Assembly: GCA_965223505.1 (NCBI GenBank)
Contig: CBDCWP010000039.1
Location: forward strand, 32,001-96,000
DNA: 64,000 nt
Source of the DNA: Planctomycetota bacterium
GTDB lineage: Bacteria > Planctomycetota > PLA2 > JAEUHO01
Direction: 5' to 3'
Position numbers and translations under genes: made by a program. The notes beneath the pieces were generated by a model that saw nothing but the letters and a program-made list of their open reading frames with translations, did no database searches and had not been told where the DNA came from. Shown here piece by piece: positions 1-64,000 of the stretch. How positions within the stretch are numbered: the first letter of the stretch is position 1; each line of letters opens with the position of its first letter.

Positions 1-1
1 T

Positions 2-412
2 GCCTTCGGCGCGAGCGGCATCGGTGAGGTCGGCGGGACGTACTTCCAGAACGAACACAAGCTCAGCCGCTACCAGGCGGCCGTCAGCGAGAGTCGTCTG
101 CCGACCTCCCGGGGCTACGCGATGAGCGCGGAGGACCGGTTGCGCCGCCACGTCATCACGACGCTGATGATCCACATGCGCTGCGACTTCGACCCCGTCG
201 AACGCGAGTTCGGCATCGACTTCGGGAAGACGTTCGCGCCGGAGCTGGACGCGCTGACGTCGTTCGTCAACGACGGTCTCGTCAGGCTCCATCCCGAGCG
301 CATCGAGATCACTCCGCTGGGACGGCTGTTCGTCCGCAACGTGTGCATGCTCTTCGACGCGTACCTCGAACAGCACGGCAGCGGCAAGAAGCGCTTTTCG
401 AGAACGGTATGA
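2..412 (+). CDS. hemN: Oxygen-independent coproporphyrinogen III oxidase, C-terminal part (truncated by window start)
   Basis: Open frame from base 2: FGASGIG..YFQN..RGY..D.LRR.VI..LM, ending TPLGRLFVRNVCMLFDAYL..RFSRTV, a typical HemN C-terminus. Confidence 0.85.
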   Translation, partial: AFGASGIGEVGGTYFQNEHKLSRYQAAVSESRLPTSRGYAMSAEDRLRRHVITTLMIHMRCDFDPVEREFGIDFGKTFAPELDALTSFVNDGLVRLHPERIEITPLGRLFVRNVCMLFDAYLEQHGSGKKRFSRTV

Positions 413-1647
413 CGACTGCTCCGGCGCTGATCGAGAACGGGCGGCTCAATCCCGGATACTTGAAGCTCGATTTGTTCTGCAAGGGGCTGCGGATCGCCGA
501 GGACTGTTCGCTCGACGGCGCCGGCCCGCGGCGCATGCGCTCCGGACTCGGCAGCGGGCTGGAGCTTCGCATTCCGCGTTCGGGCGGCATGTGCGTCAAC
601 GCGCCCGTCGTCGAGTCGTTCGCGCGGGAGAGCCCGTACACGCTCCACGGGCCGAGCACTGCCGGCCGGCACCTGCTGCGGCGCGACGGTCGCGACGTTT
701 GCGAGCTGATCGTCCAGCCGCCGCCGCGCTTCTACGAGACGCGCACGACCGGCGGGGTGCGCATGGGATCCGTCGGCGTCATTCAAGGCACGTACCTGGG
801 CATCTACTACGGCACGCTGTGCGCCAACTGGAAGCACCCCGAGCTCGACAACTGTCGATTCTGCTCGATCGGGGACAACGTCGGCGCCGGCGACGACACG
901 ACCGGCAAGTCGCCGCGCGACATCCTCGAGACCGCGGCCGCGGCACGCGCGGAGCTCGGGATCACGTTCGTCCATCTGAACGGCGGGTTCGACGACACCG
1001 GCGCGTACCTCGAGCGCTTCGTGCCGGTCCTCTCCGAGCTGCGGAAGACCGGTCTGCTCACGGGCGTACAGCTTCCGCCGCTACCGGACTTCGAGCAGTA
1101 CCGCGCGCTGCGCGCATTGGGCGTCAACAACGTGTCCCTGTGCTTCGAGATCTGGAACGAGCAGCGTTTCCAGGAGGTCTGTCCCGGCAAGGCCCGCCGG
1201 TGCAGCCACGCGCGCTATCGCGACGCCATCCGGTTCTGCGCGCAGGACGTTCGATTCGACACGACCAACGGCGAGCTGATCGCCGGGCTCGAACGTCCCG
1301 AGGACTCGATGGCGGCCGTCGACTGGCTGACCGGCGTCGGCGCCGTTCCGACGGTCTGCGTGTTTCGCCCGGTTCCCGGTACGCCGTACCAGCATCTGCC
1401 GCCGCCGGACACCGAGTCGATGGTGCCGATCTTCGCGCACCTGTACGAGCGGTGCATGGATGCCGGCCTGCCGATCGGCGTCGCGCCGAACGTGCACGTG
1501 TCCATCGTGATGAACCCGGAGGAGTGCCGCTGGCTGCTCCCGTCGGAGCGCCGCAGGGGGTGGCGTCTTCGGCGCGCCAAGCTCGCCGTCATGCGTTCGC
1601 TGTTCGCGTGGCGCGTGTCCGCCGGCCTTCGCCGCCTCGACAGCTGA
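409..1647 (+). CDS. Radical SAM protein, MSMEG_0568-like, with extended Cx10Cx2C motif
   Basis: ATGA overlap with hemN stop; motif CANWKHPELDNCRFC; N-terminal R.SGLGSG..PRFY segment; LIAGLE..GAVPTVCVFRP. Confidence 0.75.
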   Translation: MTTAPALIENGRLNPGYLKLDLFCKGLRIAEDCSLDGAGPRRMRSGLGSGLELRIPRSGGMCVNAPVVESFARESPYTLHGPSTAGRHLLRRDGRDVCELIVQPPPRFYETRTTGGVRMGSVGVIQGTYLGIYYGTLCANWKHPELDNCRFCSIGDNVGAGDDTTGKSPRDILETAAAARAELGITFVHLNGGFDDTGAYLERFVPVLSELRKTGLLTGVQLPPLPDFEQYRALRALGVNNVSLCFEIWNEQRFQEVCPGKARRCSHARYRDAIRFCAQDVRFDTTNGELIAGLERPEDSMAAVDWLTGVGAVPTVCVFRPVPGTPYQHLPPPDTESMVPIFAHLYERCMDAGLPIGVAPNVHVSIVMNPEECRWLLPSERRRGWRLRRAKLAVMRSLFAWRVSAGLRRLDS

Positions 1648-1763
1648 TCGGCGCGCCGCGCGCAGGGTTCCTCACCCGCGTGCGCAGAGGTCCTCATGCA
1701 GTGGACCGACGCCGGGATGCAGCAGGTCTCTGCACCTTTGGCACGTCTTTCTCATGTGGGGAG

Positions 1764-1779
1764 TTGAACCGGGGTTCAA
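1764..1779. promoter_or_regulatory. Palindrome TTGAAC-N4-GTTCAA, candidate operator of the benzoyl-CoA operon
   Basis: Perfect 6-bp inverted repeat immediately upstream of the GGAGG RBS (1783-1787) of had. Confidence 0.45.
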
Positions 1780-1798
1780 AACGGAGGTCGACGACGCG

Positions 1799-2878
1799 TT
1801 GACGGTGCAGCAGATCCACGGCTGGGAGATGACCGCGGTCGGCGAGCCGCTGCGGGAAGCCGTGCGGGACGTGGCGTCGATCGCCGACGACGACGTGCTG
1901 GTCGAGATCGCGGGGTGCGGCGTCTGCCACACCGACCTGGGGTTCCTCTACGACGGCGTGCCGACGCGGCATCCGTTGCCCTTGATCCTCGGGCACGAGA
2001 TCAGCGGCACCGTCGTGGAGACCGGTGCCAACGCCGCCCGATGGAACGGACGCAAGGTCATCGTCCCCGCCGTGATGCCCTGCGGCCGGTGCGACGTCTG
2101 CCGGCGCGGTCGCGGGAGCATCTGCCCGAAGCAGATCTTCCCCGGCAACGATCTCGACGGCGGGTTCGCCACCCACGTCGTCGTCCCGGCGCAGGGGTTG
2201 TGCGAGGTGCCGTCGAACGGCAGCGACGTCGCCCTGGCCGACCTCTCGGTCGTCGCCGACGCCATCACGACGCCGTACCAGGCGATCGTTCGAAGCGGCC
2301 TCGGCGAGGGGGACCTCGCCATCTTCGTGGGCATCGGTGGTGTCGGCGGTTTCGGCGTGCAGATCGCGAACGCGCTCGGTGCCACGGTCATCGCGATCGA
2401 CGTCGATGCGAAGCGGCTCGCGCTCAGCGCCGACCACGGCGCCGCGTTGACGATCGACGCGCAGGAGCACGACGCCCGCGCGATCAAGAAGATGGTTCGC
2501 GAGTACGCGAAGTCGAACGCGCTGCCGCGCGTCGAATGGAAGATCTTCGAGACGTCGGGCACGCCCGCCGGCCAGCAGACCGCGTTCAGCCTGCTCTGCC
2601 ACGGCGCCTACCTCAGTGTCGTCGGGTTCACGCCGAAGCGCGTCGAGGTGCCGGTTTCCCACCTGATGGCGTTCGACGCGCGCGCGGAGGGCTGCTGGGG
2701 CTGCCTGCCGGAGCTCTATCCGGCGGCGTTGGACCTCGTGCTCGCAGGCGAGGTGCAGCTCGGTCCGTTCGTGCAGCGGCGTTCGCTGGCCTCCATCAAC
2801 GAGACGTTCGAAGAGCTGCGCGCGCACGCGATCCGTGAACGGGTCGTGCTGCTGCCCGGAACGAACGGCTCGCGCTGA
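1799..2878 (+). CDS. had: 6-hydroxycyclohex-1-ene-1-carbonyl-CoA dehydrogenase (Zn-dependent ADH family)
   Basis: GCGVCHTD, GHE, CxxCxxC, GIGGVGG, WKIFETSGTPAGQ; operon context; TTG start chosen from the GGAGG RBS. Confidence 0.9.
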   Translation: MTVQQIHGWEMTAVGEPLREAVRDVASIADDDVLVEIAGCGVCHTDLGFLYDGVPTRHPLPLILGHEISGTVVETGANAARWNGRKVIVPAVMPCGRCDVCRRGRGSICPKQIFPGNDLDGGFATHVVVPAQGLCEVPSNGSDVALADLSVVADAITTPYQAIVRSGLGEGDLAIFVGIGGVGGFGVQIANALGATVIAIDVDAKRLALSADHGAALTIDAQEHDARAIKKMVREYAKSNALPRVEWKIFETSGTPAGQQTAFSLLCHGAYLSVVGFTPKRVEVPVSHLMAFDARAEGCWGCLPELYPAALDLVLAGEVQLGPFVQRRSLASINETFEELRAHAIRERVVLLPGTNGSR

Positions 2879-2895
2879 CGAAAGGAAATGACTCG

Positions 2896-4005
2896 ATGTT
2901 CGACTTCAAGAATCACGAGCTCGCCGAAGGTGTCGAGTACCCCGGCGTGGGCTACGAGTTGAAGCCGTGTCTGGACAAGGCCGGCCAGCCCGTCGAAGGG
3001 CTCAACAACGCGTGGATCACGCTCGACAACCCGTCGCAGCTCAACTCCTACACGACGGAGATGGTGAAGGGCGTCATCCTCGACTTCCGGCGGGCGTCCG
3101 AAGACCGCACCGTCAACTGCGTCGTGTTCACCGGCGCGGGCGAGCGGGCGTTCTGCACGGGCGGCAACACGAAGGAGTACGCCGAGTACTACGCCGGGCG
3201 CCCCGAGGAGTACCGCCGCTACATGCGGCTCTTCAACGACATGGTCTCCGCCATCCTGGCCTGCGACAAACCCGTCATCTGCCGGGTCAACGGCATGCGC
3301 ATCGCCGGCGGCCAGGAGATCGGCATGGCCTGCGACTTCACGATCGCGTCCGATCTGGCCGTGTTCGGCCAGGCGGGGCCGCGGCACGGCTCGGCCCCCG
3401 ACGGCGGCTCGACCGACTTCCTGCCGTTGTTCGTCGGCATCGAGCGCGCCATGGAGAGCTGCACGCTTTGCGAGACATGGAGCGCCCACAAGGCGCTGCG
3501 TCTCGGCCTGGTCTCGGAGATCGTTCCGGCGCTCAAGGTCGAGGGGCACTACGTCCCCAACCCGTTCGTCATCACCGATCAGGTCGCGGACGCGTACGGC
3601 CGCTCCGTGATCGGCGAGATGAAGACCGGCGGGGCCGCGCGCGCCGAGGCGAAGGACCAGCTCAGCCGCGGCACGGTCGATCTCTCCCTGCTGGACGAGG
3701 CCGTCGAGCGCATGTGCACCAAGCTGCTCTACACGATGCCCGGCTGTGTCGAGAAGACGATTCAGTCGGTGCGCAAGCACAAGCTCGAGCACTGGGATCG
3801 CAACAAGGAGACGAACCGCGCCTGGCTCGGGCTCAACATGATGACCGAGGCGAACGCCGGCTTCCGCGCCTTCAACGAAGGCACGAAGCGCAGCCGCGAG
3901 GTGGACTTCGTCGCGCTCCGGCAGCGGCTCGCCGCCGGCGAGACATGGGGGCCGGAGCTCATCGAGAGCGTGCTGCCCGCCGCGCAGGAAGAGCTCATCG
4001 GATGA
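2896..4005 (+). CDS. oah: 6-oxocyclohex-1-ene-1-carbonyl-CoA hydrolase
   Basis: Crotonase fold with AWITLDNPSQLNSYTT, FCTGGNTKEYAEYYAG, GQAGPRHGSAP, WLGLNMMTEA. Confidence 0.95.
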   Translation: MFDFKNHELAEGVEYPGVGYELKPCLDKAGQPVEGLNNAWITLDNPSQLNSYTTEMVKGVILDFRRASEDRTVNCVVFTGAGERAFCTGGNTKEYAEYYAGRPEEYRRYMRLFNDMVSAILACDKPVICRVNGMRIAGGQEIGMACDFTIASDLAVFGQAGPRHGSAPDGGSTDFLPLFVGIERAMESCTLCETWSAHKALRLGLVSEIVPALKVEGHYVPNPFVITDQVADAYGRSVIGEMKTGGAARAEAKDQLSRGTVDLSLLDEAVERMCTKLLYTMPGCVEKTIQSVRKHKLEHWDRNKETNRAWLGLNMMTEANAGFRAFNEGTKRSREVDFVALRQRLAAGETWGPELIESVLPAAQEELIG

Positions 4006-4775
4006 GCACGGGCCGGCCGGTCGAGGTGACGCATCTTGACGACGGCGCCTTTGCGCACGTCGTCATCGGGCGCCCGCCCGGCAACATCCTCGACGCCGAG
4101 ACCGTCGACGCGTTGCGCGATGCCGTGCGGGCCCAAGCCGACCGACCGGAGCTCAAGGCGCTGTTGATCGAAGGCGCGGGCAAGCACTTCTCGTTCGGCG
4201 CGAGCGTCGAGGAGCACCTGCCCGACCAGGTGGCCGGCATGCTCGAAGGCTTCCACGGGTTGTTTCGCGATCTGATCGCGCTGCACGTTCCCGTCATCGC
4301 CGTGGTGCGCGGTCAGTGCCTCGGGGGCGGGCTCGAGCTGGTCGCGTACTGCCACCGCGTCTTCGCGAAGCCGGACGCGAAGCTCGGACAGCCCGAGGTG
4401 AAGCTGGGCGTGTTCGCGCCCGCCGGGTCCGTCCTGCTGCCGGAGCGCGTCGGCCAGGCGCGCGCCGACGACCTGCTGCTCAGTGGACGCGTGCTCGGGT
4501 GCGAAGAGGCGCTCGAGCTCGGCCTGATCGACGAGATCGCCTACGAGCCGACCGACGCCGCCCTCGAGTACGTCCGCACGCAGTTCGGCCCGTGCTCGGC
4601 GTCGTCGCTGCGGATGGCGACGCGCGCCGCGCGGCTTGCCTTCGACCGTCGATTCCTGCGCGACATCGACGTCCTCGAATCGATGTACCTGAACGAGCTG
4701 ATGGCGCTCAGCGACCCCGAGGAGGGGTTGCGGGCGTTTCTCGAGAAGCGCCGCCCCGCGTGGAGCGACGCCTGA
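4002..4775 (+). CDS. dch: Cyclohexa-1,5-dienecarbonyl-CoA hydratase
   Basis: ATGA overlap with oah; HFSFGASVEEH, CLGGGLEL, GQPEVKLGVFAP, EGLRAFLEKR. Confidence 0.9.
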   Translation: MSTGRPVEVTHLDDGAFAHVVIGRPPGNILDAETVDALRDAVRAQADRPELKALLIEGAGKHFSFGASVEEHLPDQVAGMLEGFHGLFRDLIALHVPVIAVVRGQCLGGGLELVAYCHRVFAKPDAKLGQPEVKLGVFAPAGSVLLPERVGQARADDLLLSGRVLGCEEALELGLIDEIAYEPTDAALEYVRTQFGPCSASSLRMATRAARLAFDRRFLRDIDVLESMYLNELMALSDPEEGLRAFLEKRRPAWSDA

Positions 4776-4784
4776 GGAGCTGAA

Positions 4785-5966
4785 ATGGTGAATGCGACCG
4801 CCGAGCTCGACACGCTGAACGAATTGGTCGAGCGCAGCGACGTCCTCTATCACGACGTCGCGCTTCGAAGCGTACGCGCGTGGAAGGAGGCCAATCCCGG
4901 CAGGCGCGCGGTCGGCCACATGCCCGTGTGGACGCCGCGCGAACTGATTCACGCTGCGGGAATGCTGCCGGTCGGCATCATGGGGGGCGGCGACGACGTC
5001 GAGATCATCAAGGGCGACGCGTACTTCCAGAGCTACATCTGCCACATTCCCCGCAGCACGATCGAGATGAGCCTGAACGGCAGCCTCGACGTTCTCGACG
5101 CGATGATCTTCCCGAGCATCTGCGACGTCATCCGCAACCTCTCCGGCATGTGGCAGATGCTCTTTCCCGAGCGTCCGGCCTGGTACTTCGACATGCCGCA
5201 GAGCTTCGACGAGATCGGACGCGAGTTCTTCATCCGCGAGCTCGACGTCCTGCGCGGCGAGCTGGCGGGCGTCGCCGGCGCCGAGATCACCGACGACGCG
5301 CTGCGGGCGTCGATTCGCCTCTACAACGAGAACCGCCGGCGCGTCGAGGACCTCTACCAGAAGCGGCGCGAGTCGCCGTGGCTGTACCCGAGCAACGAGG
5401 TCTACCGCATCATGCGGGCCGGAAACCTCCTGCCGGTGGACGAGCACAACGCGCTCATCACCGACTACGTCGCCGCCGCATCCGGGAGCGACCGCCACGC
5501 GATGGACAGCGCGCGGGTGATCGTCGTCGGCTCGTTCTGCGAGCAGCCGCCGCTCAACCTGATCCGTACGATCGAGCGGGCGGGCTGCTACATCGTCGAC
5601 GACGACTTCGTCTTCGGAAACCGGATGATCGCCGGCGACATCGAGGAGGACGGCAATCCGCTCGAGAACCTCGTGGACGCGTTCATCGAGCACGCCCGTG
5701 AAGCGTCGTTCCTCTACTGCGAGCAGGACAAGGGCGCGGAGCTGGTCGAGCGCATTCGCGCAAGCCACGCCGAGGGGGTGCTGTTCTGCGCGCCGAGCTT
5801 CTGCGATCCCGCGCTGCTGGATCAACCGATGCTGGTGCGCGCCGTGGAGGCCGTCGGCGTGCCGCACACGAGCTTCAAGTACGCCGAGAACACCGGCCAA
5901 TTCCAGGTCATCCGGGAGCAGGCCGGCACGTTCGCCGATTCGATCAAGTTGTGGGGGGCGGCATGA
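4785..5966 (+). CDS. bcrC: Benzoyl-CoA reductase subunit C
   Basis: GDAYFQSYICHIPRSTIE, FPSICDVIRNLSGMW, PSFCDPALL, EQAGTFADSIKLW. Confidence 0.95.
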   Translation: MVNATAELDTLNELVERSDVLYHDVALRSVRAWKEANPGRRAVGHMPVWTPRELIHAAGMLPVGIMGGGDDVEIIKGDAYFQSYICHIPRSTIEMSLNGSLDVLDAMIFPSICDVIRNLSGMWQMLFPERPAWYFDMPQSFDEIGREFFIRELDVLRGELAGVAGAEITDDALRASIRLYNENRRRVEDLYQKRRESPWLYPSNEVYRIMRAGNLLPVDEHNALITDYVAAASGSDRHAMDSARVIVVGSFCEQPPLNLIRTIERAGCYIVDDDFVFGNRMIAGDIEEDGNPLENLVDAFIEHAREASFLYCEQDKGAELVERIRASHAEGVLFCAPSFCDPALLDQPMLVRAVEAVGVPHTSFKYAENTGQFQVIREQAGTFADSIKLWGAA

Positions 5967-7255
5967 GCAGTTCCGTGGAGAGCAAGGACGTCAAGAAGGA
6001 CAGCAGCATGGATCTGCAGAAGACCATGCTCGCGCATCACTACGGACGACTCGCGCGGGCCGAGGACGAGGGGCTCAAGAGCGCGTACACGTTCGTGCCG
6101 GGCAACCTCACGGAGCTGCTGCTCAGCTTCGACATCCTTCCGGTGCTTCCCGAGATCAACGCGTTGCAGAACGCGATGCGCAAGAAGTCGGGCGGCTACA
6201 TCTCGACGGCCGAGAAGATGGGGCACTCCGAGGACGTGTGTACCTACGTCAAGTGCGACATCGGCATGGCCAACGCCGGCAATGTCGGGCCGACCGGCGA
6301 GCGGCTGCCCAAGCCGTCGGTGCTGTTGCTCTCGTACACGGGCTGCTTCACGTTCATGAAGTGGTTCGAGCTGCTCAAGCAACAGTACGACTGCCCGATC
6401 GTGATGTTCCACACGCCGTATCAGGGCGGCGGCAAGCCGACCCAGAACATGCGCGACTACATGGTGCGCCAGCTCGAGGAGAAGGTGATTCCCGAGTTGG
6501 AGACGGTGACCGGCAAGTCGTTCGACATCGACAAGCTGTCGGCCCTGTTGGCCAACTCCGCCAAAGCGGAGGACCGCTTCGTCGAGGTGCTCGAGTCCGC
6601 CAAGCACACGCCCTCGCCGATCGACGCGTACTTCGGCGGCGTCTACTACATCTCGCCGATCTTCACTGCGTTTCGCGGGACGGAGGGCGCGATCGAGTAC
6701 TACGACGTGCTGCTGAAGGAGGTCCAGGAGCGCATCGCGAAGGGGCTCGGGCCGATCACGCCCGAGGGCACCATCGACGAGGAGAAGTACCGGCTCGTCG
6801 TCGAGGGCCCGCCTTGCTGGACGAACTTCCGCGACCTCTGGAAGATGTTCTACGACGAAGGCGCGGTCGTCGTCGCCTCCACCTACACGAAGGTCGGCGG
6901 CATCTACGACAACGGCTTCCGGCACGACCCGGACAACCCGCTCGAGTCGCTCGCCGACTACTGCCTCGGCTGCTACACCAATCTGAACCTGCCGTCGCGT
7001 ACCGACATGATCGCGAAGTACGTGCAGGACTACAACGCGGACGGGTTCCTGATCAACTCGATCAAGAGCTGCAACTCGTTCAGTGCCGGACAGCTTCTGA
7101 TCCTGCGTCAGGTCGAGGAGCGCTGCGGCCGGCCGGGGGGCTTCTTCGAGTCGGACCTCGTCGATCCGCGCTACTTCAGCGGCGCGAACGTGAAGAACCG
7201 GCTGGAGTCGTACTTCCAGATGATCGAGCAGAAGCGCTCCGCGGTGGGGGTCTGA
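5963..7255 (+). CDS. bcrB: Benzoyl-CoA reductase subunit B
   Basis: [54 protein letters not shown]. Confidence 0.95.
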
Positions 7256-7256
7256 C

Positions 7257-8582
7257 ATGCGTTGTTTCGTCGGCATCGACCTGGGCTCGACCACGACCAA
7301 GGCGGTCGTGTTGGACGACAACGAGCAGCTGCTCGGCCGCGGCATCACCAACAGCCGCAGCAACTACGACCTCGCCTGCGCGGTCGCGCGCAACGAGGCG
7401 TTCATCAACGCGCGCTTCGGCCTGTTCGCCGACCGGCTCGCCGCGGCGGGCATCGAGGACGAAGAGCGCACCGCGTTGACCGAGGTGCTCGAGCGCCACT
7501 TCCGGCGCAAGCAGCACGCGGTGCAGCATGGCGCGCTGTCGGACGTGATCGCCAAGGAGACCGGCCGCGACAAGTACGCCGACCTCACCGACGAGTTGAA
7601 CGCCCGCCTGCGTGACGTGCTCGACGGCATGGCCGAGGACATCCCGGCGATGTTCGAGCCGGGCGCGGCGCGCAAGTCCGACTTCTTCCGCGACATCGCG
7701 ACGAGCGCGTTCATGAAGCGCGCGGAAGCGGCCGGCGACGAGACCGTAGGCTTCGACCTGCTGATGAGCATCTTCGACCGCTCGATCATCCACGTGGAGA
7801 ACCAGGAGCTGGACCTCTCCTTCTCGGCGAACATCCGTCCGGCGCTGGAGAGCATGCGCGGCGAGACGGAGCGCTTCGGCGCGCTGGCGGATCGGATCGA
7901 GGGCGTCGTCAAGGAGGTCGCGGCCATCGAGCTGGAGGAGGTCAACTCCGTCGGCACCGGCTACGGGCGCAGCAAGCTGCCCTTCCGCAAGGACCAGATC
8001 CGGTCCGAGATCCTCTGTCACGGGCTCGGCGCGCATTGGATGTTCCCCGACACGCGCACGGTGCTCGACATCGGCGGTCAGGACACGAAGGCGATCCAGG
8101 TCGACGACGCGGGCATCGTCACGAGCTTCCAGATGAACGACCGCTGCGCCGCGGGTTGCGGCCGCTACCTCGGGTACATCGCGGACGAGATGAATCTCGG
8201 CGTGCACGAGCTCGGGCCGATCGCGCAGAAGTCCTGCCGGACGATCAAGATCTCGTCGACGTGCACGGTGTTCGCGGGCGCGGAGCTGCGCGACCGGCTC
8301 ACGCTCGGCGACAAGCGCGAGGACGTGCTCGCGGGACTGCACCGCGCGATGATGCTGCGCGCGATGTCGCTGCTGGCGCGTTCGGGCGGCATCGACGACG
8401 AGTTCACCTTCACCGGCGGCGTCGCCAAGAACCCGGCGGCGGTCGACGCGCTGCGCCGGCTCGTCTCGGAGAACTACGGCGAGCGCACGCTGAACATCTC
8501 GCCGGACTCGATCTACACGGGCGCGATCGGCGCGTCGTTGTTTGCGCGTCGCGGGGGCGGCGAGGCGGCGGAGGCGGCATGA
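7257..8582 (+). CDS. bcrA: Benzoyl-CoA reductase subunit A (ASKHA activase, long ~440 aa form)
   Basis: [49 protein letters not shown]. Confidence 0.95.
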
Positions 8583-9430
8583 GCACCACAGCGGGCATCG
8601 ACGTCGGCAGCAGCACGATCAAGACCGTCGTCATCGAGGGCATGGGGCAGGACGCGCGCGTCCGGGCCCGGAGCATCGACCGCATCCGGCGTCGCGATCC
8701 GGGCGTCGTGATCCGCGCCTCGTTCGACCAGGCGCTGCGCGAGGCGGGGCTCGCCGCCGAGGACCTCGACTACGTCGCGACGACCGGCGAGGGCGAGCTC
8801 GTGCCGTTTCGCACCGGCCACTTCTACAGCATGACCGCGCATGCGCGCGGCGGGCTGTTCCTGGTTCCGGAAGCGCGGGCGGTCATGGACGTCGGCGCGC
8901 TGCACGCGCGCGCGATCTTGATGGACGATCGCTCCAAGGTGCTCGGCTACCGGATGACCAACCAGTGCGCGTCGGGCTCGGGCCAGTTCCTCGAGAACAT
9001 CGCGCGCTACCTCGGCGTGGCGCTCGACGAGGTGGGGGAGCTCTCGCAGTCCGCGGGCGATCCCGAGAAGTGCTCGAGCATCTGCGCCGTGCTCGCGGAG
9101 ACCGACGTCATCAACATGGTGTCGCGCGGCATCTCGACGCCGGACATCCTGAAGGGCATCCACCTCTCGATGGCCGGCCGGCTCGTGCGCCTGCTGGCCG
9201 CGGCCAAGGTCGAGGAGACCGTGATCATGACCGGCGGGCTCGCGTCCGACTCGGGGCTGAAGAAGGCCGTCGAGGAGACGCTCGAGAAGGAGAACAAGGA
9301 CTTCGACGTGCGCGTGCACCCGGACTCGATCCTGGCCGGCGCGATCGGCGCGGCGCTGTGGGGCGCGTTCCGGCACGACGTCCTCAAGCGGCGCGGCGAC
9401 AAGCTCACGGAAACGACGGTGCGAGTCTGA
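8579..9430 (+). CDS. bcrD: Benzoyl-CoA reductase subunit D
   Basis: ATGA overlap; [42 protein letters not shown]. Confidence 0.95.
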
Positions 9431-9431
9431 G

Positions 9432-10154
9432 ATGACGAAGGCGATGACCGAGCGCGTGGTGCTGGTCACGGGCGGCGGCTCCGGGATCGGGCACGCCGTG
9501 GTCGAGGCTTTGCGGCAGGCGGGCGCACACGTCGTCGCGATCGACAAGAAGCCCCCCGAGGGCGCACGCTTCGACGGGGTCATGAAGCTCGGCGTCGACG
9601 TGACGGACGAGGCGGCGGTTCAGGACGCGGTCGTCCGGATCGTCGACGAGCTCGGCGGGATCGACGGGCTGGTGCAGTGCGCCGGTGTCACCGACGACGC
9701 CGTGCTGTGGAAGATGACGCCCGAGGCGTGGCGCGAGGTGCTGGACGTCAACCTCACCGGGGCCTTCCTGATGCTGCGCGCGGTCGCGCCCCGGCTGCGC
9801 GCGCGTGGCGGAGGCGCCGTGGTCAACGTCACCTCGATCAACGGCATGCGCGGCAAGTTCGGACAGGCGAACTACGCCGCGTCGAAAGCCGGGCTGATCG
9901 GACTGACCAAGACGGCGGCCCGCGAGCTCGGGACGTTCGGCGTTCGCGTCAACGCCGTCGCCCCCGGTTTCGTCAACACACCGATGACGGCGGACCTCCC
10001 CGTCGAGGTCGTCGACCGAGCGCTGGAGGAGGCCGTCCTCGGGCGCGTGTCCGAGCCCGCCGACGTGGCCGCGGCCATCCTGTTCCTGCTTTCCGACGCC
10101 GCGCGCCAGATCACGGGCGAGACGCTGCGCGTAGACGGCGGGCAGTACATCTGA
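9432..10154 (+). CDS. SDR family oxidoreductase (FabG-like; candidate 3-hydroxyacyl/pimelyl-CoA dehydrogenase)
   Basis: TGGGSGIG, YAASK, VNAVAPG; directly follows bcrD. Confidence 0.8.
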   Translation: MTKAMTERVVLVTGGGSGIGHAVVEALRQAGAHVVAIDKKPPEGARFDGVMKLGVDVTDEAAVQDAVVRIVDELGGIDGLVQCAGVTDDAVLWKMTPEAWREVLDVNLTGAFLMLRAVAPRLRARGGGAVVNVTSINGMRGKFGQANYAASKAGLIGLTKTAARELGTFGVRVNAVAPGFVNTPMTADLPVEVVDRALEEAVLGRVSEPADVAAAILFLLSDAARQITGETLRVDGGQYI

Positions 10155-10165
10155 AAGGAAACGAC

Positions 10166-10648
10166 ATGACGGACGTCGACACGACGGGCGAAGACGCGAT
10201 TCGCGAATACGACCGGATCAAGGTGCGCATGCTCACGAACGACGATCTCGACGCGGTCGTGCGCATCGACAAGCGTTCCACCGGCGAGGCGCGACGCGAC
10301 TACTTCGAGCTCAAGCTGAAGCAGGCCATGGAGGACACGCGCATCGTCGTGTCGCTGGGCGCCGAGATCGACGACGCACTCGTCGGCTTCTTGATGGGCA
10401 AGCTCTACTACGGCGAGTTCGGGATCGCGGATCCGGTGGCGATCCTCGACACGATCGGCGTCGAGCCGGAGCGCGCGCGAGAGGGCATCGGCAAGGCGAT
10501 GCTCGAGCAGTTTCGGATGAACCTGCGCGTGCTCGGGATCGAGAAGATCCAGACGCAGGCCGGGTGGAACGAGTGGCGGCTGCTGCGTTTCCTCGAGGCG
10601 CAGGGCTTCGAACCCGTGCCGCGCCTCTCGTTGGAAGCTCGCATCTAG
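10166..10648 (+). CDS. GNAT N-acetyltransferase (BadL-like)
   Basis: RBS AAAGGAAA; VGFLMG..YYGEFG, LDTIGV.PERAREGIGKAML (acetyl-CoA motif A), FLEAQGF. Confidence 0.75.
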   Translation: MTDVDTTGEDAIREYDRIKVRMLTNDDLDAVVRIDKRSTGEARRDYFELKLKQAMEDTRIVVSLGAEIDDALVGFLMGKLYYGEFGIADPVAILDTIGVEPERAREGIGKAMLEQFRMNLRVLGIEKIQTQAGWNEWRLLRFLEAQGFEPVPRLSLEARI

Positions 10649-10717
10649 CTGTCGAGCGCCCCTGCCGACGCCCTACAATCGCCGCGCAACTGACGTTGGT
10701 AGGGATGGAGCACGCCC

Positions 10718-12235
10718 ATGCGCACGTTGTCGTGGCTGTCGTTGATCTGCGTACTCGCGTCGGGCCCGGTGCTCGCGAAGGAAAAGGACAGTGACGAGCC
10801 CATTCTGAACGGTGAGATCGGCGCGCAGCTCGACCGCGCCATCCTTCAGGACGCGCCGAAGCTGTGGGGCTCGGTCCTCGTCGCGCGCGACGGCGAGATC
10901 CTGCTGGCGAAGGGGTACGGCTTCGCCGACTACGCTTCCGAGCCGAACACGCCGCGCACGCTGCACGAGATCGCGTCGGCCAGCAAACAGGTGGCGGCGA
11001 CCGCCGTCATGCACCTGCATCAGCGCAAAAAGCTCAAGGTCACGGACTCGATCGGCAAGTATTTCAAGAAGGTTCCGGACGACAAGAAGTCGATCACCAT
11101 CCACCACCTGCTGACACATACCTCCGGCATCTCCGGCAACGTCGGCGTGCCGTACGCGTCGCCGCTCAACCGCAAGGACTACGTCAAGCAGATGATGGCG
11201 GAGCCGCTCGTGAACGAGCCGGGCGCCGTGTACGAGTACGCCAACGTCAACTACGCGCTGGCGGCCGCGATCGTCGAGGAGGTGTCGGGCAAGGACTTCG
11301 AGGACTACTGCGAGAAGCACCTCTTCAAGCCGGCCGAGTGCAAGGACACCGGTTTCATCACCGACAAGGACCTGAAGAAGAGCGGCCGTGCCTCCGCGCG
11401 GCAGGGTGAGCCCAGCAAGACGGCCGCAGACTGGCACTACGGCTGGGGCTACCGCGGCATGGGGGGCGTCGTCACGACGGTGCTCGACCTGTTCCGATGG
11501 GATCGGGCGCTGCGCGGCGACGACGTGCTGAAGGACGAGGCGAAGGCGCTGCTCTACACGCCTTACAAGAATCACTACGCATACGGGTGGAACGTCAACT
11601 GGACGGATCGCGGCACGCGCAAGGTGCATCACTCGGGCGCAGTGAAGGGCTACGGCGCGAACGTCATCCGTTACCTCGAGGACGACGTGTGCATCTTCGT
11701 GCTCTCCAACAACGGAGAGAACGCCTTCAAGGCGACGGGCGCCGTCGAGAAGCTGCTGTTCGAGCCGGTTTCGATCCCGGTCGAGCTCGACATGCAGCCG
11801 TTCGGCGGCGGCGGAAAGACGGTCAAGCTGCCGGCGAAGATGACGTGGAAGGCGTCGAAGAAGAAGAAGAACGTCATCCTGCAGCTCAAGCACAAGAACG
11901 ACGTCGCGATGGAGCTTCAGATCCCGAAGGGGACGTACGCGAAGATGGTCGTCGCCGATCTCGAACAGGCGGTGCGGTCGCGGGAAGCGGACGACGACGG
12001 CGAGAAGCCGGCGGTCGAGGCCGAGATGCACCTGCGGGGCTACGGCCCGTCGGCGAAGATCCGCCATCCGTTCGGTTCGATCGAGATCCGGGCGGAGTTC
12101 CGCATGAAGGACGGGGTCGAAAAGCGAGCGACCTTCATCCTGAAGGACACGCGCTCGGGCGCGTGGACGGGGTGGGTCAAGATGAACCTGGCATCCGCCA
12201 AGCAGCTGTTGGCGTGCATGCGGAAGGCGATGTAG
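10718..12235 (+). CDS. Secreted serine hydrolase, beta-lactamase/AmpC-like family, with C-terminal extension
   Basis: Signal peptide; SxxK (SASK), LLTHTSG, YxN (YAN), HSG; TACAAT -10-like box at 10674-10679. Confidence 0.85.
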   Translation: MRTLSWLSLICVLASGPVLAKEKDSDEPILNGEIGAQLDRAILQDAPKLWGSVLVARDGEILLAKGYGFADYASEPNTPRTLHEIASASKQVAATAVMHLHQRKKLKVTDSIGKYFKKVPDDKKSITIHHLLTHTSGISGNVGVPYASPLNRKDYVKQMMAEPLVNEPGAVYEYANVNYALAAAIVEEVSGKDFEDYCEKHLFKPAECKDTGFITDKDLKKSGRASARQGEPSKTAADWHYGWGYRGMGGVVTTVLDLFRWDRALRGDDVLKDEAKALLYTPYKNHYAYGWNVNWTDRGTRKVHHSGAVKGYGANVIRYLEDDVCIFVLSNNGENAFKATGAVEKLLFEPVSIPVELDMQPFGGGGKTVKLPAKMTWKASKKKKNVILQLKHKNDVAMELQIPKGTYAKMVVADLEQAVRSREADDDGEKPAVEAEMHLRGYGPSAKIRHPFGSIEIRAEFRMKDGVEKRATFILKDTRSGAWTGWVKMNLASAKQLLACMRKAM

Positions 12236-12602
12236 GGGCGGCGCCCGCGACCGACCGATGGCGTCTCGGGCCGAACGTCGGGATCGGGATCGGGATGTAG
12301 GGGCGGCCCTCGTGGCCGCCCAATTGGTCACGTCCCTCAATGGGCAGCCACAAGGGCTGCCCCTACGGGGGATCATCACGTGCACGTGAACGTGCACCTG
12401 ATCGTGCACGACACCCGGGACCGCGACGCGGGGGATGTAGGGGCGACCCTCGTGGTCGCCCAATTGGCCACGTCCTTCAGGGCAGCCACAAGGGCTGCCC
12501 CTACAGGGGATCATCACGTGCGCGTGAACGTGCACGACACCCGGGACCGCGACGCGGGGGATGTAGGGGCGACCCTCGTGGTCGCCCAATCGCGGCCCCT
12601 AC
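12232..12602. repeat. Cluster of GTAG-type REP palindromes (REPIN/BIME-like)
   Basis: GTAGGGGCG(G/A)CCCTCGTGG(C/T)CGCCC at 12297, 12437, 12563 (degenerate copy at 12232); inverted GGGCAGCCACAAGGGCTGCCCCTAC at 12342 and 12480; tandem periods of 140 and 126 bp. Confidence 0.9.
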
Positions 12603-13375
12603 GGATCCGCAGCCAGGTATCGCGCCGCCGGATCCTGACCGAAAAAGTCGCGCAGGACCTCGTACAGCTCCGGAAGCTCCTCCTGCATGTCCACCGGCAT
12701 CTCGAAGAACGTCTCCGTCGCGACCGCGAAGAACTCGGCTTCGTTCGTGGCCCCGTACGGATCGAGGAGCGTGTCGACGTCGTTCTCGTCCTCCTCGCAC
12801 AGCTGCTCGTAGGCACGCGTCATGACGTCCGCCCAGCGCACGGCCGCCTCACGCGATGGCAGCGGGGGCGTGCCGTCGATGACGCCCGACTCGAAGTCGA
12901 GCTTGTGCGCGAACTCGTGCAGCGCGACGTTGACGCCGTCTTGCCCGTACTGCGCCCCGTCCAGAACCTGGTCCCAGGACAGGATCACGGGTCCGCGGTA
13001 CCACGCCTCGCCGGCGTGCTCGGCGTCCTCCGCGTAGATGCCGTCCTCCAGATGCCGCGGGCCGACCCGGTACGACGACGGGTACACCAGAATCGTGTCG
13101 AACTGCGGGTAGTAGTCGTGCTCGAGGCCAAGGAGCAGCAGCGCCGCGTGGCCGGCGATCACGACCTGCATCTCTTCCGTCAGGGTGAGGCCGCCGCACC
13201 CCTCCCAGTGCTTCTCCGCGACGATGACCCGCAGGATGTCGTGCAGCGTGCTCTTCTCGGCCGCGGCCAGTGTCCCGTAGAACGGAAGCGCCTCGAGGGC
13301 CCGGACCCAGTCCTCCGGGAACGGTTGCGCCAACAGCCTCCGGCGCCGCCGTCGTTTGAGCCATGAGAAGACCAT
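12599..13375 (-). CDS. mtfA: Zinc-dependent peptidase, M90/MtfA family
   Basis: GEAWYRGPVILSW, NVALHEFAHKLD, DPYGATNEAEFFAVATETFFE. Confidence 0.88.
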   Translation of the reverse strand: MVFSWLKRRRRRRLLAQPFPEDWVRALEALPFYGTLAAAEKSTLHDILRVIVAEKHWEGCGGLTLTEEMQVVIAGHAALLLLGLEHDYYPQFDTILVYPSSYRVGPRHLEDGIYAEDAEHAGEAWYRGPVILSWDQVLDGAQYGQDGVNVALHEFAHKLDFESGVIDGTPPLPSREAAVRWADVMTRAYEQLCEEDENDVDTLLDPYGATNEAEFFAVATETFFEMPVDMQEELPELYEVLRDFFGQDPAARYLAADP

Positions 13376-13431
13376 GGGGCGATTGTGGCACACAGGGCAG
13401 AATGGCGGCGCGAGTCGAAGGGAGGCCGGAG

Positions 13432-15576
13432 ATGACCCGGGACGGTGCGACGGTCGCACGCACGCGCAGCGTCGGACGGACGCTCCTGCAGATCCTCGTC
13501 TTCGGCATCCTCCTGCCCGCCGCGCTCATCTGGGGGCTGGGTCACTTCACCTCACGAGAAGCGGTCCGTCTCATGTGGCAGGGACTCTCCAAGGAGATCG
13601 CCGGCCACTCCGTCGAGAGCACGCTGCGCTACCTCGAGACGGGGGAGACCGCGCTCGCGCTCAACTCCTCGATGGTCGATCTCGGGCTGACCGACCCGGC
13701 GAACCGCAAGTCGATGCTCGAGTACTTGTTGGCGGGACTGAAGGCGAACCCGAATGTGACCTGGTACTCGTTCGGCGGTGCCGATGGCGTGTACCTGAGC
13801 GCCTACAGGCCGCCGACGTCGGAGGGCGGCTACCGGGTCACGTGGCGCGAGCAGGTCGAAGGCGGAGCGCTCTACCGCGACTTTCGCGTCGAAGACGACG
13901 GCACCTGGACCCCGCTCCCCGAGAAGACGCAGCCCTACGACTGCCGCACGCGTGTCTGGTACAAGGCCGCGCTCGAGCGCGAGGGGCCGGTTTGGTCGAA
14001 GCCCTTCCTCTTCGCGTCCGGCCCGCCCGGCTTCATCCTCTCGTCCAAGGTGCAGCGCGCCGACGGGACGTTTCTCGGCGTGTGGGGCATCGAGTACGAG
14101 ATGTCCTACGTCTCGGACTTCCTCAGCAGGCTCGAGATCGGAACAGACAACAAGGGCCGCGCGTACCTCGTGACCGCCGCGGGCGAGGTCATCGGACACC
14201 CGGAAGTCGGCGAGAAGATCGGCGAGGCCGACGGCTTCATCGTCACCGAGCAGGACGGCAAGAAGGTGATCGCCACTGCGGCGAACCATCGCGACGAGCG
14301 GCTTCGACAAGCGTTCCTGCGCTCGCAGACGATGTCCGACGAAGAGATGAACCGCCGTTTCGAGATCGACGGAGAGCCGTATTTCGCGGCCGTGCAGCGC
14401 TTTCCCGAGACGAGCCGGCTCGACTGGACGATCCTGATCGTCGTGCCGCAGGACGACATTCTCGGCGACATCCCGCGCAACGAGATCTACGCGGCGATCG
14501 CGGCGATCGTGATCGCGGTCATGTTCCTGCTGTTCGCGCAGCGCTACGCGTCGCGCCGGATCACGCAGCCGCTGAAGAGCATCGCGCGCGAGTTCGAGGA
14601 GATGTCGAGCCTGAGCACGGAGCAGACCCCGAGTGCGGACGATTCACCCGTGACCGAGGTGGCCGGCATGATGCGCGCGCGCGAGGTGATGCGAACCGGG
14701 CTGCGTTCGTTCAAGAAGTACGTGCCATTGGACCTCGTGCGTCAGCTGATGGAGAGCGGTCGTGCGCCCGAGCTCGGCGGCGAGCGGCGCTCGATGACCG
14801 TGATGTTCTCCGACGTCGTGGACTTCACGCGGATCAGCGAGGAGCTCGGCGAGCCGGAGGAGCTCGTGAGCGCGCTGGCGGAGTACCTCGACGTGATGAG
14901 CGCGATGATCGCGAAGCAGAACGGGACGGTCGACAAGTACATCGGCGACGCGATCATGGCCTTCTGGGGTGCGCCGCAGGAGAACCCCGAGCACGCGCTC
15001 TCGGCGTGCCACGCGGCCTGGGCGTCGCAGCAGGCGCTCTCGGCGTTGCGCATGCGCTGGGGCGCGGAGGGGCATCCGCTGTTTCGCGCCAAGATCGGCA
15101 TCAACACCGGCGAGATGCTGGTGGGCAACATCGGCTCGGAGCGGCGGATGGACTACACCGTGATGGGGGACGCGGTGAACCTCGCCAGTCGCATCGAGGG
15201 GCTGTGCGCGATCTACGGACTCGAGATCGCGGTCGGCGAGAACACCTGGGATGCGGTGAAGGGGGAATTCGAGGGCCGGCCGGTGGACTGTGTCGAGGTG
15301 AAGGGCAAGTCGAAGTCGGTCGTGTTCTACGAGCTGCTGGGGCCGAAGGGCACTGTGTCGGCGCAGGTGCTGGCGTTCGGCGCGGCGTACACCGAGGCGT
15401 TCGAGCGGTATCGCGCACGGGGGTTCGATGCGGCGTGCGCGGCGTTCCGGACGGCGCACGAGATGCGTCCCGAGGACGTGGCCGCGCGGGAGATGGTGTC
15501 GCGGTGTGAGGCCTATCAGCGCGAGCCGCCGCCTGACGACTGGACGGGGGCGGTCCGATTGACGCGGAAGAGCTGA
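13432..15576 (+). CDS. Membrane class III adenylate/guanylate cyclase with Cache-like sensor and HAMP-like linker
   Basis: Two TM segments around an R.R.WY Cache-type region; FSDVVDFT, DKYIGDAIMA, GINTGE, YTVMGDAVNLASRIE. Confidence 0.9.
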   Translation: MTRDGATVARTRSVGRTLLQILVFGILLPAALIWGLGHFTSREAVRLMWQGLSKEIAGHSVESTLRYLETGETALALNSSMVDLGLTDPANRKSMLEYLLAGLKANPNVTWYSFGGADGVYLSAYRPPTSEGGYRVTWREQVEGGALYRDFRVEDDGTWTPLPEKTQPYDCRTRVWYKAALEREGPVWSKPFLFASGPPGFILSSKVQRADGTFLGVWGIEYEMSYVSDFLSRLEIGTDNKGRAYLVTAAGEVIGHPEVGEKIGEADGFIVTEQDGKKVIATAANHRDERLRQAFLRSQTMSDEEMNRRFEIDGEPYFAAVQRFPETSRLDWTILIVVPQDDILGDIPRNEIYAAIAAIVIAVMFLLFAQRYASRRITQPLKSIAREFEEMSSLSTEQTPSADDSPVTEVAGMMRAREVMRTGLRSFKKYVPLDLVRQLMESGRAPELGGERRSMTVMFSDVVDFTRISEELGEPEELVSALAEYLDVMSAMIAKQNGTVDKYIGDAIMAFWGAPQENPEHALSACHAAWASQQALSALRMRWGAEGHPLFRAKIGINTGEMLVGNIGSERRMDYTVMGDAVNLASRIEGLCAIYGLEIAVGENTWDAVKGEFEGRPVDCVEVKGKSKSVVFYELLGPKGTVSAQVLAFGAAYTEAFERYRARGFDAACAAFRTAHEMRPEDVAAREMVSRCEAYQREPPPDDWTGAVRLTRKS

Positions 15577-15616
15577 TGCATGTATGCGAGCGACCGAACG
15601 CGGCCGTGTGGCCGTA

Positions 15617-17164
15617 CTACCACCTCAGCTTCGCCCACTCGCTCAGCATGTTGTCGTCCGTGATGACGCGCGCGGATCCGATGCGTGCGAGCAGACTCTC
15701 CTTCGACTCGAAGGCGCTCGCGGCGCTGCTCGTCAGGTCGTCGCCCTTGGCAAGGAGCTCGCGAATCCGCTTCTCGTGAAGCGGGTCGTCCGGGTCGAAC
15801 GCCGGCGCGCCGTCGATCTCGATGCCGCGCATCACGCGCTCCCAGCGATCCCGGTCGAATCGAAGCGGCGCGTCGCTCACGAGCATGCACGTATCGATGC
15901 GCACCCCGTGCGCGAACACCGCGAGGGACGTCTTCATGATGTCCTCGGAGCGGGTCGTGTTGATCAGGAACATGCCGCCCGGCTTCAGGTGCGCCCGCGC
16001 GATCTCCTGGTACTCGCGAGAGACCAGGTTCGTGATGTGCGCGCGGTGATGCTGGGTCGTGTTCTGCACGATCACGTCGAATTTCTCGTCCGGATGACGC
16101 AGCAGCCACCGGCGGCCGTCGTCGACGTGGATCGCTACCCGCGGGTTGTCGAGCAGCGACGCGACGTCCGGGTACTCGGGGATGAGCTCGAGGTAGGCCG
16201 GGTTGATCTCGACGATCTCGAGGTGCTCGACCCCCGGCATGTTGACGACGACCTGGGCCCAGGGGCCCATGGCCAACCCGATCATGAGGACCCGCTTCGG
16301 AGCGGGGTGGAAGGCGCCGACCGCGAGCGGACGCACGAGCCGGTTCTCGTCGCGCACGAGGTCGACGGTGACGAGCCCGTCGTAGGTGCCGCCGCCCCAG
16401 ACGGTTCCCTTCGTGTCGATGGCGACGACGCCGTGCCGGTTCTCGAGCACGCGCTCGAACGTCTCGCCTTCTACGTAGGCGTTCTTCCAGAGCAGTCGTT
16501 CGTAGAGCGCCGCGTGAACCCGCGGCGAGGCGAAGACGCAGCCGCAGACCAACGCCGCGCCCGTGGCCACCGTCGCCAGCGCGATCGACCTGCGAAGGCC
16601 CGTTCCGAGGATCAGCAGCGTCGAAACGGCGGTACCGGCCGTCACGAGCCCGAGCGCGATCTGTTGGAAGGTGAGCAGGTCGAGCAACACGAATCCCGTG
16701 ATGAACGTGCCGGTGACCGACCCGGCGATGTTCCACGCGAAGAGGGCCGCGACGCGCGAGCCCGCACGATCGTCCGGCGGGCTGGCGAAGTGCGTGATGA
16801 GCGGGAGCGTCGCGCCGAATGCGCCCGCCGACAGGCCGACCAGCACGAGCATCAACCGCCAGCCGCGGAAGGTGACCAGCCACGCGGTGACGGGAACGAC
16901 GGCGAACGCCAGCAGATTGGCGGCGAACAAGAGGATCGCGACGTAGCGCAGGTGCCGCGGCGCGCCCGCGCCGACCTGTGTCGAGCACAGCTTGCGCACG
17001 GCCAGAGAGCCGACGGCGATGCCGGCCAGGTAGGCGCCGAGCAAGATGCCGAACGATGCCGAGGATGCGCCGGTGAGAAACGAGTACGCGCGGACCCAGA
17101 GCAACTCGTAGGAGAGCGTGATGAATCCCGTGGCGCAGACGACGGCGTGGGGCACGTACCTCAT
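15617..17164 (-). CDS. Membrane-bound spermidine-synthase-like/SAM-dependent transferase
   Basis: TM block (YELLWVR, GATLPL, NIAGS) followed by PKRVLMIGL, VEINP, DDGRRWL, FDVI, REY..ARAHLKPGG. Confidence 0.8.
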   Translation of the reverse strand: MRYVPHAVVCATGFITLSYELLWVRAYSFLTGASSASFGILLGAYLAGIAVGSLAVRKLCSTQVGAGAPRHLRYVAILLFAANLLAFAVVPVTAWLVTFRGWRLMLVLVGLSAGAFGATLPLITHFASPPDDRAGSRVAALFAWNIAGSVTGTFITGFVLLDLLTFQQIALGLVTAGTAVSTLLILGTGLRRSIALATVATGAALVCGCVFASPRVHAALYERLLWKNAYVEGETFERVLENRHGVVAIDTKGTVWGGGTYDGLVTVDLVRDENRLVRPLAVGAFHPAPKRVLMIGLAMGPWAQVVVNMPGVEHLEIVEINPAYLELIPEYPDVASLLDNPRVAIHVDDGRRWLLRHPDEKFDVIVQNTTQHHRAHITNLVSREYQEIARAHLKPGGMFLINTTRSEDIMKTSLAVFAHGVRIDTCMLVSDAPLRFDRDRWERVMRGIEIDGAPAFDPDDPLHEKRIRELLAKGDDLTSSAASAFESKESLLARIGSARVITDDNMLSEWAKLRW

Positions 17165-17796
17165 TGCGCCGCCCCCGATCGGGTCGACCCGAGATACTGG
17201 AAGATGACGAAGAGCCCGACCGCGCCGTTGCAGGCGGCGGCGAGCATGATCGTGCCGGACTGGCCGAGGTGACGCAGGAGCAGGACGACGGTCGCGACGG
17301 ACGCCACTGCGGACCCGGCGGTGTTGACGAAGTACAGCAGGCCGACGGAGCTCCCGACGTTCTGCGTTCGCCGGACGAGATGGGCGACGAGCAGCGGCAG
17401 GGTCGCGCCCATGAGCAAGGTCGGGAAGAGGACGAGCAGGAAGGTGATGAGGGCCGTCGCGACCTCGGACATGTGCAGCGTGAGCGATCCGATGTAGGCG
17501 AACAGCTGGAGCGAGAAGAAGCCGTAGGCGCCGATCCCGATCTCGATCAGCCCGAAGTACAGCAACACGGGCCGCGAGGGCTTCCGAGAGAACGCGCCGC
17601 CCACCGTGTTGCCGATCCCGAGGCCGAGCAGGAACGCCATGACGACGACCGTGACGGACTCGATGTTGATTCCGTAGATCGCGAAGAGGGACCGTTGCCA
17701 GGCGACCTGATAGGCGAGCGCCGACGCGCCCGAGATCAGGAAGACCGCTCCGAGCCACAGCGGCGTCTTCCGAGTGGCGACACTGGCTTGGTGCAT
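17161..17796 (-). CDS. Membrane protein equivalent to the N-terminal TM repeat of fused spermidine-synthase-like proteins
   Basis: FLISGASALAYQVAWQR, AFLLGLGIG, PTLLMGATLPLL, LYFVNTAGS; ATGA overlap with downstream gene. Confidence 0.8.
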   Translation of the reverse strand: MHQASVATRKTPLWLGAVFLISGASALAYQVAWQRSLFAIYGINIESVTVVVMAFLLGLGIGNTVGGAFSRKPSRPVLLYFGLIEIGIGAYGFFSLQLFAYIGSLTLHMSEVATALITFLLVLFPTLLMGATLPLLVAHLVRRTQNVGSSVGLLYFVNTAGSAVASVATVVLLLRHLGQSGTIMLAAACNGAVGLFVIFQYLGSTRSGAAQ

Positions 17797-17942
17797 GTGC
17801 TCTCTTTCTCCCCTGCGGGGCGGATAGCCTCGCATCGCAGGACGTCAAACGCCGGGATTCTCTTTCGGATGCCGACGTGACCGGGTCCGGCGGCGCCCAC
17901 GGGAGCACCGATCTCGCCGCGGGGACGACATCCAGTTCGCCT

Positions 17943-18039
17943 GGGAGCGTGGAACGGCTGGGAGCGGTTGTCCCGGGGGTCTAGACTGCATGCGCAAGTC
18001 CCCGTAGCTCAGTTGGATAGAGCGTCGGATCCCTAATCC
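17943..18039 (+). pseudogene. Duplicated promoter region plus 5' half of tRNA-Arg (tRNA part 17998-18039)
   Basis: Near-identical to 18122-18219, offset ~180 bp, including the TAGACT -10-like box; breaks off at the end of the anticodon arm. Confidence 0.85.
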
Positions 18040-18177
18040 AGCGTGAGGGGTTTGGGGGGGGTAGGCACTAGCCCCCCAATGGAGCCCCGAGCTTGTCGAA
18101 GGGGCGACACCCAGTCCGCGCGGGAGCGCGGAACGGCTTGGGAGCGGTTGTCCCGGGGGTCTAGACTTCAAGCGCGA

Positions 18178-18254
18178 GTCCCCGTAGCTCAGTTGGATAG
18201 AGCGTCGGATTCCTAATCCGAAGGTCGCAGGTTCGAATCCTGCCGGGGATACCA
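18178..18254 (+). tRNA. tRNA-Arg (anticodon CCT)
   Basis: Cloverleaf GTCCCCG/CGGGGAT acceptor, GCTC/GAGC D-arm, TCGGA-TTCCTAA-TCCGA, GCAGG-TTCGAAT-CCTGC, encoded CCA; 77 nt. Confidence 0.97.
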
Positions 18255-18376
18255 CCTCTTCGATTCCGAATCCGGAACGAGCAGGTTCGAATCCTGCCGG
18301 GGATACCACTTCTCGATTCCGAATCCGAAACGAGCAGGTTCGAATCCTGCCGGGGATACCACCTTCTCGATTCCGA
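18255..18376 (+). repeat. Tandem repeats of the tRNA 3' half (53-54 bp period)
   Basis: GCAGGTTCGAATCCTGCCGGGGATACCA repeated exactly at 18281-18308 and 18334-18361, each preceded by TCGATTCCGAATCCG; a third partial TCGATTCCGAA follows. Confidence 0.92.
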
Positions 18377-18412
18377 AGGCCGGGCGCGGCAGCGGCAGTT
18401 TCCAAACAGAGC

Positions 18413-18787
18413 CTAGCCCACCTTGCTGTAGTGCCGCACCAGGTCGTCGAGCGTGATGATCCCGACCAGCCTTCCGTCCGTGCCGATCACCGGCAGCCGG
18501 CGCAGCTCACGTGACCTCATCGTGTCCTCGACCTCATCGAGGTCCGCGTCTTCCCGAACGGCAACGAGCGGCTTCGACATCAAGTCGTGCGCGCGCGCGT
18601 TCGGCTCGACCGCGTTCGACGCACGCTCCGCGAGATCGCGTTGCGTGAGGATTCCCAGCGGCCTCTCTCCGTCGGCAACGACGACCATGCGTACTTTCCG
18701 GTTCGCCATCAGCCCGGCCACCTCCAGCGCCGAGAGCGCCGGATCCACTGCGATGACTTCTCTGGTTCCAATCTCGGTAAGGCTCAT
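18413..18787 (-). CDS. CBS domain pair protein
   Basis: GILTQRDL, RRLPVIGTDGRLVGIITLDDL. Confidence 0.88.
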   Translation of the reverse strand: MSLTEIGTREVIAVDPALSALEVAGLMANRKVRMVVVADGERPLGILTQRDLAERASNAVEPNARAHDLMSKPLVAVREDADLDEVEDTMRSRELRRLPVIGTDGRLVGIITLDDLVRHYSKVG

Positions 18788-19314
18788 CGTTGTCGGCTTC
18801 CCCGCCTTCGTTGTTTCACTGGGCCCGATCCGACACTTCTCCTTTCAATTCGGGGAGAAGGAGAATCGAACGTGGGCCAGCCACTGTCAAGGCGAGGAGA
18901 AGCAATCGACGGGCCATGCGGGCGATCGGCTGAGCCACGCGCCGTCTTTGTCGCCGTGTTGCGTTTCATGAACAACACCGACGAAACTGTCGTACGAATC
19001 GAACTACGTCCGCGCAAACAGAGACTCGTCCCGAACGCTCCGTTTCACACCGCGATGAGCGTCCATGGCCGAATTGGCAGGGCTATCCAGGTCGAGTCCC
19101 CGCACGGCGAGGACGGTCTGAGGCGGTTTCCCTGGACCGGCCGCCCCTCTGGCCCTGCGTTTGCGCACTGGTGCGCGCCGGGGCCGCGACAGGTCTCGAA
19201 ACGACCGGTGCGAATGCCGCACAGGCTTGAAGTCGTGGGCGGGGTTGGCAATAGTAAGCCATGCTCGCATACCGCGAGTGGGTGTTGCGAACAAACGAGA
19301 TTAGGGAGACAACG

Positions 19315-20406
19315 ATGAGGATCAAGGCACTGACCGTCGCGCTGGTGGGGGCATTGTGCCTGACCGCCGGTGTTGCGGACGTCGACGCGCAAGGCAACGG
19401 CGACGTCATCGACTTCAACTTCGCGGGCAATGTCGTCGGCGGGTTCACGCCGGTCGACTGGGGCGCCGCGGGAACCGGGGCTGAGGCCGTCGGCAACGGT
19501 GACTTCAGCGAAGACAAGGACGGCGCGGACCTCATTGACGGGGTCGTGTTCTCGAAGAGCGGTCTGAGTGTAACGCTCCGTGGCTTCGAGAACGGCGTCC
19601 GCGTGTTCGCTTACGGCGACACCAATCCCGTCGATGGCGGTGCCGGTGTCCACGACGTCGGCAATGTGAACGCAGGCGACGGCGACAACATCCAGCTCAA
19701 CGAGTCGCTGCGGGCAACCTACAGCCAGCAGGTGACGCTGCTGAGCGGCTACTTCTTCAGCTTCAACCACGGCGTGGTCGACTTCGATGCGAACGAGGAG
19801 TTCAAGGTCGTCGTCGATGGGAGCACGACCCACTACTTCAACTTCGACACCCCCGGCGGCGCCAATGAAGGGCTCGTGAACCTCAACCTCACGGGTACGA
19901 CCTTCGAATTCTTCCGGATCACGGACACGGGCGGCGAGCATGGCGACGGTGAGGACTTCTACGTCACGGCGCTCTCCGCGAGCACCGACTGCCCCTGCGT
20001 CGAGGTCGTCGACCTCATCGCCGGCCAGCACACCGATGTCGGCGACGTGACCATCACCCGTGACGGCGACGAGCTGTGCGTGAAGTACGAGACCACCGGC
20101 TCTTGGCTCATCTGTGAGACGCACGTGCACATCGGCGGGTCGATTTGGGACATCCCCCAGACCCGCAAGGGCAACCCGAAGATCGGCAGGTTCGACTTCA
20201 ACGACTCGCACGATCCGGGCGTCTCGACCTTCGAGATCTGCGTGGACCTCGACGAGCTGGGCCTCGCCAACGACAACTCGCTGGCCATCGCGGTGCACGC
20301 GGTCGTCAAGAACACGTGCAGCTATCGCGAAGAGACGGCATGGGGCGAAGGCTGTGACTTCCCCGGCTGCAGCTGGGCGATGTTCATCAAGTTCGTCTGC
20401 CCCTAG
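19315..20406 (+). CDS. Secreted acidic beta-rich protein of unknown function with Cys-containing C-terminal domain
   Basis: RBS AGGGAG; signal peptide MRIKALTVALVGALCLTAG; D/G/N-rich; C-terminal LIAGQH..ETHVH..GNPKIGRF..AVHAVV..ETAWGEG. Confidence 0.75.
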   Translation: MRIKALTVALVGALCLTAGVADVDAQGNGDVIDFNFAGNVVGGFTPVDWGAAGTGAEAVGNGDFSEDKDGADLIDGVVFSKSGLSVTLRGFENGVRVFAYGDTNPVDGGAGVHDVGNVNAGDGDNIQLNESLRATYSQQVTLLSGYFFSFNHGVVDFDANEEFKVVVDGSTTHYFNFDTPGGANEGLVNLNLTGTTFEFFRITDTGGEHGDGEDFYVTALSASTDCPCVEVVDLIAGQHTDVGDVTITRDGDELCVKYETTGSWLICETHVHIGGSIWDIPQTRKGNPKIGRFDFNDSHDPGVSTFEICVDLDELGLANDNSLAIAVHAVVKNTCSYREETAWGEGCDFPGCSWAMFIKFVCP

Positions 20407-20428
20407 CTCAGACGAGTCCCAACCCTTC

Positions 20429-20466
20429 GAGCCCGGGCTACCTCGCGTGGCCCGGGCTCTTTTCTT
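20429..20466 (+). terminator. Rho-independent terminator
   Basis: GAGCCCGGGCTAC-CTCGC-GTGGCCCGGGCTC followed by TTTTCTT. Confidence 0.8.
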
Positions 20467-20482
20467 GACGCGCCGAAGCGGG

Positions 20483-22195
20483 CTACCGGACGTAGCCCAG
20501 ACTCTCCAGCTTCACCAGGATTCGGTGGGCGGCGAGGTCGGGGCTCAGATTCTGCGTGTCGATGCGCATCTCCGGGTTCTCAGGCTCCTCGTAGGGATCG
20601 CTGATCCCGGTGAAGGCCTTGATCGTCCCGGCGCGCGCCTTCGCGTACAGGCCCTTGCGATCGCGGGCCTCGCAGACCTCCAGCGGCGTGGCGACGTGCA
20701 CCTCCACGAACCCGCCGCTCTGCTCGATGAGCTCTCGCACTGCGCGCCGCGTCTCGGCGTAGGGCGCAATGGGAGCGCAGATGGCCACGCCACCGTACTT
20801 CGTGATCTCCGAGGCCACGTACCCGATGCGCCGGATGTTGAGGTCCCGGTGCTCCTTGGAGAACCCGAGCTCGCTCGAGAGCTCCTTGCGCACGACGTCG
20901 CCGTCGAGCAACGTCACGCGGCGCCCGCCCAGCTCCAACAGCTTCACGAGCAACGCGTTCGCGATCGTCGACTTCCCGGAGCCGGAAAGGCCCGTGAAGA
21001 ACACGGTGAATCCTTGCGCGTGGCGTGCAGGTGTCTGCTTGCGGAGCTCCTCGACGATCTCCGGGTACGAGTACCACTCGGGGATCTCCACGCCGTCCTG
21101 AAGCCGCCGGCGGAACTCGGTGCCCGTGAGGTTCGCGATCTTCATGTCGGGCGTGGTTTCGTCGACCGGCATGTACTGGGCGCGGTCTTCGACGTAGACG
21201 AGCTGCTGGAACGGGACCATGCTGATGTCCAGCTCCTCCTCGTGCTGCGCGTACAGCTCCTGCGCCGCGTACGGCCCGTAGAACGGGTGTCCGTCGGGAT
21301 GCTTCCCCGGGCCGGCGTGATCACGCCCAACGATGAAGTGCGTGCATCCGTAGTTCTTCCGGATGATCGCGTGCCACAACGCCTCGCGCGGTCCCGCCAT
21401 TCGCATCGCGAGGTTCAGGAGGCTCAGGGTCGTGGTCTGCTCCGGATAGTGCTTCAGGATGTGCTCGTAGCAGCGAACGCGGGTGAAGTGATCGACGTCT
21501 CCCGGTTTCGTCATGCCGACCACGGGATGAATCAGCAGGTTCGCCTCGTTCTCGCGGGCGGCGCGGAACGTGATCTCACGGTGGGCGCCGTGCATCGGAT
21601 TGCGCGTTTGAAATGCGACGACGCGGCGCCAGCCGAGCTTGCGGAAGCGCCCGCGCATCTCGATGGGGGAGTCACGCAGGAGCCGGAAGTCGTAGTGCGT
21701 CGGCGGCTCGACGCCTTCGAGGCGGCCGCCGAGATAGACCGGATGGGTCCGCTGCATCAGCGTGGCCACGCCGGGATGCGCCGTATCCGCCGTTTCGTAC
21801 ACGGCTTCCGCCTCGCGCGCCTTGTCGGGCGTCCACCGGTCCTCGACCTTCATCGTCGCGACCAGAACGCCCTCGCGATCGCGAAGCGCGATGGTGTCGC
21901 CCTCCGAGACCTGCTCCGCGAACTCCGTGGTGACGTCCAGGTTGATCGGGATCGGCCAGATCACGCCCGACGCGAGTCGCATCGTCTCGAGCACGCTCTC
22001 GTAGTCGCTGCGCGTGAGGAAGCCCGTCAGCGGCGAGAACGCGCCGTTCAGGATCAGTTCGATGTCGCACAGCTGCCGCTCGGTGAGGTCCCACGACGCG
22101 AGGTCCTGCGCCTCGCGCTTGCGTGCTTCCGCTGCGCCCTCGGCGAGGTAGAGGTCGATCAGCGTCCCGCCGTGCGGCTCTTTGTAGGCGCCCAT
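20483..22195 (-). CDS. sat-cysC: Bifunctional sulfate adenylyltransferase / adenylylsulfate kinase (PAPS synthase)
   Basis: PHGG, LNGAFSPL.GF, FQTRNPMHxxH, MRMAGPREALWHA, VGRDHAG; kinase GLSGSGKST, LDGDVVR, FTGISDPYE. Confidence 0.95.
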   Translation of the reverse strand: MGAYKEPHGGTLIDLYLAEGAAEARKREAQDLASWDLTERQLCDIELILNGAFSPLTGFLTRSDYESVLETMRLASGVIWPIPINLDVTTEFAEQVSEGDTIALRDREGVLVATMKVEDRWTPDKAREAEAVYETADTAHPGVATLMQRTHPVYLGGRLEGVEPPTHYDFRLLRDSPIEMRGRFRKLGWRRVVAFQTRNPMHGAHREITFRAARENEANLLIHPVVGMTKPGDVDHFTRVRCYEHILKHYPEQTTTLSLLNLAMRMAGPREALWHAIIRKNYGCTHFIVGRDHAGPGKHPDGHPFYGPYAAQELYAQHEEELDISMVPFQQLVYVEDRAQYMPVDETTPDMKIANLTGTEFRRRLQDGVEIPEWYSYPEIVEELRKQTPARHAQGFTVFFTGLSGSGKSTIANALLVKLLELGGRRVTLLDGDVVRKELSSELGFSKEHRDLNIRRIGYVASEITKYGGVAICAPIAPYAETRRAVRELIEQSGGFVEVHVATPLEVCEARDRKGLYAKARAGTIKAFTGISDPYEEPENPEMRIDTQNLSPDLAAHRILVKLESLGYVR

Positions 22196-22687
22196 GCGTG
22201 CTTGTTCTCCGTCGTCGTGGGGAGCGGGATCGACCCGCGGAATCCGGTGGCTGTTGCGAGCACGCACACCTCTAGCACCGGTTTCTTGCGATCCGAGAGG
22301 AATGTGGAGCCGACCGCGTGACCCCGTCGCCTGCCCGCGCGATGTGGACGGCCGGGGGCCTCCGCGAGCCGCCCCGGCGCGCCGGTTCGACGAGGTCGAC
22401 CGGCTTCGCCCGCGGTGTGCAGTTTTTTGGACATCGCAGAGCCCCATTGTCTCGCGTTCCGGACGAGTGACGGCGTGCGAACAGCCACCCTACAGCGAAC
22501 GCCCATTTCGGCCCGCGGGCCCTGTTTGCTCGGCCTGGCAGCGTTCGCGCTGGCTGCGCGAAGTGCCGCTCGGCTAGACTCTGCGGTCGAGACCGGGGAA
22601 TTACGACAACGACGTGGCGCCGGGCTCGCTTCTTGCACCGGTGGTGGGAAATCCAACTGCATGGCCTGGAAGGGGAACAAAGCGGAA

Positions 22688-23665
22688 ATGCGTGAAGAAC
22701 GGTCCACGAGAGACCGCGCTCGCGCTGCCCCCTCGGATCTGGGGAGGCGCGCGGTCGTCCTGCGCTCCCTCGTCCTCCTGGCCGGCGGTTCGCACCAACG
22801 CAGCCTCGCCGCGCGCGCAGGCCGTTCCGTGCTCGACCTGCCGCTCTCGGCCTCGACGCGCCTCATGGACGTGTGGCTGGAGCGCATCCGCCAGCTGGCG
22901 GATCAAGTCGAGTGGTTCGGAGGCGACCTCGACGTGCGCATCTTGGCGGGGACGTCGAACGCCATGCCCACGCATCGCGCCGGGGAGTTCCCATGGCTTC
23001 GCGCTGCGCTCGATCCGAACGACCTGCGCGGAACCGCGGGCGCGTTGCGCGACCACTGCCGGCAGTTCCGCGACGACGATCACGTGCTCGTCGCTACCGC
23101 GTCGCAGTGTCCGGATCCGGGGTTGCTCGCGCGCTTCGTGTCTGCGGCCGATCTGTCGGCCGGCGTCTCGATCGCGGCCGGAGAGCGTCGCGCCCCGAGC
23201 GGGTGCATGCTCATTCGCTGTGCCGCGCTCCGCGAGATCCCGGAGATCGGGTTCATCGACCTCAAGGAGCAAGCGCTCGAGGAGATTGCGTACACGCACG
23301 GTGCACGCGTCGTCACGATTCGAGAGCCCGTCCCGCGCGTCATTCGAGGTCTCGAGAGCTACATCGATGCGGTGCGTTCCTGGCACCTGTGGGGCAGCCT
23401 GCGCGGCGTCACTGCGTCGCGGCCGTTCGACGAACATTGGCGGCCGGCGTTCTCCGTCGTCGAAGAGGGCGCGAGCGTGGGCAGCGACGTTCGGTTGCAC
23501 GACTCGGTCGTGCTCGCCGGCGGCGTCGTGGAGTCCGGCAGCACCCTCGTCCGTAGTGTCGTCGCGTCCGGCGGTGTCGTTCGGCGCAAGCGCAAGGTCT
23601 TCGAGAAGGTCGTCGCACCGCGGGACCCGCACGTCACGAGCAACGGCACGAAGGAGTCCGACTGA
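22688..23665 (+). CDS. Degenerate NDP-sugar nucleotidyltransferase-like protein with left-handed beta-helix tail
   Basis: LVLLAGG..RSVLDLPL, RGTAGALRD, GFIDLKEQAL, hexapeptide DSVVLAGGVVE..LVRSVV; start uncertain. Confidence 0.6.
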   Translation: MREERSTRDRARAAPSDLGRRAVVLRSLVLLAGGSHQRSLAARAGRSVLDLPLSASTRLMDVWLERIRQLADQVEWFGGDLDVRILAGTSNAMPTHRAGEFPWLRAALDPNDLRGTAGALRDHCRQFRDDDHVLVATASQCPDPGLLARFVSAADLSAGVSIAAGERRAPSGCMLIRCAALREIPEIGFIDLKEQALEEIAYTHGARVVTIREPVPRVIRGLESYIDAVRSWHLWGSLRGVTASRPFDEHWRPAFSVVEEGASVGSDVRLHDSVVLAGGVVESGSTLVRSVVASGGVVRRKRKVFEKVVAPRDPHVTSNGTKESD

Positions 23666-24519
23666 TGGACGCCCTCGGCCACAGAAAGGGCGCCTGGTCG
23701 CCCCTCGAGGCGTGTGGCGCATTGGTCCTCGTCGGCCTGGCCGTCGTGGTCACCGCGGGCGCGTGGAAAGACATGCTTCGCATGGCGCAGACCCCGGCCC
23801 AGGGGCACATCCTGCTCGTGCCGGCGGTTGCGGCATGGCTGTTCTGGGTCCGTCGCGGCAGGCTGCGCCGTTGCGCTCGGGACCAGCGCTGGATCGGGCC
23901 GGTCGTGGTCGTGGCCGGCTGGGCGGTGCACGTCGTGGGATACCGGGCCGGCATCGAGGCGTTCTGGCATCTCGGCGCCGTTGCCATCCCGGTGGGCTGC
24001 TTTCTCTCGTTCGCGGGCGCGCGCTACCTGGTTCGACTGCTCCCGGCGTTCCTGGTCCTGGCATTCCTGGTACCCATTCCCGGCGTCGTGCGGCATGAGC
24101 TCGTGTATCCGCTTCAGCGCACGATCACCGACCTGTCCAGCGGCCTGTTGAACCTGTTGGGCGTGAGCGGCGCGACCGCCACGGAGATCTTCGTTGCCGA
24201 AGCGCGCGGCGGCCTGCAGATCGTCTTCTCGCTGTTCGTCGTGTCCTACGCATTCGCGTACGGTCTGCCGATTCGCGAACCCGTGCGCGTCGTAATCCTC
24301 TGCCTGAGTCCGGTGCTCGCGGTGCTTTGCAATGTGATCCGGCTCGTGCCGAGCGTCTGGGCGTACGGCAACCTGTCGCCGGAGACCGGTCGGTTCATCT
24401 ACATCGCAGCGGGCTGGGTCGTGCTGCCGCTCGCGTTCTTCCTGCTCTTGGGGAGCTTCCGACTGCTGCGGTGGTCGTTCGTTCCCGTCTACCGCTTCAC
24501 CCTGGTCTACGGAAAGTAG
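23665..24519 (+). CDS. Exosortase-family membrane protein, predicted catalytically inactive
   Basis: HILLVP, FLVPIP..YPLQ, VAEARGGL (Cys position = Arg), NVIRL, FIYIAAGW (His position = Tyr). Confidence 0.8.
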   Translation: MDALGHRKGAWSPLEACGALVLVGLAVVVTAGAWKDMLRMAQTPAQGHILLVPAVAAWLFWVRRGRLRRCARDQRWIGPVVVVAGWAVHVVGYRAGIEAFWHLGAVAIPVGCFLSFAGARYLVRLLPAFLVLAFLVPIPGVVRHELVYPLQRTITDLSSGLLNLLGVSGATATEIFVAEARGGLQIVFSLFVVSYAFAYGLPIREPVRVVILCLSPVLAVLCNVIRLVPSVWAYGNLSPETGRFIYIAAGWVVLPLAFFLLLGSFRLLRWSFVPVYRFTLVYGK

Positions 24520-24525
24520 GAGGCG

Positions 24526-25215
24526 ATGCTCGACCGACAGCACCTGCACCTGCTTGCCGCGCCGTTGATCAGCCTGGTCTTGTTGGGTGCGATCTGGACG
24601 GAGCGCACCCTGTTCCGACTGCCCGCGGCCGACGCGGACGCCTATCATCGGCGCGTTCACGCACGTGCGCACGAGATTCCAGAGCACATCGGATCGTGGA
24701 AGGCGGCGCTCGCCAAGCCGCCCGCGCCCGCACGAACGCCGCTGGCGAACACCGTGGTTCAGATGCGCGAGCTCGAGCACGTGGGCACCCGCGAGTCGGC
24801 CCGTCTCCTGATCGTGCTCTGCCACGACGTGCGCGATCTGGAGGGGTACGACCCTTCCACCTGCTACCCGGCACACGGCTGGGCGTCGAGCGTGCGCAAC
24901 GAACGCACGATCACGATCGACGGGCGCGGCATCCCCGTGTCGGTGTACGAGTTCGAACGCGAGACCCCCACCGAAGGTCGATCGAGGATGACCGTCTACA
25001 GCTTCTTCGTTCGCCCTGACGGGAGGCTCGTATCCGGTTTTGGTGGTGTGGACGAAGCAGAGAGCGATCCCCGCTGGAGACCGTTTGGTGCGGGCCAGAT
25101 TCAGGTATTGCTCGACGCCTCGCTGAGTGAGAGCCGACGCGACGAGGTCGTACGGACCCTGGTCGCCGGCATCGAGCCGCTCATCGAGGCTGTGCGTCGA
25201 GGAGACGAGAGATGA
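24526..25215 (+). CDS. Exosortase-associated EpsI-like protein
   Basis: N-terminal TM; IPEHIGSW; YDPSTCYPAHGW; follows the exosortase-like gene. Confidence 0.75.
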   Translation: MLDRQHLHLLAAPLISLVLLGAIWTERTLFRLPAADADAYHRRVHARAHEIPEHIGSWKAALAKPPAPARTPLANTVVQMRELEHVGTRESARLLIVLCHDVRDLEGYDPSTCYPAHGWASSVRNERTITIDGRGIPVSVYEFERETPTEGRSRMTVYSFFVRPDGRLVSGFGGVDEAESDPRWRPFGAGQIQVLLDASLSESRRDEVVRTLVAGIEPLIEAVRRGDER

Positions 25216-27641
25216 CGAAACGACTCATATCAGGGGGGCCCGAGGACACGTGGGGGTTCGACGCCTCCGGTGCGGACGCCGCGGTCGACACCGAGGTGTC
25301 CGTGTGGCGCAAGCTCCACAACATCCTGCGTGGGCGCTACCACTGGGCGATCTTGCTCGCCTTGGTGGGCATGGCCGGCGGTTCCTACCTCGGTTGGGAG
25401 TCCCAGGTTCCCATCTACCGCGCCGAAGGGCTCGTCTACATCGCTCCCAGCATGCCGAGTCCCGACGACCCGGCCGGCACGAGCGTGCTGCCGATGTTCC
25501 AGGGCTTCGTAGCGTACCAACTGCACGTCATGGAGGGTTCGACCGCGACCCAGGCCGCGATGGAAACCGACGAGTGGAAAGGAACCGGGGAGGGCGTTTC
25601 CCCGGCCGCGATTCGCAAGTTCGTCCAGAGTCGCAAGCTCAAGCGCGGCCGCGGCGCTCCCTACATCCAGGTCGCGTTCGAGCACGAAGATCCCGAGACC
25701 GCGTTCGCAGGTCTGCAGGCGATCCTCACGTCGTACGAAAAGATCTTCGAAGAGCAGAACCGGGACATCGAACGCCTCGAGGACACGCAGAACAAGATCT
25801 CCGAGCTGAAGGCCCTCATCAAGGCCGGCAACGACGAGATCCTCACGCAGACGTCGATGTACGGCAGCACCGACGGATTGAAGAAGCGCGCCGAGCTCGC
25901 TGTCGATCGCGTCATGGAGATTCGCGCCGAGTTCGACCGGATCGACGCGGCGATTCACGACCGCGAGAATGACGTCGAGGTCGAACAGGATGACGAGGAC
26001 GCCCCGACGCCGATCGGGGAGATCGCGGTCAAGAGCCCGTGGCTCAACGACGCGCTCGGGCAGATCGAAGACCTCGAGATGGAAGAGGCTCGGCTCTCGG
26101 AGACGTTGCCGGACGGACATAGGCAGCTGCGCGCGTTGCGCGACCGCATCGCGATCCTGCAGAAGCGGATCGACCGGTACGTGAAGGACTGGAATCGGGT
26201 CTACAAGGTCCGAGAGGTCGGCACGTTGAGCCTGAAGGACCTCAAGGCGAGCCGCAAGAGCCTGGAGTCTCGTCTCAAGGCTCTCACCGAGGAAAGCCGC
26301 GTGCTCGGCAGCACGCTCATCACGGTGGGCCGCGTCGAGAACGCGCTCGCGGACAACGAGAACGACCTGCGCCGCATGGAACGGCTAGAGGAGTATCTCC
26401 GTAACCAACAGGTGGGCAAGGGTCGTCTGCGCATCGAAGAGCGGGGTCGGGTGCCGACCTCCCACTTCAAGGACGGGCGCATCTCGCACGCCGCCGCGGG
26501 AGGCATCGGCGGCGCCGGACTGGGCGTGTTCATCGTGTTGCTGCTCGGACTGCTGGACCGGCGCATTCGGAGCAGCGGCGGCCTGGACCGCGGCCTCTCG
26601 CGCCTGCGCCTGCTCGGCCTGATTCCGTTCCTTCCGCGCACGGGCGGCGATCCCGTCGATCGTGAGACCGCCAACATCTTCGTCCACCAGATTCGAACGC
26701 TGCTCCAGATCGGCAACACCAAGGAACGCGGCGCGTCCATTTGCGTGACGGGACCGGGCGTGGAGAGCGGCAAGACGACGCTCTCGAAGGCGCTCGCGCA
26801 CTCGTTCGCGCAGTCCGGCTGCCGGACGCTGGTCGTCGATGCCGACCTCACGGGCCGCGGCATGACGATCCGCGTCGCGCACATGCTCTGGAGCCACGCG
26901 CGAAACAGCGTCGCCAACGAGCCGTTCGACGCCGACGTGGAAACCACGTCGAGTCTCACGCCGCTGACGGTCGCCCAAACCGCCACGGAGCTTCCGACGG
27001 CCGAAGAGCTCGTCACGACGCTCAAGCGTGTTCTCGACGACCGGGGACTGCGCGGTGCGCGCGAGTCGGGTGTCGTGGACGACGTGTTCGCGCTCGCCGA
27101 CCTGCTGCATCCCGGCGAAGTTCGCGATCAGCTCGCATTGGAGCTCACGGCGTCCGTGGCCGTCGAGGGCGCGTTGCGCTTTGGTGCTCCGTCCGAGTGG
27201 ATTCCTCCGCGGGTCGACGAGCTGACGCCGGGCCGGGGCGAGTTCAACGGTCATCGGCTGGATCGGTACGTGTTTCCGACGGGCACCGACGGACTTCGTT
27301 TCCTGCCGCTGCGCGGGCTGGGACGCGGATCGTCCGTTTCCGTCCACACGGTCGAGCGCATCATGGAGCGTGTGCGCTCGGAGTTCGACGTGGTCTTGGT
27401 CGACACGGGCCCCGTACCGGGCACCGTCGAGACGTCCATGGTTGCCGCCACGGTGGATTCCGTCGTCGTCGTTCTCTCACCCGAAGACGATCGTCCGGAG
27501 GCGGAACGTGCGGTGGCCCATCTCGAGGACATCGGCGCGAACATCGCCGGGGTCGTCTTCAACCGCGCGGAGCAGCGCGAGGTGGAGAAGATGAGCACGA
27601 GTCAGAGCCTGTCTCCGGTTCGCCGGGGGCTGAAGGCATGA
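25212..27641 (+). CDS. Wzc/GumC-like polysaccharide co-polymerase with BY-kinase-like domain
   Basis: TM-coiled coil-TM; Walker A GPGVESGKTT, A' LVVDADL, B VVLVDTGP, GVVFNR. Confidence 0.85.
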   Translation: MTKRLISGGPEDTWGFDASGADAAVDTEVSVWRKLHNILRGRYHWAILLALVGMAGGSYLGWESQVPIYRAEGLVYIAPSMPSPDDPAGTSVLPMFQGFVAYQLHVMEGSTATQAAMETDEWKGTGEGVSPAAIRKFVQSRKLKRGRGAPYIQVAFEHEDPETAFAGLQAILTSYEKIFEEQNRDIERLEDTQNKISELKALIKAGNDEILTQTSMYGSTDGLKKRAELAVDRVMEIRAEFDRIDAAIHDRENDVEVEQDDEDAPTPIGEIAVKSPWLNDALGQIEDLEMEEARLSETLPDGHRQLRALRDRIAILQKRIDRYVKDWNRVYKVREVGTLSLKDLKASRKSLESRLKALTEESRVLGSTLITVGRVENALADNENDLRRMERLEEYLRNQQVGKGRLRIEERGRVPTSHFKDGRISHAAAGGIGGAGLGVFIVLLLGLLDRRIRSSGGLDRGLSRLRLLGLIPFLPRTGGDPVDRETANIFVHQIRTLLQIGNTKERGASICVTGPGVESGKTTLSKALAHSFAQSGCRTLVVDADLTGRGMTIRVAHMLWSHARNSVANEPFDADVETTSSLTPLTVAQTATELPTAEELVTTLKRVLDDRGLRGARESGVVDDVFALADLLHPGEVRDQLALELTASVAVEGALRFGAPSEWIPPRVDELTPGRGEFNGHRLDRYVFPTGTDGLRFLPLRGLGRGSSVSVHTVERIMERVRSEFDVVLVDTGPVPGTVETSMVAATVDSVVVVLSPEDDRPEAERAVAHLEDIGANIAGVVFNRAEQREVEKMSTSQSLSPVRRGLKA

Positions 27642-29065
27642 GCACCGCTTTGCCGACGCCGACGGCACAGCGCGAACGCGTGACGCCGCGAATCTGGGGG
27701 CTCTCGCCGCAGGAGCTGCACGAGCGGTTCTGGGCGTCGCGAGGCGTCCAGGTCGTCCAGCGCGGCTGCGAGTCCTCATTCGTTTCGTCGGCGGAGCTGT
27801 ACCTGCTCGTCGACCCAGATGCGCTGGTCGTCTTCGAGCTCCACGAGCTCGTCGACGTCCTGAGCTGGCTTGCTCCGCGTCTCCTCGTGGTGCGCTTGGC
27901 CGACGGCCATCACGACGGCTATCGCGAAGCCGTCGAGTGCGACGACGAGGGCCGCCTGCTTCGATTCGAGCGTCTCTACGACGGATCGCCCTCCGGGATC
28001 ACTCGCGTCGGGCTCACGTCGGATCGCGCGGTCGCTCGGCTTTGGCAAGAGGCCCCTAGCTCCCGCGACGGTTGGCGCAGCCTGCGCCGCGCCATTCCGA
28101 TCGACGATCGCGAGGCGCGCAGGATGCCCGGCCGTGTCTTCGACGCCCGACAGGACGAGCAGCTGGTCGCTCATCTCGAATGCCTGATGGACACGTGGAC
28201 GTTGCCGAAGGCGACCATCCCGCGTGCGCGTCGACTTCGCGGAATCTGGGCCGACCAGGAGGCCGAAGTCGCGCGCAGCGCTTCCTTCGTGGGACAGGCG
28301 TGGGTCGGCGCCGGTCGACGGGTCGAGCCGGGCGAGATCGTGGTCGGTCCCGCCATCCTTTGGGACGACCCCGAAGCGGGCCCCAACAGCGTTCCGATTC
28401 CGTGGGGGGAGCTGGAACCGCTGCCGCAGCGCGAGGGCCGAGGACGCGCCGCCGTGCCGTTCGTGCGACGTCCCGGGAAGCGCCTGTTCGACATTGCCTT
28501 CTCGCTCGTGGCGCTCGCGCTGACGCTTCCGCTCTACCCGTTCATCGCCCTCGCGATCCTCATCGAGGACGGCTGGCCGATCTTCTTCACGCACCGGCGC
28601 GAGACGGTCGGAGGGCGGCAATTCCCCTGCCTCAAGTTCCGTTCGATGCGCCGGGATGCCGAGAAGATCAAGGCGCAGCTCTCGGTGCAGAACCGCTCCG
28701 ACGGCCCGCAGTTCTACGTGAAGGACGATCCCCGATCGACACGCGTCGGCAAGTTCTTGCGCAAGACGCAGCTCGACGAGCTTCCGCAGTTCATCAACGT
28801 GCTCTTGGGGCACATGGCCGTCGTCGGACCGCGGCCGAGCCCGCGCGCCGAGAACCAGTACTGTCCGAGCTGGCGCGAGCGGCGTCTGAGTGTGCGCCCC
28901 GGTGTCACCGGCCTCTGGCAGGTCAGCCGAACACGGAAGAAGGGCCTCGATTTCCAGGAGTGGATCCGCTACGACCTCGAGTACGTCGAGCGGATGAACC
29001 TCTGGCTCGACCTCAAGATCATCTGGAAGACGATCGGGATCGTGTTCCGGCGCGGCGCGCGCTAG
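27638..29065 (+). CDS. Priming sugar (polyprenyl-phosphate) transferase with long N-terminal extension
   Basis: KRLFDI, LKFRSM, DDPR.TRVGKFLRKTQLDELPQFINVL.G.M..VGPRP, VRPGVTGLWQV. Confidence 0.92.
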   Translation: MSTALPTPTAQRERVTPRIWGLSPQELHERFWASRGVQVVQRGCESSFVSSAELYLLVDPDALVVFELHELVDVLSWLAPRLLVVRLADGHHDGYREAVECDDEGRLLRFERLYDGSPSGITRVGLTSDRAVARLWQEAPSSRDGWRSLRRAIPIDDREARRMPGRVFDARQDEQLVAHLECLMDTWTLPKATIPRARRLRGIWADQEAEVARSASFVGQAWVGAGRRVEPGEIVVGPAILWDDPEAGPNSVPIPWGELEPLPQREGRGRAAVPFVRRPGKRLFDIAFSLVALALTLPLYPFIALAILIEDGWPIFFTHRRETVGGRQFPCLKFRSMRRDAEKIKAQLSVQNRSDGPQFYVKDDPRSTRVGKFLRKTQLDELPQFINVLLGHMAVVGPRPSPRAENQYCPSWRERRLSVRPGVTGLWQVSRTRKKGLDFQEWIRYDLEYVERMNLWLDLKIIWKTIGIVFRRGAR

Positions 29066-29071
29066 ATCCGG

Positions 29072-32000
29072 TCAGGTGCCGAGGCGCTTCAACGCCTCCT
29101 CGGCGCGGCGGGCCTGAGGCGCGTCGGGATGCTCGTCGCGAATGAGGAGATAGACGGCACGCGCTTCCTCGTCGCGCTTCAGCGTCTCCAGAAGGCCCGC
29201 CTTGTCGAGCAGATATCGCGCGCGGCGTCCGCGCAGCTGGTCCGCATCCTCGAGCAGGTTCTTCGCGTCGAGCTCCTCCTGAACCATGGCGAGGGCCCGA
29301 TTCAGATCCGCGAGGGCGTCGTCACCCCGGTTCTCCATCGCTGCCAGAACGGCCGAGCGCGTATGCAGGATCTGCGAGATCGGCGCCGCCTCGTACGCCC
29401 GGTCGATCAGGTCCAGCGCCTCCTGCAGGCGGTCCCGGCGCTCGAGCTTGGTCCACGGGATGTGCTTGGCCATGACCCACGCGGCGTTGTTGAGCGCCGG
29501 GACGTCGCTCTCGCGGACCTCGAGAACCCGGCGATAGTCGTCCAGCGCGCGCTGATAGTCGCCCATCGACTCTCGCGCCTGGCCACGCAGGCGCAACAGC
29601 TGCGCCTGCACGTCCGCCGACACGCCCCGCGGCGGCGCGTTGATGACGGACGTCAGGCGCAGGATGAACTGCGCCTCCCGGCCCTGCAATTCGCGCACAC
29701 GGCCGAGAAGCTGCCACGCGCGCAGATCCCGGTAGCCGCTGCGCAAGAGGAGCTCTACGTAGACCTGGCCGGCGGCGTCGTCTTCGTCCCACCCCTCGAG
29801 GATCTCGCCGCGGATGAGCTCCGCCTGACGGAAGCGGCCGGCATTCCGGTCGGAGATGGGCGCAAGCGCCGCCAGCGCGTCCTTGGGATTCACGTCCTTG
29901 AGCAGGCGGCCCAGGCTGAGCATCGCCGCATCGCTGCCCTGCGACTCCCGTACCAGCGTGCGCGCTTCGGCGATGGCGAACTCGCGTTGCTCCAGCGCGT
30001 GCAGGGCCTCGATGCGCTGCGCGCGCCAGCTCGGCTTCAGGTCCTCGCCGTCGTGCAGCTCCAGCACCGCGTCATGCCGCCCCGCGGCGAGCAAGATCTC
30101 GCCGATGCGCTGCCGGCGCCAGGGCCACTCCGGCCACGCCGCGTGCATGTGTCGCGCGTATGCCTCCGCCTCGTCCCAGTCCTCCGACGCCGTCGCAAGG
30201 CGCAGCTGCAGCTCCGCTTGGACGCGGGTGAGCGACGAGCCGGCCTCGGCCGCCTTGCGGCGCAGGCCGCTCGCGTCGTCGTCGGTCAGCGCCGCAGCGA
30301 GTCGCTCCAACCACCCTCGTGTCGCGTCGTCGCCGGGCACGTCTCGCAACCCGGTCGCGAAGGCGCTCCGCTCGTCCTGCTTCGCGCGAAACGCGCGAAG
30401 GTAGAGATCGGCCGCGCGCTCGGGGCGGTCGTCGTCCATTGTGAGCGCGCGCCCCAACAGCTGGCCGGCCAATCGCAGATGGGCGTTCGCGGAGGCCAGT
30501 GTCGCCGCGTCGACGAGGATGCCGGCGGGGACGTTCTCGTCTTCGTTGAGAACACGCAGGTCTTCTCGAACCACCTCCGCCCACGCCCGTCCGTCGGGGC
30601 TCGTGCCGGGCCGTCCCGACGTCAACGCCGCGCGCAGGACGCGCGCACGCCGCGCCTCTTCGCGGTCGATCTTGGTCGCGTGGTCGAGCAGCGCCAGGGA
30701 CGCGAGGTCGCCGGCGCTACCCAGGAATCGGAGCTGCCGTGTCGCGATCAACAGTCGCACACCGGTGGCTGCATCCGCGAGCGCGGGGATCAGCTCGTCG
30801 GTCGTCTTCTGATCCTCGTTCCGAATCGAGGCCACGACCCGCTCGAGCAGCGCGCCGAATCGCGCATCGGGATTCGCCTTGGCGACGTCGTCGAGGAGCT
30901 TCAGTCCGCGCTCGTGGTCGCCCGCACGGCTGATGCGCTCGTAGGCCTCGCGAACGATCGCCGCGTTGTCCGTATGCTCGAGCGCGAACGTCTCGAAGAA
31001 TTTCATTCCCTCGAGCCTTTCGGCTTCGTCACCGTTGAGCTGCAATCGCGCGCGGAGCAGGGAGAACAACTGCTGCCGGCCCGGCGCGACGGCGTCGATG
31101 ATCTCGAGCGCCTGCTTGCGCCGCTCGTCGGATGCCTTCTCCGTGCCGCTTGCCAGCCCGGCTTCCGCGAACACGCTGATCGCCCTCAGCTGTAGCGGCG
31201 CGGGCGCGTCCGCCATCAAGGGGATGGCCTTGCGCGCGTCGTCGAGCCGACCACGCCGCGCGTGGTGGCGAATCAGGGTCGCCCGGCTCAGGTGCGCCGA
31301 AGGCTCGTCGGCCAGGTAGGCCTCGAGCGTCTTCGCGCCGTCGTCGGCTTCCTCCGCGTCGTCGGACAACATCTGAATCCGGGCCATGAGCGCCGTCGCG
31401 GCGGGAAGCCGCTTTCTCCAGATCTCCGAGCTCTGCAACGCCTTGCGCGCGCGTTCGTGGTTGTTGGCTCGACGTGCGGCCAGATTCTGCCGACCCGGCC
31501 CTTCCGGCAACACACGCTCCAGGTCCCACAGCGTCTCGGCGGCGTACGCGTACGCCTCGGCCTGTGCCGCCTCGTCGTCGAGAAGCGGCGCCAACGCCTC
31601 TGCCGCGCGCACCGATCGGATACGGCTCTCGGGTGAACCGATCGCGCCATAGACCCGCATCAGCATGCTCTGCGCGAACTTCGGGTCCTCGTCGGCGACG
31701 GTGCGCGCCAGACGGATGGCCTTCCCGATCTGGAGGCGCAGCAGCGCCAGCTCGCTCATCGCTTGAAGTCCGAACACCTCGGTCGGCTTCTTCTCGAAGA
31801 AGTATTTCGCGAGCGCTTCCGCTTCGTCCAAGCGGCCGTCGTGGATCGCGATCGCCACCAGCATCCGGCGAGCGCGAATGCTGTCGGGCCGCGCCTGAAG
31901 CAAGTCGCGGAGCTGGGCCTCGGCGGTCTCCAGGTCGCCGCTCTCGATGGACGCCTTCGCCTGGTCCAGCGGGTTGGTCGCCGAACGTGCGACGTCGAGG

Positions 32001-32086
32001 ACGTAGATCACGCCCACGCTGAGCCCGGCGAGAAGCACGATCACGATGATGAGCAGGGTGAGACGACGTCTACGGCGACGGGCCAT
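29072..32086 (-). CDS. Large membrane-anchored TPR-repeat protein
   Basis: Basic N-terminus plus TM; helical A/L/R/E-rich repeats; ALNNAAW; coupled to the exosortase/EpsI pair. Confidence 0.75.
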   Translation of the reverse strand: MARRRRRRLTLLIIVIVLLAGLSVGVIYVLDVARSATNPLDQAKASIESGDLETAEAQLRDLLQARPDSIRARRMLVAIAIHDGRLDEAEALAKYFFEKKPTEVFGLQAMSELALLRLQIGKAIRLARTVADEDPKFAQSMLMRVYGAIGSPESRIRSVRAAEALAPLLDDEAAQAEAYAYAAETLWDLERVLPEGPGRQNLAARRANNHERARKALQSSEIWRKRLPAATALMARIQMLSDDAEEADDGAKTLEAYLADEPSAHLSRATLIRHHARRGRLDDARKAIPLMADAPAPLQLRAISVFAEAGLASGTEKASDERRKQALEIIDAVAPGRQQLFSLLRARLQLNGDEAERLEGMKFFETFALEHTDNAAIVREAYERISRAGDHERGLKLLDDVAKANPDARFGALLERVVASIRNEDQKTTDELIPALADAATGVRLLIATRQLRFLGSAGDLASLALLDHATKIDREEARRARVLRAALTSGRPGTSPDGRAWAEVVREDLRVLNEDENVPAGILVDAATLASANAHLRLAGQLLGRALTMDDDRPERAADLYLRAFRAKQDERSAFATGLRDVPGDDATRGWLERLAAALTDDDASGLRRKAAEAGSSLTRVQAELQLRLATASEDWDEAEAYARHMHAAWPEWPWRRQRIGEILLAAGRHDAVLELHDGEDLKPSWRAQRIEALHALEQREFAIAEARTLVRESQGSDAAMLSLGRLLKDVNPKDALAALAPISDRNAGRFRQAELIRGEILEGWDEDDAAGQVYVELLLRSGYRDLRAWQLLGRVRELQGREAQFILRLTSVINAPPRGVSADVQAQLLRLRGQARESMGDYQRALDDYRRVLEVRESDVPALNNAAWVMAKHIPWTKLERRDRLQEALDLIDRAYEAAPISQILHTRSAVLAAMENRGDDALADLNRALAMVQEELDAKNLLEDADQLRGRRARYLLDKAGLLETLKRDEEARAVYLLIRDEHPDAPQARRAEEALKRLGT

Positions 32087-32765
32087 CGGTTTCTCCCGGA
32101 ATGCAAAGCGTGGAGAGGCTCGGCCACAGGGCTCGAACCAGGGACTCGACGCGTTCCTCGGCATCGTTGCCGTCTTGGAGCATCGGTGCGTAGAGGATTA
32201 CGATTTGTACGGGACGGTCCTTGCGGCCGGCAAGCAGGTCTCGGTAGCGGAGCCAGCGACGCTCGCGCCGCGAGGTGATCACTTCATCGCCGTAGTGGAA
32301 CCAGTAGTAGACCAGCATTCGGCGGCCGGACTTTTGAAACGTCATCCGCCGCACGCGAGCCTTCTCTCGCGTATCCGTCAGACCGTCCCAAATCGGCACG
32401 AGTGCGCTGTCGGTCGTGTTCCAGCCGTGGACGGGGAGGCAGATCGTGGGCTCGTGCAACCACCCCTCGGTTCGCGCGGCCGCGCCGATGTGCATGTGCA
32501 CCAGGCTGCCGTCGCTCGTCCGGTAGTCGATCGCCGCGTAGTAGTCGGCGCCGGAGAGCTCGACCACGTCCGGCGGGATCTCCTTCCGTGTGCCTCGAAA
32601 CAGCGGCTCCTGGGTGAGAACGGGAATCGATTCCAGACGCTTGGTGAGCCAGGCGGCCTCCTTCGGCGAGAGCCGAAGCGAGTCGCGCCATGCCTCCGCT
32701 GCGTAGGTTCCGACGCAACCCAGCACCAGGAGCACGATCGTGAGGAGGCGTACGACGCGGGTCAT
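32070..32765 (-). CDS. epsI: EpsI family protein
   Basis: LSGADYY...Y, LHEPTICLPVHGW, LVYYWF; ATGA overlap with exosortase. Confidence 0.85.
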   Translation of the reverse strand: MTRVVRLLTIVLLVLGCVGTYAAEAWRDSLRLSPKEAAWLTKRLESIPVLTQEPLFRGTRKEIPPDVVELSGADYYAAIDYRTSDGSLVHMHIGAAARTEGWLHEPTICLPVHGWNTTDSALVPIWDGLTDTREKARVRRMTFQKSGRRMLVYYWFHYGDEVITSRRERRWLRYRDLLAGRKDRPVQIVILYAPMLQDGNDAEERVESLVRALWPSLSTLCIPGETDGPSP

Positions 32766-33673
32766 GCGATCTCCTCTCTCCGAAAGAGCGCCCCGATCAA
32801 TCCTGCGAATCCCAAGAGCAAGAGACCCGCGACGGCGAACAGGGCAAACCCTTCGAAGAAGTGGAACGCACCCTTCGCCGTCTCTTGACCCACGTTGACC
32901 GACAGCCAGCCGGTCAGCCAGATGCGGCCGCCGTTGACGAGGACCGCGATCGGCACGGCGGCGAGAACGACGGCGAGTCTCAGACCCCAGTGCCGGTTCC
33001 AAAGGAAGCACGCCAGAATCGCGACGCTTACGAGCGAGATGAGTGATCGGATGCCGCTACACGCCTCGGCGACCCAGAGGCTGTCGGCGCCCGACAGGTG
33101 AATCACGCTGCCTTCGAGGACGCTCGGGACGTCCGTGACGTTCAGGAGCCCGACGGCGAGCTGGGCCGAGATCGACTTGAGCGGGAGGGTGATGCTCTGT
33201 TGAACCGCGCCCGGCAGCGGGCACGCCAAGACGAGCGCGACCAGTGCCGGCAGCAGCACGCCGATGCCGCGCCATCCGAGGAATGCCAGCAGCACCGCGC
33301 CCAGCGCGCCGACGAACGCGAAGGGCGCGAGCGAGGTCATGAAGTCGAGCTGCGCCGTGAACGCGCAGAAGAGGCAGATCAGGAGCACCGGAACCGCCAC
33401 GAAGCTCGTGCCGCCGCGCAAACGCCGCAGCCGCTCCTTGCGGTCCCAGAGCAACCACGCCGCCACCAGCGGCATCAAGAACCCGTGGCTGTATTCCGGG
33501 TCGTGCGCCCATGCGTCGAAGAGTCGAAACAGCGTCGGCGCGAACGCAATCAGGAGAAGTCCCAGGGCGATCACGCCCGTGCGGATCCACGGGGGACGCG
33601 CGGATGCGGCATAATGTATCGACGCATCCCCGGGTGCCCCCGTATGGCGCCGGTCGTCCACTACCTCTTGCAT
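32762..33673 (-). CDS. Exosortase (EpsH-like) with intact Cys-Arg-His triad
   Basis: W.HDPEYSHGFLMP, VAEACSGIRSL, NGGRI, FHFFEG. Confidence 0.93.
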   Translation of the reverse strand: MQEVVDDRRHTGAPGDASIHYAASARPPWIRTGVIALGLLLIAFAPTLFRLFDAWAHDPEYSHGFLMPLVAAWLLWDRKERLRRLRGGTSFVAVPVLLICLFCAFTAQLDFMTSLAPFAFVGALGAVLLAFLGWRGIGVLLPALVALVLACPLPGAVQQSITLPLKSISAQLAVGLLNVTDVPSVLEGSVIHLSGADSLWVAEACSGIRSLISLVSVAILACFLWNRHWGLRLAVVLAAVPIAVLVNGGRIWLTGWLSVNVGQETAKGAFHFFEGFALFAVAGLLLLGFAGLIGALFRREEIA

Positions 33674-33994
33674 CGCGCTGCTCGTTCCCCTTTTGCGCAT
33701 CGATCCGAACGCTAGAGTTTACGTCCTGGGACCGCAGATACGAGCCGCTACGGGCGTCCTCGACGTGAGTCGGGCCGAACCGTCCGCGCCAACGCACCGC
33801 CGATTTCCGCCTACTTTCGACTTCTTGGGCCCGTCACCGAAGCGTCGTGGGCGCCAATTCGGAATTCGCGCGGCCTGTTAGTGTCGCAGTAAGGTGTCGC
33901 ACCTCTTGGGGGTCCCGTCCAGGGCCAGGGGAGTCCGCTCAAGTCCGGGGGGGACGCGCGTCGACAGGAGACGTGGATTCCAGGAGGCCACCCC

Positions 33995-35605
33995 GTGCGA
34001 ATCACTCTCTTCCTCTCGCTGGTGCTGCTCCTCTGCAGCGCGTGCGGGGGCGGCGGCGCCGCGCCCCTCGTTTCCGGCGAACAGGTCGTTCCCCCGCCCG
34101 TCGTCCCGCCGCCGCCGATCGTCGTCCCGCCCGAAGACGGCATGGTCGTCTACGTCTCGAACAGCGAGGGTGACGACGCCAACAGCGGTCTCTCGGCCGA
34201 CGAGCCGGTCCAGAAGCTCGCCACGGCGGTCGCACTTCTGAGGGACGGCAAGCCGGATTGGCTTCTGCTGCGCCGAGGTGACGTCTGGCCCACGGAGTCC
34301 GTGCGTCTGAACAGAGACGGGAAGTCGACGTCCGAGCCGATCGTCGTATCGGACTACGGCCTGCCGACGCTGCCCCGACCGACAGTCAAGGCCGTGTTCC
34401 TCGATGCCGACCACGTCTCTGTCACGGATCTCATCATCAGTGGCGACGGCACCGGCGAGGGCATTTCCTTCAGCTTCCAAGGGAACCACACCGGCGCTCA
34501 CTTCGAGGGCGTGACGATTCAGAAGAAGAAGACCGGGATCGACCTGCGCTGGGTGAGCAACTTCGTCATCTGTCGCTCCGTGATCCGAGACTGTTCCTCC
34601 TTCGGGATGTACACCGACAGTGTGCACTCAGTGGTCGACGGAGCGCTCATCGACGAGTGCGTCTTCGACAACAACGGCACCGGTGACCTGTTGAACCACA
34701 ACGTCTACAAGTCCCGGGGCGGACGCAACTACACGTTCCGCAACACGATCTTCAGCCGTGGCGGGAACTACGGGCTGAAGATCCGCGCGTGGACCGAGAA
34801 CTTGAAGGTCGAGAACTGCCTGTTCGTTCGAAATCGGAACGGCATGGTGGTGCACCTCGACAAGGACGACCGAACGAAGGGCTGGACCAATACGGACGTC
34901 GAGATCACCGACTGCGTGTTCACCGACATGGGTGGCGACGGTCAGATGATCCTCCTCGGCGTCACCCATGCCGTCAACGGCGTCGTGCGCGGGAACGTCC
35001 TCACGAACTCAACGTCCGTCGATTGGGGCTACGGGCTCCATCTCTTGGAGGGGTACTACGCCGATCGGATGCTGAAGGACGTTTCGGTGACCAACAACAC
35101 GGTCTACAACGTCACCGGTCGGACGTTTCGCCTCATTGTCGGCGACACCCCCGTGGCGGACGTCTCGAACCTGAGCGTCGAGCGCAACCTCTTCAAGTCG
35201 ATCGCTCAGCCGCGGAAAGATCCCCTCGTAAACATGGACACGCTGGCCCTGAACGCCTCGACGATCACGGGCAACGCCTACAACTCGCACGTCGCGAGCG
35301 ACGCCTGGTTCCGCGTGGACGGGCAGAGCATGCCGTTCAGTGAATGGCTCGAGACGAGCAGCGAGACGAGCGCGCAGACGACGGACGTGACGTTCGAGGA
35401 CCCGACCCGCTCGATCGCGAGCTACAACGCGAGCCTGGGCGGGGCGGCCACGTTCGAAGCGTTCATCGCCGAAGCACGCAAGCAGTCCAGGGATCAGTGG
35501 CGTCTCGCCTACACCGCGGATGCCGTGAACGACTACATTCGAGCGGGACTTCGCCCGACGTCGGATCTGGGGTCCGTCCAGATCGGCGCCGTTCCTCCGA
35601 AGTAG
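33995..35605 (+). CDS. Lipoprotein with right-handed parallel beta-helix (pectin-lyase-like fold)
   Basis: RBS AGGAGG; lipobox-like LLCSAC, Pro linker, YVSNSEGDDANSG, Asn-rich beta repeats (FDNNG..HNVY). Confidence 0.75.
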   Translation: MRITLFLSLVLLLCSACGGGGAAPLVSGEQVVPPPVVPPPPIVVPPEDGMVVYVSNSEGDDANSGLSADEPVQKLATAVALLRDGKPDWLLLRRGDVWPTESVRLNRDGKSTSEPIVVSDYGLPTLPRPTVKAVFLDADHVSVTDLIISGDGTGEGISFSFQGNHTGAHFEGVTIQKKKTGIDLRWVSNFVICRSVIRDCSSFGMYTDSVHSVVDGALIDECVFDNNGTGDLLNHNVYKSRGGRNYTFRNTIFSRGGNYGLKIRAWTENLKVENCLFVRNRNGMVVHLDKDDRTKGWTNTDVEITDCVFTDMGGDGQMILLGVTHAVNGVVRGNVLTNSTSVDWGYGLHLLEGYYADRMLKDVSVTNNTVYNVTGRTFRLIVGDTPVADVSNLSVERNLFKSIAQPRKDPLVNMDTLALNASTITGNAYNSHVASDAWFRVDGQSMPFSEWLETSSETSAQTTDVTFEDPTRSIASYNASLGGAATFEAFIAEARKQSRDQWRLAYTADAVNDYIRAGLRPTSDLGSVQIGAVPPK

Positions 35606-35617
35606 CGTGAGCTCGGC

Positions 35618-36568
35618 TCAGGCTTTGGCCTGGTAGCCGCGGTCCGAGCGGCTCTCTGCCGCTGCGCGACGCCCGCGGACCAGCGAGCGCAGGACGAGGC
35701 GTGCGCGCGTGAACCGATCCCCGCCGCCGCCCGGCACTTGCCGAAGAGACCTGAGGACGTCGCGCCCGAGCGCCGGCCGGCCCTGATTCACGAGTCGCTC
35801 CGCGAGAACCAATCCGTACCGTCGCATCATCCAGTCGTTCTCAGGCGGCACGTGCTCGCGATGGCTCGACCAGTACTCGAATGCGACCTTGAACAGGTCG
35901 TGGTACCAGGTGACCTCGTAGCGCTGATTGATCAATCGGTCGCCCGAATGACGTACGTAGTTCGAGAGCGCGCCCGGCACGTGCACCCACCGGCGCGCGG
36001 ACAGACAGAAGCGAAAGACGAAGTCCATCTCCTGTTTGCGGCGAATGAGAGGGTCGAACCACAGGCCCGCGTGCAGCACTCGTGTCCGATAGAGCGGCGC
36101 GGCGGTCGAGACCGGATAGAGCCGCGAAACGTGACGGAAGACGTCGACGTCGTTGCTCACGACCTCGCGCTTGGGCGGGTCGACCGACTCGTCGATGTTG
36201 GCGTAGTCGCAGACGGCGATGTCCGCGTCGGCCGCCTCCATGGCGGCGACCTGACGCGAAAATTTTTCGGGCTCGAGATAGTCGTCGCTGTCGAGGACCT
36301 GCAGGTAGGCCCCCTTGGAGGCCGAGATCGCCGCATTTCGCGCCGCCTGCGCGCCCGCATTCTCCTGCCGGATCACCCGCACGCGCTCGCGGCCGTGACG
36401 CTCCTCGTAGCGCCGAAGAAGTGCCGGCGTCTCGTCGGTCGATCCGTCGTCGCAGACGATCACCTCCACGTCTGGGTGGTCCTGCGCGAGAGCGCTGTCC
36501 AACGTGCGGGGGAGGCGATCCGCCCTGTTGAACGCGGGCACCACGACGCTGACGAGCGGGGCGCTCAT
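35618..36568 (-). CDS. Glycosyltransferase family 2
   Basis: VSVVVPAFN, DDGSTD, ARN, LDSDD. Confidence 0.9.
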   Translation of the reverse strand: MSAPLVSVVVPAFNRADRLPRTLDSALAQDHPDVEVIVCDDGSTDETPALLRRYEERHGRERVRVIRQENAGAQAARNAAISASKGAYLQVLDSDDYLEPEKFSRQVAAMEAADADIAVCDYANIDESVDPPKREVVSNDVDVFRHVSRLYPVSTAAPLYRTRVLHAGLWFDPLIRRKQEMDFVFRFCLSARRWVHVPGALSNYVRHSGDRLINQRYEVTWYHDLFKVAFEYWSSHREHVPPENDWMMRRYGLVLAERLVNQGRPALGRDVLRSLRQVPGGGGDRFTRARLVLRSLVRGRRAAAESRSDRGYQAKA

Positions 36569-36735
36569 GCGTATCGTGCTCCTTCGATGATCCCGTGGCG
36601 AATGCCTGTCGCCCGAGCTTGCGCCCTCGTCGCTGCAATATATGTCGCACTTCCCATTACGTTCTGGATTGCAGGATAGCAGGGTTCATAGGACTCTTCG
36701 GCCCGCAGAGAGCCGTCCTGGACTGCATGCAGGCC

Positions 36736-37614
36736 TCAATTCGTCGTTTCTTGCCCGATCGGCAATCGCGCCCTGACGTACATGTCCGTGATGTACTTGC
36801 GGCTCCGGCGGCGCTTACCAATCAGCTTTGGCAGCTGGGATTTCTTCCACGGCAGCAGGCACTTTACGATCTCCTTCGTCCATCGCGACAGGCTTCGCTT
36901 GAACGGAAAGGCGCGGAACTTCCGGACCGCGACGATCTCGAAGCCTTGCCGGCGCAGGAGGTCGCACACGATCTCTTCGGAAGCGAAGCTCAGGTGATCG
37001 GGGAGGTAGAGTGGCCTCGGGTGTTCGCCTGCGGCGAGGTTCGCCGTGTCACCGGTCTGTAGAAGAAGCTCTCCGCCGGGTTTCAGCAGTCGTTTGCAGA
37101 GTCGAATGAACTCCGGTGGATTCGGCAGGTGTGAGTACACGTTGAGCATCGAGACCACGTCGTACTGCTCGCTGTGCTCTGCCAGGTCGAAGTAGGTCAC
37201 GTCTTGGCCGTGACTTCGGGCCGACTCCTGCTTCTTGATGTTCGGCTCTATGCCGCATGCTGAGATTTGGTGGTTGCTGATCTGGTCCAATGCGACCAAG
37301 AACTCGCCGTGTCCACACCCGATGTCCAGCCAAGTGCGCTTCTTATGGCCTAGCTCTGCTCCGAAGAGTTCCCTAAGTTTGGCCACGTACGAAGGGATCT
37401 TGTCGTCGACGAAGACGCCGGTCACATCCAGCTCGGTGTCACCTTGATGAACGCCGCACTCGTGGGCCTGCGCCAATGCCTCGTCGCTCGGACGTGGCGT
37501 CATGTAGAGAAGCCCGCATCCGGCGCACTTGACGAGCATGAACCCGTTTTCCTCTGTGTAGGGCGCTCGCTCCGATGAACTGCAGTTGTAGCAGCTGACC
37601 TCGACGCTGGTCAT
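36736..37614 (-). CDS. Class I SAM-dependent methyltransferase with N-terminal CxxC..CxxC
   Basis: CYNC..CAGC, LDIGCGHG, YDVVSM..V.SHL, LLKPGG. Confidence 0.85.
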   Translation of the reverse strand: MTSVEVSCYNCSSSERAPYTEENGFMLVKCAGCGLLYMTPRPSDEALAQAHECGVHQGDTELDVTGVFVDDKIPSYVAKLRELFGAELGHKKRTWLDIGCGHGEFLVALDQISNHQISACGIEPNIKKQESARSHGQDVTYFDLAEHSEQYDVVSMLNVYSHLPNPPEFIRLCKRLLKPGGELLLQTGDTANLAAGEHPRPLYLPDHLSFASEEIVCDLLRRQGFEIVAVRKFRAFPFKRSLSRWTKEIVKCLLPWKKSQLPKLIGKRRRSRKYITDMYVRARLPIGQETTN

Positions 37615-37753
37615 CGCTCCCGTTCCTCCTCTCCTCTGAATCTGGACGCATGCCTGGCCAAGCGGCGCATTCTAGGGGCATCTCGATCGCCTGCCGTAGG
37701 TCCATTGGGTCGAGCGCGGGCGGGGAGCCCGCGATGTCCACCGGTGGGGCCGC

Positions 37754-39109
37754 TCATAGGTTCGAAGGGAGGAGCGGGGCGTACCACCAAGCGGCGAGAA
37801 CGATCAGAAGGCCAACACCGAACTGCAGCAGGTCCAGCTTTGGAACCCAGCCGCCGTGCTTGTGAAGTGCCCACGCGGCCACGGGATACAGGAAGAACGA
37901 CGTCGCCGCGTACCCGATCAGCATGCCCGTCGTTCCAGCGACCACGGCGCCTGTCGCAATGCACGCGATGTTGAAGATCATGGCGGCAATGTCGACGAGC
38001 GCGCACCGGAACGAGTCACCGCAGCCAAGCAGAATGCTCCCATATGGCGGCAGTGGTGATACGGCCAGTCCGGCTGCCAAGAGGCGGAGCATCGGGCCGG
38101 CTTCACCATAGCGGTCGTCGTAGAGAAGACTGATGATCTCGGAACCGAAGAGCGCGACCAGTAGCGTGAAGGGAATCCGGATCGCGATCATCGCCCACCG
38201 GACCTTCACCACCTGTTTTCGTACGTGCAGGCGTCCAAGAGCGGCAATCTGCGCATAGGCGGGGAACAGCACCCTTTGTTCGAGCCGACCAATGACCCGC
38301 GAGAGCGAGCTGGAGATGAGAATCGCGATTCCGACGAGGCCGAGAACGGCCTCCGAAACGAAGAAGCCGAAGACGAGCCTGGAGCCGCGCCTCGCCAGGA
38401 ATCCGGCGATCGTTCCGATGAGGATCCACTTGCCGAACTTCAGGATGGCGGCCGCGGCGGTCCTGTCGAGCGCCAGCTGATGTCGATGCCCGCGAAAGAG
38501 AGCGTGACTGATGGCAACCCGCGCGACGCTGGCGATGAGACCGCCCGCGATCAGCGCCCAGACACTCCGAAACAGATACGCGAGCAGCACCGCAAAGCAG
38601 ATCTTGATGAGTTGTATGCCGATTTCGAACAACACGAGCTGCCTCAGCTTGAGCTGTCGATTGAGCACGAAGATCGAAATCGACGTGAATCCGGTGACCG
38701 CGGCGTTCAGGCTCGCCACGGCGAACAGAGCTGGAAGCGCTACGTTTGCATAGGAACTCTGCGCGGAGATGAAGTCCATGCTCTGAAGCGCGTAGAGTGC
38801 GCCGGCGATCAGCCAGCCCAGGATCAACAGTATCAGCCCGCGCAGAATCTGAATGGTCCAGGCGGTGTTCAAGAATAGGGGCTCACGGCCCTCGGGATGG
38901 TGGATCACGCTGGACCCGACGCCGATCTCCGAGAAGAGGTGCAGCAGCTGCTGCAACGATGACACCAGCGCCATCAGGCCGAACGCCTCCGGGAACAACA
39001 GGCGCGTTAGTACGAGATTCGAGGCAAGGCGGAGTCCTTGGCGGGCGTATCCGCTGCCAAGGACCCACATCGATCCCTTGACGACTCGAGTGCGAAGACG
39101 TTGCGTCAT
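37754..39109 (-). CDS. wzx: Wzx-type oligosaccharide flippase
   Basis: LRLASNLVLTRLLFPEAFGLMA, NTAWT.QILRG, many TM segments. Confidence 0.88.
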   Translation of the reverse strand: MTQRLRTRVVKGSMWVLGSGYARQGLRLASNLVLTRLLFPEAFGLMALVSSLQQLLHLFSEIGVGSSVIHHPEGREPLFLNTAWTIQILRGLILLILGWLIAGALYALQSMDFISAQSSYANVALPALFAVASLNAAVTGFTSISIFVLNRQLKLRQLVLFEIGIQLIKICFAVLLAYLFRSVWALIAGGLIASVARVAISHALFRGHRHQLALDRTAAAAILKFGKWILIGTIAGFLARRGSRLVFGFFVSEAVLGLVGIAILISSSLSRVIGRLEQRVLFPAYAQIAALGRLHVRKQVVKVRWAMIAIRIPFTLLVALFGSEIISLLYDDRYGEAGPMLRLLAAGLAVSPLPPYGSILLGCGDSFRCALVDIAAMIFNIACIATGAVVAGTTGMLIGYAATSFFLYPVAAWALHKHGGWVPKLDLLQFGVGLLIVLAAWWYAPLLPSNL

Positions 39110-39353
39110 TTGCGCGTGAGTTTACGCGTAGGCTCGACGCGCCATGCCATTTCGTACGGGAAGTACCGCGGGCACAGATCATCTCGTTCGCTTCGCGTCA
39201 GCATCGTCACCAAGACGGTCGCGCACTTCGTACGTCGTTCGCCTCCAAGTCTCTGTGTGTGCGAGGGAGATCTCCTTGCGAGGGCGGTCGATTCCAGGAG
39301 GATGGGGTCCGTGATTGGAGCCGCAGCGGGCTCGACCCTGGAGATCGCGCCTG

Positions 39354-40727
39354 ATGGGCGGCAACTTTCTCGTTCCTGTTGCGATGTTCGGCGTCGTTCC
39401 GCTCGTCATCGTTCTCTTCTCGCTGCTGCGACCTCACCGCGCGGTCATGGCCGCGTACATCTTCGGCTGGCTCTTCCTTCCGATGGCGCAGTACGACCTG
39501 CCGGGCGCCCCGCCTTGGAACAAGGCAAGCGCCATCGCGTTCTCGGTCCTGTTCGGGATGGTGTTGTTCGACACGCGCGCGTTCGGAAGGTTCAAGTTCA
39601 GGTGGCTCGACGTCCCGATGGCCGTCTGGTTGCTGTGTCCGTTGGCGAGCTCGATCTCCAACGGTCTCGGCGCGTATGACGGCGCGTCGGAGGTGCTCGA
39701 TCAGCTCCTCGTCTGGGGCGTGCCGTACGCGCTGGGGCGGGTCTACTTCAACTCGGCCCAGCGGCTGCGGGAGCTCGCAATCTGGCTCTTCATGGCGGGT
39801 GTAATCTATGCGCCCTTCTGTGCCTGGGAGCTGCGCATGAGCCCGCGGCTCCATCAGACGTTCTATGGCTTCCGCCAGCACGTCTTCGCCCAGGCGGGCC
39901 GCGGTGAGGGCTGGCGGCCGATGGTCTTCATGCAGCACGGGCTCGCCGTCGCGATCTTCATGGCGTCGGCGTCGGTGCTCGGCGTCTGGGTCTGGGCGAG
40001 CAAGGCGGCGCGCGAGATCCGTGGGATTCCCGTCTCGTTTCTCGTGGTGCCTCTGGTGCTCATCTCCGTGATGCTGAAGTCGATGCTGGCGTTCCTGCTG
40101 ATCGGCGTCGGCGTCGGCGTCGTGCTGATGACGCCGCGCATGAGGATTCGGGCGCTGGCCGTCGCGCTCCTGTTCTTCCCGGTCGTCTACATGGGCGTTC
40201 GCGGCTCCGGAGTCTGGTCCGGGGAGCAACTCTTGAAAGTAGCCGAGACGCTCGGCAGCGAGCAGCGTGCGGCATCGCTTCAGACACGCCTCGTCAGCGA
40301 GGAGTACCTGCTCGAGCACGGCAAGGATCGACCGCTGCTCGGGTGGGGTGGCCACGGACGCGCCGTTGTCAGCCGCGACGGCAAGGGGCTGCGCGTACGC
40401 GTCGGCGACGTGGACGTCGCGGTCATTCCCGACGGTTTCTGGGTGATCACGTTCGCGCGGCGCGGCGTCGTCGGCCTTCTGGCGATTACGCTCGCGCTGT
40501 TGCTGCCCGCGCTCGCGGTGATCCGCCGCCTGTCGCCGCGGGACTGGAAGAGTCCCATGGTCGGCGCGGCCGCGGCGCTCGCCGTGATGGTCGGGCTGCA
40601 CGCGGTCGACAACCTCATGAACGCCATGCGCAGCCCCCTGTACGTCATCGCGGTCGGCGCGCTGACCACGTGCGTGTACGGCCTGCGCCGAAGGCCGACG
40701 CACCCGCGGCCCAAGGGTGCACCCTGA
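39354..40727 (+). CDS. O-antigen ligase/Wzy polymerase-like membrane protein
   Basis: ~11 TM; WRPMVFMQHGL, RAASLQTR, RPLLGWGG, DGFWVI; start uncertain. Confidence 0.75.
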   Translation: MGGNFLVPVAMFGVVPLVIVLFSLLRPHRAVMAAYIFGWLFLPMAQYDLPGAPPWNKASAIAFSVLFGMVLFDTRAFGRFKFRWLDVPMAVWLLCPLASSISNGLGAYDGASEVLDQLLVWGVPYALGRVYFNSAQRLRELAIWLFMAGVIYAPFCAWELRMSPRLHQTFYGFRQHVFAQAGRGEGWRPMVFMQHGLAVAIFMASASVLGVWVWASKAAREIRGIPVSFLVVPLVLISVMLKSMLAFLLIGVGVGVVLMTPRMRIRALAVALLFFPVVYMGVRGSGVWSGEQLLKVAETLGSEQRAASLQTRLVSEEYLLEHGKDRPLLGWGGHGRAVVSRDGKGLRVRVGDVDVAVIPDGFWVITFARRGVVGLLAITLALLLPALAVIRRLSPRDWKSPMVGAAAALAVMVGLHAVDNLMNAMRSPLYVIAVGALTTCVYGLRRRPTHPRPKGAP

Positions 40728-40729
40728 CC

Positions 40730-41764
40730 ATGTCGAGTGCGCAGCGCGCCGAGAGCCGTCACGCCGTTCCGTACGTTCTCGTTGCGGGTGCGGGCAAGTC
40801 GGGGACGAAGCGCGTCCTCAAGCTGTTCGACCTGAGCCCCGCGACGCACGTGCGCTGCGAGCCCAACGAGCTCGAAGGCTCCCCGTTCCTACGGCTGCCC
40901 GACTACCAGGTGCCCGAGACGGACGCGGCCGAGCAGCTGGAACGCGGCTGGGACGCGGCGGTCGAGTGGGCATCGGTACGCATGGGCGAGCGAGACCGTT
41001 TTCCCAAGACGGTGAAACACCACATTCGATCCCGTGCTCGAACGCTCGGGCTGCATCGCGTCGTGAGGCACGGCAAGCTGCGTCGCGTCGCCGGGCTCGT
41101 CCTTCCCTCGTTGCGCGGCGCCGAGTGGGCGTACCCGGCGTGGCTCGGCGATCGCGAACGGCTGCGAGAAGCGACGCCCGTCCTGAAGATCGGGCCCGCC
41201 GCGGGCTGGGTGCCGTGGGTGCTCGAGAACCGGTCCCGCGCGCGCGTGGTGGCCGTGATCCGGCACCCCGGCGGGTTCGTCTACTCCCACCGGAAGCGTT
41301 GGCTCGACTTCCAGGACCAGCAACAGGTCGCCCGCGCGAATCGCGAGCGGCTTCGCCGTGTGCTGGCGCTGCGTCCCGGTTGGTCGTTGCCGAGCGCCGA
41401 GGTGGACGCGATGTCGGCCGTCGAGACCGAGCTGTGGTTCTGGCGCTACGTCTACGAGGCGCTGGACCGCGCCGGCCGCGCAACCGGACGCTATCTGCGG
41501 GTCCGGGACGAGGACGTCGTGGCCGACCCCGTTCCGACCGCGAGGCGGCTCTGGTCCTTCTCCGGGGTCGAGCCCGCGGAAGACGCGGAAGCCTACCTCC
41601 GACGCATGACCGATCACTGGCGCGAGCACACGGCGCCGTGGCGAAGCCTCCTCGATACGTCGGACGAGCATCTGGTCGATAAAGTGCTGGAAGGGTCGGC
41701 CCTCGCCTCCCTCTGGGAGGCGGACCAGCGCGTCAGCTTGCCGACGTACCGGGCGTACGAATGA
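40730..41764 (+). CDS. Sulfotransferase family protein
   Basis: 5'-PSB-like VAGAGKSGT followed by EP; 3'-PB-like IRHPGGFVYS; EDVVADP. Confidence 0.72.
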   Translation: MSSAQRAESRHAVPYVLVAGAGKSGTKRVLKLFDLSPATHVRCEPNELEGSPFLRLPDYQVPETDAAEQLERGWDAAVEWASVRMGERDRFPKTVKHHIRSRARTLGLHRVVRHGKLRRVAGLVLPSLRGAEWAYPAWLGDRERLREATPVLKIGPAAGWVPWVLENRSRARVVAVIRHPGGFVYSHRKRWLDFQDQQQVARANRERLRRVLALRPGWSLPSAEVDAMSAVETELWFWRYVYEALDRAGRATGRYLRVRDEDVVADPVPTARRLWSFSGVEPAEDAEAYLRRMTDHWREHTAPWRSLLDTSDEHLVDKVLEGSALASLWEADQRVSLPTYRAYE

Positions 41765-42789
41765 GCGAACAAATCGAGTCACCGTCGCAATCGCCGCCGG
41801 CTGCAGCTCCCGGCGAGGGAGACGTCGCGGAACCGCTCGATCTCGTCGCCGTGGTCCTCAACTACCGCACGCCGGCGCTGACGGTTCGCTGCCTGGCATC
41901 GTTGGTCACGGAGCTGCGTTCGCTCGAGGGCGCCCGGGTCATGGTCGTCGAGAATGGGTCGGGAGACGGGTCGGCGGAGCTACTCGAGGACGCGATTCGA
42001 TCGAACGGCTGGACGGACGTCGCGCAACTGATCGTGTCGCCGCGCAACCTGGGGTTCGCGGGCGGCAACGACCTCGGCTTGCGCCACGCGCCGCGCGCCA
42101 AGACGGTCCTCGCCCTGAACAGCGACGCGGAGGTGCCCGAAGGCGCGCTCTTGCGCAGTCTCGACGTGCTGGCGCAGGACCGTCGGATCGGCGCGCTGGG
42201 TGTTCGCCAGCTCCTTGCGGACGGCACGGCGGAGGTGAACGCCCGCCGGTTCCCGACGCCGGCTCGGATGTTGCTCTGCGCGCTCGGATTGCCGTGGCGA
42301 TTCCCGCGCGTGTTCGGCTGGGCGGACATCCAGGAGCCCGACGACGCGTCGGATCCGACGCCGCGCGACGTGGACTGGCTCGGCGGCGCGTTCCTGCTGC
42401 TGCCCATGCACGCCATCGAGGCCGCAGGCGGCTTCTTCGACACCGACTTCTTCTTCACGGGCGAAGACGTCGAGCTGTGCTTCCGGCTCCGGAGCGCCGG
42501 CTATCGAAGGCGCTACGATCCTTCGATCGAGATTCGACACCTGCACGGCGGATCCTCCGACCCGGACCGTGTGTCGCGCGAACGGCTTCAACGCTTCCTC
42601 TGGACCGCGCGCTACCTCGTGCAACGAAAGTGCTATGGACGCGTGGCGGAGTGGCTGCTGCGTACGACCGACATGCTGATGCACACCGTTCGCGCGCTCG
42701 GCGGGCACGGCAAGCCCACAAGACGCCGTGAGGCGCAGGCGACGCTGCGACTTCTGCGCGAGCTCAGCGGTCCGGGGCGAACCGCATGA
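41761..42789 (+). CDS. Glycosyltransferase family 2 (rhamnosyltransferase-like)
   Basis: VVLNY, ENGSGDGS, NLGFAGGN, LNSD, EDVELCFR. Confidence 0.88.
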   Translation: MSEQIESPSQSPPAAAPGEGDVAEPLDLVAVVLNYRTPALTVRCLASLVTELRSLEGARVMVVENGSGDGSAELLEDAIRSNGWTDVAQLIVSPRNLGFAGGNDLGLRHAPRAKTVLALNSDAEVPEGALLRSLDVLAQDRRIGALGVRQLLADGTAEVNARRFPTPARMLLCALGLPWRFPRVFGWADIQEPDDASDPTPRDVDWLGGAFLLLPMHAIEAAGGFFDTDFFFTGEDVELCFRLRSAGYRRRYDPSIEIRHLHGGSSDPDRVSRERLQRFLWTARYLVQRKCYGRVAEWLLRTTDMLMHTVRALGGHGKPTRRREAQATLRLLRELSGPGRTA

Positions 42790-43952
42790 GCGCTCTCGAT
42801 CGATCACCCGCCCACGCCGCGTCGTCGAACGGCACGGCCGCCCCGCGCGTCCTGCTCACACTGCCCGGCATTCACAGCGTGAATCGCGGCGCCGAGGTGG
42901 CGATGGAGACGTTGGGCGAGGAGCTCGTCCGGCGTGGATGGCGCGTGACGCTCATCGGTTCCGGTGCGGACGACGCCCGCGCCGCCTATCGCTACCTTCG
43001 ATCTCCGTGCCTCTCCCGGGAGCGCTTTCGCGACTTCCCGAAGCTGCCCGTGTTCCGCAGCGAGTACGTCTACGAGGAGGCCTCGTTTCTCCCAGGCGTG
43101 TTGCGCCGCTATCGCCCGAGCGACTACGACGTAACCGTCACTTGTGGTTACCCCTTCCTGAACTGGATGTTGCGCGCGCGCGGCCGCCGGGCCGACCGGC
43201 CCGCACACGTGTTCGTGACCCACAACGGCGATTGGCCTGCGCGGAACGACCGCCGCGAGTTCAAGTATTTCGGATGTGACGGTCTCGTCTGCACCAGTCA
43301 GGTGTTCTACGAGGCGAATCGAGAGCGTTGGTTCGCGACGTTGATCCCGAACGGCGTCGACGAGAACGTCTTTCAGCCGGGACCGCGTCGCCGCGAGCGC
43401 TTCGGCCTTGCCGCGGACGTGCCGCTCGCCATCACGGTGGGGGCGCTGAACGAGAGCAAGCGCGTGCTCGCCGCCATTTCGTGCGCGGCCGCGGTCGACG
43501 GTCTCCACCTCGCCGTCGTGGGAGACGGGCCGCTTCGGGGCCGGGTGGAAGCCGAGGGCAACATGAGGATGCCGGGGCGTTTCTCGCTTCATCGACTTCC
43601 GCCGGACGCCATGCCGGATCTCTACCGTAGCGCCGACGTGCTGCTCCACATGAGCCGGGAGGAGCCCTTCGGGATCATCTACCTGGAGGCGTTGGCCACC
43701 GGCCTGCCCATCGTCGCCGACGACAATCCGACGACGCGCTGGATCGTGCAAGATCAGGGAACCCTGGTCGACGCGCGCGACGCCAAGGCGGTCGCAGAAG
43801 GGCTGCGTACGACGCTGGCCTCCGACGACCCGTCACTGCAGGGCGCCCGCCGCGATGTCGTCCTGCGCCGCTTCACCTACGCGGCCGTTGCCGACGCCTA
43901 CGACGCGTTCCTGCGCGAGGTGATTGCGCGGCGCGCGGGGAGCGAAACATGA
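42786..43952 (+). CDS. Glycosyltransferase family 4
   Basis: RGAE, IPNGVD, VVGDGP, EPFGIIYLEALATGLP. Confidence 0.9.
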   Translation: MSALDRSPAHAASSNGTAAPRVLLTLPGIHSVNRGAEVAMETLGEELVRRGWRVTLIGSGADDARAAYRYLRSPCLSRERFRDFPKLPVFRSEYVYEEASFLPGVLRRYRPSDYDVTVTCGYPFLNWMLRARGRRADRPAHVFVTHNGDWPARNDRREFKYFGCDGLVCTSQVFYEANRERWFATLIPNGVDENVFQPGPRRRERFGLAADVPLAITVGALNESKRVLAAISCAAAVDGLHLAVVGDGPLRGRVEAEGNMRMPGRFSLHRLPPDAMPDLYRSADVLLHMSREEPFGIIYLEALATGLPIVADDNPTTRWIVQDQGTLVDARDAKAVAEGLRTTLASDDPSLQGARRDVVLRRFTYAAVADAYDAFLREVIARRAGSET

Positions 43953-45022
43953 GCCAGGATCGTCGCACGTCGCAAACGAGCGAGTCCGCGACCGCCTCGC
44001 GTTGGGAGCGCGTCGCCGCCGTCGTGATCGGCCGCAACGAGGGCCAGCGCCTGCGCGCGTGCCTGGAGTCCGTCCTCCTGCACTTCGAGCGCGTCGTCTA
44101 CGTGGACTCCGGGTCGGACGACGGGAGCGTCCTGACCGCCGAGCGCGCCGGAGCGCAGGTCCATCGACTCGACCCCTCGCGCCCGTTCACGGCTGCACGG
44201 GCGCGCCAGGAGGGTCTGGATCTGCTGCTTGCCGCGGACCCCGATCTACCCCTCGTGCATTTCATCGACGGCGATTGCGTGATGCAACGCGAATGGCCGG
44301 CCGCCGCCGTCGCCGCGCTCGACAAGCATGCCGACGTCGCCGCGGTCACCGGGCGGCGTCGCGAGGAGCGTCCGGACGCGTCAGTCTGGAATCGTCTGAT
44401 CGACATCGACTGGGACATTCCGCCGGGCGACGTCCCCTACGTGGGCGGGGATGCCTTGTTCCGGGTCGACCCGCTGCGCGAAGCAGGAGGATGGCCGCTC
44501 GACCTCATCGCCGGCGAGGAACCCGATCTGTGTTTCCGCATGCGCAAGGCGGGATGGCGCATCCTGCGGTTGCGCGCCGAGATGACGCTGCACGACGTCG
44601 CGATGGGCAGCTTCGCCGAGTACTGGCGGCGAAGCGTCCGCTCGGGTCACGCATGCGTGGAGGTCGCGGCGCGTCATCCGGGCCCCATCGGGTTCCCGTG
44701 GCGCCGACAGACGCTCTCGATCGTCTGCTACGGACTCGGACTACCCTTCGTGATCGCGGGTAGTGCCTTGTTTTGGTGGCCGCTCGTTTTGGTCGGATTG
44801 CTTTGGCTCAAGCCGGCGTTCGGCCTCTTTCATCGTGCTCGCAAACAAGGACGGTCCTGGTCTCTTTCCCTGGGCTACGCTCTCGTGAACATGGTGTGCA
44901 AGGTCGGCGGCTCGCTGGGCGTGCTGCGGTTCATCTTCGGACGCCTCACGGGCCAACGATCGGGGATCATGGAGTACAAGAAGATGCAGGCCGCCCCGCG
45001 CGAGCAGACATCGGGATCCTGA
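43949..45022 (+). CDS. Glycosyltransferase family 2
   Basis: VVIGRNEG, VYVDSGSDDGS, FIDGDC, LIAGEEPDLC. Confidence 0.9.
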   Translation: MSQDRRTSQTSESATASRWERVAAVVIGRNEGQRLRACLESVLLHFERVVYVDSGSDDGSVLTAERAGAQVHRLDPSRPFTAARARQEGLDLLLAADPDLPLVHFIDGDCVMQREWPAAAVAALDKHADVAAVTGRRREERPDASVWNRLIDIDWDIPPGDVPYVGGDALFRVDPLREAGGWPLDLIAGEEPDLCFRMRKAGWRILRLRAEMTLHDVAMGSFAEYWRRSVRSGHACVEVAARHPGPIGFPWRRQTLSIVCYGLGLPFVIAGSALFWWPLVLVGLLWLKPAFGLFHRARKQGRSWSLSLGYALVNMVCKVGGSLGVLRFIFGRLTGQRSGIMEYKKMQAAPREQTSGS

Positions 45023-45028
45023 GCTGCG

Positions 45029-46099
45029 ATGAGCGGTGCGAGGCAAGCAGGAGAGACCCCGTTGCGTGCGGCGGTGATCGGAGCGGGTCGGATCGCCGAT
45101 CAGCACCTGGGATTCCTGCAGTCGTTCCCGCGCGCGCATCTCGTCGGCGTCTGTGACCGAACGCCGGTGCTGGCCGACTTCGCGGCCGAGCGATTCGAGG
45201 CCGATGCGGCGTTCACCGATCATGCGCGCATGCTCGCCAAGACGTCGCCGGACGTCGTTCACGTCCTCACCCCGCCGCACACACACATCCAGCTGGTGAC
45301 GGACGCTCTCGAGTGCGGCGCGGACGTGATCGCGGAGAAGCCGGTCGCGCCGACGCGCGCCGCGTTCGAGGGCCTGTGGCGCCTTGCAGAAGAACGCGGG
45401 CGGCGGCTGACGGAGGTTCAGAACTACCGCTTCAACAGGCCCGTGCGCGAGATCGAACGGCTGCTTCGCGAAGGCCACCTCGGAGACGTGGCCGAGGTCG
45501 AGGTCCGTATGGCACTCAACCTGGCGAGCGGGCGCTACGCGGACGCGAATCTCCCGCACCCGAGCCACGGCCTGCCGGCGGGGGTGATCCACGAGTTCAT
45601 CACGCATCTGACCTATCTCACCCTGCAGTTCACCGGGGGCTTCGACGACGTCGACGCCCACTGGAACAACTACGGCGGGGGCGACCTGTTCCGCTTCGAC
45701 GACCTGGATGCGCTGGTGACGCACGGCCCCCTGCGCGCGCGCATCCGGTTCACGGCGCGTACCCAGCCGGACTGTTTCCAAGTGACGGTGCGCGGGACGC
45801 GCGGCGAGGCGGTCGCGGAGCTTTTTCAGCCGCACGTGCGTGTGACCGTGCCTCGCGGCGGCGGGCCGCTCGGGCCGCTCGTGAACCTGTGGAAGAGCGG
45901 CAAGGCGTTGAAGTCGGCGGCCGTGCGGGGTTTTCGCGACAAGGTCATGCAGCGCACCCCGTACGAGGGCCTGCACTACTTCCTCGGCCGCACCTACGAT
46001 GCGATCCGTGCGAGCGAACCGCTCCCGGTGGGGCACGCGGAGATCGATGGAACCCTCGCGTTGATCGACGCGCTCCTCGAGGGGGTCGACGTCGAATGA
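45029..46099 (+). CDS. Gfo/Idh/MocA family oxidoreductase
   Basis: VIGAGRIA, VHVLTPP.TH, AEKP. Confidence 0.88.
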   Translation: MSGARQAGETPLRAAVIGAGRIADQHLGFLQSFPRAHLVGVCDRTPVLADFAAERFEADAAFTDHARMLAKTSPDVVHVLTPPHTHIQLVTDALECGADVIAEKPVAPTRAAFEGLWRLAEERGRRLTEVQNYRFNRPVREIERLLREGHLGDVAEVEVRMALNLASGRYADANLPHPSHGLPAGVIHEFITHLTYLTLQFTGGFDDVDAHWNNYGGGDLFRFDDLDALVTHGPLRARIRFTARTQPDCFQVTVRGTRGEAVAELFQPHVRVTVPRGGGPLGPLVNLWKSGKALKSAAVRGFRDKVMQRTPYEGLHYFLGRTYDAIRASEPLPVGHAEIDGTLALIDALLEGVDVE

Positions 46100-47133
46100 G
46101 GTTCCTCGTTACCGGCGCCACCGGCTTTCTCGGGCGCTACGTCGTCGCGACGGCGATGCAGCGCGGGCACTCCGTTCGCGCGCTCGTTCGGCCTGCGACG
46201 TCCCTGCCGCGCGAGTGGACCGGTGCCGCCGCCCCCGAGACCGTCCGGGTCGACCTGCGCAATCCGGAAGGACTCGTCGACGCGCTGCGCGACGTGGACG
46301 TCGTCCTTCATCTCGCCGCGGCGAAGGCGGGCGATCTGCATGCACAGCTCGCCGGCACCGTCGTCGCAACGGACAACCTCATCGCGGCGATGGGGGAGGC
46401 CGGCGTCGAGCGCATGGTGCTCACCAGCACCTTTTCCGTCTACGACTGGCTCGGGATGAGCGCGTTCACCGTCGTCGACGAGGCGTCGCCGCTCGAGCCC
46501 CGACCCGCGTCGCGCGATGCGTACTGCCAGACCAAGCTCATGCAGGAACGCAGGGTGCGCGAAGCAGAAGCGAAGGGACTGCTCCGAGCGGCGATCGTCC
46601 GTCCCGGCGCGATCTACGGCCCCGGCGAAACCTGGACGGCGCGGCTCGGCTCCAAGCTGTCCGACAAGCTCTGGGTCCGAACGGGCGCGTGGGCGCGGTT
46701 GCCGCTCGTCCACGTCGAGTCGTGCGCGGACCTCGTCGTGCTCTGCGCCGAGCGAGAAGAGGCGCTGGGCGAGGTGTTCGTCGCGGTCGCAGACGCGCTT
46801 CCGACACAGCGGCGCTACCTCGGGGCTCTCGCGCGCCACACCCGGCCGCGTCCTCGATTGATTCGGATCCCCTGGACGGTCATGCGTTGCATCGCGCGGT
46901 TCGGTTGGTTCGTGAATCGGATCTTCCTGAAGGGCCGCGCCAAGGTCCCGCAGATCCTCTCCCCGGCGAGCCTGCACGCGCGCTGCAAGCCGTTCCGCTA
47001 CTCGAACGAGAAGGCGAAACGCGTGCTCGGCTGGAAGCCTCGCTACGGCTTTCCGGAAGGACTCGACCGTTGTTTCACGCACGTCGAGGTTCCGTCCGGC
47101 GCCCCGGTCGAAACCGATGGAGCCTCACGATGA
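46096..47133 (+). CDS. NAD-dependent epimerase/dehydratase
   Basis: LVTGATGFLG, HLAA, YCQTK, RPGAIYGPG; ATGA overlap. Confidence 0.88.
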   Translation: MRFLVTGATGFLGRYVVATAMQRGHSVRALVRPATSLPREWTGAAAPETVRVDLRNPEGLVDALRDVDVVLHLAAAKAGDLHAQLAGTVVATDNLIAAMGEAGVERMVLTSTFSVYDWLGMSAFTVVDEASPLEPRPASRDAYCQTKLMQERRVREAEAKGLLRAAIVRPGAIYGPGETWTARLGSKLSDKLWVRTGAWARLPLVHVESCADLVVLCAEREEALGEVFVAVADALPTQRRYLGALARHTRPRPRLIRIPWTVMRCIARFGWFVNRIFLKGRAKVPQILSPASLHARCKPFRYSNEKAKRVLGWKPRYGFPEGLDRCFTHVEVPSGAPVETDGASR

Positions 47134-48389
47134 GCCATCGGATCGGCTACCTGACCGGCGAGTACCCGCGCGCAACGGACACGTTCATCCAGCGCGAGGT
47201 GATGGGGCTGCGCGCGCTCGGCTTCCACGTCGAGACGATCTCCATCCGTCGTCCGAAGCAGCTCGAGCGCGCCGCCAAGCCCATCGACACCGGCACGACG
47301 AGCTACGTGCTGCCGCCCGGCTTCTTCGCGTTCCTGGGCGCGCATCTCGGATCGCTGTTGACGTCGCCCGTTCGATACGCCCGCACGTTCGTCCTCGCGA
47401 TGCGCACCCGCGCGCCCGGGCTGCGCGGGTTCGCGCGCCAGCTGTTCTACTTCATGGAGGCGGCGCTCGTCGCGCGACTGGTTCGCCGGCACCGGCTCGC
47501 GCACGTCCACAATCACTTCGCGAGCTCGAGCTGTACTGTGGCGATGCTCGCGTCCGAGCTGGGTGGGTTTCCCTTCAGCTTCACGATTCACGGCCCGGCC
47601 ATCTTCTACGAGCCGCATCGCTGGCGGATTGACGAGAAGGTCCGCAGGGCGCGCTTCGTCAACTGCATCAGTCACTTCTGCCGCAGTCAGGTGATGGTGT
47701 TCTCCGACGCCGGAGACTGGGACAAGCTCTGCATCGTGCACTGCGGTGTCGAGCCCGACGCGTACGGCCGACGGGATCACCAGGGCGCCGCGAAACGGCT
47801 GGTGTTCGTCGGCCGGCTCGCTCGCGTCAAGGGGCTGTCGGTGCTTCTGCGCGCGTTTCGCGCCGTGCACGCGTCGCACCCGGATCTCGCGCTCACCCTC
47901 GTCGGCGACGGTCCCGAGCGGACGGAGCTCGAGCAAGAGGCGACCGACCTCGGCGTCGGGGACGCGGTGCGCTTCGCCGGCTATCAGACCGCCGAGGAAG
48001 TGCGCGCGCATCTGGCGGGGTCCGACGTCTTCGTCATGGCGAGCTTCGCCGAAGGCGTGCCGGTCGTCTTGATGGAGGCGATGGCGGCCGGTCTGCCGGT
48101 GATCGCCTCGAACGTCGCGGGTACGACGGAGCTCGTCGAGGACGGCGTCTCCGGTCGCCTCGTGTCGCCCGGGGACGAAGCGGGGCTCGTCGAGGCGCTC
48201 TCGGAGCTCGTCGAGGACGCGGCCCTTCGCGGTCGCCTCGGGCTCGCGGCGCAGGCCAAGGTTCACGTGGCGTTCGACATCGACAAGGAGGTCGCACACC
48301 TGGCCGCGATCCTGAGCGCTTCGCTCGACGGCACCGCCGTCCCGGCGCGCCCGGGTGTCGCGAACGACGCGGTGGAGGCCCGATCATGA
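47130..48389 (+). CDS. Glycosyltransferase family 4 (WcaL-like)
   Basis: [36 protein letters not shown]. Confidence 0.9.
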
Positions 48390-49282
48390 GCGACCTGCCC
48401 AAGATCAGCGTCGTGACACCGAGCTTCAATCAGGCGGAGTTCATCGACGAGACGATGCGATCGGTGCTCGACCAGGGGTATCCGAACCTGGAATACATCG
48501 TCATCGACGGCGCCAGCACCGACGGGAGTCCTGACGTCATTCGCAAGTACGAGTCGCGTCTCGCCTACTGGGTCAGCGAGCCGGATCGCGGACAGTCCCA
48601 CGCCATCAACAAGGGACTGGAGCGCGCGACCGGTGACATTCTCTGCTACATCAACAGCGACGACTTGCTCGAGCCGGGGTCGCTCGACACGGTTGCCCAG
48701 GCGTTCGCCGGCGGGGCCCGCTGGGTATCGGGCGGCGTGCGCTACTTCGGCCCAGGCTGTACCGAGACGGTCAAGCACTGCCGCATCGAGAAGCACCCTT
48801 CCGACTGGCTCGGCAAGAACATGGTGCCCCAACAAGGATCGTTCTGGGCCGCCGAGCTGAGCCGAGAGCACGGGTTGTTTCGCGAGGATCTGAACTACGT
48901 GTTCGACGGCGAGTACTGGATGCGCCTTCGGCTGAAGGCCGGCGCGCGTCCGCATCCCGTCCAGCAGGTGCTCGCCGCGTTCCGATTCCACGGCGAGTCG
49001 AAGACCATGCAGGAGCCGGAGGCGTTCGTTCGAGAGATCACGAACGTTCGCGCCGAGTACCGCAAGCTGCTCACCTCGTTCGATCGCTTCCGGTCGCGGC
49101 TCACCGAGCGACGCCTCAACGCGGGGGGCTGCCAGCGTGCGGCGGTTGCGCTCGCGGCGTCCGGTCGACGCGGCGCCGGCTTTCGCAAGTGGCTGCGGTC
49201 ACTGGTCCTCTGGCCTCCGTACCTGTTCGCGCGACGCACGGGCGGGTCTCTGCGCCGAGTCTGGCGCGGCGACAAGACCTAG
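48386..49282 (+). CDS. Glycosyltransferase family 2 (WcaE-like)
   Basis: [35 protein letters not shown]. Confidence 0.92.
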
Positions 49283-49290
49283 CGGCGTCG

Positions 49291-51348
49291 TCAGTCCGTC
49301 CCGCCCCGCGGTAGCTTCGCGCCTTTCATGATGCGCCACCACCCGATGCCGTGAAGCGCGTGGTGCGTGCGGCGAACGATCTCGGCCGGCGGCGTGTCGT
49401 CGGGAAGCGGGGCCCAGGGAAGCGGCTGGAAACCGCGATTCGTCCGGGTGTCGAAGATGAACCCCGGCCCGATGACCCAGTTGCGGCCCACACCCAGATT
49501 GCGACGGCGCGGACCGAACAGGTTCTCGCCCGCGTGTGAATAGGTGAAGCCGGCCGGCGCAACCAGCTCGACCAGGGTGGGCACGATGTCGATGTGGCTT
49601 CCGGCGACGTCGAGCGGCGGCGGCCTGCCGTTCACGGCGGGACCGAAAAGAACCAGCGGCACGCTCGCGGTCTCGAACAAGCTCGGGTTGGCAGGGATGT
49701 ACACCCTGCCGACGTGATCACCGGTGATCGCGAACAGAGAGCCCGGTAGCGCCCGGTCCGTGTCGCGCACGAAGGTCGCCATGGCGTGATCCGAGTACCA
49801 GAAGTGCCCGCACTTGTTGAGGAAGTGGCGCAGCTTGCCCGCCTTGCCATAGGCGGGATTGGCCGCAGCCCGGCACGCTTCGGGGATCTCCTGCAGGCCG
49901 AATCCCGCCTTGCGGACGTCGATGTTGTACGGCGGGTGATTGCTCGTCGTGAGAATGACGCTGAAGCTGCGCTCGTCCTTCGAGACCGTACGTTGGACCA
50001 GGTCGAAGAGCAGGCGGTCGTCGGCGCCCCACGCGCTCGACAGTCCGGCGCCGATGTGCGCCGCGCCGTAGACCTCCTCGAAGCCTTGATTGCGGGCGAA
50101 CTCCTCCGTCTTCTGCCACGTCAGCGTGCCGCCGGAGAAGAGCCGCGTCTTGTACCCGAGTCGCTTGAAGATCTCCGGCGCCGAGCCGGCGAACGGCTCG
50201 CGCGCGGAAGGCCGGTAGTTGATCAAGACACCCGCATCCGGCAGGCCGGTGATGATCGTGCCGAGCGACGTCATCGTGCTCGTCGACGCCGGAAGGAAGT
50301 GCCGGAACGAAACGCCCTCCTCTCCGAGCGATCGCAGGCCTTCGGCAAGGCCGAGGGAACGATACTCGTCGAGCATCGGCCACGCGCTGTAGCTCTCCAT
50401 GACGATGACGAACACGTGCCGCGGCGGTTCATCCCCCGCGCCCGGGGCCGTGCGCGTGAACGCTTCGTCGATGTCCGCGCCGCTCAGGTCCTCGCCGAGG
50501 AAGAACGCCGTCTCGTCGCGAATCGATTCGGCGGGGAAGTACACCTCGATGCCGTTGGAAGACGAGAGCAACATGTGCCGTTCGATCGCGAACTTCAGCG
50601 CGATGTAGCCGTTCAGCGCGAGCTTGTTCAACGTCTTGTCGCGTGTGATGCCGACGTCCTTGAGCTCCAGCGCGGCCCGACCGACCTTGCCCCGAACCGA
50701 GACGACCAGGAACGCGACCGTCACGAGCACCACCAGGCCCTGCGCCGCGCGGCGCGACGCCAGAGCTCGCGTCCATGCCGGCGGGAAGAGGGGGCGCCGC
50801 AACCACCAGCGCAGCGCCAAGACGTGCAGCACGACCGTGACCAGGAGACCCAGGCCGATCCAGAGCAGGTTGTATTCCTCGGCAACCGTGTCGTAGATGG
50901 CGCCGGGGTCGTCGTAGATGAGCCCGAACACCCACTCGTTGAAGACGTCGTCGTACTCCCGGAAGAACCCGTAGCTCACCGCCACCATCGGGATCGAGAT
51001 CGCCAGGAACAGAACGCCGACGATCAGCCGGACCCGTTGGGCAAGTACCGCCGGCGCGCCGAACAGACAGGCCATGCTGGCGACGACGGGCAGGACGGTC
51101 GTGTAGCCCGCGACGATCGAGTCCGGTCGCAGTCCGGCGCGCATGCACGTCAGGACGTCGCCGAGCCCGGACTCGCTTTCGAGCCGCTCCTGGAACAGAT
51201 AGACGAGGAGCACGCGGCTCGCCTGTAGCACGAGCACGACCGCGAGCCAGAGCTTGAGGTCGCGTTGAAGCTGATCGAAGAAGCGCGGCCAGCGACCGGC
51301 GTCCGGCGCGGCCGCCTCGAGAAGCGCGTGTTCGTTCTTGCTGGCCAT
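49291..51348 (-). CDS. LTA-synthase/phosphoglycerol transferase family (sulfatase-like fold, N-terminal TMs)
   Basis: ~5 TM, then VIVMESY, STSTMTS (catalytic Thr region), TTSNHPPY, TGDH, SHIDIVPT. Confidence 0.85.
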   Translation of the reverse strand: MASKNEHALLEAAAPDAGRWPRFFDQLQRDLKLWLAVVLVLQASRVLLVYLFQERLESESGLGDVLTCMRAGLRPDSIVAGYTTVLPVVASMACLFGAPAVLAQRVRLIVGVLFLAISIPMVAVSYGFFREYDDVFNEWVFGLIYDDPGAIYDTVAEEYNLLWIGLGLLVTVVLHVLALRWWLRRPLFPPAWTRALASRRAAQGLVVLVTVAFLVVSVRGKVGRAALELKDVGITRDKTLNKLALNGYIALKFAIERHMLLSSSNGIEVYFPAESIRDETAFFLGEDLSGADIDEAFTRTAPGAGDEPPRHVFVIVMESYSAWPMLDEYRSLGLAEGLRSLGEEGVSFRHFLPASTSTMTSLGTIITGLPDAGVLINYRPSAREPFAGSAPEIFKRLGYKTRLFSGGTLTWQKTEEFARNQGFEEVYGAAHIGAGLSSAWGADDRLLFDLVQRTVSKDERSFSVILTTSNHPPYNIDVRKAGFGLQEIPEACRAAANPAYGKAGKLRHFLNKCGHFWYSDHAMATFVRDTDRALPGSLFAITGDHVGRVYIPANPSLFETASVPLVLFGPAVNGRPPPLDVAGSHIDIVPTLVELVAPAGFTYSHAGENLFGPRRRNLGVGRNWVIGPGFIFDTRTNRGFQPLPWAPLPDDTPPAEIVRRTHHALHGIGWWRIMKGAKLPRGGTD

Positions 51349-51518
51349 GGGTCCTCGCGGACGGATGCAGGATTGTAGCCAGCCTCTACCGCGCGACGAA
51401 CGAACGCTTGTTCGGTGTCGGAACTGGGTTCGGCTCGTACCCTCGGACATCATAGTGCGTTCCGCGACTCGATCCGCGCGTGCGGGAGATCCATGGCTCT
51501 TACGGGAAGGCGTCGGCA

Positions 51519-52328
51519 ATGGCGATAGACAGCCTGCCCCCGGAGGAGCTGCGCGAGCTCGCATCCGCCGTCAGGCACGAACGAGTGGCGTTCGACGTTC
51601 TGCGAGCGAAGCGCGAGAACGTACAGACCGTTCGCGTTCGCGTCGAAGGCGACCGGACGGTCGTCCTGAAGATGTGGGACGTCAGCGGGGTGATCGCCGC
51701 AATCCGCGCACGCCTGCGAACGACGAACGCCGAACGGGAGTGGACGGCACTGCGCCGGTTGCACGAGGCGGGCGTGTCCGTGCCGGCCCCGCTCGGCCGA
51801 GCGCGACTCGAGGAAGGCGACGGAGCCTTCGACGTGATTGCCGTCGAGGACCTCGGTGCGTGCGTGCGCGCGGGTGACGTGCTCTCGTCGCTGGTCGCCG
51901 ACGGAGCCGACGACGAGATCGCGACGATCACAGACGGCTTCATCGAGATCATGGCCGGCATGGTTGCGAGCGGCGTCCTGGACACCGACAACACGACCAC
52001 GAACTACCTCCTGCCGCCCGGCGCGGCGCCGGTTCGCGTGGATCTGGAGCTTGCCCGCGTCGTGACGCGTCCGGAGAAGCAGCCCAAGCTCTACGGGACG
52101 ATGCTGGGTCGGTTGATGGCGTCGTACACGTTCGCCGTCCACGCCGAGCCGGAACGAGCGGCGGCGTTCCTGGGTCGAATCGTCGATCGACTGCGTCCTT
52201 CGCCCGCAGTGGTGTCCGGCGCGTTGACCTGTCTTCGGGAGGGGCTCGAACGGCACGGGAGAGAGACCGGCATCGCGGTCGACCTCGACCAGACGATTCG
52301 CGATCTCTCGGGGTCCGCGCCCGACTGA
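51519..52328 (+). CDS. Kdo/WaaP-like (LPS/sugar) kinase family protein
   Basis: VLKMW, REW.ALRRL..GV.VP.P, EDLG, DTDNTTTNYL, VDLE. Confidence 0.6.
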   Translation: MAIDSLPPEELRELASAVRHERVAFDVLRAKRENVQTVRVRVEGDRTVVLKMWDVSGVIAAIRARLRTTNAEREWTALRRLHEAGVSVPAPLGRARLEEGDGAFDVIAVEDLGACVRAGDVLSSLVADGADDEIATITDGFIEIMAGMVASGVLDTDNTTTNYLLPPGAAPVRVDLELARVVTRPEKQPKLYGTMLGRLMASYTFAVHAEPERAAAFLGRIVDRLRPSPAVVSGALTCLREGLERHGRETGIAVDLDQTIRDLSGSAPD

Positions 52329-52334
52329 ACCGCG

Positions 52335-52955
52335 TCAGCGCTCCGGCGCCTCGGCCTGATCGTCGCGCATCTTGAGGAGCCGGGCCGGCACGCCGCCGAC
52401 GATGGCCGACGCGGGGACGTCCTTCGTGACCACGCTGTTGGCGGCGACCACCGCGCCCGGTCCGATCGTGACCCCCTTGAGGATCGCGGCGCCTCGCCCG
52501 ATCCAGGCGCCCGCTCCGATCCGGATCGGCGCGGCCTCGTGCCGCTGGAGGCGCATCGGGGTGCCGGGGTTCGTTCCGTGGTCGGCGTCGCGGATGCTGA
52601 CGTACTCGCCGATCAGGCAATCGTCCTCGATGTCGATGCCGCGATAGGCGACGAGAAACGTCCCCGCGTTCAAGCGCACGTTCGCGCCGACTCGGATCCG
52701 TCCTTCCTCGTGGGTCTCGAAGAACACGTTGCGACCGAGTCGGCAGCTCGGGCCCAGGTCGAGACGCACACGACCCGGTGTCCGTGCCGGTCCGTCGAAT
52801 TGCGTCGTGACCGGCACGCTCCCGTCGACCACGGCGCGCAGATGAACCAGTCGGGCGAACCGGGTCGCCGCGCCCAGCAACGGCCGCAGCGCGCGGTGGA
52901 TGAGCGCAACGCCACCCGCTGCGATTCCGACCATCCACATCGCCAGCTTCTTCAC
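52335..52955 (-). CDS. Hexapeptide-repeat O-acyltransferase
   Basis: [51 protein letters not shown]; start uncertain. Confidence 0.88.
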
Positions 52956-53226
52956 GAGACCTCCGAGGCGCTCTCCGTGTTCGAGGCGGCCCGTCCCCAA
53001 GCTTGATGAGAGGACGGAGTAAGTCACGGGATTTCCTTCGATCGCGCTCCGTATCGACGCTCACACCGGGTATCGCCGGCGCCGAAGACTCGCTTCGAGT
53101 TCGCCGCAGTCGAACACGGGGCTATGCTTGCTTCGCCGCGCATGGATCAGTGGCAGGACCACTCGGCCCGAGCGATCCCGTGGGAACGGAGTGCAGTTCC
53201 CCCGCATCACGCCCGAGCTAGGAGAG

Positions 53227-54225
53227 ATGATGGGTGACGCCGAGCCGCTGCTGTCGGGCATCTTCGGGACGAGCCGTTGCGGCTCGACCTGGCTCGGTTC
53301 CATCATCGCAGCGCATCCCGACGTTGCGTACCGGTTCGAGCCCTTTCACCGGCGCAAGAAGGAGCCCGAGATCCTCGCGCTGCGCCGGGCGATCGAGTCC
53401 GGCGACACGGGGCCCGACGTCCTCGATCGGGTGTACGAGCAGTTGCTGCGATCGCACCCGTTGACGGAAAAGCCCCCCTTCTTCCGCAAGAACCTGCGTG
53501 CGCGGTGCAAGCGGGGCCAACAGATGCTCTGGCCGCTTGCGCGGAAGTTCCGTGCCGCCCGCCCGGTGTTTCGATGGCTCTACACGCCCAAGGGCAGGCC
53601 GCGGGTCGTCTTCAAGGAGGTGAACCTCGAGACCTTGATGGTCCGGCTGGCCGTCGACGCGGGGATCCCGGTGCTCTACCTCGTTCGTCATCCTGCCGCC
53701 GTCGTTTGGTCCCACCTGAAGGGCCAGCAGGAGAATCTGATGGGCGACACGCGCGAGAAGGAGTTCGCTCGCCGGGTGGGCAGCGTGAGCCCCGAGCTCC
53801 TCGAGCGCTTCGGAAACAGAATCGACGACATGACGAAGCCGGAGAAACGAGCGTTGCTCTGGCGGGTGTCCGTCGAGCAGGCCCGCAAGGGACTCGAAGA
53901 CGCGAGCGCCGGTTGCTGGATCTTCTATGAAGACCTGTGCCGCGATCCCGAGGGCGAGAGCCGCAAGGCGTTGGCGTTCCTCGGACTGGACTTCGATGAC
54001 CAGGTGGCGGCGTTCGTCGAGGCCAGCACGACGCCGTCCTCGAGCAGCCGTTGGCAACGCGAGGAACGATTCACGAAGAGCTACTTCTCCGTGTTCCGCG
54101 ACCCCGCGGAGTCGATGAACCACTGGCGCCGAGAGATGCCGGACGACGTCCGCGAGCAGGTCCTGGCGATCGTTCGAGACAGCCCCGTCTACGCCGAGGG
54201 CATGGAGCGCGGTACGTGGAGCTGA
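53227..54225 (+). CDS. Sulfotransferase family protein
   Basis: IFGTSRCGSTWL..HP..FEPF; LVRHPAAVVWS; YEDLCRDP..FLGL. Confidence 0.85.
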   Translation: MMGDAEPLLSGIFGTSRCGSTWLGSIIAAHPDVAYRFEPFHRRKKEPEILALRRAIESGDTGPDVLDRVYEQLLRSHPLTEKPPFFRKNLRARCKRGQQMLWPLARKFRAARPVFRWLYTPKGRPRVVFKEVNLETLMVRLAVDAGIPVLYLVRHPAAVVWSHLKGQQENLMGDTREKEFARRVGSVSPELLERFGNRIDDMTKPEKRALLWRVSVEQARKGLEDASAGCWIFYEDLCRDPEGESRKALAFLGLDFDDQVAAFVEASTTPSSSSRWQREERFTKSYFSVFRDPAESMNHWRREMPDDVREQVLAIVRDSPVYAEGMERGTWS

Positions 54226-55070
54226 TGGAGACCGTATCCACCAGTGTTCGCGAGCGGCCTCCGGTCGTCGAGATCCTCGGCTTTCCGTTTCACGACGTCA
54301 CCGAGGCCGCGTGCATCGAGCACATCCTCGGCGAGTTGGACGCCGGACGCGGGGGCTGGGTCGTCACGCCCAATCTCGACATCCTGCGCATGCTCTCGGG
54401 CTCGCGGGACCTCTGGGCGCTGTTTCGCCGTGCCGACCTCACGGTCGCCGACGGCATGCCGATCGTGTGGGCGAGCAAGATCCTCGGCACGCCCTTGCCG
54501 GAGCGCGTCGCCGGCTCGAGCCTCGTCTCGACGCTGAGTGAACGAGCGGCCGCTGAAGGGCGCTCGGTCTACTTTCTCGGGGGCGATCCCGGCACCGCGG
54601 AAGCGGGTGCGGCGGAGCTGCGTCGCCGGCACCCCGCGCTGCGCGTCGCCGGCACGGACTGCCCGCCGATGGGATTCGAGAACGACCCGGGCGAGATGGA
54701 GCGCATCGTCCGGCGCGTCGAGGCAGCAGCGCCGGACATCGTCTACGTGGCGTTGGGCTGTCCCAAGCAAGAGCGGTTGATTCAACACCTTCGGCCGAGC
54801 GCGCCCGGTGCGTGGTTCCTCGGCGTCGGCATCAGCTTCAGCTACCTCTGCGGCGAGGTGCGGCGCGCGCCTGCCTGGATGCGCAACACCGGCCTCGAGT
54901 GGACCTACCGGCTCCTGCAGGAGCCCGGGCGGCTCGCGGGCCGCTACTTGCGGCACGACATCCCGTTCGGCCTTCGGCTCGCGGCGCTCTCGGTCTGGAC
55001 GCGGATCGCCAAGGCCCTTTCCCTTCGGCGATTGCCGCGCCTCGCGCCGCGGGTGCGCACATCCGAGTAG
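54225..55070 (+). CDS. WecB/TagA/CpsF family glycosyltransferase
   Basis: VTPN, ADGMPIVWAS, ERVAG, VALG.PKQE, RAP.WM...GLEW.YRL.QEP.RL. Confidence 0.93.
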   Translation: METVSTSVRERPPVVEILGFPFHDVTEAACIEHILGELDAGRGGWVVTPNLDILRMLSGSRDLWALFRRADLTVADGMPIVWASKILGTPLPERVAGSSLVSTLSERAAAEGRSVYFLGGDPGTAEAGAAELRRRHPALRVAGTDCPPMGFENDPGEMERIVRRVEAAAPDIVYVALGCPKQERLIQHLRPSAPGAWFLGVGISFSYLCGEVRRAPAWMRNTGLEWTYRLLQEPGRLAGRYLRHDIPFGLRLAALSVWTRIAKALSLRRLPRLAPRVRTSE

Positions 55071-55130
55071 GGGACGCGGATCGACGCCCCTACGATGCCG
55101 ACCCAACGACGCCGGGAATCGACACGACTC

Positions 55131-55889
55131 ATGCGCGAAGCGATCATCGACCTCGCCCGCCGCGCGGGCGCACTCATCTTGACGCACTACGACGCGGCGG
55201 CATCCACGCCGCTGGAGATCGTTCGGAAGGCGGATGACTCTCCGCTGACGATCGCCGATCGCGAGGCGAACGAGTCCATCGTGGCCGGGTTGCGATTCGT
55301 CGCCCCGGACGTGCCCGTCATCTCCGAGGAGGGCGCCGCGATCCCGTTCGAGGAGCGCCGCGGCTGGCAGCGGTTCTTTCTGGTGGACCCCTTGGACGGC
55401 ACCAAGGAGTTCATCAAGCGCAATGGCGAGTTCACCGTCAACATCGCTCTCGTCGAGGACGGGATTCCAACGCTCGGCGTCGTCTTCGCGCCTGCGCTGG
55501 GGGTGCTGTATGTCGGGGAGCGCGGCGCCGGCGCGTCCAAGATCGAGCCCGACGGCGAAGAGAGGCGCATCTACTCGGCAGCGCCCCCCGAAGGCCGACC
55601 GCTGCGCGTCGTGACGAGCCGCTCGCACGCGTCCGATGACGTGGCGGCCCTGCTCGGCGGCCGGGCAGTCGGCGAGATCGTGCCCGTGGGCAGCTCGCTC
55701 AAGCTGTGTTTCGTCGCAGAAGGCCGGGCCGACGTGTATCCACGTCGCGGTCCGACGATGGAGTGGGACGTGGCCGCGGGCGATGCCGTCTACCGCGCAT
55801 CCGGTCGCGACGGCGAGCGGTCGTCGCCGCTTCGATACAACAAGCCGTCGCTACGCAACGACGGCTTCCTGATCGGTCTCGATCCCTGA
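55131..55889 (+). CDS. cysQ: 3'(2'),5'-bisphosphate nucleotidase (PAP phosphatase)
   Basis: KADDSPLT.AD, SEE, LVDPLDGTKEFI..NGEFTVNIAL, SRSH, GSSLK, TMEWDVAAG. Confidence 0.93.
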   Translation: MREAIIDLARRAGALILTHYDAAASTPLEIVRKADDSPLTIADREANESIVAGLRFVAPDVPVISEEGAAIPFEERRGWQRFFLVDPLDGTKEFIKRNGEFTVNIALVEDGIPTLGVVFAPALGVLYVGERGAGASKIEPDGEERRIYSAAPPEGRPLRVVTSRSHASDDVAALLGGRAVGEIVPVGSSLKLCFVAEGRADVYPRRGPTMEWDVAAGDAVYRASGRDGERSSPLRYNKPSLRNDGFLIGLDP

Positions 55890-55922
55890 GGACGGGGCCG
55901 GCGGAGCGACCGATCGGAACTG

Positions 55923-55956
55923 AAAAAAGGGCGAGGCGCTCGCGGCGCCTCGCCCT
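55923..55956 (-). terminator. Rho-independent terminator of the PEP-CTERM gene (possibly bidirectional)
   Basis: AAAAAA-GGGCGAGGCGC-TCGCG-GCGCCTCGCCC-T; U-tract on the minus strand. Confidence 0.8.
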
Positions 55957-55980
55957 CCGAATGTGGATGGACCGACTGTC

Positions 55981-56706
55981 CTACGCGGACGCCTTGCGCT
56001 GGCGGCGGCGTGCCGCAGCGACGCAGAGTCCGCCGAGGCCGAACAGGGCAAGCGTGCCGGGCTCGGGCGTGACGTTGAGCGTCGAGACGTAGAAACGGAA
56101 GGAGTTGTCTTCCGCGGCGTCGGCGTTCGGGTTGAAGAACTCGAACGAGGTTCCGGAGAACCCGAAGAAGATCGTGCCCGCGGCGCTGTACTTGTGCCAG
56201 TCGCCGCCGTCGACGCTCAACCAGATCTCTGCGTCGTCGTCGAACGAGTCGTTGTGGTCGCCGTTCATGAAGGTGCCCCAGTTGACCGTCTTCTGAACGT
56301 CGAACGTGAGTGTGACACTCTGGTAGTCCCAGAGGTTGTCCATGTCGGCCGCGTTGGCGGCCGATGTATGCGCCGCGAGACCGCCGTCGTCCGGGTTGGT
56401 GTCGCCGTAGACGAAGATCTGCGTGCCGCCGCCACCGTCGGTGTCCGTTGCGTCGGCACGCTCGTGCGCCGTCGCGACGAAGTCGATGCCGTTGACGCTG
56501 AAGTCGACGTTGGCCGTGGGGCCACCGCCGCCGGCGGCCGTCTGCCACCAGTCTCCACCGCCCGTGCCGATGGTCGACGTCGTGTTGCCGGGGTTGGCAA
56601 TCAGGTCGGCGTTACCACCACCGGTAAAGTCGAGCGTCTCTGCCCACGCTACGTTCCCCGCGAACGCGAGCGCGACGCCCAGCGCCGCAAATACCAAATA
56701 CTTCAT
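55981..56706 (-). CDS. PEP-CTERM sorting-domain protein
   Basis: Signal peptide MKYLVFAALG..AWA; C-terminal TPEPGTLALFGLGGLCVAAARRRQRK. Confidence 0.93.
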   Translation of the reverse strand: MKYLVFAALGVALAFAGNVAWAETLDFTGGGNADLIANPGNTTSTIGTGGGDWWQTAAGGGGPTANVDFSVNGIDFVATAHERADATDTDGGGGTQIFVYGDTNPDDGGLAAHTSAANAADMDNLWDYQSVTLTFDVQKTVNWGTFMNGDHNDSFDDDAEIWLSVDGGDWHKYSAAGTIFFGFSGTSFEFFNPNADAAEDNSFRFYVSTLNVTPEPGTLALFGLGGLCVAAARRRQRKASA

Positions 56707-57120
56707 GGTCGAAAAGCCCTTCCACATTCCCCTGGTAGCCCGAATAGCACCCAGGTCACGCCTTTGCCGCCTCACACTGCGGCGGGCCGAAGTGTAGTCG
56801 TGCTTCGCGCCGTCGTTCAATAGGGCAGGACCCAAATTCCAAGGGCGCGCCGGACGACCTGCATGCTGGACGCATGAGAGATGACGTACGCGTGTCTACA
56901 CGATTGAACAAAAGGGGCCGGGCAACCTGCGCGCGGTCGGCGCCGTACGGTAGGGCTCTGTAAGCAGCCACCCGCTGGAAGCCATTTCATGCGGATCCCG
57001 CACGCGCTCCCCAGTTTCTGGCCCGGAGCCGTTGCGTTTGGCACGGCCGGTTGCGTGTGGTCGGGCGCGGCCGATGTGGCTTGCGAAGAACGTTTTGAAT
57101 CGTCCGTTTCGGCCCTGCCG

Positions 57121-58065
57121 CTAGTTCGAGTTCGCCGGCTCGCCGCGTCGTGCCTGCCAGACCGTCGCTTGGCGCTCGTCGAGATCCCTCGTCGCGCGCG
57201 CCTTGCCCTTGATCAAGCACTGTCGTTGGTACGCGCGCAGGAAGCGCCGGAAGGCCGGGTCGTCGTAGCGGTGCGTTTGCTTGAGCGCGCTTCGAACATA
57301 GCCCCACCACATTCCCGCACCGTTGATCAGGTACGGCGGCCGCGTCATGCGGAAGAGCGACACGGCCGTCATGTACACGAAACCGGTCCCCATGAAGTAC
57401 TGGCCGAATCCGTGCCGTAGCCGCCCCGTGAAGTACCCCTTCTGACTCGACCCCATCGCGCGCAAGTGAATGAAGCGCAGATCCGGATCGTCCCAGCTAC
57501 AGGCCCGCCACCCCAGCATGCGGCAGCGGTGGCAGTCGATGCCGTCCCACATCACCTCGCGTACGAACCCGCCGATCTCGCGGAACGCTTCGGTGCGGTA
57601 GAACTTCGTCATGCCGACGGAGGTCTCGTCGCCACACTTCTCGCTGATCAGCGTGCCGTCCTCGGCCGGGTAGTACGGCTTCCCGCTGCAGGTGGCGATC
57701 CGCGGATCCGCCTCCATGCGATTCATGAGCTCGGCGAAGTAGCCTGCAGGGAGATCAAGATCGAGATCCAGCTTGCAGACGTAGTCGTACGCGTCCTGGT
57801 CGATCGTCTCGAAGCCGGCGTAGAACGCCTCGACGACGCCCGGCCCGACGGCCCGATGCCCTCGATCCGTCCGCGTCAGCACGCGGATGAAGTCGTGCTT
57901 CTCCTCGTACTCGCGCAGGATGGCCGGCGTCTCGTCGGTGGATCCGTCGTCCACGATCAGCCAGAGTGCTGGCGCCTCCGTCTGTGCGACGACGGAGTCG
58001 AGCGTTCGCCGCGCGAACTCGGCCTCGTTGCGGCAGGGGGTGATGAGGGCGTAGCGCCGCGGCAT
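57121..58065 (-). CDS. Glycosyltransferase family 2
   Basis: LITPCRNE, VDDGSTD, KLDLD, WDGID. Confidence 0.88.
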   Translation of the reverse strand: MPRRYALITPCRNEAEFARRTLDSVVAQTEAPALWLIVDDGSTDETPAILREYEEKHDFIRVLTRTDRGHRAVGPGVVEAFYAGFETIDQDAYDYVCKLDLDLDLPAGYFAELMNRMEADPRIATCSGKPYYPAEDGTLISEKCGDETSVGMTKFYRTEAFREIGGFVREVMWDGIDCHRCRMLGWRACSWDDPDLRFIHLRAMGSSQKGYFTGRLRHGFGQYFMGTGFVYMTAVSLFRMTRPPYLINGAGMWWGYVRSALKQTHRYDDPAFRRFLRAYQRQCLIKGKARATRDLDERQATVWQARRGEPANSN

Positions 58066-58076
58066 GGGCTCCTCGT

Positions 58077-59153
58077 CTACTCGGATCTGCGGTTGGCGTA
58101 GTTCGTCTCGATCCAGCGGCGGTACTCGCCGCTTCGAACGGCGTCGACCCAACCCATGTTGGCGATGTACCACGCCACGGTTTCGTTCAAGCCCGACTCG
58201 AAGTCGTGCGCGGGCGACCAGCCGAGCTCCTGCTTGATCTTCGTGCAATCGATCGCATAGCGCTGATCGTGGCCCGGCCGGTCCTGCACCATCTCGATGA
58301 GGCCCCGCAGCACCGCCGGATCCTCACCGGTCTGCCGCGCGACGACGTCGCACAGGGTCTGCACGAGGTCCAGGTTCCGCCACTCGTTCTCGCCGCCGAC
58401 GTTCCAGGTCTCGCCCGTCCGTCCGCCGCTGATGATCGTCCAGAGCGCGGACGAGTGGTCGGCGACGTAGAGCCAGTCTCGCACGTTCGAGCCGTCGCCG
58501 TAGACGGGCAGCGGCTTCCGGTCGAGCATGTTCAGGATCATCAGGGGGATCAGCTTCTCGGGGAACTGGTACGGCCCGTAGTTGTTGGAGCAGTTCGAGA
58601 GCGTCGTCGGCAGCCCGTACGTGTGCGCGAAAGCGCGGACCAGGTGGTCGGATGAGGCTTTCGAAGCCGAGTACGGGCTGCGGGGGTCGTACGCCGTCGT
58701 CTCGTGGAAGTAGCCCGTCTCACCGAGGGATCCGAAGACCTCATCGGTGCTGACGTGATGGAACAACACGTCGGTGCGCTCCGCCCAGGACGCCCGGGCC
58801 GCTTCCAGCAAGTTGAACGTTCCGACGATGTTCGTCGTGATGAAATCGCCGGGCCCGACGATGGAGCGGTCGACGTGGCTCTCCGCAGCCAGGTGCACGA
58901 CCGTGTCGATGTCGTACTTCGCGAAGACGTCGCGGACCCGGTCGGCGTCCCGGATGTCGGCATGCTCGAAGACGTATCGGTCTCTGGCGTCGAGGTCGGC
59001 CAGGTTGGCCGGGTTGCCGGCGTACGTGAGCGCGTCCAGGTTGACGATGCGGCCGGCGAACGCGGTCTGCTCGCAGACGAACCGGATGAAGTTGCTACCG
59101 ATGAACCCTGCGCCGCCGGTGACCAGGATGTTCGTGAGTGCGCGCGCGCTCAT
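58077..59153 (-). CDS. rfbB: dTDP-glucose 4,6-dehydratase
   Basis: VTGGAGFIGSN, AAESHVDRSI, STDEV, PYSASKA, DRPGHD.RY. Confidence 0.96.
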   Translation of the reverse strand: MSARALTNILVTGGAGFIGSNFIRFVCEQTAFAGRIVNLDALTYAGNPANLADLDARDRYVFEHADIRDADRVRDVFAKYDIDTVVHLAAESHVDRSIVGPGDFITTNIVGTFNLLEAARASWAERTDVLFHHVSTDEVFGSLGETGYFHETTAYDPRSPYSASKASSDHLVRAFAHTYGLPTTLSNCSNNYGPYQFPEKLIPLMILNMLDRKPLPVYGDGSNVRDWLYVADHSSALWTIISGGRTGETWNVGGENEWRNLDLVQTLCDVVARQTGEDPAVLRGLIEMVQDRPGHDQRYAIDCTKIKQELGWSPAHDFESGLNETVAWYIANMGWVDAVRSGEYRRWIETNYANRRSE

Positions 59154-60031
59154 GACTGGTTGACGTGTCCCCGTTCGAGCCGGCGAAGGTGCCGTTCGAG
59201 GCCATCCTGCCACGACGGGATCGAAAGCCCCAGACCGGCGCGGATGCGTGCCGTCGACAGAACCGAGTTCGCCGGGCGCGTCGCCGGCGTCGGGTAGGCG
59301 GCCGTCGGAATCGCCTCGATCGGAACTGCCGACGTCAGCAGCCCGCAACCGAGTGCCTGCCGTTGGATCTCTTTCGCGAACGCGTGCCATGTGCACGCAC
59401 CGTCGTTCGCGTAGTGGTACGTCCCGTACGCTTGTTCCTCACGGGCGATGAAGGTCGTCAGCGTGGATGCGAGGTCGGCCGCGTAGGTGGGGCTGCCGCG
59501 CTGGTCGTCGACGACGCGCAGGCTCGGTCGCTCGGCCATGAGGCGCAGCATCGTGGCGACGAAGTTCGGCCCGCGCGGACCGTGCAGCCATGCGGTCCGA
59601 ACGATGAAGTGCCGCTCGCAGCCCGTCCGCACCAGCGCTTCCCCGGCGGCTTTGGTGCGTCCGTAGGCGCCGGCCGGGTCCACCGGGTCGTCGACCTCGT
59701 ACGCCCCGTCCTTCGACCCGCTGAAGACGTAGTCGGTCGAAACCTGGATCAGCCGCGCGCCGAGGCGGTCCGCTGCGCGGGCGAGATTGCCGGCGCCCAC
59801 GGCGTTGACCGCGCGCGCCCGCTCCTCCTCGGTCTCGGCGCGGTCGACGGCCGTGTAGGCGGCGCAGTTCACGATCCAATCCGGCCCGCGGCCGAGCGCG
59901 ATGCGCAGGACCTCGTCTTCCGACGCGATGTCCACCTCGACATCGGTCGAGAAGTGATCGAGCCGGCGCTCCTCGAGCACCGAGCGCACCTCGGCGCCCA
60001 GCATGCCGTCGCCGCCGACGAGCCAGATCAT
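59150..60031 (-). CDS. rfbD: dTDP-4-dehydrorhamnose reductase
   Basis: G.DGMLG, NCAAYTAVD.AE, STDYVF, YGRTK, DQRGSPT, PA.RP.NS.L. Confidence 0.95.
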   Translation of the reverse strand: MIWLVGGDGMLGAEVRSVLEERRLDHFSTDVEVDIASEDEVLRIALGRGPDWIVNCAAYTAVDRAETEEERARAVNAVGAGNLARAADRLGARLIQVSTDYVFSGSKDGAYEVDDPVDPAGAYGRTKAAGEALVRTGCERHFIVRTAWLHGPRGPNFVATMLRLMAERPSLRVVDDQRGSPTYAADLASTLTTFIAREEQAYGTYHYANDGACTWHAFAKEIQRQALGCGLLTSAVPIEAIPTAAYPTPATRPANSVLSTARIRAGLGLSIPSWQDGLERHLRRLERGHVNQS

Positions 60032-60588
60032 GAGGGCGAGGTCTCGAAGACGGACGCGTCGGCGAGCGCGGGCAGCGCCTCGTCGCGCTCGGACACGACG
60101 ACGTCGCGGATCGGCCAGTCGATCGCCAGGTCGGGGTCGTCCCAGCGAACGCCCTGCTCCGCGTCCGGGTCGTACTCGGCCGTGCACTTGTACTGGAAGT
60201 GCGCGCGCTCACTGGTGACGACGAACCCGTGGCCGAATCCGGGCGGCACGTAGAGCATCGTGTGATTGTCTTCGGACAGCTCGAGCCCGTACCAACGGCC
60301 GAAACGGTCGGAGTCCCTTCGCAGGTCGACGCAGACGTCGAAGACCGCGCCCTGTGTCACGCGAACGAGCTTGCCCTGTGCGTGCGGGGGGAGCTGATAG
60401 TGAATGCCGCGCAGCACGCCACGGGTCGAGACCGAGTGATTGTCTTGAACGAACGCGGTCGGGATGCCTGCTTCTTCGAACTCCGAGTGCTTGTAGCTCT
60501 CGAGGAAGTAGCCGCGCGGGTCCTCGAAGACCCGCGGCCGGATGACGACCGGCCCGTCGAGCGGTGTCGGCGAGAACTCGAAGGGCAC
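60028..60588 (-). CDS. rfbC: dTDP-4-dehydrorhamnose 3,5-epimerase
   Basis: FEDPRGYF.E, FVQDN.S.S..GVLRG.HYQ, QGKLVR, GFGHGF. Confidence 0.95.
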   Translation of the reverse strand: MPFEFSPTPLDGPVVIRPRVFEDPRGYFLESYKHSEFEEAGIPTAFVQDNHSVSTRGVLRGIHYQLPPHAQGKLVRVTQGAVFDVCVDLRRDSDRFGRWYGLELSEDNHTMLYVPPGFGHGFVVTSERAHFQYKCTAEYDPDAEQGVRWDDPDLAIDWPIRDVVVSERDEALPALADASVFETSPS

Positions 60589-61481
60589 TACTTGCCCTCT
60601 CCGAGAATCTCGAGGAGATAGTCGCCGTACGCGTTGGCGCCGTAGTCGCGCGCGAGCGCGGTGAGCGCTTCGTCGTCGATGAACCCCATGCGCCAGGCGA
60701 TCTCCTCGGGACAGGCGATCTTCAGACCCTGCCGCGCTTCGAGCGTCTGCACGTACGTGGACGCTTGGAGCAGCGACTCGTGCGTGCCCGTGTCGAGCCA
60801 GGCGAATCCGCGGGTGAGTGTCTCGACGTGCAGCCGGCCCTGCTCGAGGTACGTGCGGTTGACGTCGGTGATCTCGAGCTCGCCGCGTGCCGATGGCTGC
60901 AAGGCGGCCGCGATGTCCAGCACGTCGTTGTCGTAGAAGTACAGCCCGGTGACGGCGAACCTCGACTTGGGCCGCTCGGGCTTCTCTTCGATCGACAGCG
61001 CCCTGCCGTCCGGACCGAACGCCACGACGCCGTAGCGCTCGGGGTCGCGGACGGGATAGGCGAAGACGGTGGCGCCGTCCTCGCGCTTTGCGGCGGCTGC
61101 CAACACCCGGCTGAAGCCCTGGCCGTAGAAGATGTTGTCCCCCAGGACGAGCGCCGTCTTGTCGTCGCCGACGAACGCGCGGCCGATGAGGAAGGCCTGG
61201 GCCAGTCCGCCGGGCTCCGGCTGGACGGCGTAGCTGATCTCGATGCCCCATTGGCTACCGTCGCCGAGGAGCTGTTCGAAGAGCGGAACGTCGGTGGGGG
61301 TGGAGATGACCAGCACGTCCCGAATGCCGGCCAACATGAGGACCGAGAGCGGGTAGTAGATCATCGGCTTGTCGTAGACCGGCAGCAGCTGCTTGCTGAT
61401 CGACAGGGTGAGCGGTCGCAGCCGAGATCCCGATCCACCGGCCAGGATGATCCCCTTGGTTCGGGTGGGTCCGGTCGTCAC
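60588..61481 (-). CDS. rfbA: Glucose-1-phosphate thymidylyltransferase
   Basis: [57 protein letters not shown]. Confidence 0.96.
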
Positions 61482-61700
61482 GGGGAAGCTGGCCCTCTCT
61501 CGGCGCAAACGGCGCGTGGTCGGCCCTCCGGGGCCGTTCGAGACGGCATCGTAGCCATCCGGTCGAATTCCTTGTGCGGTTTGCCGCCCAGCCTGGCTTA
61601 CAAGAGCGTGACCCCGTGACAACCGTGTGAAGGGCCCGGAGTCGAATTGACGCGGCCGGGCCGTACTGGTACGGGTTGCGTTCGGTTGGGAGGGACGTTC

Positions 61701-62786
61701 ATGTTTGTCAAGCGTCGTGCGGCCTTGGCCTGCCATCTGCTCGTGGGCCTGCTGGTCGTACTGCCGGCGTGTGCCCAGAAGTCGATCAGCCGCCCGAAGG
61801 CCGTGAAGAAGCTCCTTGTCGACTACACCGCGCCCGACGTCCACGACCCGGAGTTCACGCCGGTGCCCGAGGAAGAGCTCGCGGCGTTCGAGATGCCGGC
61901 TACGGAACCCTACCGGCTCGGCGTCGGCGACGTGGTGCTCGTTCGCATCATCTCGGCGGAGCCCGTGCCGGGGTTCGAAGGCGGCGTTCAGGCGCGCGTT
62001 GCCGAGGACGGCACCGTCCGGCTTCCGCGCGTCGGCAAGATCGACGCCCGCGACAAGACCGTGTTGGAGCTCGAAGACGCGCTGACCGAACCGTTTCAAA
62101 CCAAGGTCGTCAAAGACGCGCTGCCGAGCGTGACGGTCGCGGTCTTCGAGGCGCGCCGGTTCTTCGTGGTGGGGGAGGTCGGAACACCCGGCACGATGCC
62201 CGCCAACGGCACGACGACGCTCTTCGAGGCGTTGATCAGCGCGGGCGGTACGAATCTCGAGACCGCCGATCTCGAAGAGGCGTACGTGATCCGCGATCAC
62301 AAGCCGATTCCGTTCTCCATTCGCGACATCGTCATGCGCGGCCATCCCGCCGGACGGGTCGTCTTGCAGGAACACGACATCGTGTTCGTGCCGCACGTGA
62401 AGGACCGCACCGACTTCGTGTACGTGTTCGGCGAGGTCGGCAAGCAGGCCCGCGTGCCCATGGACCACAGTGGCCGACGCGGGACCGTCGGAAAGCTCAC
62501 GCTCGCTGCAGCGCTGGGCCAGGTCGGTGGGCTCAGCAATCGCGCCGACATCAACAGCATCACGATCTACCGCGGTGGTTGGCAGATGCCGAAGGAGTAC
62601 AAGATCGGCGTGCAGGACGTCTACCGCTACGGCACGCAGATCCACCTCCGTCCCGGCGACCGGATCGCGGTCGGCACGAGCAAGTCCGCGGCGTTCTCGG
62701 ACGCCATCGGACCGACGGTCGAGCTGCTGCGCGGCTCGTCTTCGGCGCTCTCCCTGGCGCTGAGCATCATCGCGCTGAACGACTAG
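61701..62786 (+). CDS. wza: Polysaccharide export lipoprotein (Wza/SLBB)
   Basis: Lipobox [27 protein letters not shown], two SLBB repeats. Confidence 0.85.
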
Positions 62787-62912
62787 TAGTTCCCGCGCCG
62801 CGCCGGTGCAACGGACGCTACCAAACTCCGAACCTGGCCCGAGCCTCGCAGACCCACCCTGCTGCCTCCCGGCGCGCGTTTTGCTAAATTGCCGCGCTAG
62901 GGAGAACTCGCG

Positions 62913-63764
62913 ATGCAAGGTGGTGATGCAGTGCAGACGGCCGATCAAGAAACGAAGACGCCGGCCCCCTCGGCCGACCCCAAGCCCCGCAGGGACAATG
63001 AGGTGCCCGAGCACTCGCCGTTCGACGTGACGCTCGACACCATCCTCCAGACGCTCGTCGAGCAGCAGCTTCCGGATCAGGCGAGCCAGTGCTTCGGCCG
63101 GATTCTCGGCGATTCGATGCCGCGCACGGCCGACGGAGACCGCTACGCCATTGCGGCCTCCGGCAAGTTCCACGGCTCGACGACGGGCGACCTGCTGGCG
63201 TACGCCAAGAAGAGCGAGCGTAGCGGCGCGTTGGTCATGGCCGAGCACGACGCCGAGCGCGTCCTGTACTTCTCGAAGGGTCGGCTGGTCGGTTCGACGT
63301 CCACGGTGCTGTTCGAGCGCTTGGGGCGATTGCTCTATCAAGCGGAGATCGTCAGCCACGAGGCGTCCGGGACGCTCGTCGACGCGGAGGAGGCGATGGG
63401 CGCACACGCCCTGCTGATGTGGATCTCGTCGGCGCATCTGCTCTGGGCCATCGAGCGTCGCGTGTGGGAGCTGGCCAACGCGGTTCACTTGATCAAGCGC
63501 GGCCACTTCGTCTTCATCGAGGGCGAGCCGAGCCTGGCGTGCCCCGCCGTGTCACTCGACCCCGTCGAGGTCGCGCAGGAAGGCGCACGCCGGCACGAGG
63601 AGCTGCGTCAGGGAACGGCCGACTCCAAGGAGATCTATCACCCCGCGGCGATGCGGGACGTTCCGCCGCCGATCGAGCGCGAGCTCCTGCCGATCGACAT
63701 CAGCGAAGAGACGCTCGGCGAGATCCTGAAGCGGATCCAGGAGTCCGACCCATTGCCCGCCTAG
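62913..63764 (+). CDS. DUF4388 (PatA_N-like) domain protein
   Basis: DLL......RSGAL......[10 protein letters not shown]......ERLGRLL; start uncertain. Confidence 0.65.
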
Positions 63765-64000
63765 CGGCCGCGCTCGCGCTCGTACCACTCGACCGTTCGG
63801 GCCAGGCCTTCTTCCAGCGACGTCCCGGCCTCGAATCCGATGCGCTCGCGGGCGCGTGTCGTGTCCAAGCACCGCCGCGGTTGGCCGTCGGGCATGTTCG
63901 CGTCCCACTGCAACTCGCCGCGAAAGCCCGTCGCCGTCCGAATGGTCTCGGCCAGATCACGGATGGAGACCTCGTGTCCCGACCCGAGGTTCATCGGGTC
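63761..64000 (-). CDS. fcl: GDP-L-fucose synthase, C-terminal part (truncated by window end)
   Basis: NLGSG.EVSIRDLAE.I....GF.G...WD...PDGQPRR.LD. Confidence 0.82.
   Translation of the reverse strand, partial: DPMNLGSGHEVSIRDLAETIRTATGFRGELQWDANMPDGQPRRCLDTTRARERIGFEAGTSLEEGLARTVEWYERERGR

Follow-up and report, generated by a model that had tools for sequence, protein, structure and literature searches.

The question raised by this locus is what a planctomycete would make with genes for PAPS synthesis, sulfotransfer and PAP removal that lie among genes for polysaccharide assembly. The best explanation overall, which we hold at a probability of about 0.7, is a Wzx/Wzy-dependent exopolysaccharide locus of roughly 45 kb with its own sulfation supply line. 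The source organism is an uncultured planctomycete represented by a metagenome-assembled genome (92.5% complete). Within the window, by which we mean the whole 64,000-nucleotide stretch of DNA analysed, Pfam and NCBIfam searches recovered every gene class that an earlier note had listed, at or near where it had placed them. Two of these genes encode sulfotransferases:

40730..41764, plus strand: sulfotransferase ST1 (PF13469 30.1 bits, cut-off 27)
53227..54225, plus strand: sulfotransferase ST2 (PF13469 42 bits; PF00685 37.2 bits, cut-off 22; both above cut-off)

Both calls pass the Pfam gathering cut-offs, with PAPS-binding motifs and a sulfotransferase fold, and appear credible from sequence and predicted structure. 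GKSGTK and RHPGG..S are conserved in 12 of 12 family members of ST1, and R..G.TW and RHP....S are invariant across a 41-sequence alignment of ST2; we take the P-loop-like motif to bind the 5'-phosphosulfate and the RHP...S motif to bind the 3'-phosphate. The AF2 models reach a pLDDT of 87.4 (ST1) and 93.1 (ST2). All Foldseek matches listed for ST1 in the PDB, including 37 at E<=0.001, are PAPS-binding sulfotransferase-fold proteins, and all those listed for ST2 are sulfotransferase-fold proteins, 108 of them at E<=0.001. The top structural matches of both are tyrosylprotein and small-molecule sulfotransferases, with heparan-sulfate 3-O-sulfotransferases lower in the list and for ST1 only. No signal peptide is seen in either sequence. 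A third sulfotransferase, on contig C40, is flanked by a fatty-acid hydroxylase and a desaturase, a lipid context, and the PAPS supply is not exclusive to the locus because this enzyme must draw on the same PAPS.

PAPS would be made and its by-product removed by two further enzymes of the cluster:

20483..22447, minus strand: bifunctional PAPS synthase Sat-CysC, with PUA_2, ATP sulfurylase and APS kinase domains (NF004040 933.7 bits, cut-off 669; also PF01747, PF01583 and PF14306); true start probably near residue 85
55095..55889, plus strand: CysQ 3'(2'),5'-bisphosphate nucleotidase, a PAP phosphatase (TIGR01331 267.4 bits, cut-off 228.8), the sole above-cut-off match genome-wide

Catalytic motifs are kept in both catalytic domains of Sat-CysC (QTRNP, HGAH, the P-loop GLSGSGKS and DGD), as are the metal-site motifs of CysQ (DPLDGT and WDVAAG). 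The earlier note had seen no sulfur-reduction genes, which is true of the window and holds likewise for what was detected across the 92.5%-complete genome: PAPS_reduct (CysH/CysD) gave zero matches there, with the control positive in 14 of 14 genomes, and NIR_SIR sulfite reductase also gave zero. PAPS thus appears to be made for sulfation and not for assimilation, since the genome has no ATP sulfurylase besides the cluster's sat-cysC and neither CysH/CysD-type nor sulfite reductase genes were found. A stretch of 35 kb of the 5.15-Mb genome holds the sole ATP sulfurylase/APS kinase, the sole above-cut-off CysQ and two of the three detected sulfotransferases, and this clustering is far beyond chance (approximately 3e-7 by rough arithmetic, (35/5155)^3).

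The assembly machinery surrounding these genes comprises the following, with eight glycosyltransferases, of which five belong to GT2, two to GT4 and one to GT26:

25212..27641, plus strand: Wzc-like polysaccharide co-polymerase whose P-loop ATPase domain is divergent (TIGR01007 74 bits, cut-off 108)
27650..29065, plus strand: priming polyprenyl-phosphate glycosyl-phosphotransferase, PGT, start approximate (PF02397 211 bits; TIGR03025 257 bits, below cut-off 295.55)
35618..36568, minus strand: glycosyltransferase GT2a (PF00535 129 bits)
37754..39109, minus strand: Wzx flippase, MOP family (PF13440 134.6 bits; NF007773 87.6 bits, below cut-off 273)
39315..40727, plus strand: Wzy-like polymerase candidate, a multi-pass membrane protein with 6 hydrophobic segments (protein atlas lead)
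41761..42789, plus strand: glycosyltransferase GT2b (PF00535 39.9 bits)
42786..43952, plus strand: glycosyltransferase GT4a (PF13692, PF00534)
43949..45022, plus strand: glycosyltransferase GT2c (PF00535 42 bits)
47130..48389, plus strand: EpsE-like glycosyltransferase GT4b (NF041876 230 bits, below cut-off 400)
48386..49282, plus strand: glycosyltransferase GT2d (PF00535 94 bits)
54051..55070, plus strand: WecG/TagA/CpsF-family glycosyltransferase GT26 (PF03808 194.5 bits); true start probably downstream of the ST2 stop
57121..58248, minus strand: glycosyltransferase GT2e, unusually conserved across phyla (PF00535 63.9 bits)
61647..62786, plus strand: Wza-type outer-membrane polysaccharide export protein (PF02563 53 bits; SLBB domains)

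In the Wzc-like protein an insertion of about 160 aa separates the Walker A region (residues 510-550) from the rest of the ATPase domain (713-789), and the C-terminal tyrosine cluster is absent, with no Tyr among the last 60 residues. The Wzy-like candidate has no Pfam match, even at E 0.1; its nearest atlas clusters are named for an O-antigen ligase domain and one of them, with a score of 0.99, has Wzy_C in 78% of members, so that the O-antigen-ligase/Wzy_C reading is a lead. An earlier start for GT4b, at 46215, was dropped in favour of 47130 by frame analysis and the GC3 profile.

Sugar precursors and decorations would be provided by the following genes, of which rmlA, rmlC, rmlD and rmlB (58077-61481, minus strand) represent the dTDP-L-rhamnose pathway:

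22415..23665, plus strand: protein with a weak left-handed beta-helix C-terminus, start uncertain (PF25084 22 bits, below cut-off), possibly sugar-1-phosphate nucleotidyltransferase-like
33995..35605, plus strand: right-handed beta-helix protein, candidate polysaccharide lyase or epimerase (PF13229 60.3 bits)
36736..37614, minus strand: SAM-dependent methyltransferase (PF13489 82 bits)
45029..46099, plus strand: GFO/IDH/MocA oxidoreductase, GFO, sugar 3-dehydrogenase-like (PF01408 87.8 bits; best NCBIfam models inositol 2-dehydrogenase and UDP-GlcNAc 3-dehydrogenase, both below cut-off)
46096..47133, plus strand: SDR-family sugar epimerase or reductase, overlooked in the earlier gene list (frame analysis; best NCBIfam model HpnA-like sugar epimerase, 106 bits, below cut-off)
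49291..51564, minus strand: membrane-anchored alkaline-phosphatase-superfamily transferase, LtaS/OpgB-like (Pfam 'Sulfatase' domain PF00884, 72.5 bits)
51480..52328, plus strand: protein-kinase-like fold protein, WaaP/Kdo-kinase-like, candidate sugar kinase (PF06293 21.3 bits, at cut-off)
52335..53027, minus strand: hexapeptide-repeat acetyltransferase, AcT, a WbbJ/WcaF-like O-acetyltransferase (PF00132; NF007240 76.8 bits, below cut-off 243)
58077-59396, minus strand: rmlB (TIGR01181 463 bits, above cut-off)
59150-60187, minus strand: rmlD (TIGR01214 302 bits, above cut-off)
60028-60570, minus strand: rmlC (TIGR01221 238 bits, above cut-off)
60588-61481, minus strand: rmlA, presumably, from a motif read by eye in its translation
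62913..63764, plus strand: DUF4388 protein, possible regulator (PF14332 37.6 bits)
63762..64000, minus strand: GDP-L-fucose synthase (fcl), C-terminal part (best match NF047922)
L033:1703-2737, past the window: gmd (TIGR01472 539 bits, cut-off 415)

In a PDB phmmer search the 22415..23665 protein reached no better than E 0.092, to mannose-1-phosphate guanylyltransferase alpha, and the kinase-like protein weakly matched RfaP and Bud32-type kinases in the PDB. A sulfatase reading of the 49291..51564 protein was rejected, as the C/S-x-P-x-R motif is absent, there are 5 N-terminal hydrophobic segments and the matches are LtaS-like; in the PDB its sequence matches VP1736 (E 7e-16) as well as lipoteichoic acid synthase and primase. 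The fcl gene extends out of the window and gmd comes next, so that the cluster reaches about 1.7 kb further than the window, to gmd.

The gene list is completed by the exosortase part, with two exosortase/EpsI pairs (at 23665-25215 and at 32070-33700) and one PEP-CTERM protein, and by a secreted protein and a TPR protein:

19261..20406, plus strand: secreted protein with an N-terminal domain paralogous to the PEP-CTERM protein (BLASTP E 3e-11, 29% identity across 186 residues)
23665..24519, plus strand: exosortase paralogue 2, catalytically degenerate (PF09721 111 bits)
24526..25215, plus strand: EpsI-like partner of exosortase 2, weak match (PF11984 22.1 bits, below cut-off 26.1)
29072..32164, minus strand: large TPR protein (TPR Pfams)
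32070..33011, minus strand: EpsI family protein, partner of exosortase 1 (TIGR02914 71.6 bits, cut-off 42.8; PF11984 95.6 bits); true start probably Met83, about 32765
32762..33700, minus strand: exosortase 1, of no curated subtype (PF09721 203.6 bits; XrtA model 162.6 bits, cut-off 208; XrtD model 180 bits, cut-off 400)
55981..56835, minus strand: PEP-CTERM protein with signal peptide (PF07589 28.5 bits, cut-off 20.7), one of six PEP-CTERM matches genome-wide; true start probably about 56706

Both pairs are present as the earlier note had it, but only exosortase 1 looks catalytically competent, with its catalytic residues in AEACSG, NGGRI and FHFFEG. In exosortase 2 alignment reveals two substitutions, Arg (AEARGG) for the Cys found in 27 of 28 family homologues and Tyr for the His that all 28 share, as well as a deletion of 8 residues. 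A PrsT reading of the TPR protein was rejected (TIGR02917 58.7 bits, cut-off 312). The secreted protein at 19261..20406, which probably marks the left edge of the locus, has a Cys-containing C-terminal extension in place of a PEP-CTERM tail and returned zero matches in Pfam and NCBIfam. The cluster contains no sulfate transporter; genome-wide, SulP has no match and CysT none at cut-off, and one candidate DASS-family transporter is located outside the cluster. The description of the system as self-contained is thus overstated: PAPS synthase, sulfotransferases and CysQ are indeed in the cluster, but a sulfate transporter is not, a third sulfotransferase lies elsewhere and exosortase 2 is degenerate.

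To place the locus among other genomes we compared 36 of 62 ST2-homologue loci, counting neighbour genes within 10 kb. At least one homologue of the cluster's polysaccharide genes is present at 20 of the 36, three or more of GT2b, GT2c, GT4b, GT2e and the Wzy-like gene at 8, and two or more rml genes at 5; individually, the Wzy-like gene recurs at 6 loci, GT2b at 8, GT2c at 8, GT4b at 9 and GT2e at 5 (49-69% identical). Another Phycisphaerales genome, cyanobacteria and proteobacteria carry the same sulfotransferase/glycosyltransferase core, with no PAPS or exosortase genes alongside. The Phycisphaerales locus (L034, from a metagenome-assembled genome) is syntenic with the core order at 30-69% identity: Wzx, the kinase (a 30% homologue), Wzy-like, ST1, GT2b, ST2, GT4a, GT2c, AcT, GFO, GT4b and GT2e, and at L035 a 34% homologue of the 22415..23665 protein adjoins an ST2 homologue. 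Neither sat-cysC nor CysQ lies within 10 kb at any of the 36 loci, and the linkage of PAPS genes to the sulfotransferase core is not conserved. In G041, the genome with the syntenic core, sat and cysC are separate genes, neither within 10 kb of it; in G004 sat-cysC is next to cysD/cysN-like genes, and in relatives G019, G024, G037 and G010 sat or cysC is found within 6 kb of a sulfotransferase. In the nearest relative, G001, sat-cysC adjoins a 38% orthologue of the DUF4388 protein and is about 12 kb from Xrt2, the counterpart of exosortase 2, and from orthologues of PGT (63%), GT26 (66%, beside Xrt2) and the EpsI-like partner of exosortase 2 (37%, adjoining Xrt2). Exosortase genes are found within 10 kb at 0 of the 36 loci. 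The suggestion that the glycan is attached to or organised by PEP-CTERM proteins draws on their co-location in this genome, and the functional tie of exosortase 1, EpsI and the PEP-CTERM protein to the glycan is one that we infer from neighbourhood alone.

In the pathway that we propose, the substrates, the sequence of the steps and the sulfated product itself are inferred; what the data show are the identities of the genes, their motifs and folds, gene counts across the genome, and synteny. In the cytoplasm Sat-CysC would convert sulfate and ATP to PAPS, while RmlABCD would provide dTDP-L-rhamnose and Gmd with Fcl would provide GDP-L-fucose. The repeat unit would be primed by the polyprenyl-phosphate glycosyl-phosphotransferase and extended by the eight glycosyltransferases on undecaprenyl phosphate. 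Soluble ST1 and ST2 would then sulfate the lipid-linked unit on the cytoplasmic face, the side on which PAPS is available, with ST2 probably acting on rhamnose or adjacent to it, and the methyltransferase, O-acetyltransferase and WaaP-like kinase would add further decorations. CysQ would convert the inhibitory by-product PAP to AMP. The finished unit would be flipped by Wzx, polymerised by the Wzy-like protein and exported by the Wzc-like co-polymerase and Wza; the LtaS-like periplasmic transferase may attach a phospho-substituent and the beta-helix enzyme may trim or epimerise the polymer.

PAPS supply, PAP removal and sulfotransfer inside one polysaccharide cluster is an arrangement that a few other bacteria are known to have, and the view that few bacterial sulfated exopolysaccharide pathways are defined has become dated, as clusters for sulfated capsules that include PAPS genes and CysQ have been published (PMC11766843, PMC11641403). 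The capsule cluster of Cobetia marina carries cysNC, cysD and cysQ along with genes for a sulfate permease and a sulfotransferase, and NMR established Rha2S (PMC11766843); for Vibrio KMM 8419, PAPS genes and sulfotransferases in a polysaccharide cluster are termed a hallmark of the synthesis of sulfated polysaccharides (PMC11641403). The synechan xss cluster, the precedent for the Wzx/Wzy type, combines two sulfotransferases and eight glycosyltransferases with Wzx/Wzy/PCP (PMC8205485). The core proposal of the earlier note, a sulfated glycan containing rhamnose and fucose, finds support in gene content, in motif and fold checks and in the absence of an assimilatory route from the genome. The cluster product is probably a sulfated polysaccharide, because genes for PAPS synthesis, by-product clearance and sulfotransfer share one polysaccharide cluster, and a Wzx/Wzy-type polymer containing rhamnose and probably fucose, sulfated from local PAPS with PAP cleared by CysQ, is well supported for this organism.

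We favour, with a probability of roughly 0.7 for the explanation as a whole, a model in which this locus directs the synthesis of a sulfated polysaccharide by a Wzx/Wzy-type pathway. The fused enzyme Sat-CysC would make PAPS, while RmlABCD would provide dTDP-rhamnose and Gmd/Fcl GDP-fucose. The priming transferase (PGT) and eight glycosyltransferases would assemble a repeat unit on undecaprenyl phosphate, and this unit would be sulfated in the cytoplasm by the two sulfotransferases ST1 and ST2, with the rml neighbourhood of ST2 homologues pointing to rhamnose. A methyltransferase, an acetyltransferase (AcT) and a WaaP-like kinase would decorate the unit further, and CysQ would clear the PAP left behind. 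Flipping, polymerisation and export would then fall to Wzx, the Wzy-like and Wzc-like proteins and Wza, and once the glycan is outside the cytoplasm an LtaS-like enzyme may attach a phospho-substituent to it. What the analysis shows are gene identities, motifs, folds, gene counts and synteny, and from them we infer the acceptors, the order of the steps and the product. The earlier note, which had described a self-contained system for a sulfated rhamnose- and fucose-containing glycan perhaps tied to PEP-CTERM proteins, was largely right, although the self-containment and the exosortase tie were overstated.

The G+C content of the window is 65-70%, so genes were called by third-position GC and then scanned against Pfam and NCBIfam; every gene class previously named for the locus is present. 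We place the left edge at about 19.3-20.5 kb, because the genes upstream belong to unrelated metabolism. At the right, fcl overruns the window end; the gene after it is gmd (TIGR01472, 539 bits) and then unrelated genes begin, so the locus ends about 1.7 kb past the window.

Features of the locus used in the model
20483-22447, minus strand: Sat-CysC fusion of PUA_2, ATP-sulfurylase and APS-kinase domains, scoring 933.7 bits with NF004040 (cut-off 669)
39315-40727: Wzy-like candidate with six hydrophobic segments and no Pfam match even at E 0.1
40730-41764, plus strand: ST1 (PF13469, 30.1 bits against a Pfam gathering cut-off of 27)
46096-47133, plus strand: SDR sugar epimerase or reductase, in a different frame from the ORF at 46215-48389
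47130 (start), plus strand: glycosyltransferase GT4b, placed by third-position GC and frame analysis
53227-54225, plus strand: ST2 (PF13469, 42 bits against 27; PF00685, 37.2 bits against 22)
55095-55889, plus strand: CysQ PAP phosphatase (TIGR01331, 267 bits against a cut-off of 228.8)
58077-61481, minus strand: rmlA, rmlC, rmlD and rmlB, the dTDP-rhamnose genes
Within the locus, assembly and export set: Wzx, Wzc-like protein, Wza and Bac_transf priming transferase

The glycosyltransferases number eight, comprising five of GT2, two of GT4 and one of GT26. The ORF at 46215-48389, taken as a single 724-aa GT4 with an N-terminal extension, was ruled out by its third-position GC, which is 0.46-0.54 before 47115 and 0.86-0.92 beyond, and by the SDR gene in the other frame; the ORF at 60564-61619 on the plus strand has no family and is an antisense shadow of rmlA. 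The protein-atlas clusters closest to the Wzy-like candidate are named for an O-antigen-ligase domain, and one of them carries Wzy_C on 78% of its members. The gene directly after gmd, about 2 kb beyond the window end (L033:2906-3970, on G000:C39), encodes a PLP enzyme assigned to the D-cysteine desulfhydrase family, whose second-best match is the D-cysteate sulfo-lyase CuyA (310 bits, below cut-off); its assignment as a cysteine synthase was rejected in favour of this CuyA-like family. A SoxA/TsdA-type cytochrome c is encoded nearby; these genes for putative sulfur chemistry adjoin the sulfation locus.

The protein encoded at 49291-51564 on the minus strand (757 aa) has a Pfam Sulfatase domain and five N-terminal hydrophobic segments. 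A formylglycine-dependent sulfatase (PF00884) was rejected here, as the protein has no C/S-x-P-x-R, the formylglycine motif of sulfatases, and its nearest solved relatives by sequence are of the LtaS type (VP1736, lipoteichoic acid synthase and primase). We read it as a putative LtaS/OpgB-like periplasmic phospho-transferase, and the glycan might carry a phospho-substituent just as the Cobetia capsule carries glycerophosphate together with sulfate. The Wzc-like protein (25212-27641, plus strand) has a Walker A motif, yet an insertion of about 160 residues interrupts its P-loop ATPase domain, its TIGR01007 score is 74 against a cut-off of 108 and none of its last 60 residues is tyrosine, so that a classical BY-kinase (PCP-2a) appears unlikely.

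Other genomes were compared for the core of the locus, the stretch from Wzx to the glycosyltransferase GT2e that holds both sulfotransferases. A pattern scan with the ST2 alignment, at one genome per species, gave 62 loci, of which the 36 with near-full-length ST2 matches were compared by tblastn of the cluster proteins. One locus, in a Phycisphaerales MAG (L034), has the same order of Wzx, kinase, Wzy-like, ST1, GT2b, ST2, GT4a, GT2c, AcT, GFO (a GFO/IDH/MocA oxidoreductase), GT4b and GT2e. At least one homologous polysaccharide gene is found in 20 of the 36, and at least three of GT2b, GT2c, GT4b, GT2e and the Wzy-like gene in eight, whose hosts are cyanobacteria, Desulfobacteraceae, Thioalkalivibrio, Arenicellales, Omnitrophota and Planctomycetota. 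In 5/36 the ST2 homologue is directly adjoined by at least two rml genes. No locus of the 36 has a tblastn match to sat-cysC, CysQ, exosortase, Wzc or Wza within 10 kb. The Phycisphaerales locus also has no PGT match within 10 kb and no PEP-CTERM match nearby, and sat and cysC are separate genes in that genome, on contig C15 and not within 10 kb of the core. GT2e (57121-58248, minus strand) shares 49-69% identity with genes that adjoin ST2 homologues (L034, L035, L047, L058 and L043) from Planctomycetota, Desulfobacteraceae, Arenicellales and Pleurocapsales, and is far more conserved than its neighbours, which hints at horizontal spread of the sulfated-glycan core. Judged by gene content, the sulfated-repeat-unit core is a widely shared module and probably a mobile one, and its position beside a PAPS supply, CysQ and an exosortase/export module is, among the loci compared, particular to this genome.

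Across 40 related genomes and the window's own, 41 in all, ST2 has no close orthologue, its best match being 33% identical in a genome of the same phylum. The sat-cysC query has matches in 19/41, including six relatives of the same family (G001, G017, G004, G019, G016 and G024) in which it matches over both domains, consistent with a fusion. PF13469 matches occur in 13 of the 41, and 12 of these 13, which are kin, also have a sat or cysC match. Divergent sulfotransferases escape the six-frame PF13469 search, as ST1 did in the window's own genome. A sat or cysC gene lies at most 6 kb from a sulfotransferase in G019, G024, G037 and G010. The nearest relative, G001, has a sat-cysC gene (84% identical) adjoining an epimerase and DUF4388, with PGT, EpsI2, Xrt2, GT26 and a GT2 at a distance of about 12 kb, and gives no ST2 homologue or PF13469 match in a search that can miss divergent sulfotransferases. 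As a separate observation, the sat-cysC fusion of G004, its match broken by one TGA, adjoins CysN-like and CysD-like genes (L027, G004:C282:3250-7912), two predicted ATP-sulfurylase systems of different kinds side by side.

These distributions bear on a reading that overlaps with our model and that we consider possible, if tentative, in which the locus is a mosaic of at least two separable, abutting modules. The first would be an exosortase/export module of sat-cysC, Xrt2/EpsI2, the Wzc-like protein, PGT, the TPR protein and Xrt1/EpsI1, with GT26 and DUF4388 further along, and the second the horizontally mobile stretch from Wzx to GT2e with ST1 and ST2. PAPS would then be a genome-wide service for three sulfotransferases; the glycan would still be sulfated, but one self-contained system would be the wrong description. 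Such a division is favoured by the grouping in G001, by the Phycisphaerales core with no exosortase, PGT, Wzc, Wza or PAPS-gene match within 10 kb, and by the recurrence of core genes in Desulfobacteraceae, Arenicellales, Thioalkalivibrio and cyanobacteria, where GT2e reaches 64-69% identity. Against it, CysQ is found inside the glycan module, directly after ST2 and GT26, the core lacks its own priming transferase, Wzc and Wza and would therefore need the neighbouring export genes, and the lack of a PF13469 match in G001 is weak evidence given what the same search overlooked here. The third sulfotransferase, which has the strongest PF13469 score in the genome (136 bits; G000:C40:96565-100293, L032:8588-12309), is on a different contig, flanked by genes for a fatty-acid desaturase and an OlsE-like fatty-acid hydroxylase, neighbours that suggest a lipid acceptor and a product that may be a sulfated lipid; a PEP-CTERM protein is encoded about 9 kb away. 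Because of this enzyme, which likewise favours the mosaic reading, the PAPS supply is not exclusive to the locus. Nor is a sulfate transporter found among the Pfam results for the cluster genes; genome-wide, SulP has no match and CysT none reaching cut-off, and one DASS-family gene (213 bits), a candidate, is on a contig outside the cluster. On both counts the description as self-contained goes too far.

Returning to the sulfated-polysaccharide model, ST1 and ST2 both pass the Pfam gathering cut-offs, as the proposed Pfam check had anticipated. ST1 belongs to a small family (12 proteins at E ≤ 0.001 among 8000 candidates scored, PF13469 being the label on 12/12), whereas ST2 has 189 relatives, mostly cyanobacterial where named. 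ST1 has the motifs GKSGTK and RHPGGFVYS, with G22, S24, G25, R178, H179 and P180 invariant in 12 sequences, and ST2 has SRCGSTW and RHPAAVVWS, with R17, G19, R154, H155, P156 and S162 invariant in 41; we take GKSGTK/SRCGSTW to be the P-loop-like motif that binds the 5'-phosphosulfate and the R...S motif to bind the 3'-phosphate. Sequence searches of solved structures gave only a chance-level P450 match for ST1 (E 0.076) and weak sulfotransferase matches for ST2 (best E 0.0019), and predicted folds were therefore used. AlphaFold2 models built from the family alignments have pLDDT values of 87.4 (ST1) and 93.1 (ST2), and all matches listed by Foldseek against the PDB are of the sulfotransferase fold (37 for ST1 and 108 for ST2 at E ≤ 0.001, TM 0.3-0.6). 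The best matches of both are tyrosylprotein sulfotransferases (TM 0.38-0.60), so the fold is silent on the acceptor; the position of ST1 and ST2 between glycosyltransferases is suggestive of a carbohydrate. Neither sequence has a visible signal peptide, consistent with sulfation on the cytoplasmic side of the membrane, to which PAPS is supplied.

Those same top matches, together with a PEP-CTERM protein and a paralogous secreted protein flanking the locus, would also be expected if ST1, ST2 or both sulfated protein, the targets being tyrosines or glycans on one of these two neighbours. We regard this as quite unlikely, as the TM values are modest and nearly equal matches come from small-molecule sulfotransferases and, with ST1, from those acting on carbohydrates; moreover, both enzymes sit amid the Wzy-like and glycosyltransferase genes in an order kept at L034 with no PEP-CTERM or exosortase match nearby, rml operons adjoin ST2 homologues in cyanobacteria, and the PEP-CTERM protein is exported whereas ST1 and ST2 have no apparent signal peptide.

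The supply side of the sulfated-polysaccharide model is preserved in sequence as well. Sat-CysC keeps the catalytic motifs QTRNP and HGAH in its sulfurylase domain and GLSGSGKS and DGD in its kinase domain, and CysQ keeps DPLDGT and WDVAAG, motifs of its metal site. The cluster genes provide the only ATP sulfurylase match and the only TIGR01331 match over cut-off in the whole genome (5.15 Mb, 44 contigs, 92.5% complete), in which the PAPS_reduct (CysH/CysD) and NIR_SIR sulfite-reductase families have no match, the controls being positive in 14/14 and 11/14 genomes respectively. The lack of sulfur-reduction genes noticed in the window thus extends to the genome, and PAPS, subject to the completeness of the assembly, is not feeding assimilation; for a 92.5%-complete genome, the missing pathway makes this a clean example of PAPS synthesis serving sulfation alone. 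It had been a concern that sat-cysC might be the sole, assimilatory copy and unlinked in relatives; it is indeed the only copy, the missing CysH and sulfite reductase speak against assimilation, and linkage in relatives is mixed. That sat-cysC and cysQ are ordinary assimilatory genes lying near the locus by chance is most improbable, since, although Sat-CysC fusions of the NF004040 type are common in bacteria, G004 has one beside cysD/cysN-like genes and the assembly is incomplete, the reductases have no match, CysQ lies between GT26 and the PEP-CTERM gene, and sat or cysC is found near sulfotransferases in four related genomes.

The locus also has an exosortase part. Systems of the XrtA type, said to have been described by Haft and colleagues as exosortase/PEP-CTERM EPS systems, combine an exosortase and EpsI with PEP-CTERM proteins and co-located Wza, co-polymerase and priming transferase. 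The present locus resembles them in having all of these together, but differs in that no XrtA-system model reaches cut-off and Xrt2 is catalytically degenerate. With TIGR03109 (cut-off 208), Xrt1 scores 162.6 and Xrt2 74, and the XrtA companions are likewise below cut-off (PrsT 58.7 against 312, which ruled out the TPR protein as PrsT; EpsB_2 165 against 393; pepcterm_export 70.9 against 180; pepcterm_TyrKin 30 against 230); on these scores the system would belong to no named subtype. The two exosortase/EpsI pairs previously claimed are both present, with one PEP-CTERM protein in the locus, but only Xrt1 (PF09721, 203.6 bits), accompanied by EpsI1 (TIGR02914, 71.6 against 42.8) and six PEP-CTERM matches in the genome, keeps all three Cys/Arg/His positions, which we take to be the catalytic triad. 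Xrt2 (23665-24519, plus strand) has Arg for the conserved Cys, Tyr for the conserved His and an 8-residue deletion, while family homologues have the Cys in 27/28 and the His in 28/28 and the orthologue in the nearest relative is intact; Xrt2 is thus a predicted pseudo-enzyme or decaying gene. The tie between exosortase and glycan would follow from adjacency, as would the suggestion that the glycan is attached to or organised by PEP-CTERM proteins; among the ST2-homologue loci compared, none has an exosortase match (0/36, within 10 kb). The secreted proteins that flank the locus (19261-20406, plus strand, and 55981-56835, minus strand) are paralogues with 29% identity (E 3e-11), one ending in the PEP-CTERM tail and the other running on from that point for about 130 aa, an extension that contains Cys and matches no family.

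Several published clusters provide precedents for this model. The capsule cluster of Cobetia marina KMM 1449, with cysNC, cysD, cysQ, a sulfate permease and a sulfotransferase, makes Rha2S/Man6PGro (PMC11766843), and shares with our locus PAPS synthesis genes, cysQ, a sulfotransferase, the rml operon and a GDP-sugar pathway; its product carries both sulfated rhamnose and glycerophosphate, the latter a possible parallel to the LtaS-like transferase here. It differs in using CysD and CysN/C with an in-cluster permease where we find a Sat-CysC fusion and no in-cluster transporter, and in its export, which relies on Kdo priming and a KpsMT ABC transporter where our locus has Wzx/Wzy/Wza; it is also gammaproteobacterial, with a chemically verified product and no exosortase or PEP-CTERM genes, whereas the present case is made from genes (PMC11766843). 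Vibrio sp. KMM 8419 likewise has PAPS genes (cysNDC) and three sulfotransferases in a polysaccharide cluster with an adjoining rml operon, a combination its authors regard as the hallmark of sulfated polysaccharide synthesis, but belongs to another phylum and has an ABC-transporter pathway, cysNDC as second copies beside an assimilatory copy and, in that account, no cysQ or exosortase (PMC11641403). The same hallmark is seen here, with sat-cysC, ST1, ST2, glycosyltransferase, Wzx, Wzy-like and Wza genes all within 20483-64000.

Closer in architecture is the xss cluster for the rhamnose-containing synechan of Synechocystis sp. PCC 6803, which also has Wzx/Wzy/PCP, eight glycosyltransferases and two sulfotransferases, there of different subfamilies, but differs in its regulators XssQ/R/S and an OPX export gene located elsewhere; it is described without PAPS genes, as neither 'PAPS' nor 'cysQ' occurs in the main text, from which the word 'exosortase' is absent too (PMC8205485). 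Our tblastn search of a plasmid collection with ST1 and ST2 found no match at E ≤ 1e-3, which says little about kinship with xss, the inclusion of pSYSM in that collection being unconfirmed. The wps-1 cluster of Actinoplanes missouriensis resembles the core in its Wzx/Wzy, two sulfotransferases of different families, SAM methyltransferase and protein-kinase-like gene, and its sulfated product is putative, as here, but it is from an actinomycete and is described with no mention of PAPS genes and no exosortase (PMC13390465). Two strains of Pontiella, of the class Kiritimatiellae, make sulfated exopolymers, one having a putative cluster that includes a sulfotransferase (PMC7356697). Our literature searches, supplementary files aside, found no description of a link between exosortases and sulfation or of a sulfated-EPS cluster from a planctomycete; in one candidate paper, the passages on sulfotransferases deal with mat MAGs designated by number. 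The earlier view that few bacterial sulfated EPS pathways are defined is dated now that the Cobetia and Vibrio clusters have been published.

Sulfated polysaccharides are prized as biomaterials and play a part in the marine cycling of carbon and metals. In bacteria they have been called essentially confined to cyanobacteria, even in papers of 2021-2026 (PMC8205485 and PMC13390465), and Planctomycetota are known mainly as degraders of sulfated glycans (stated for PVC bacteria in the introduction of PMC7356697). The locus adds Planctomycetota to the likely producers, with a conserved sulfotransferase/glycosyltransferase core common to several phyla and an uncommonly full set of parts (the PAPS synthase and CysQ, both sulfotransferases, Wzx/Wzy/Wza and the sugar-nucleotide pathways) that could be transferred to a production host; since the design principle is already published, its value is incremental. 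Should the lineage also have given up assimilatory sulfate reduction, with the glycan anchored through Xrt1-processed PEP-CTERM proteins and the dead Xrt2 acting as a scaffold or regulator, a joint reading we hold to be unlikely, the matrix would be the bacterial counterpart of one built from sulfated proteoglycans, and sulfate activation would have been kept solely for surface decoration. The locus is thus a known type of system in a phylum where it was not previously described, with several minor oddities, and one that provides a clean genomic argument for dedicated PAPS use.
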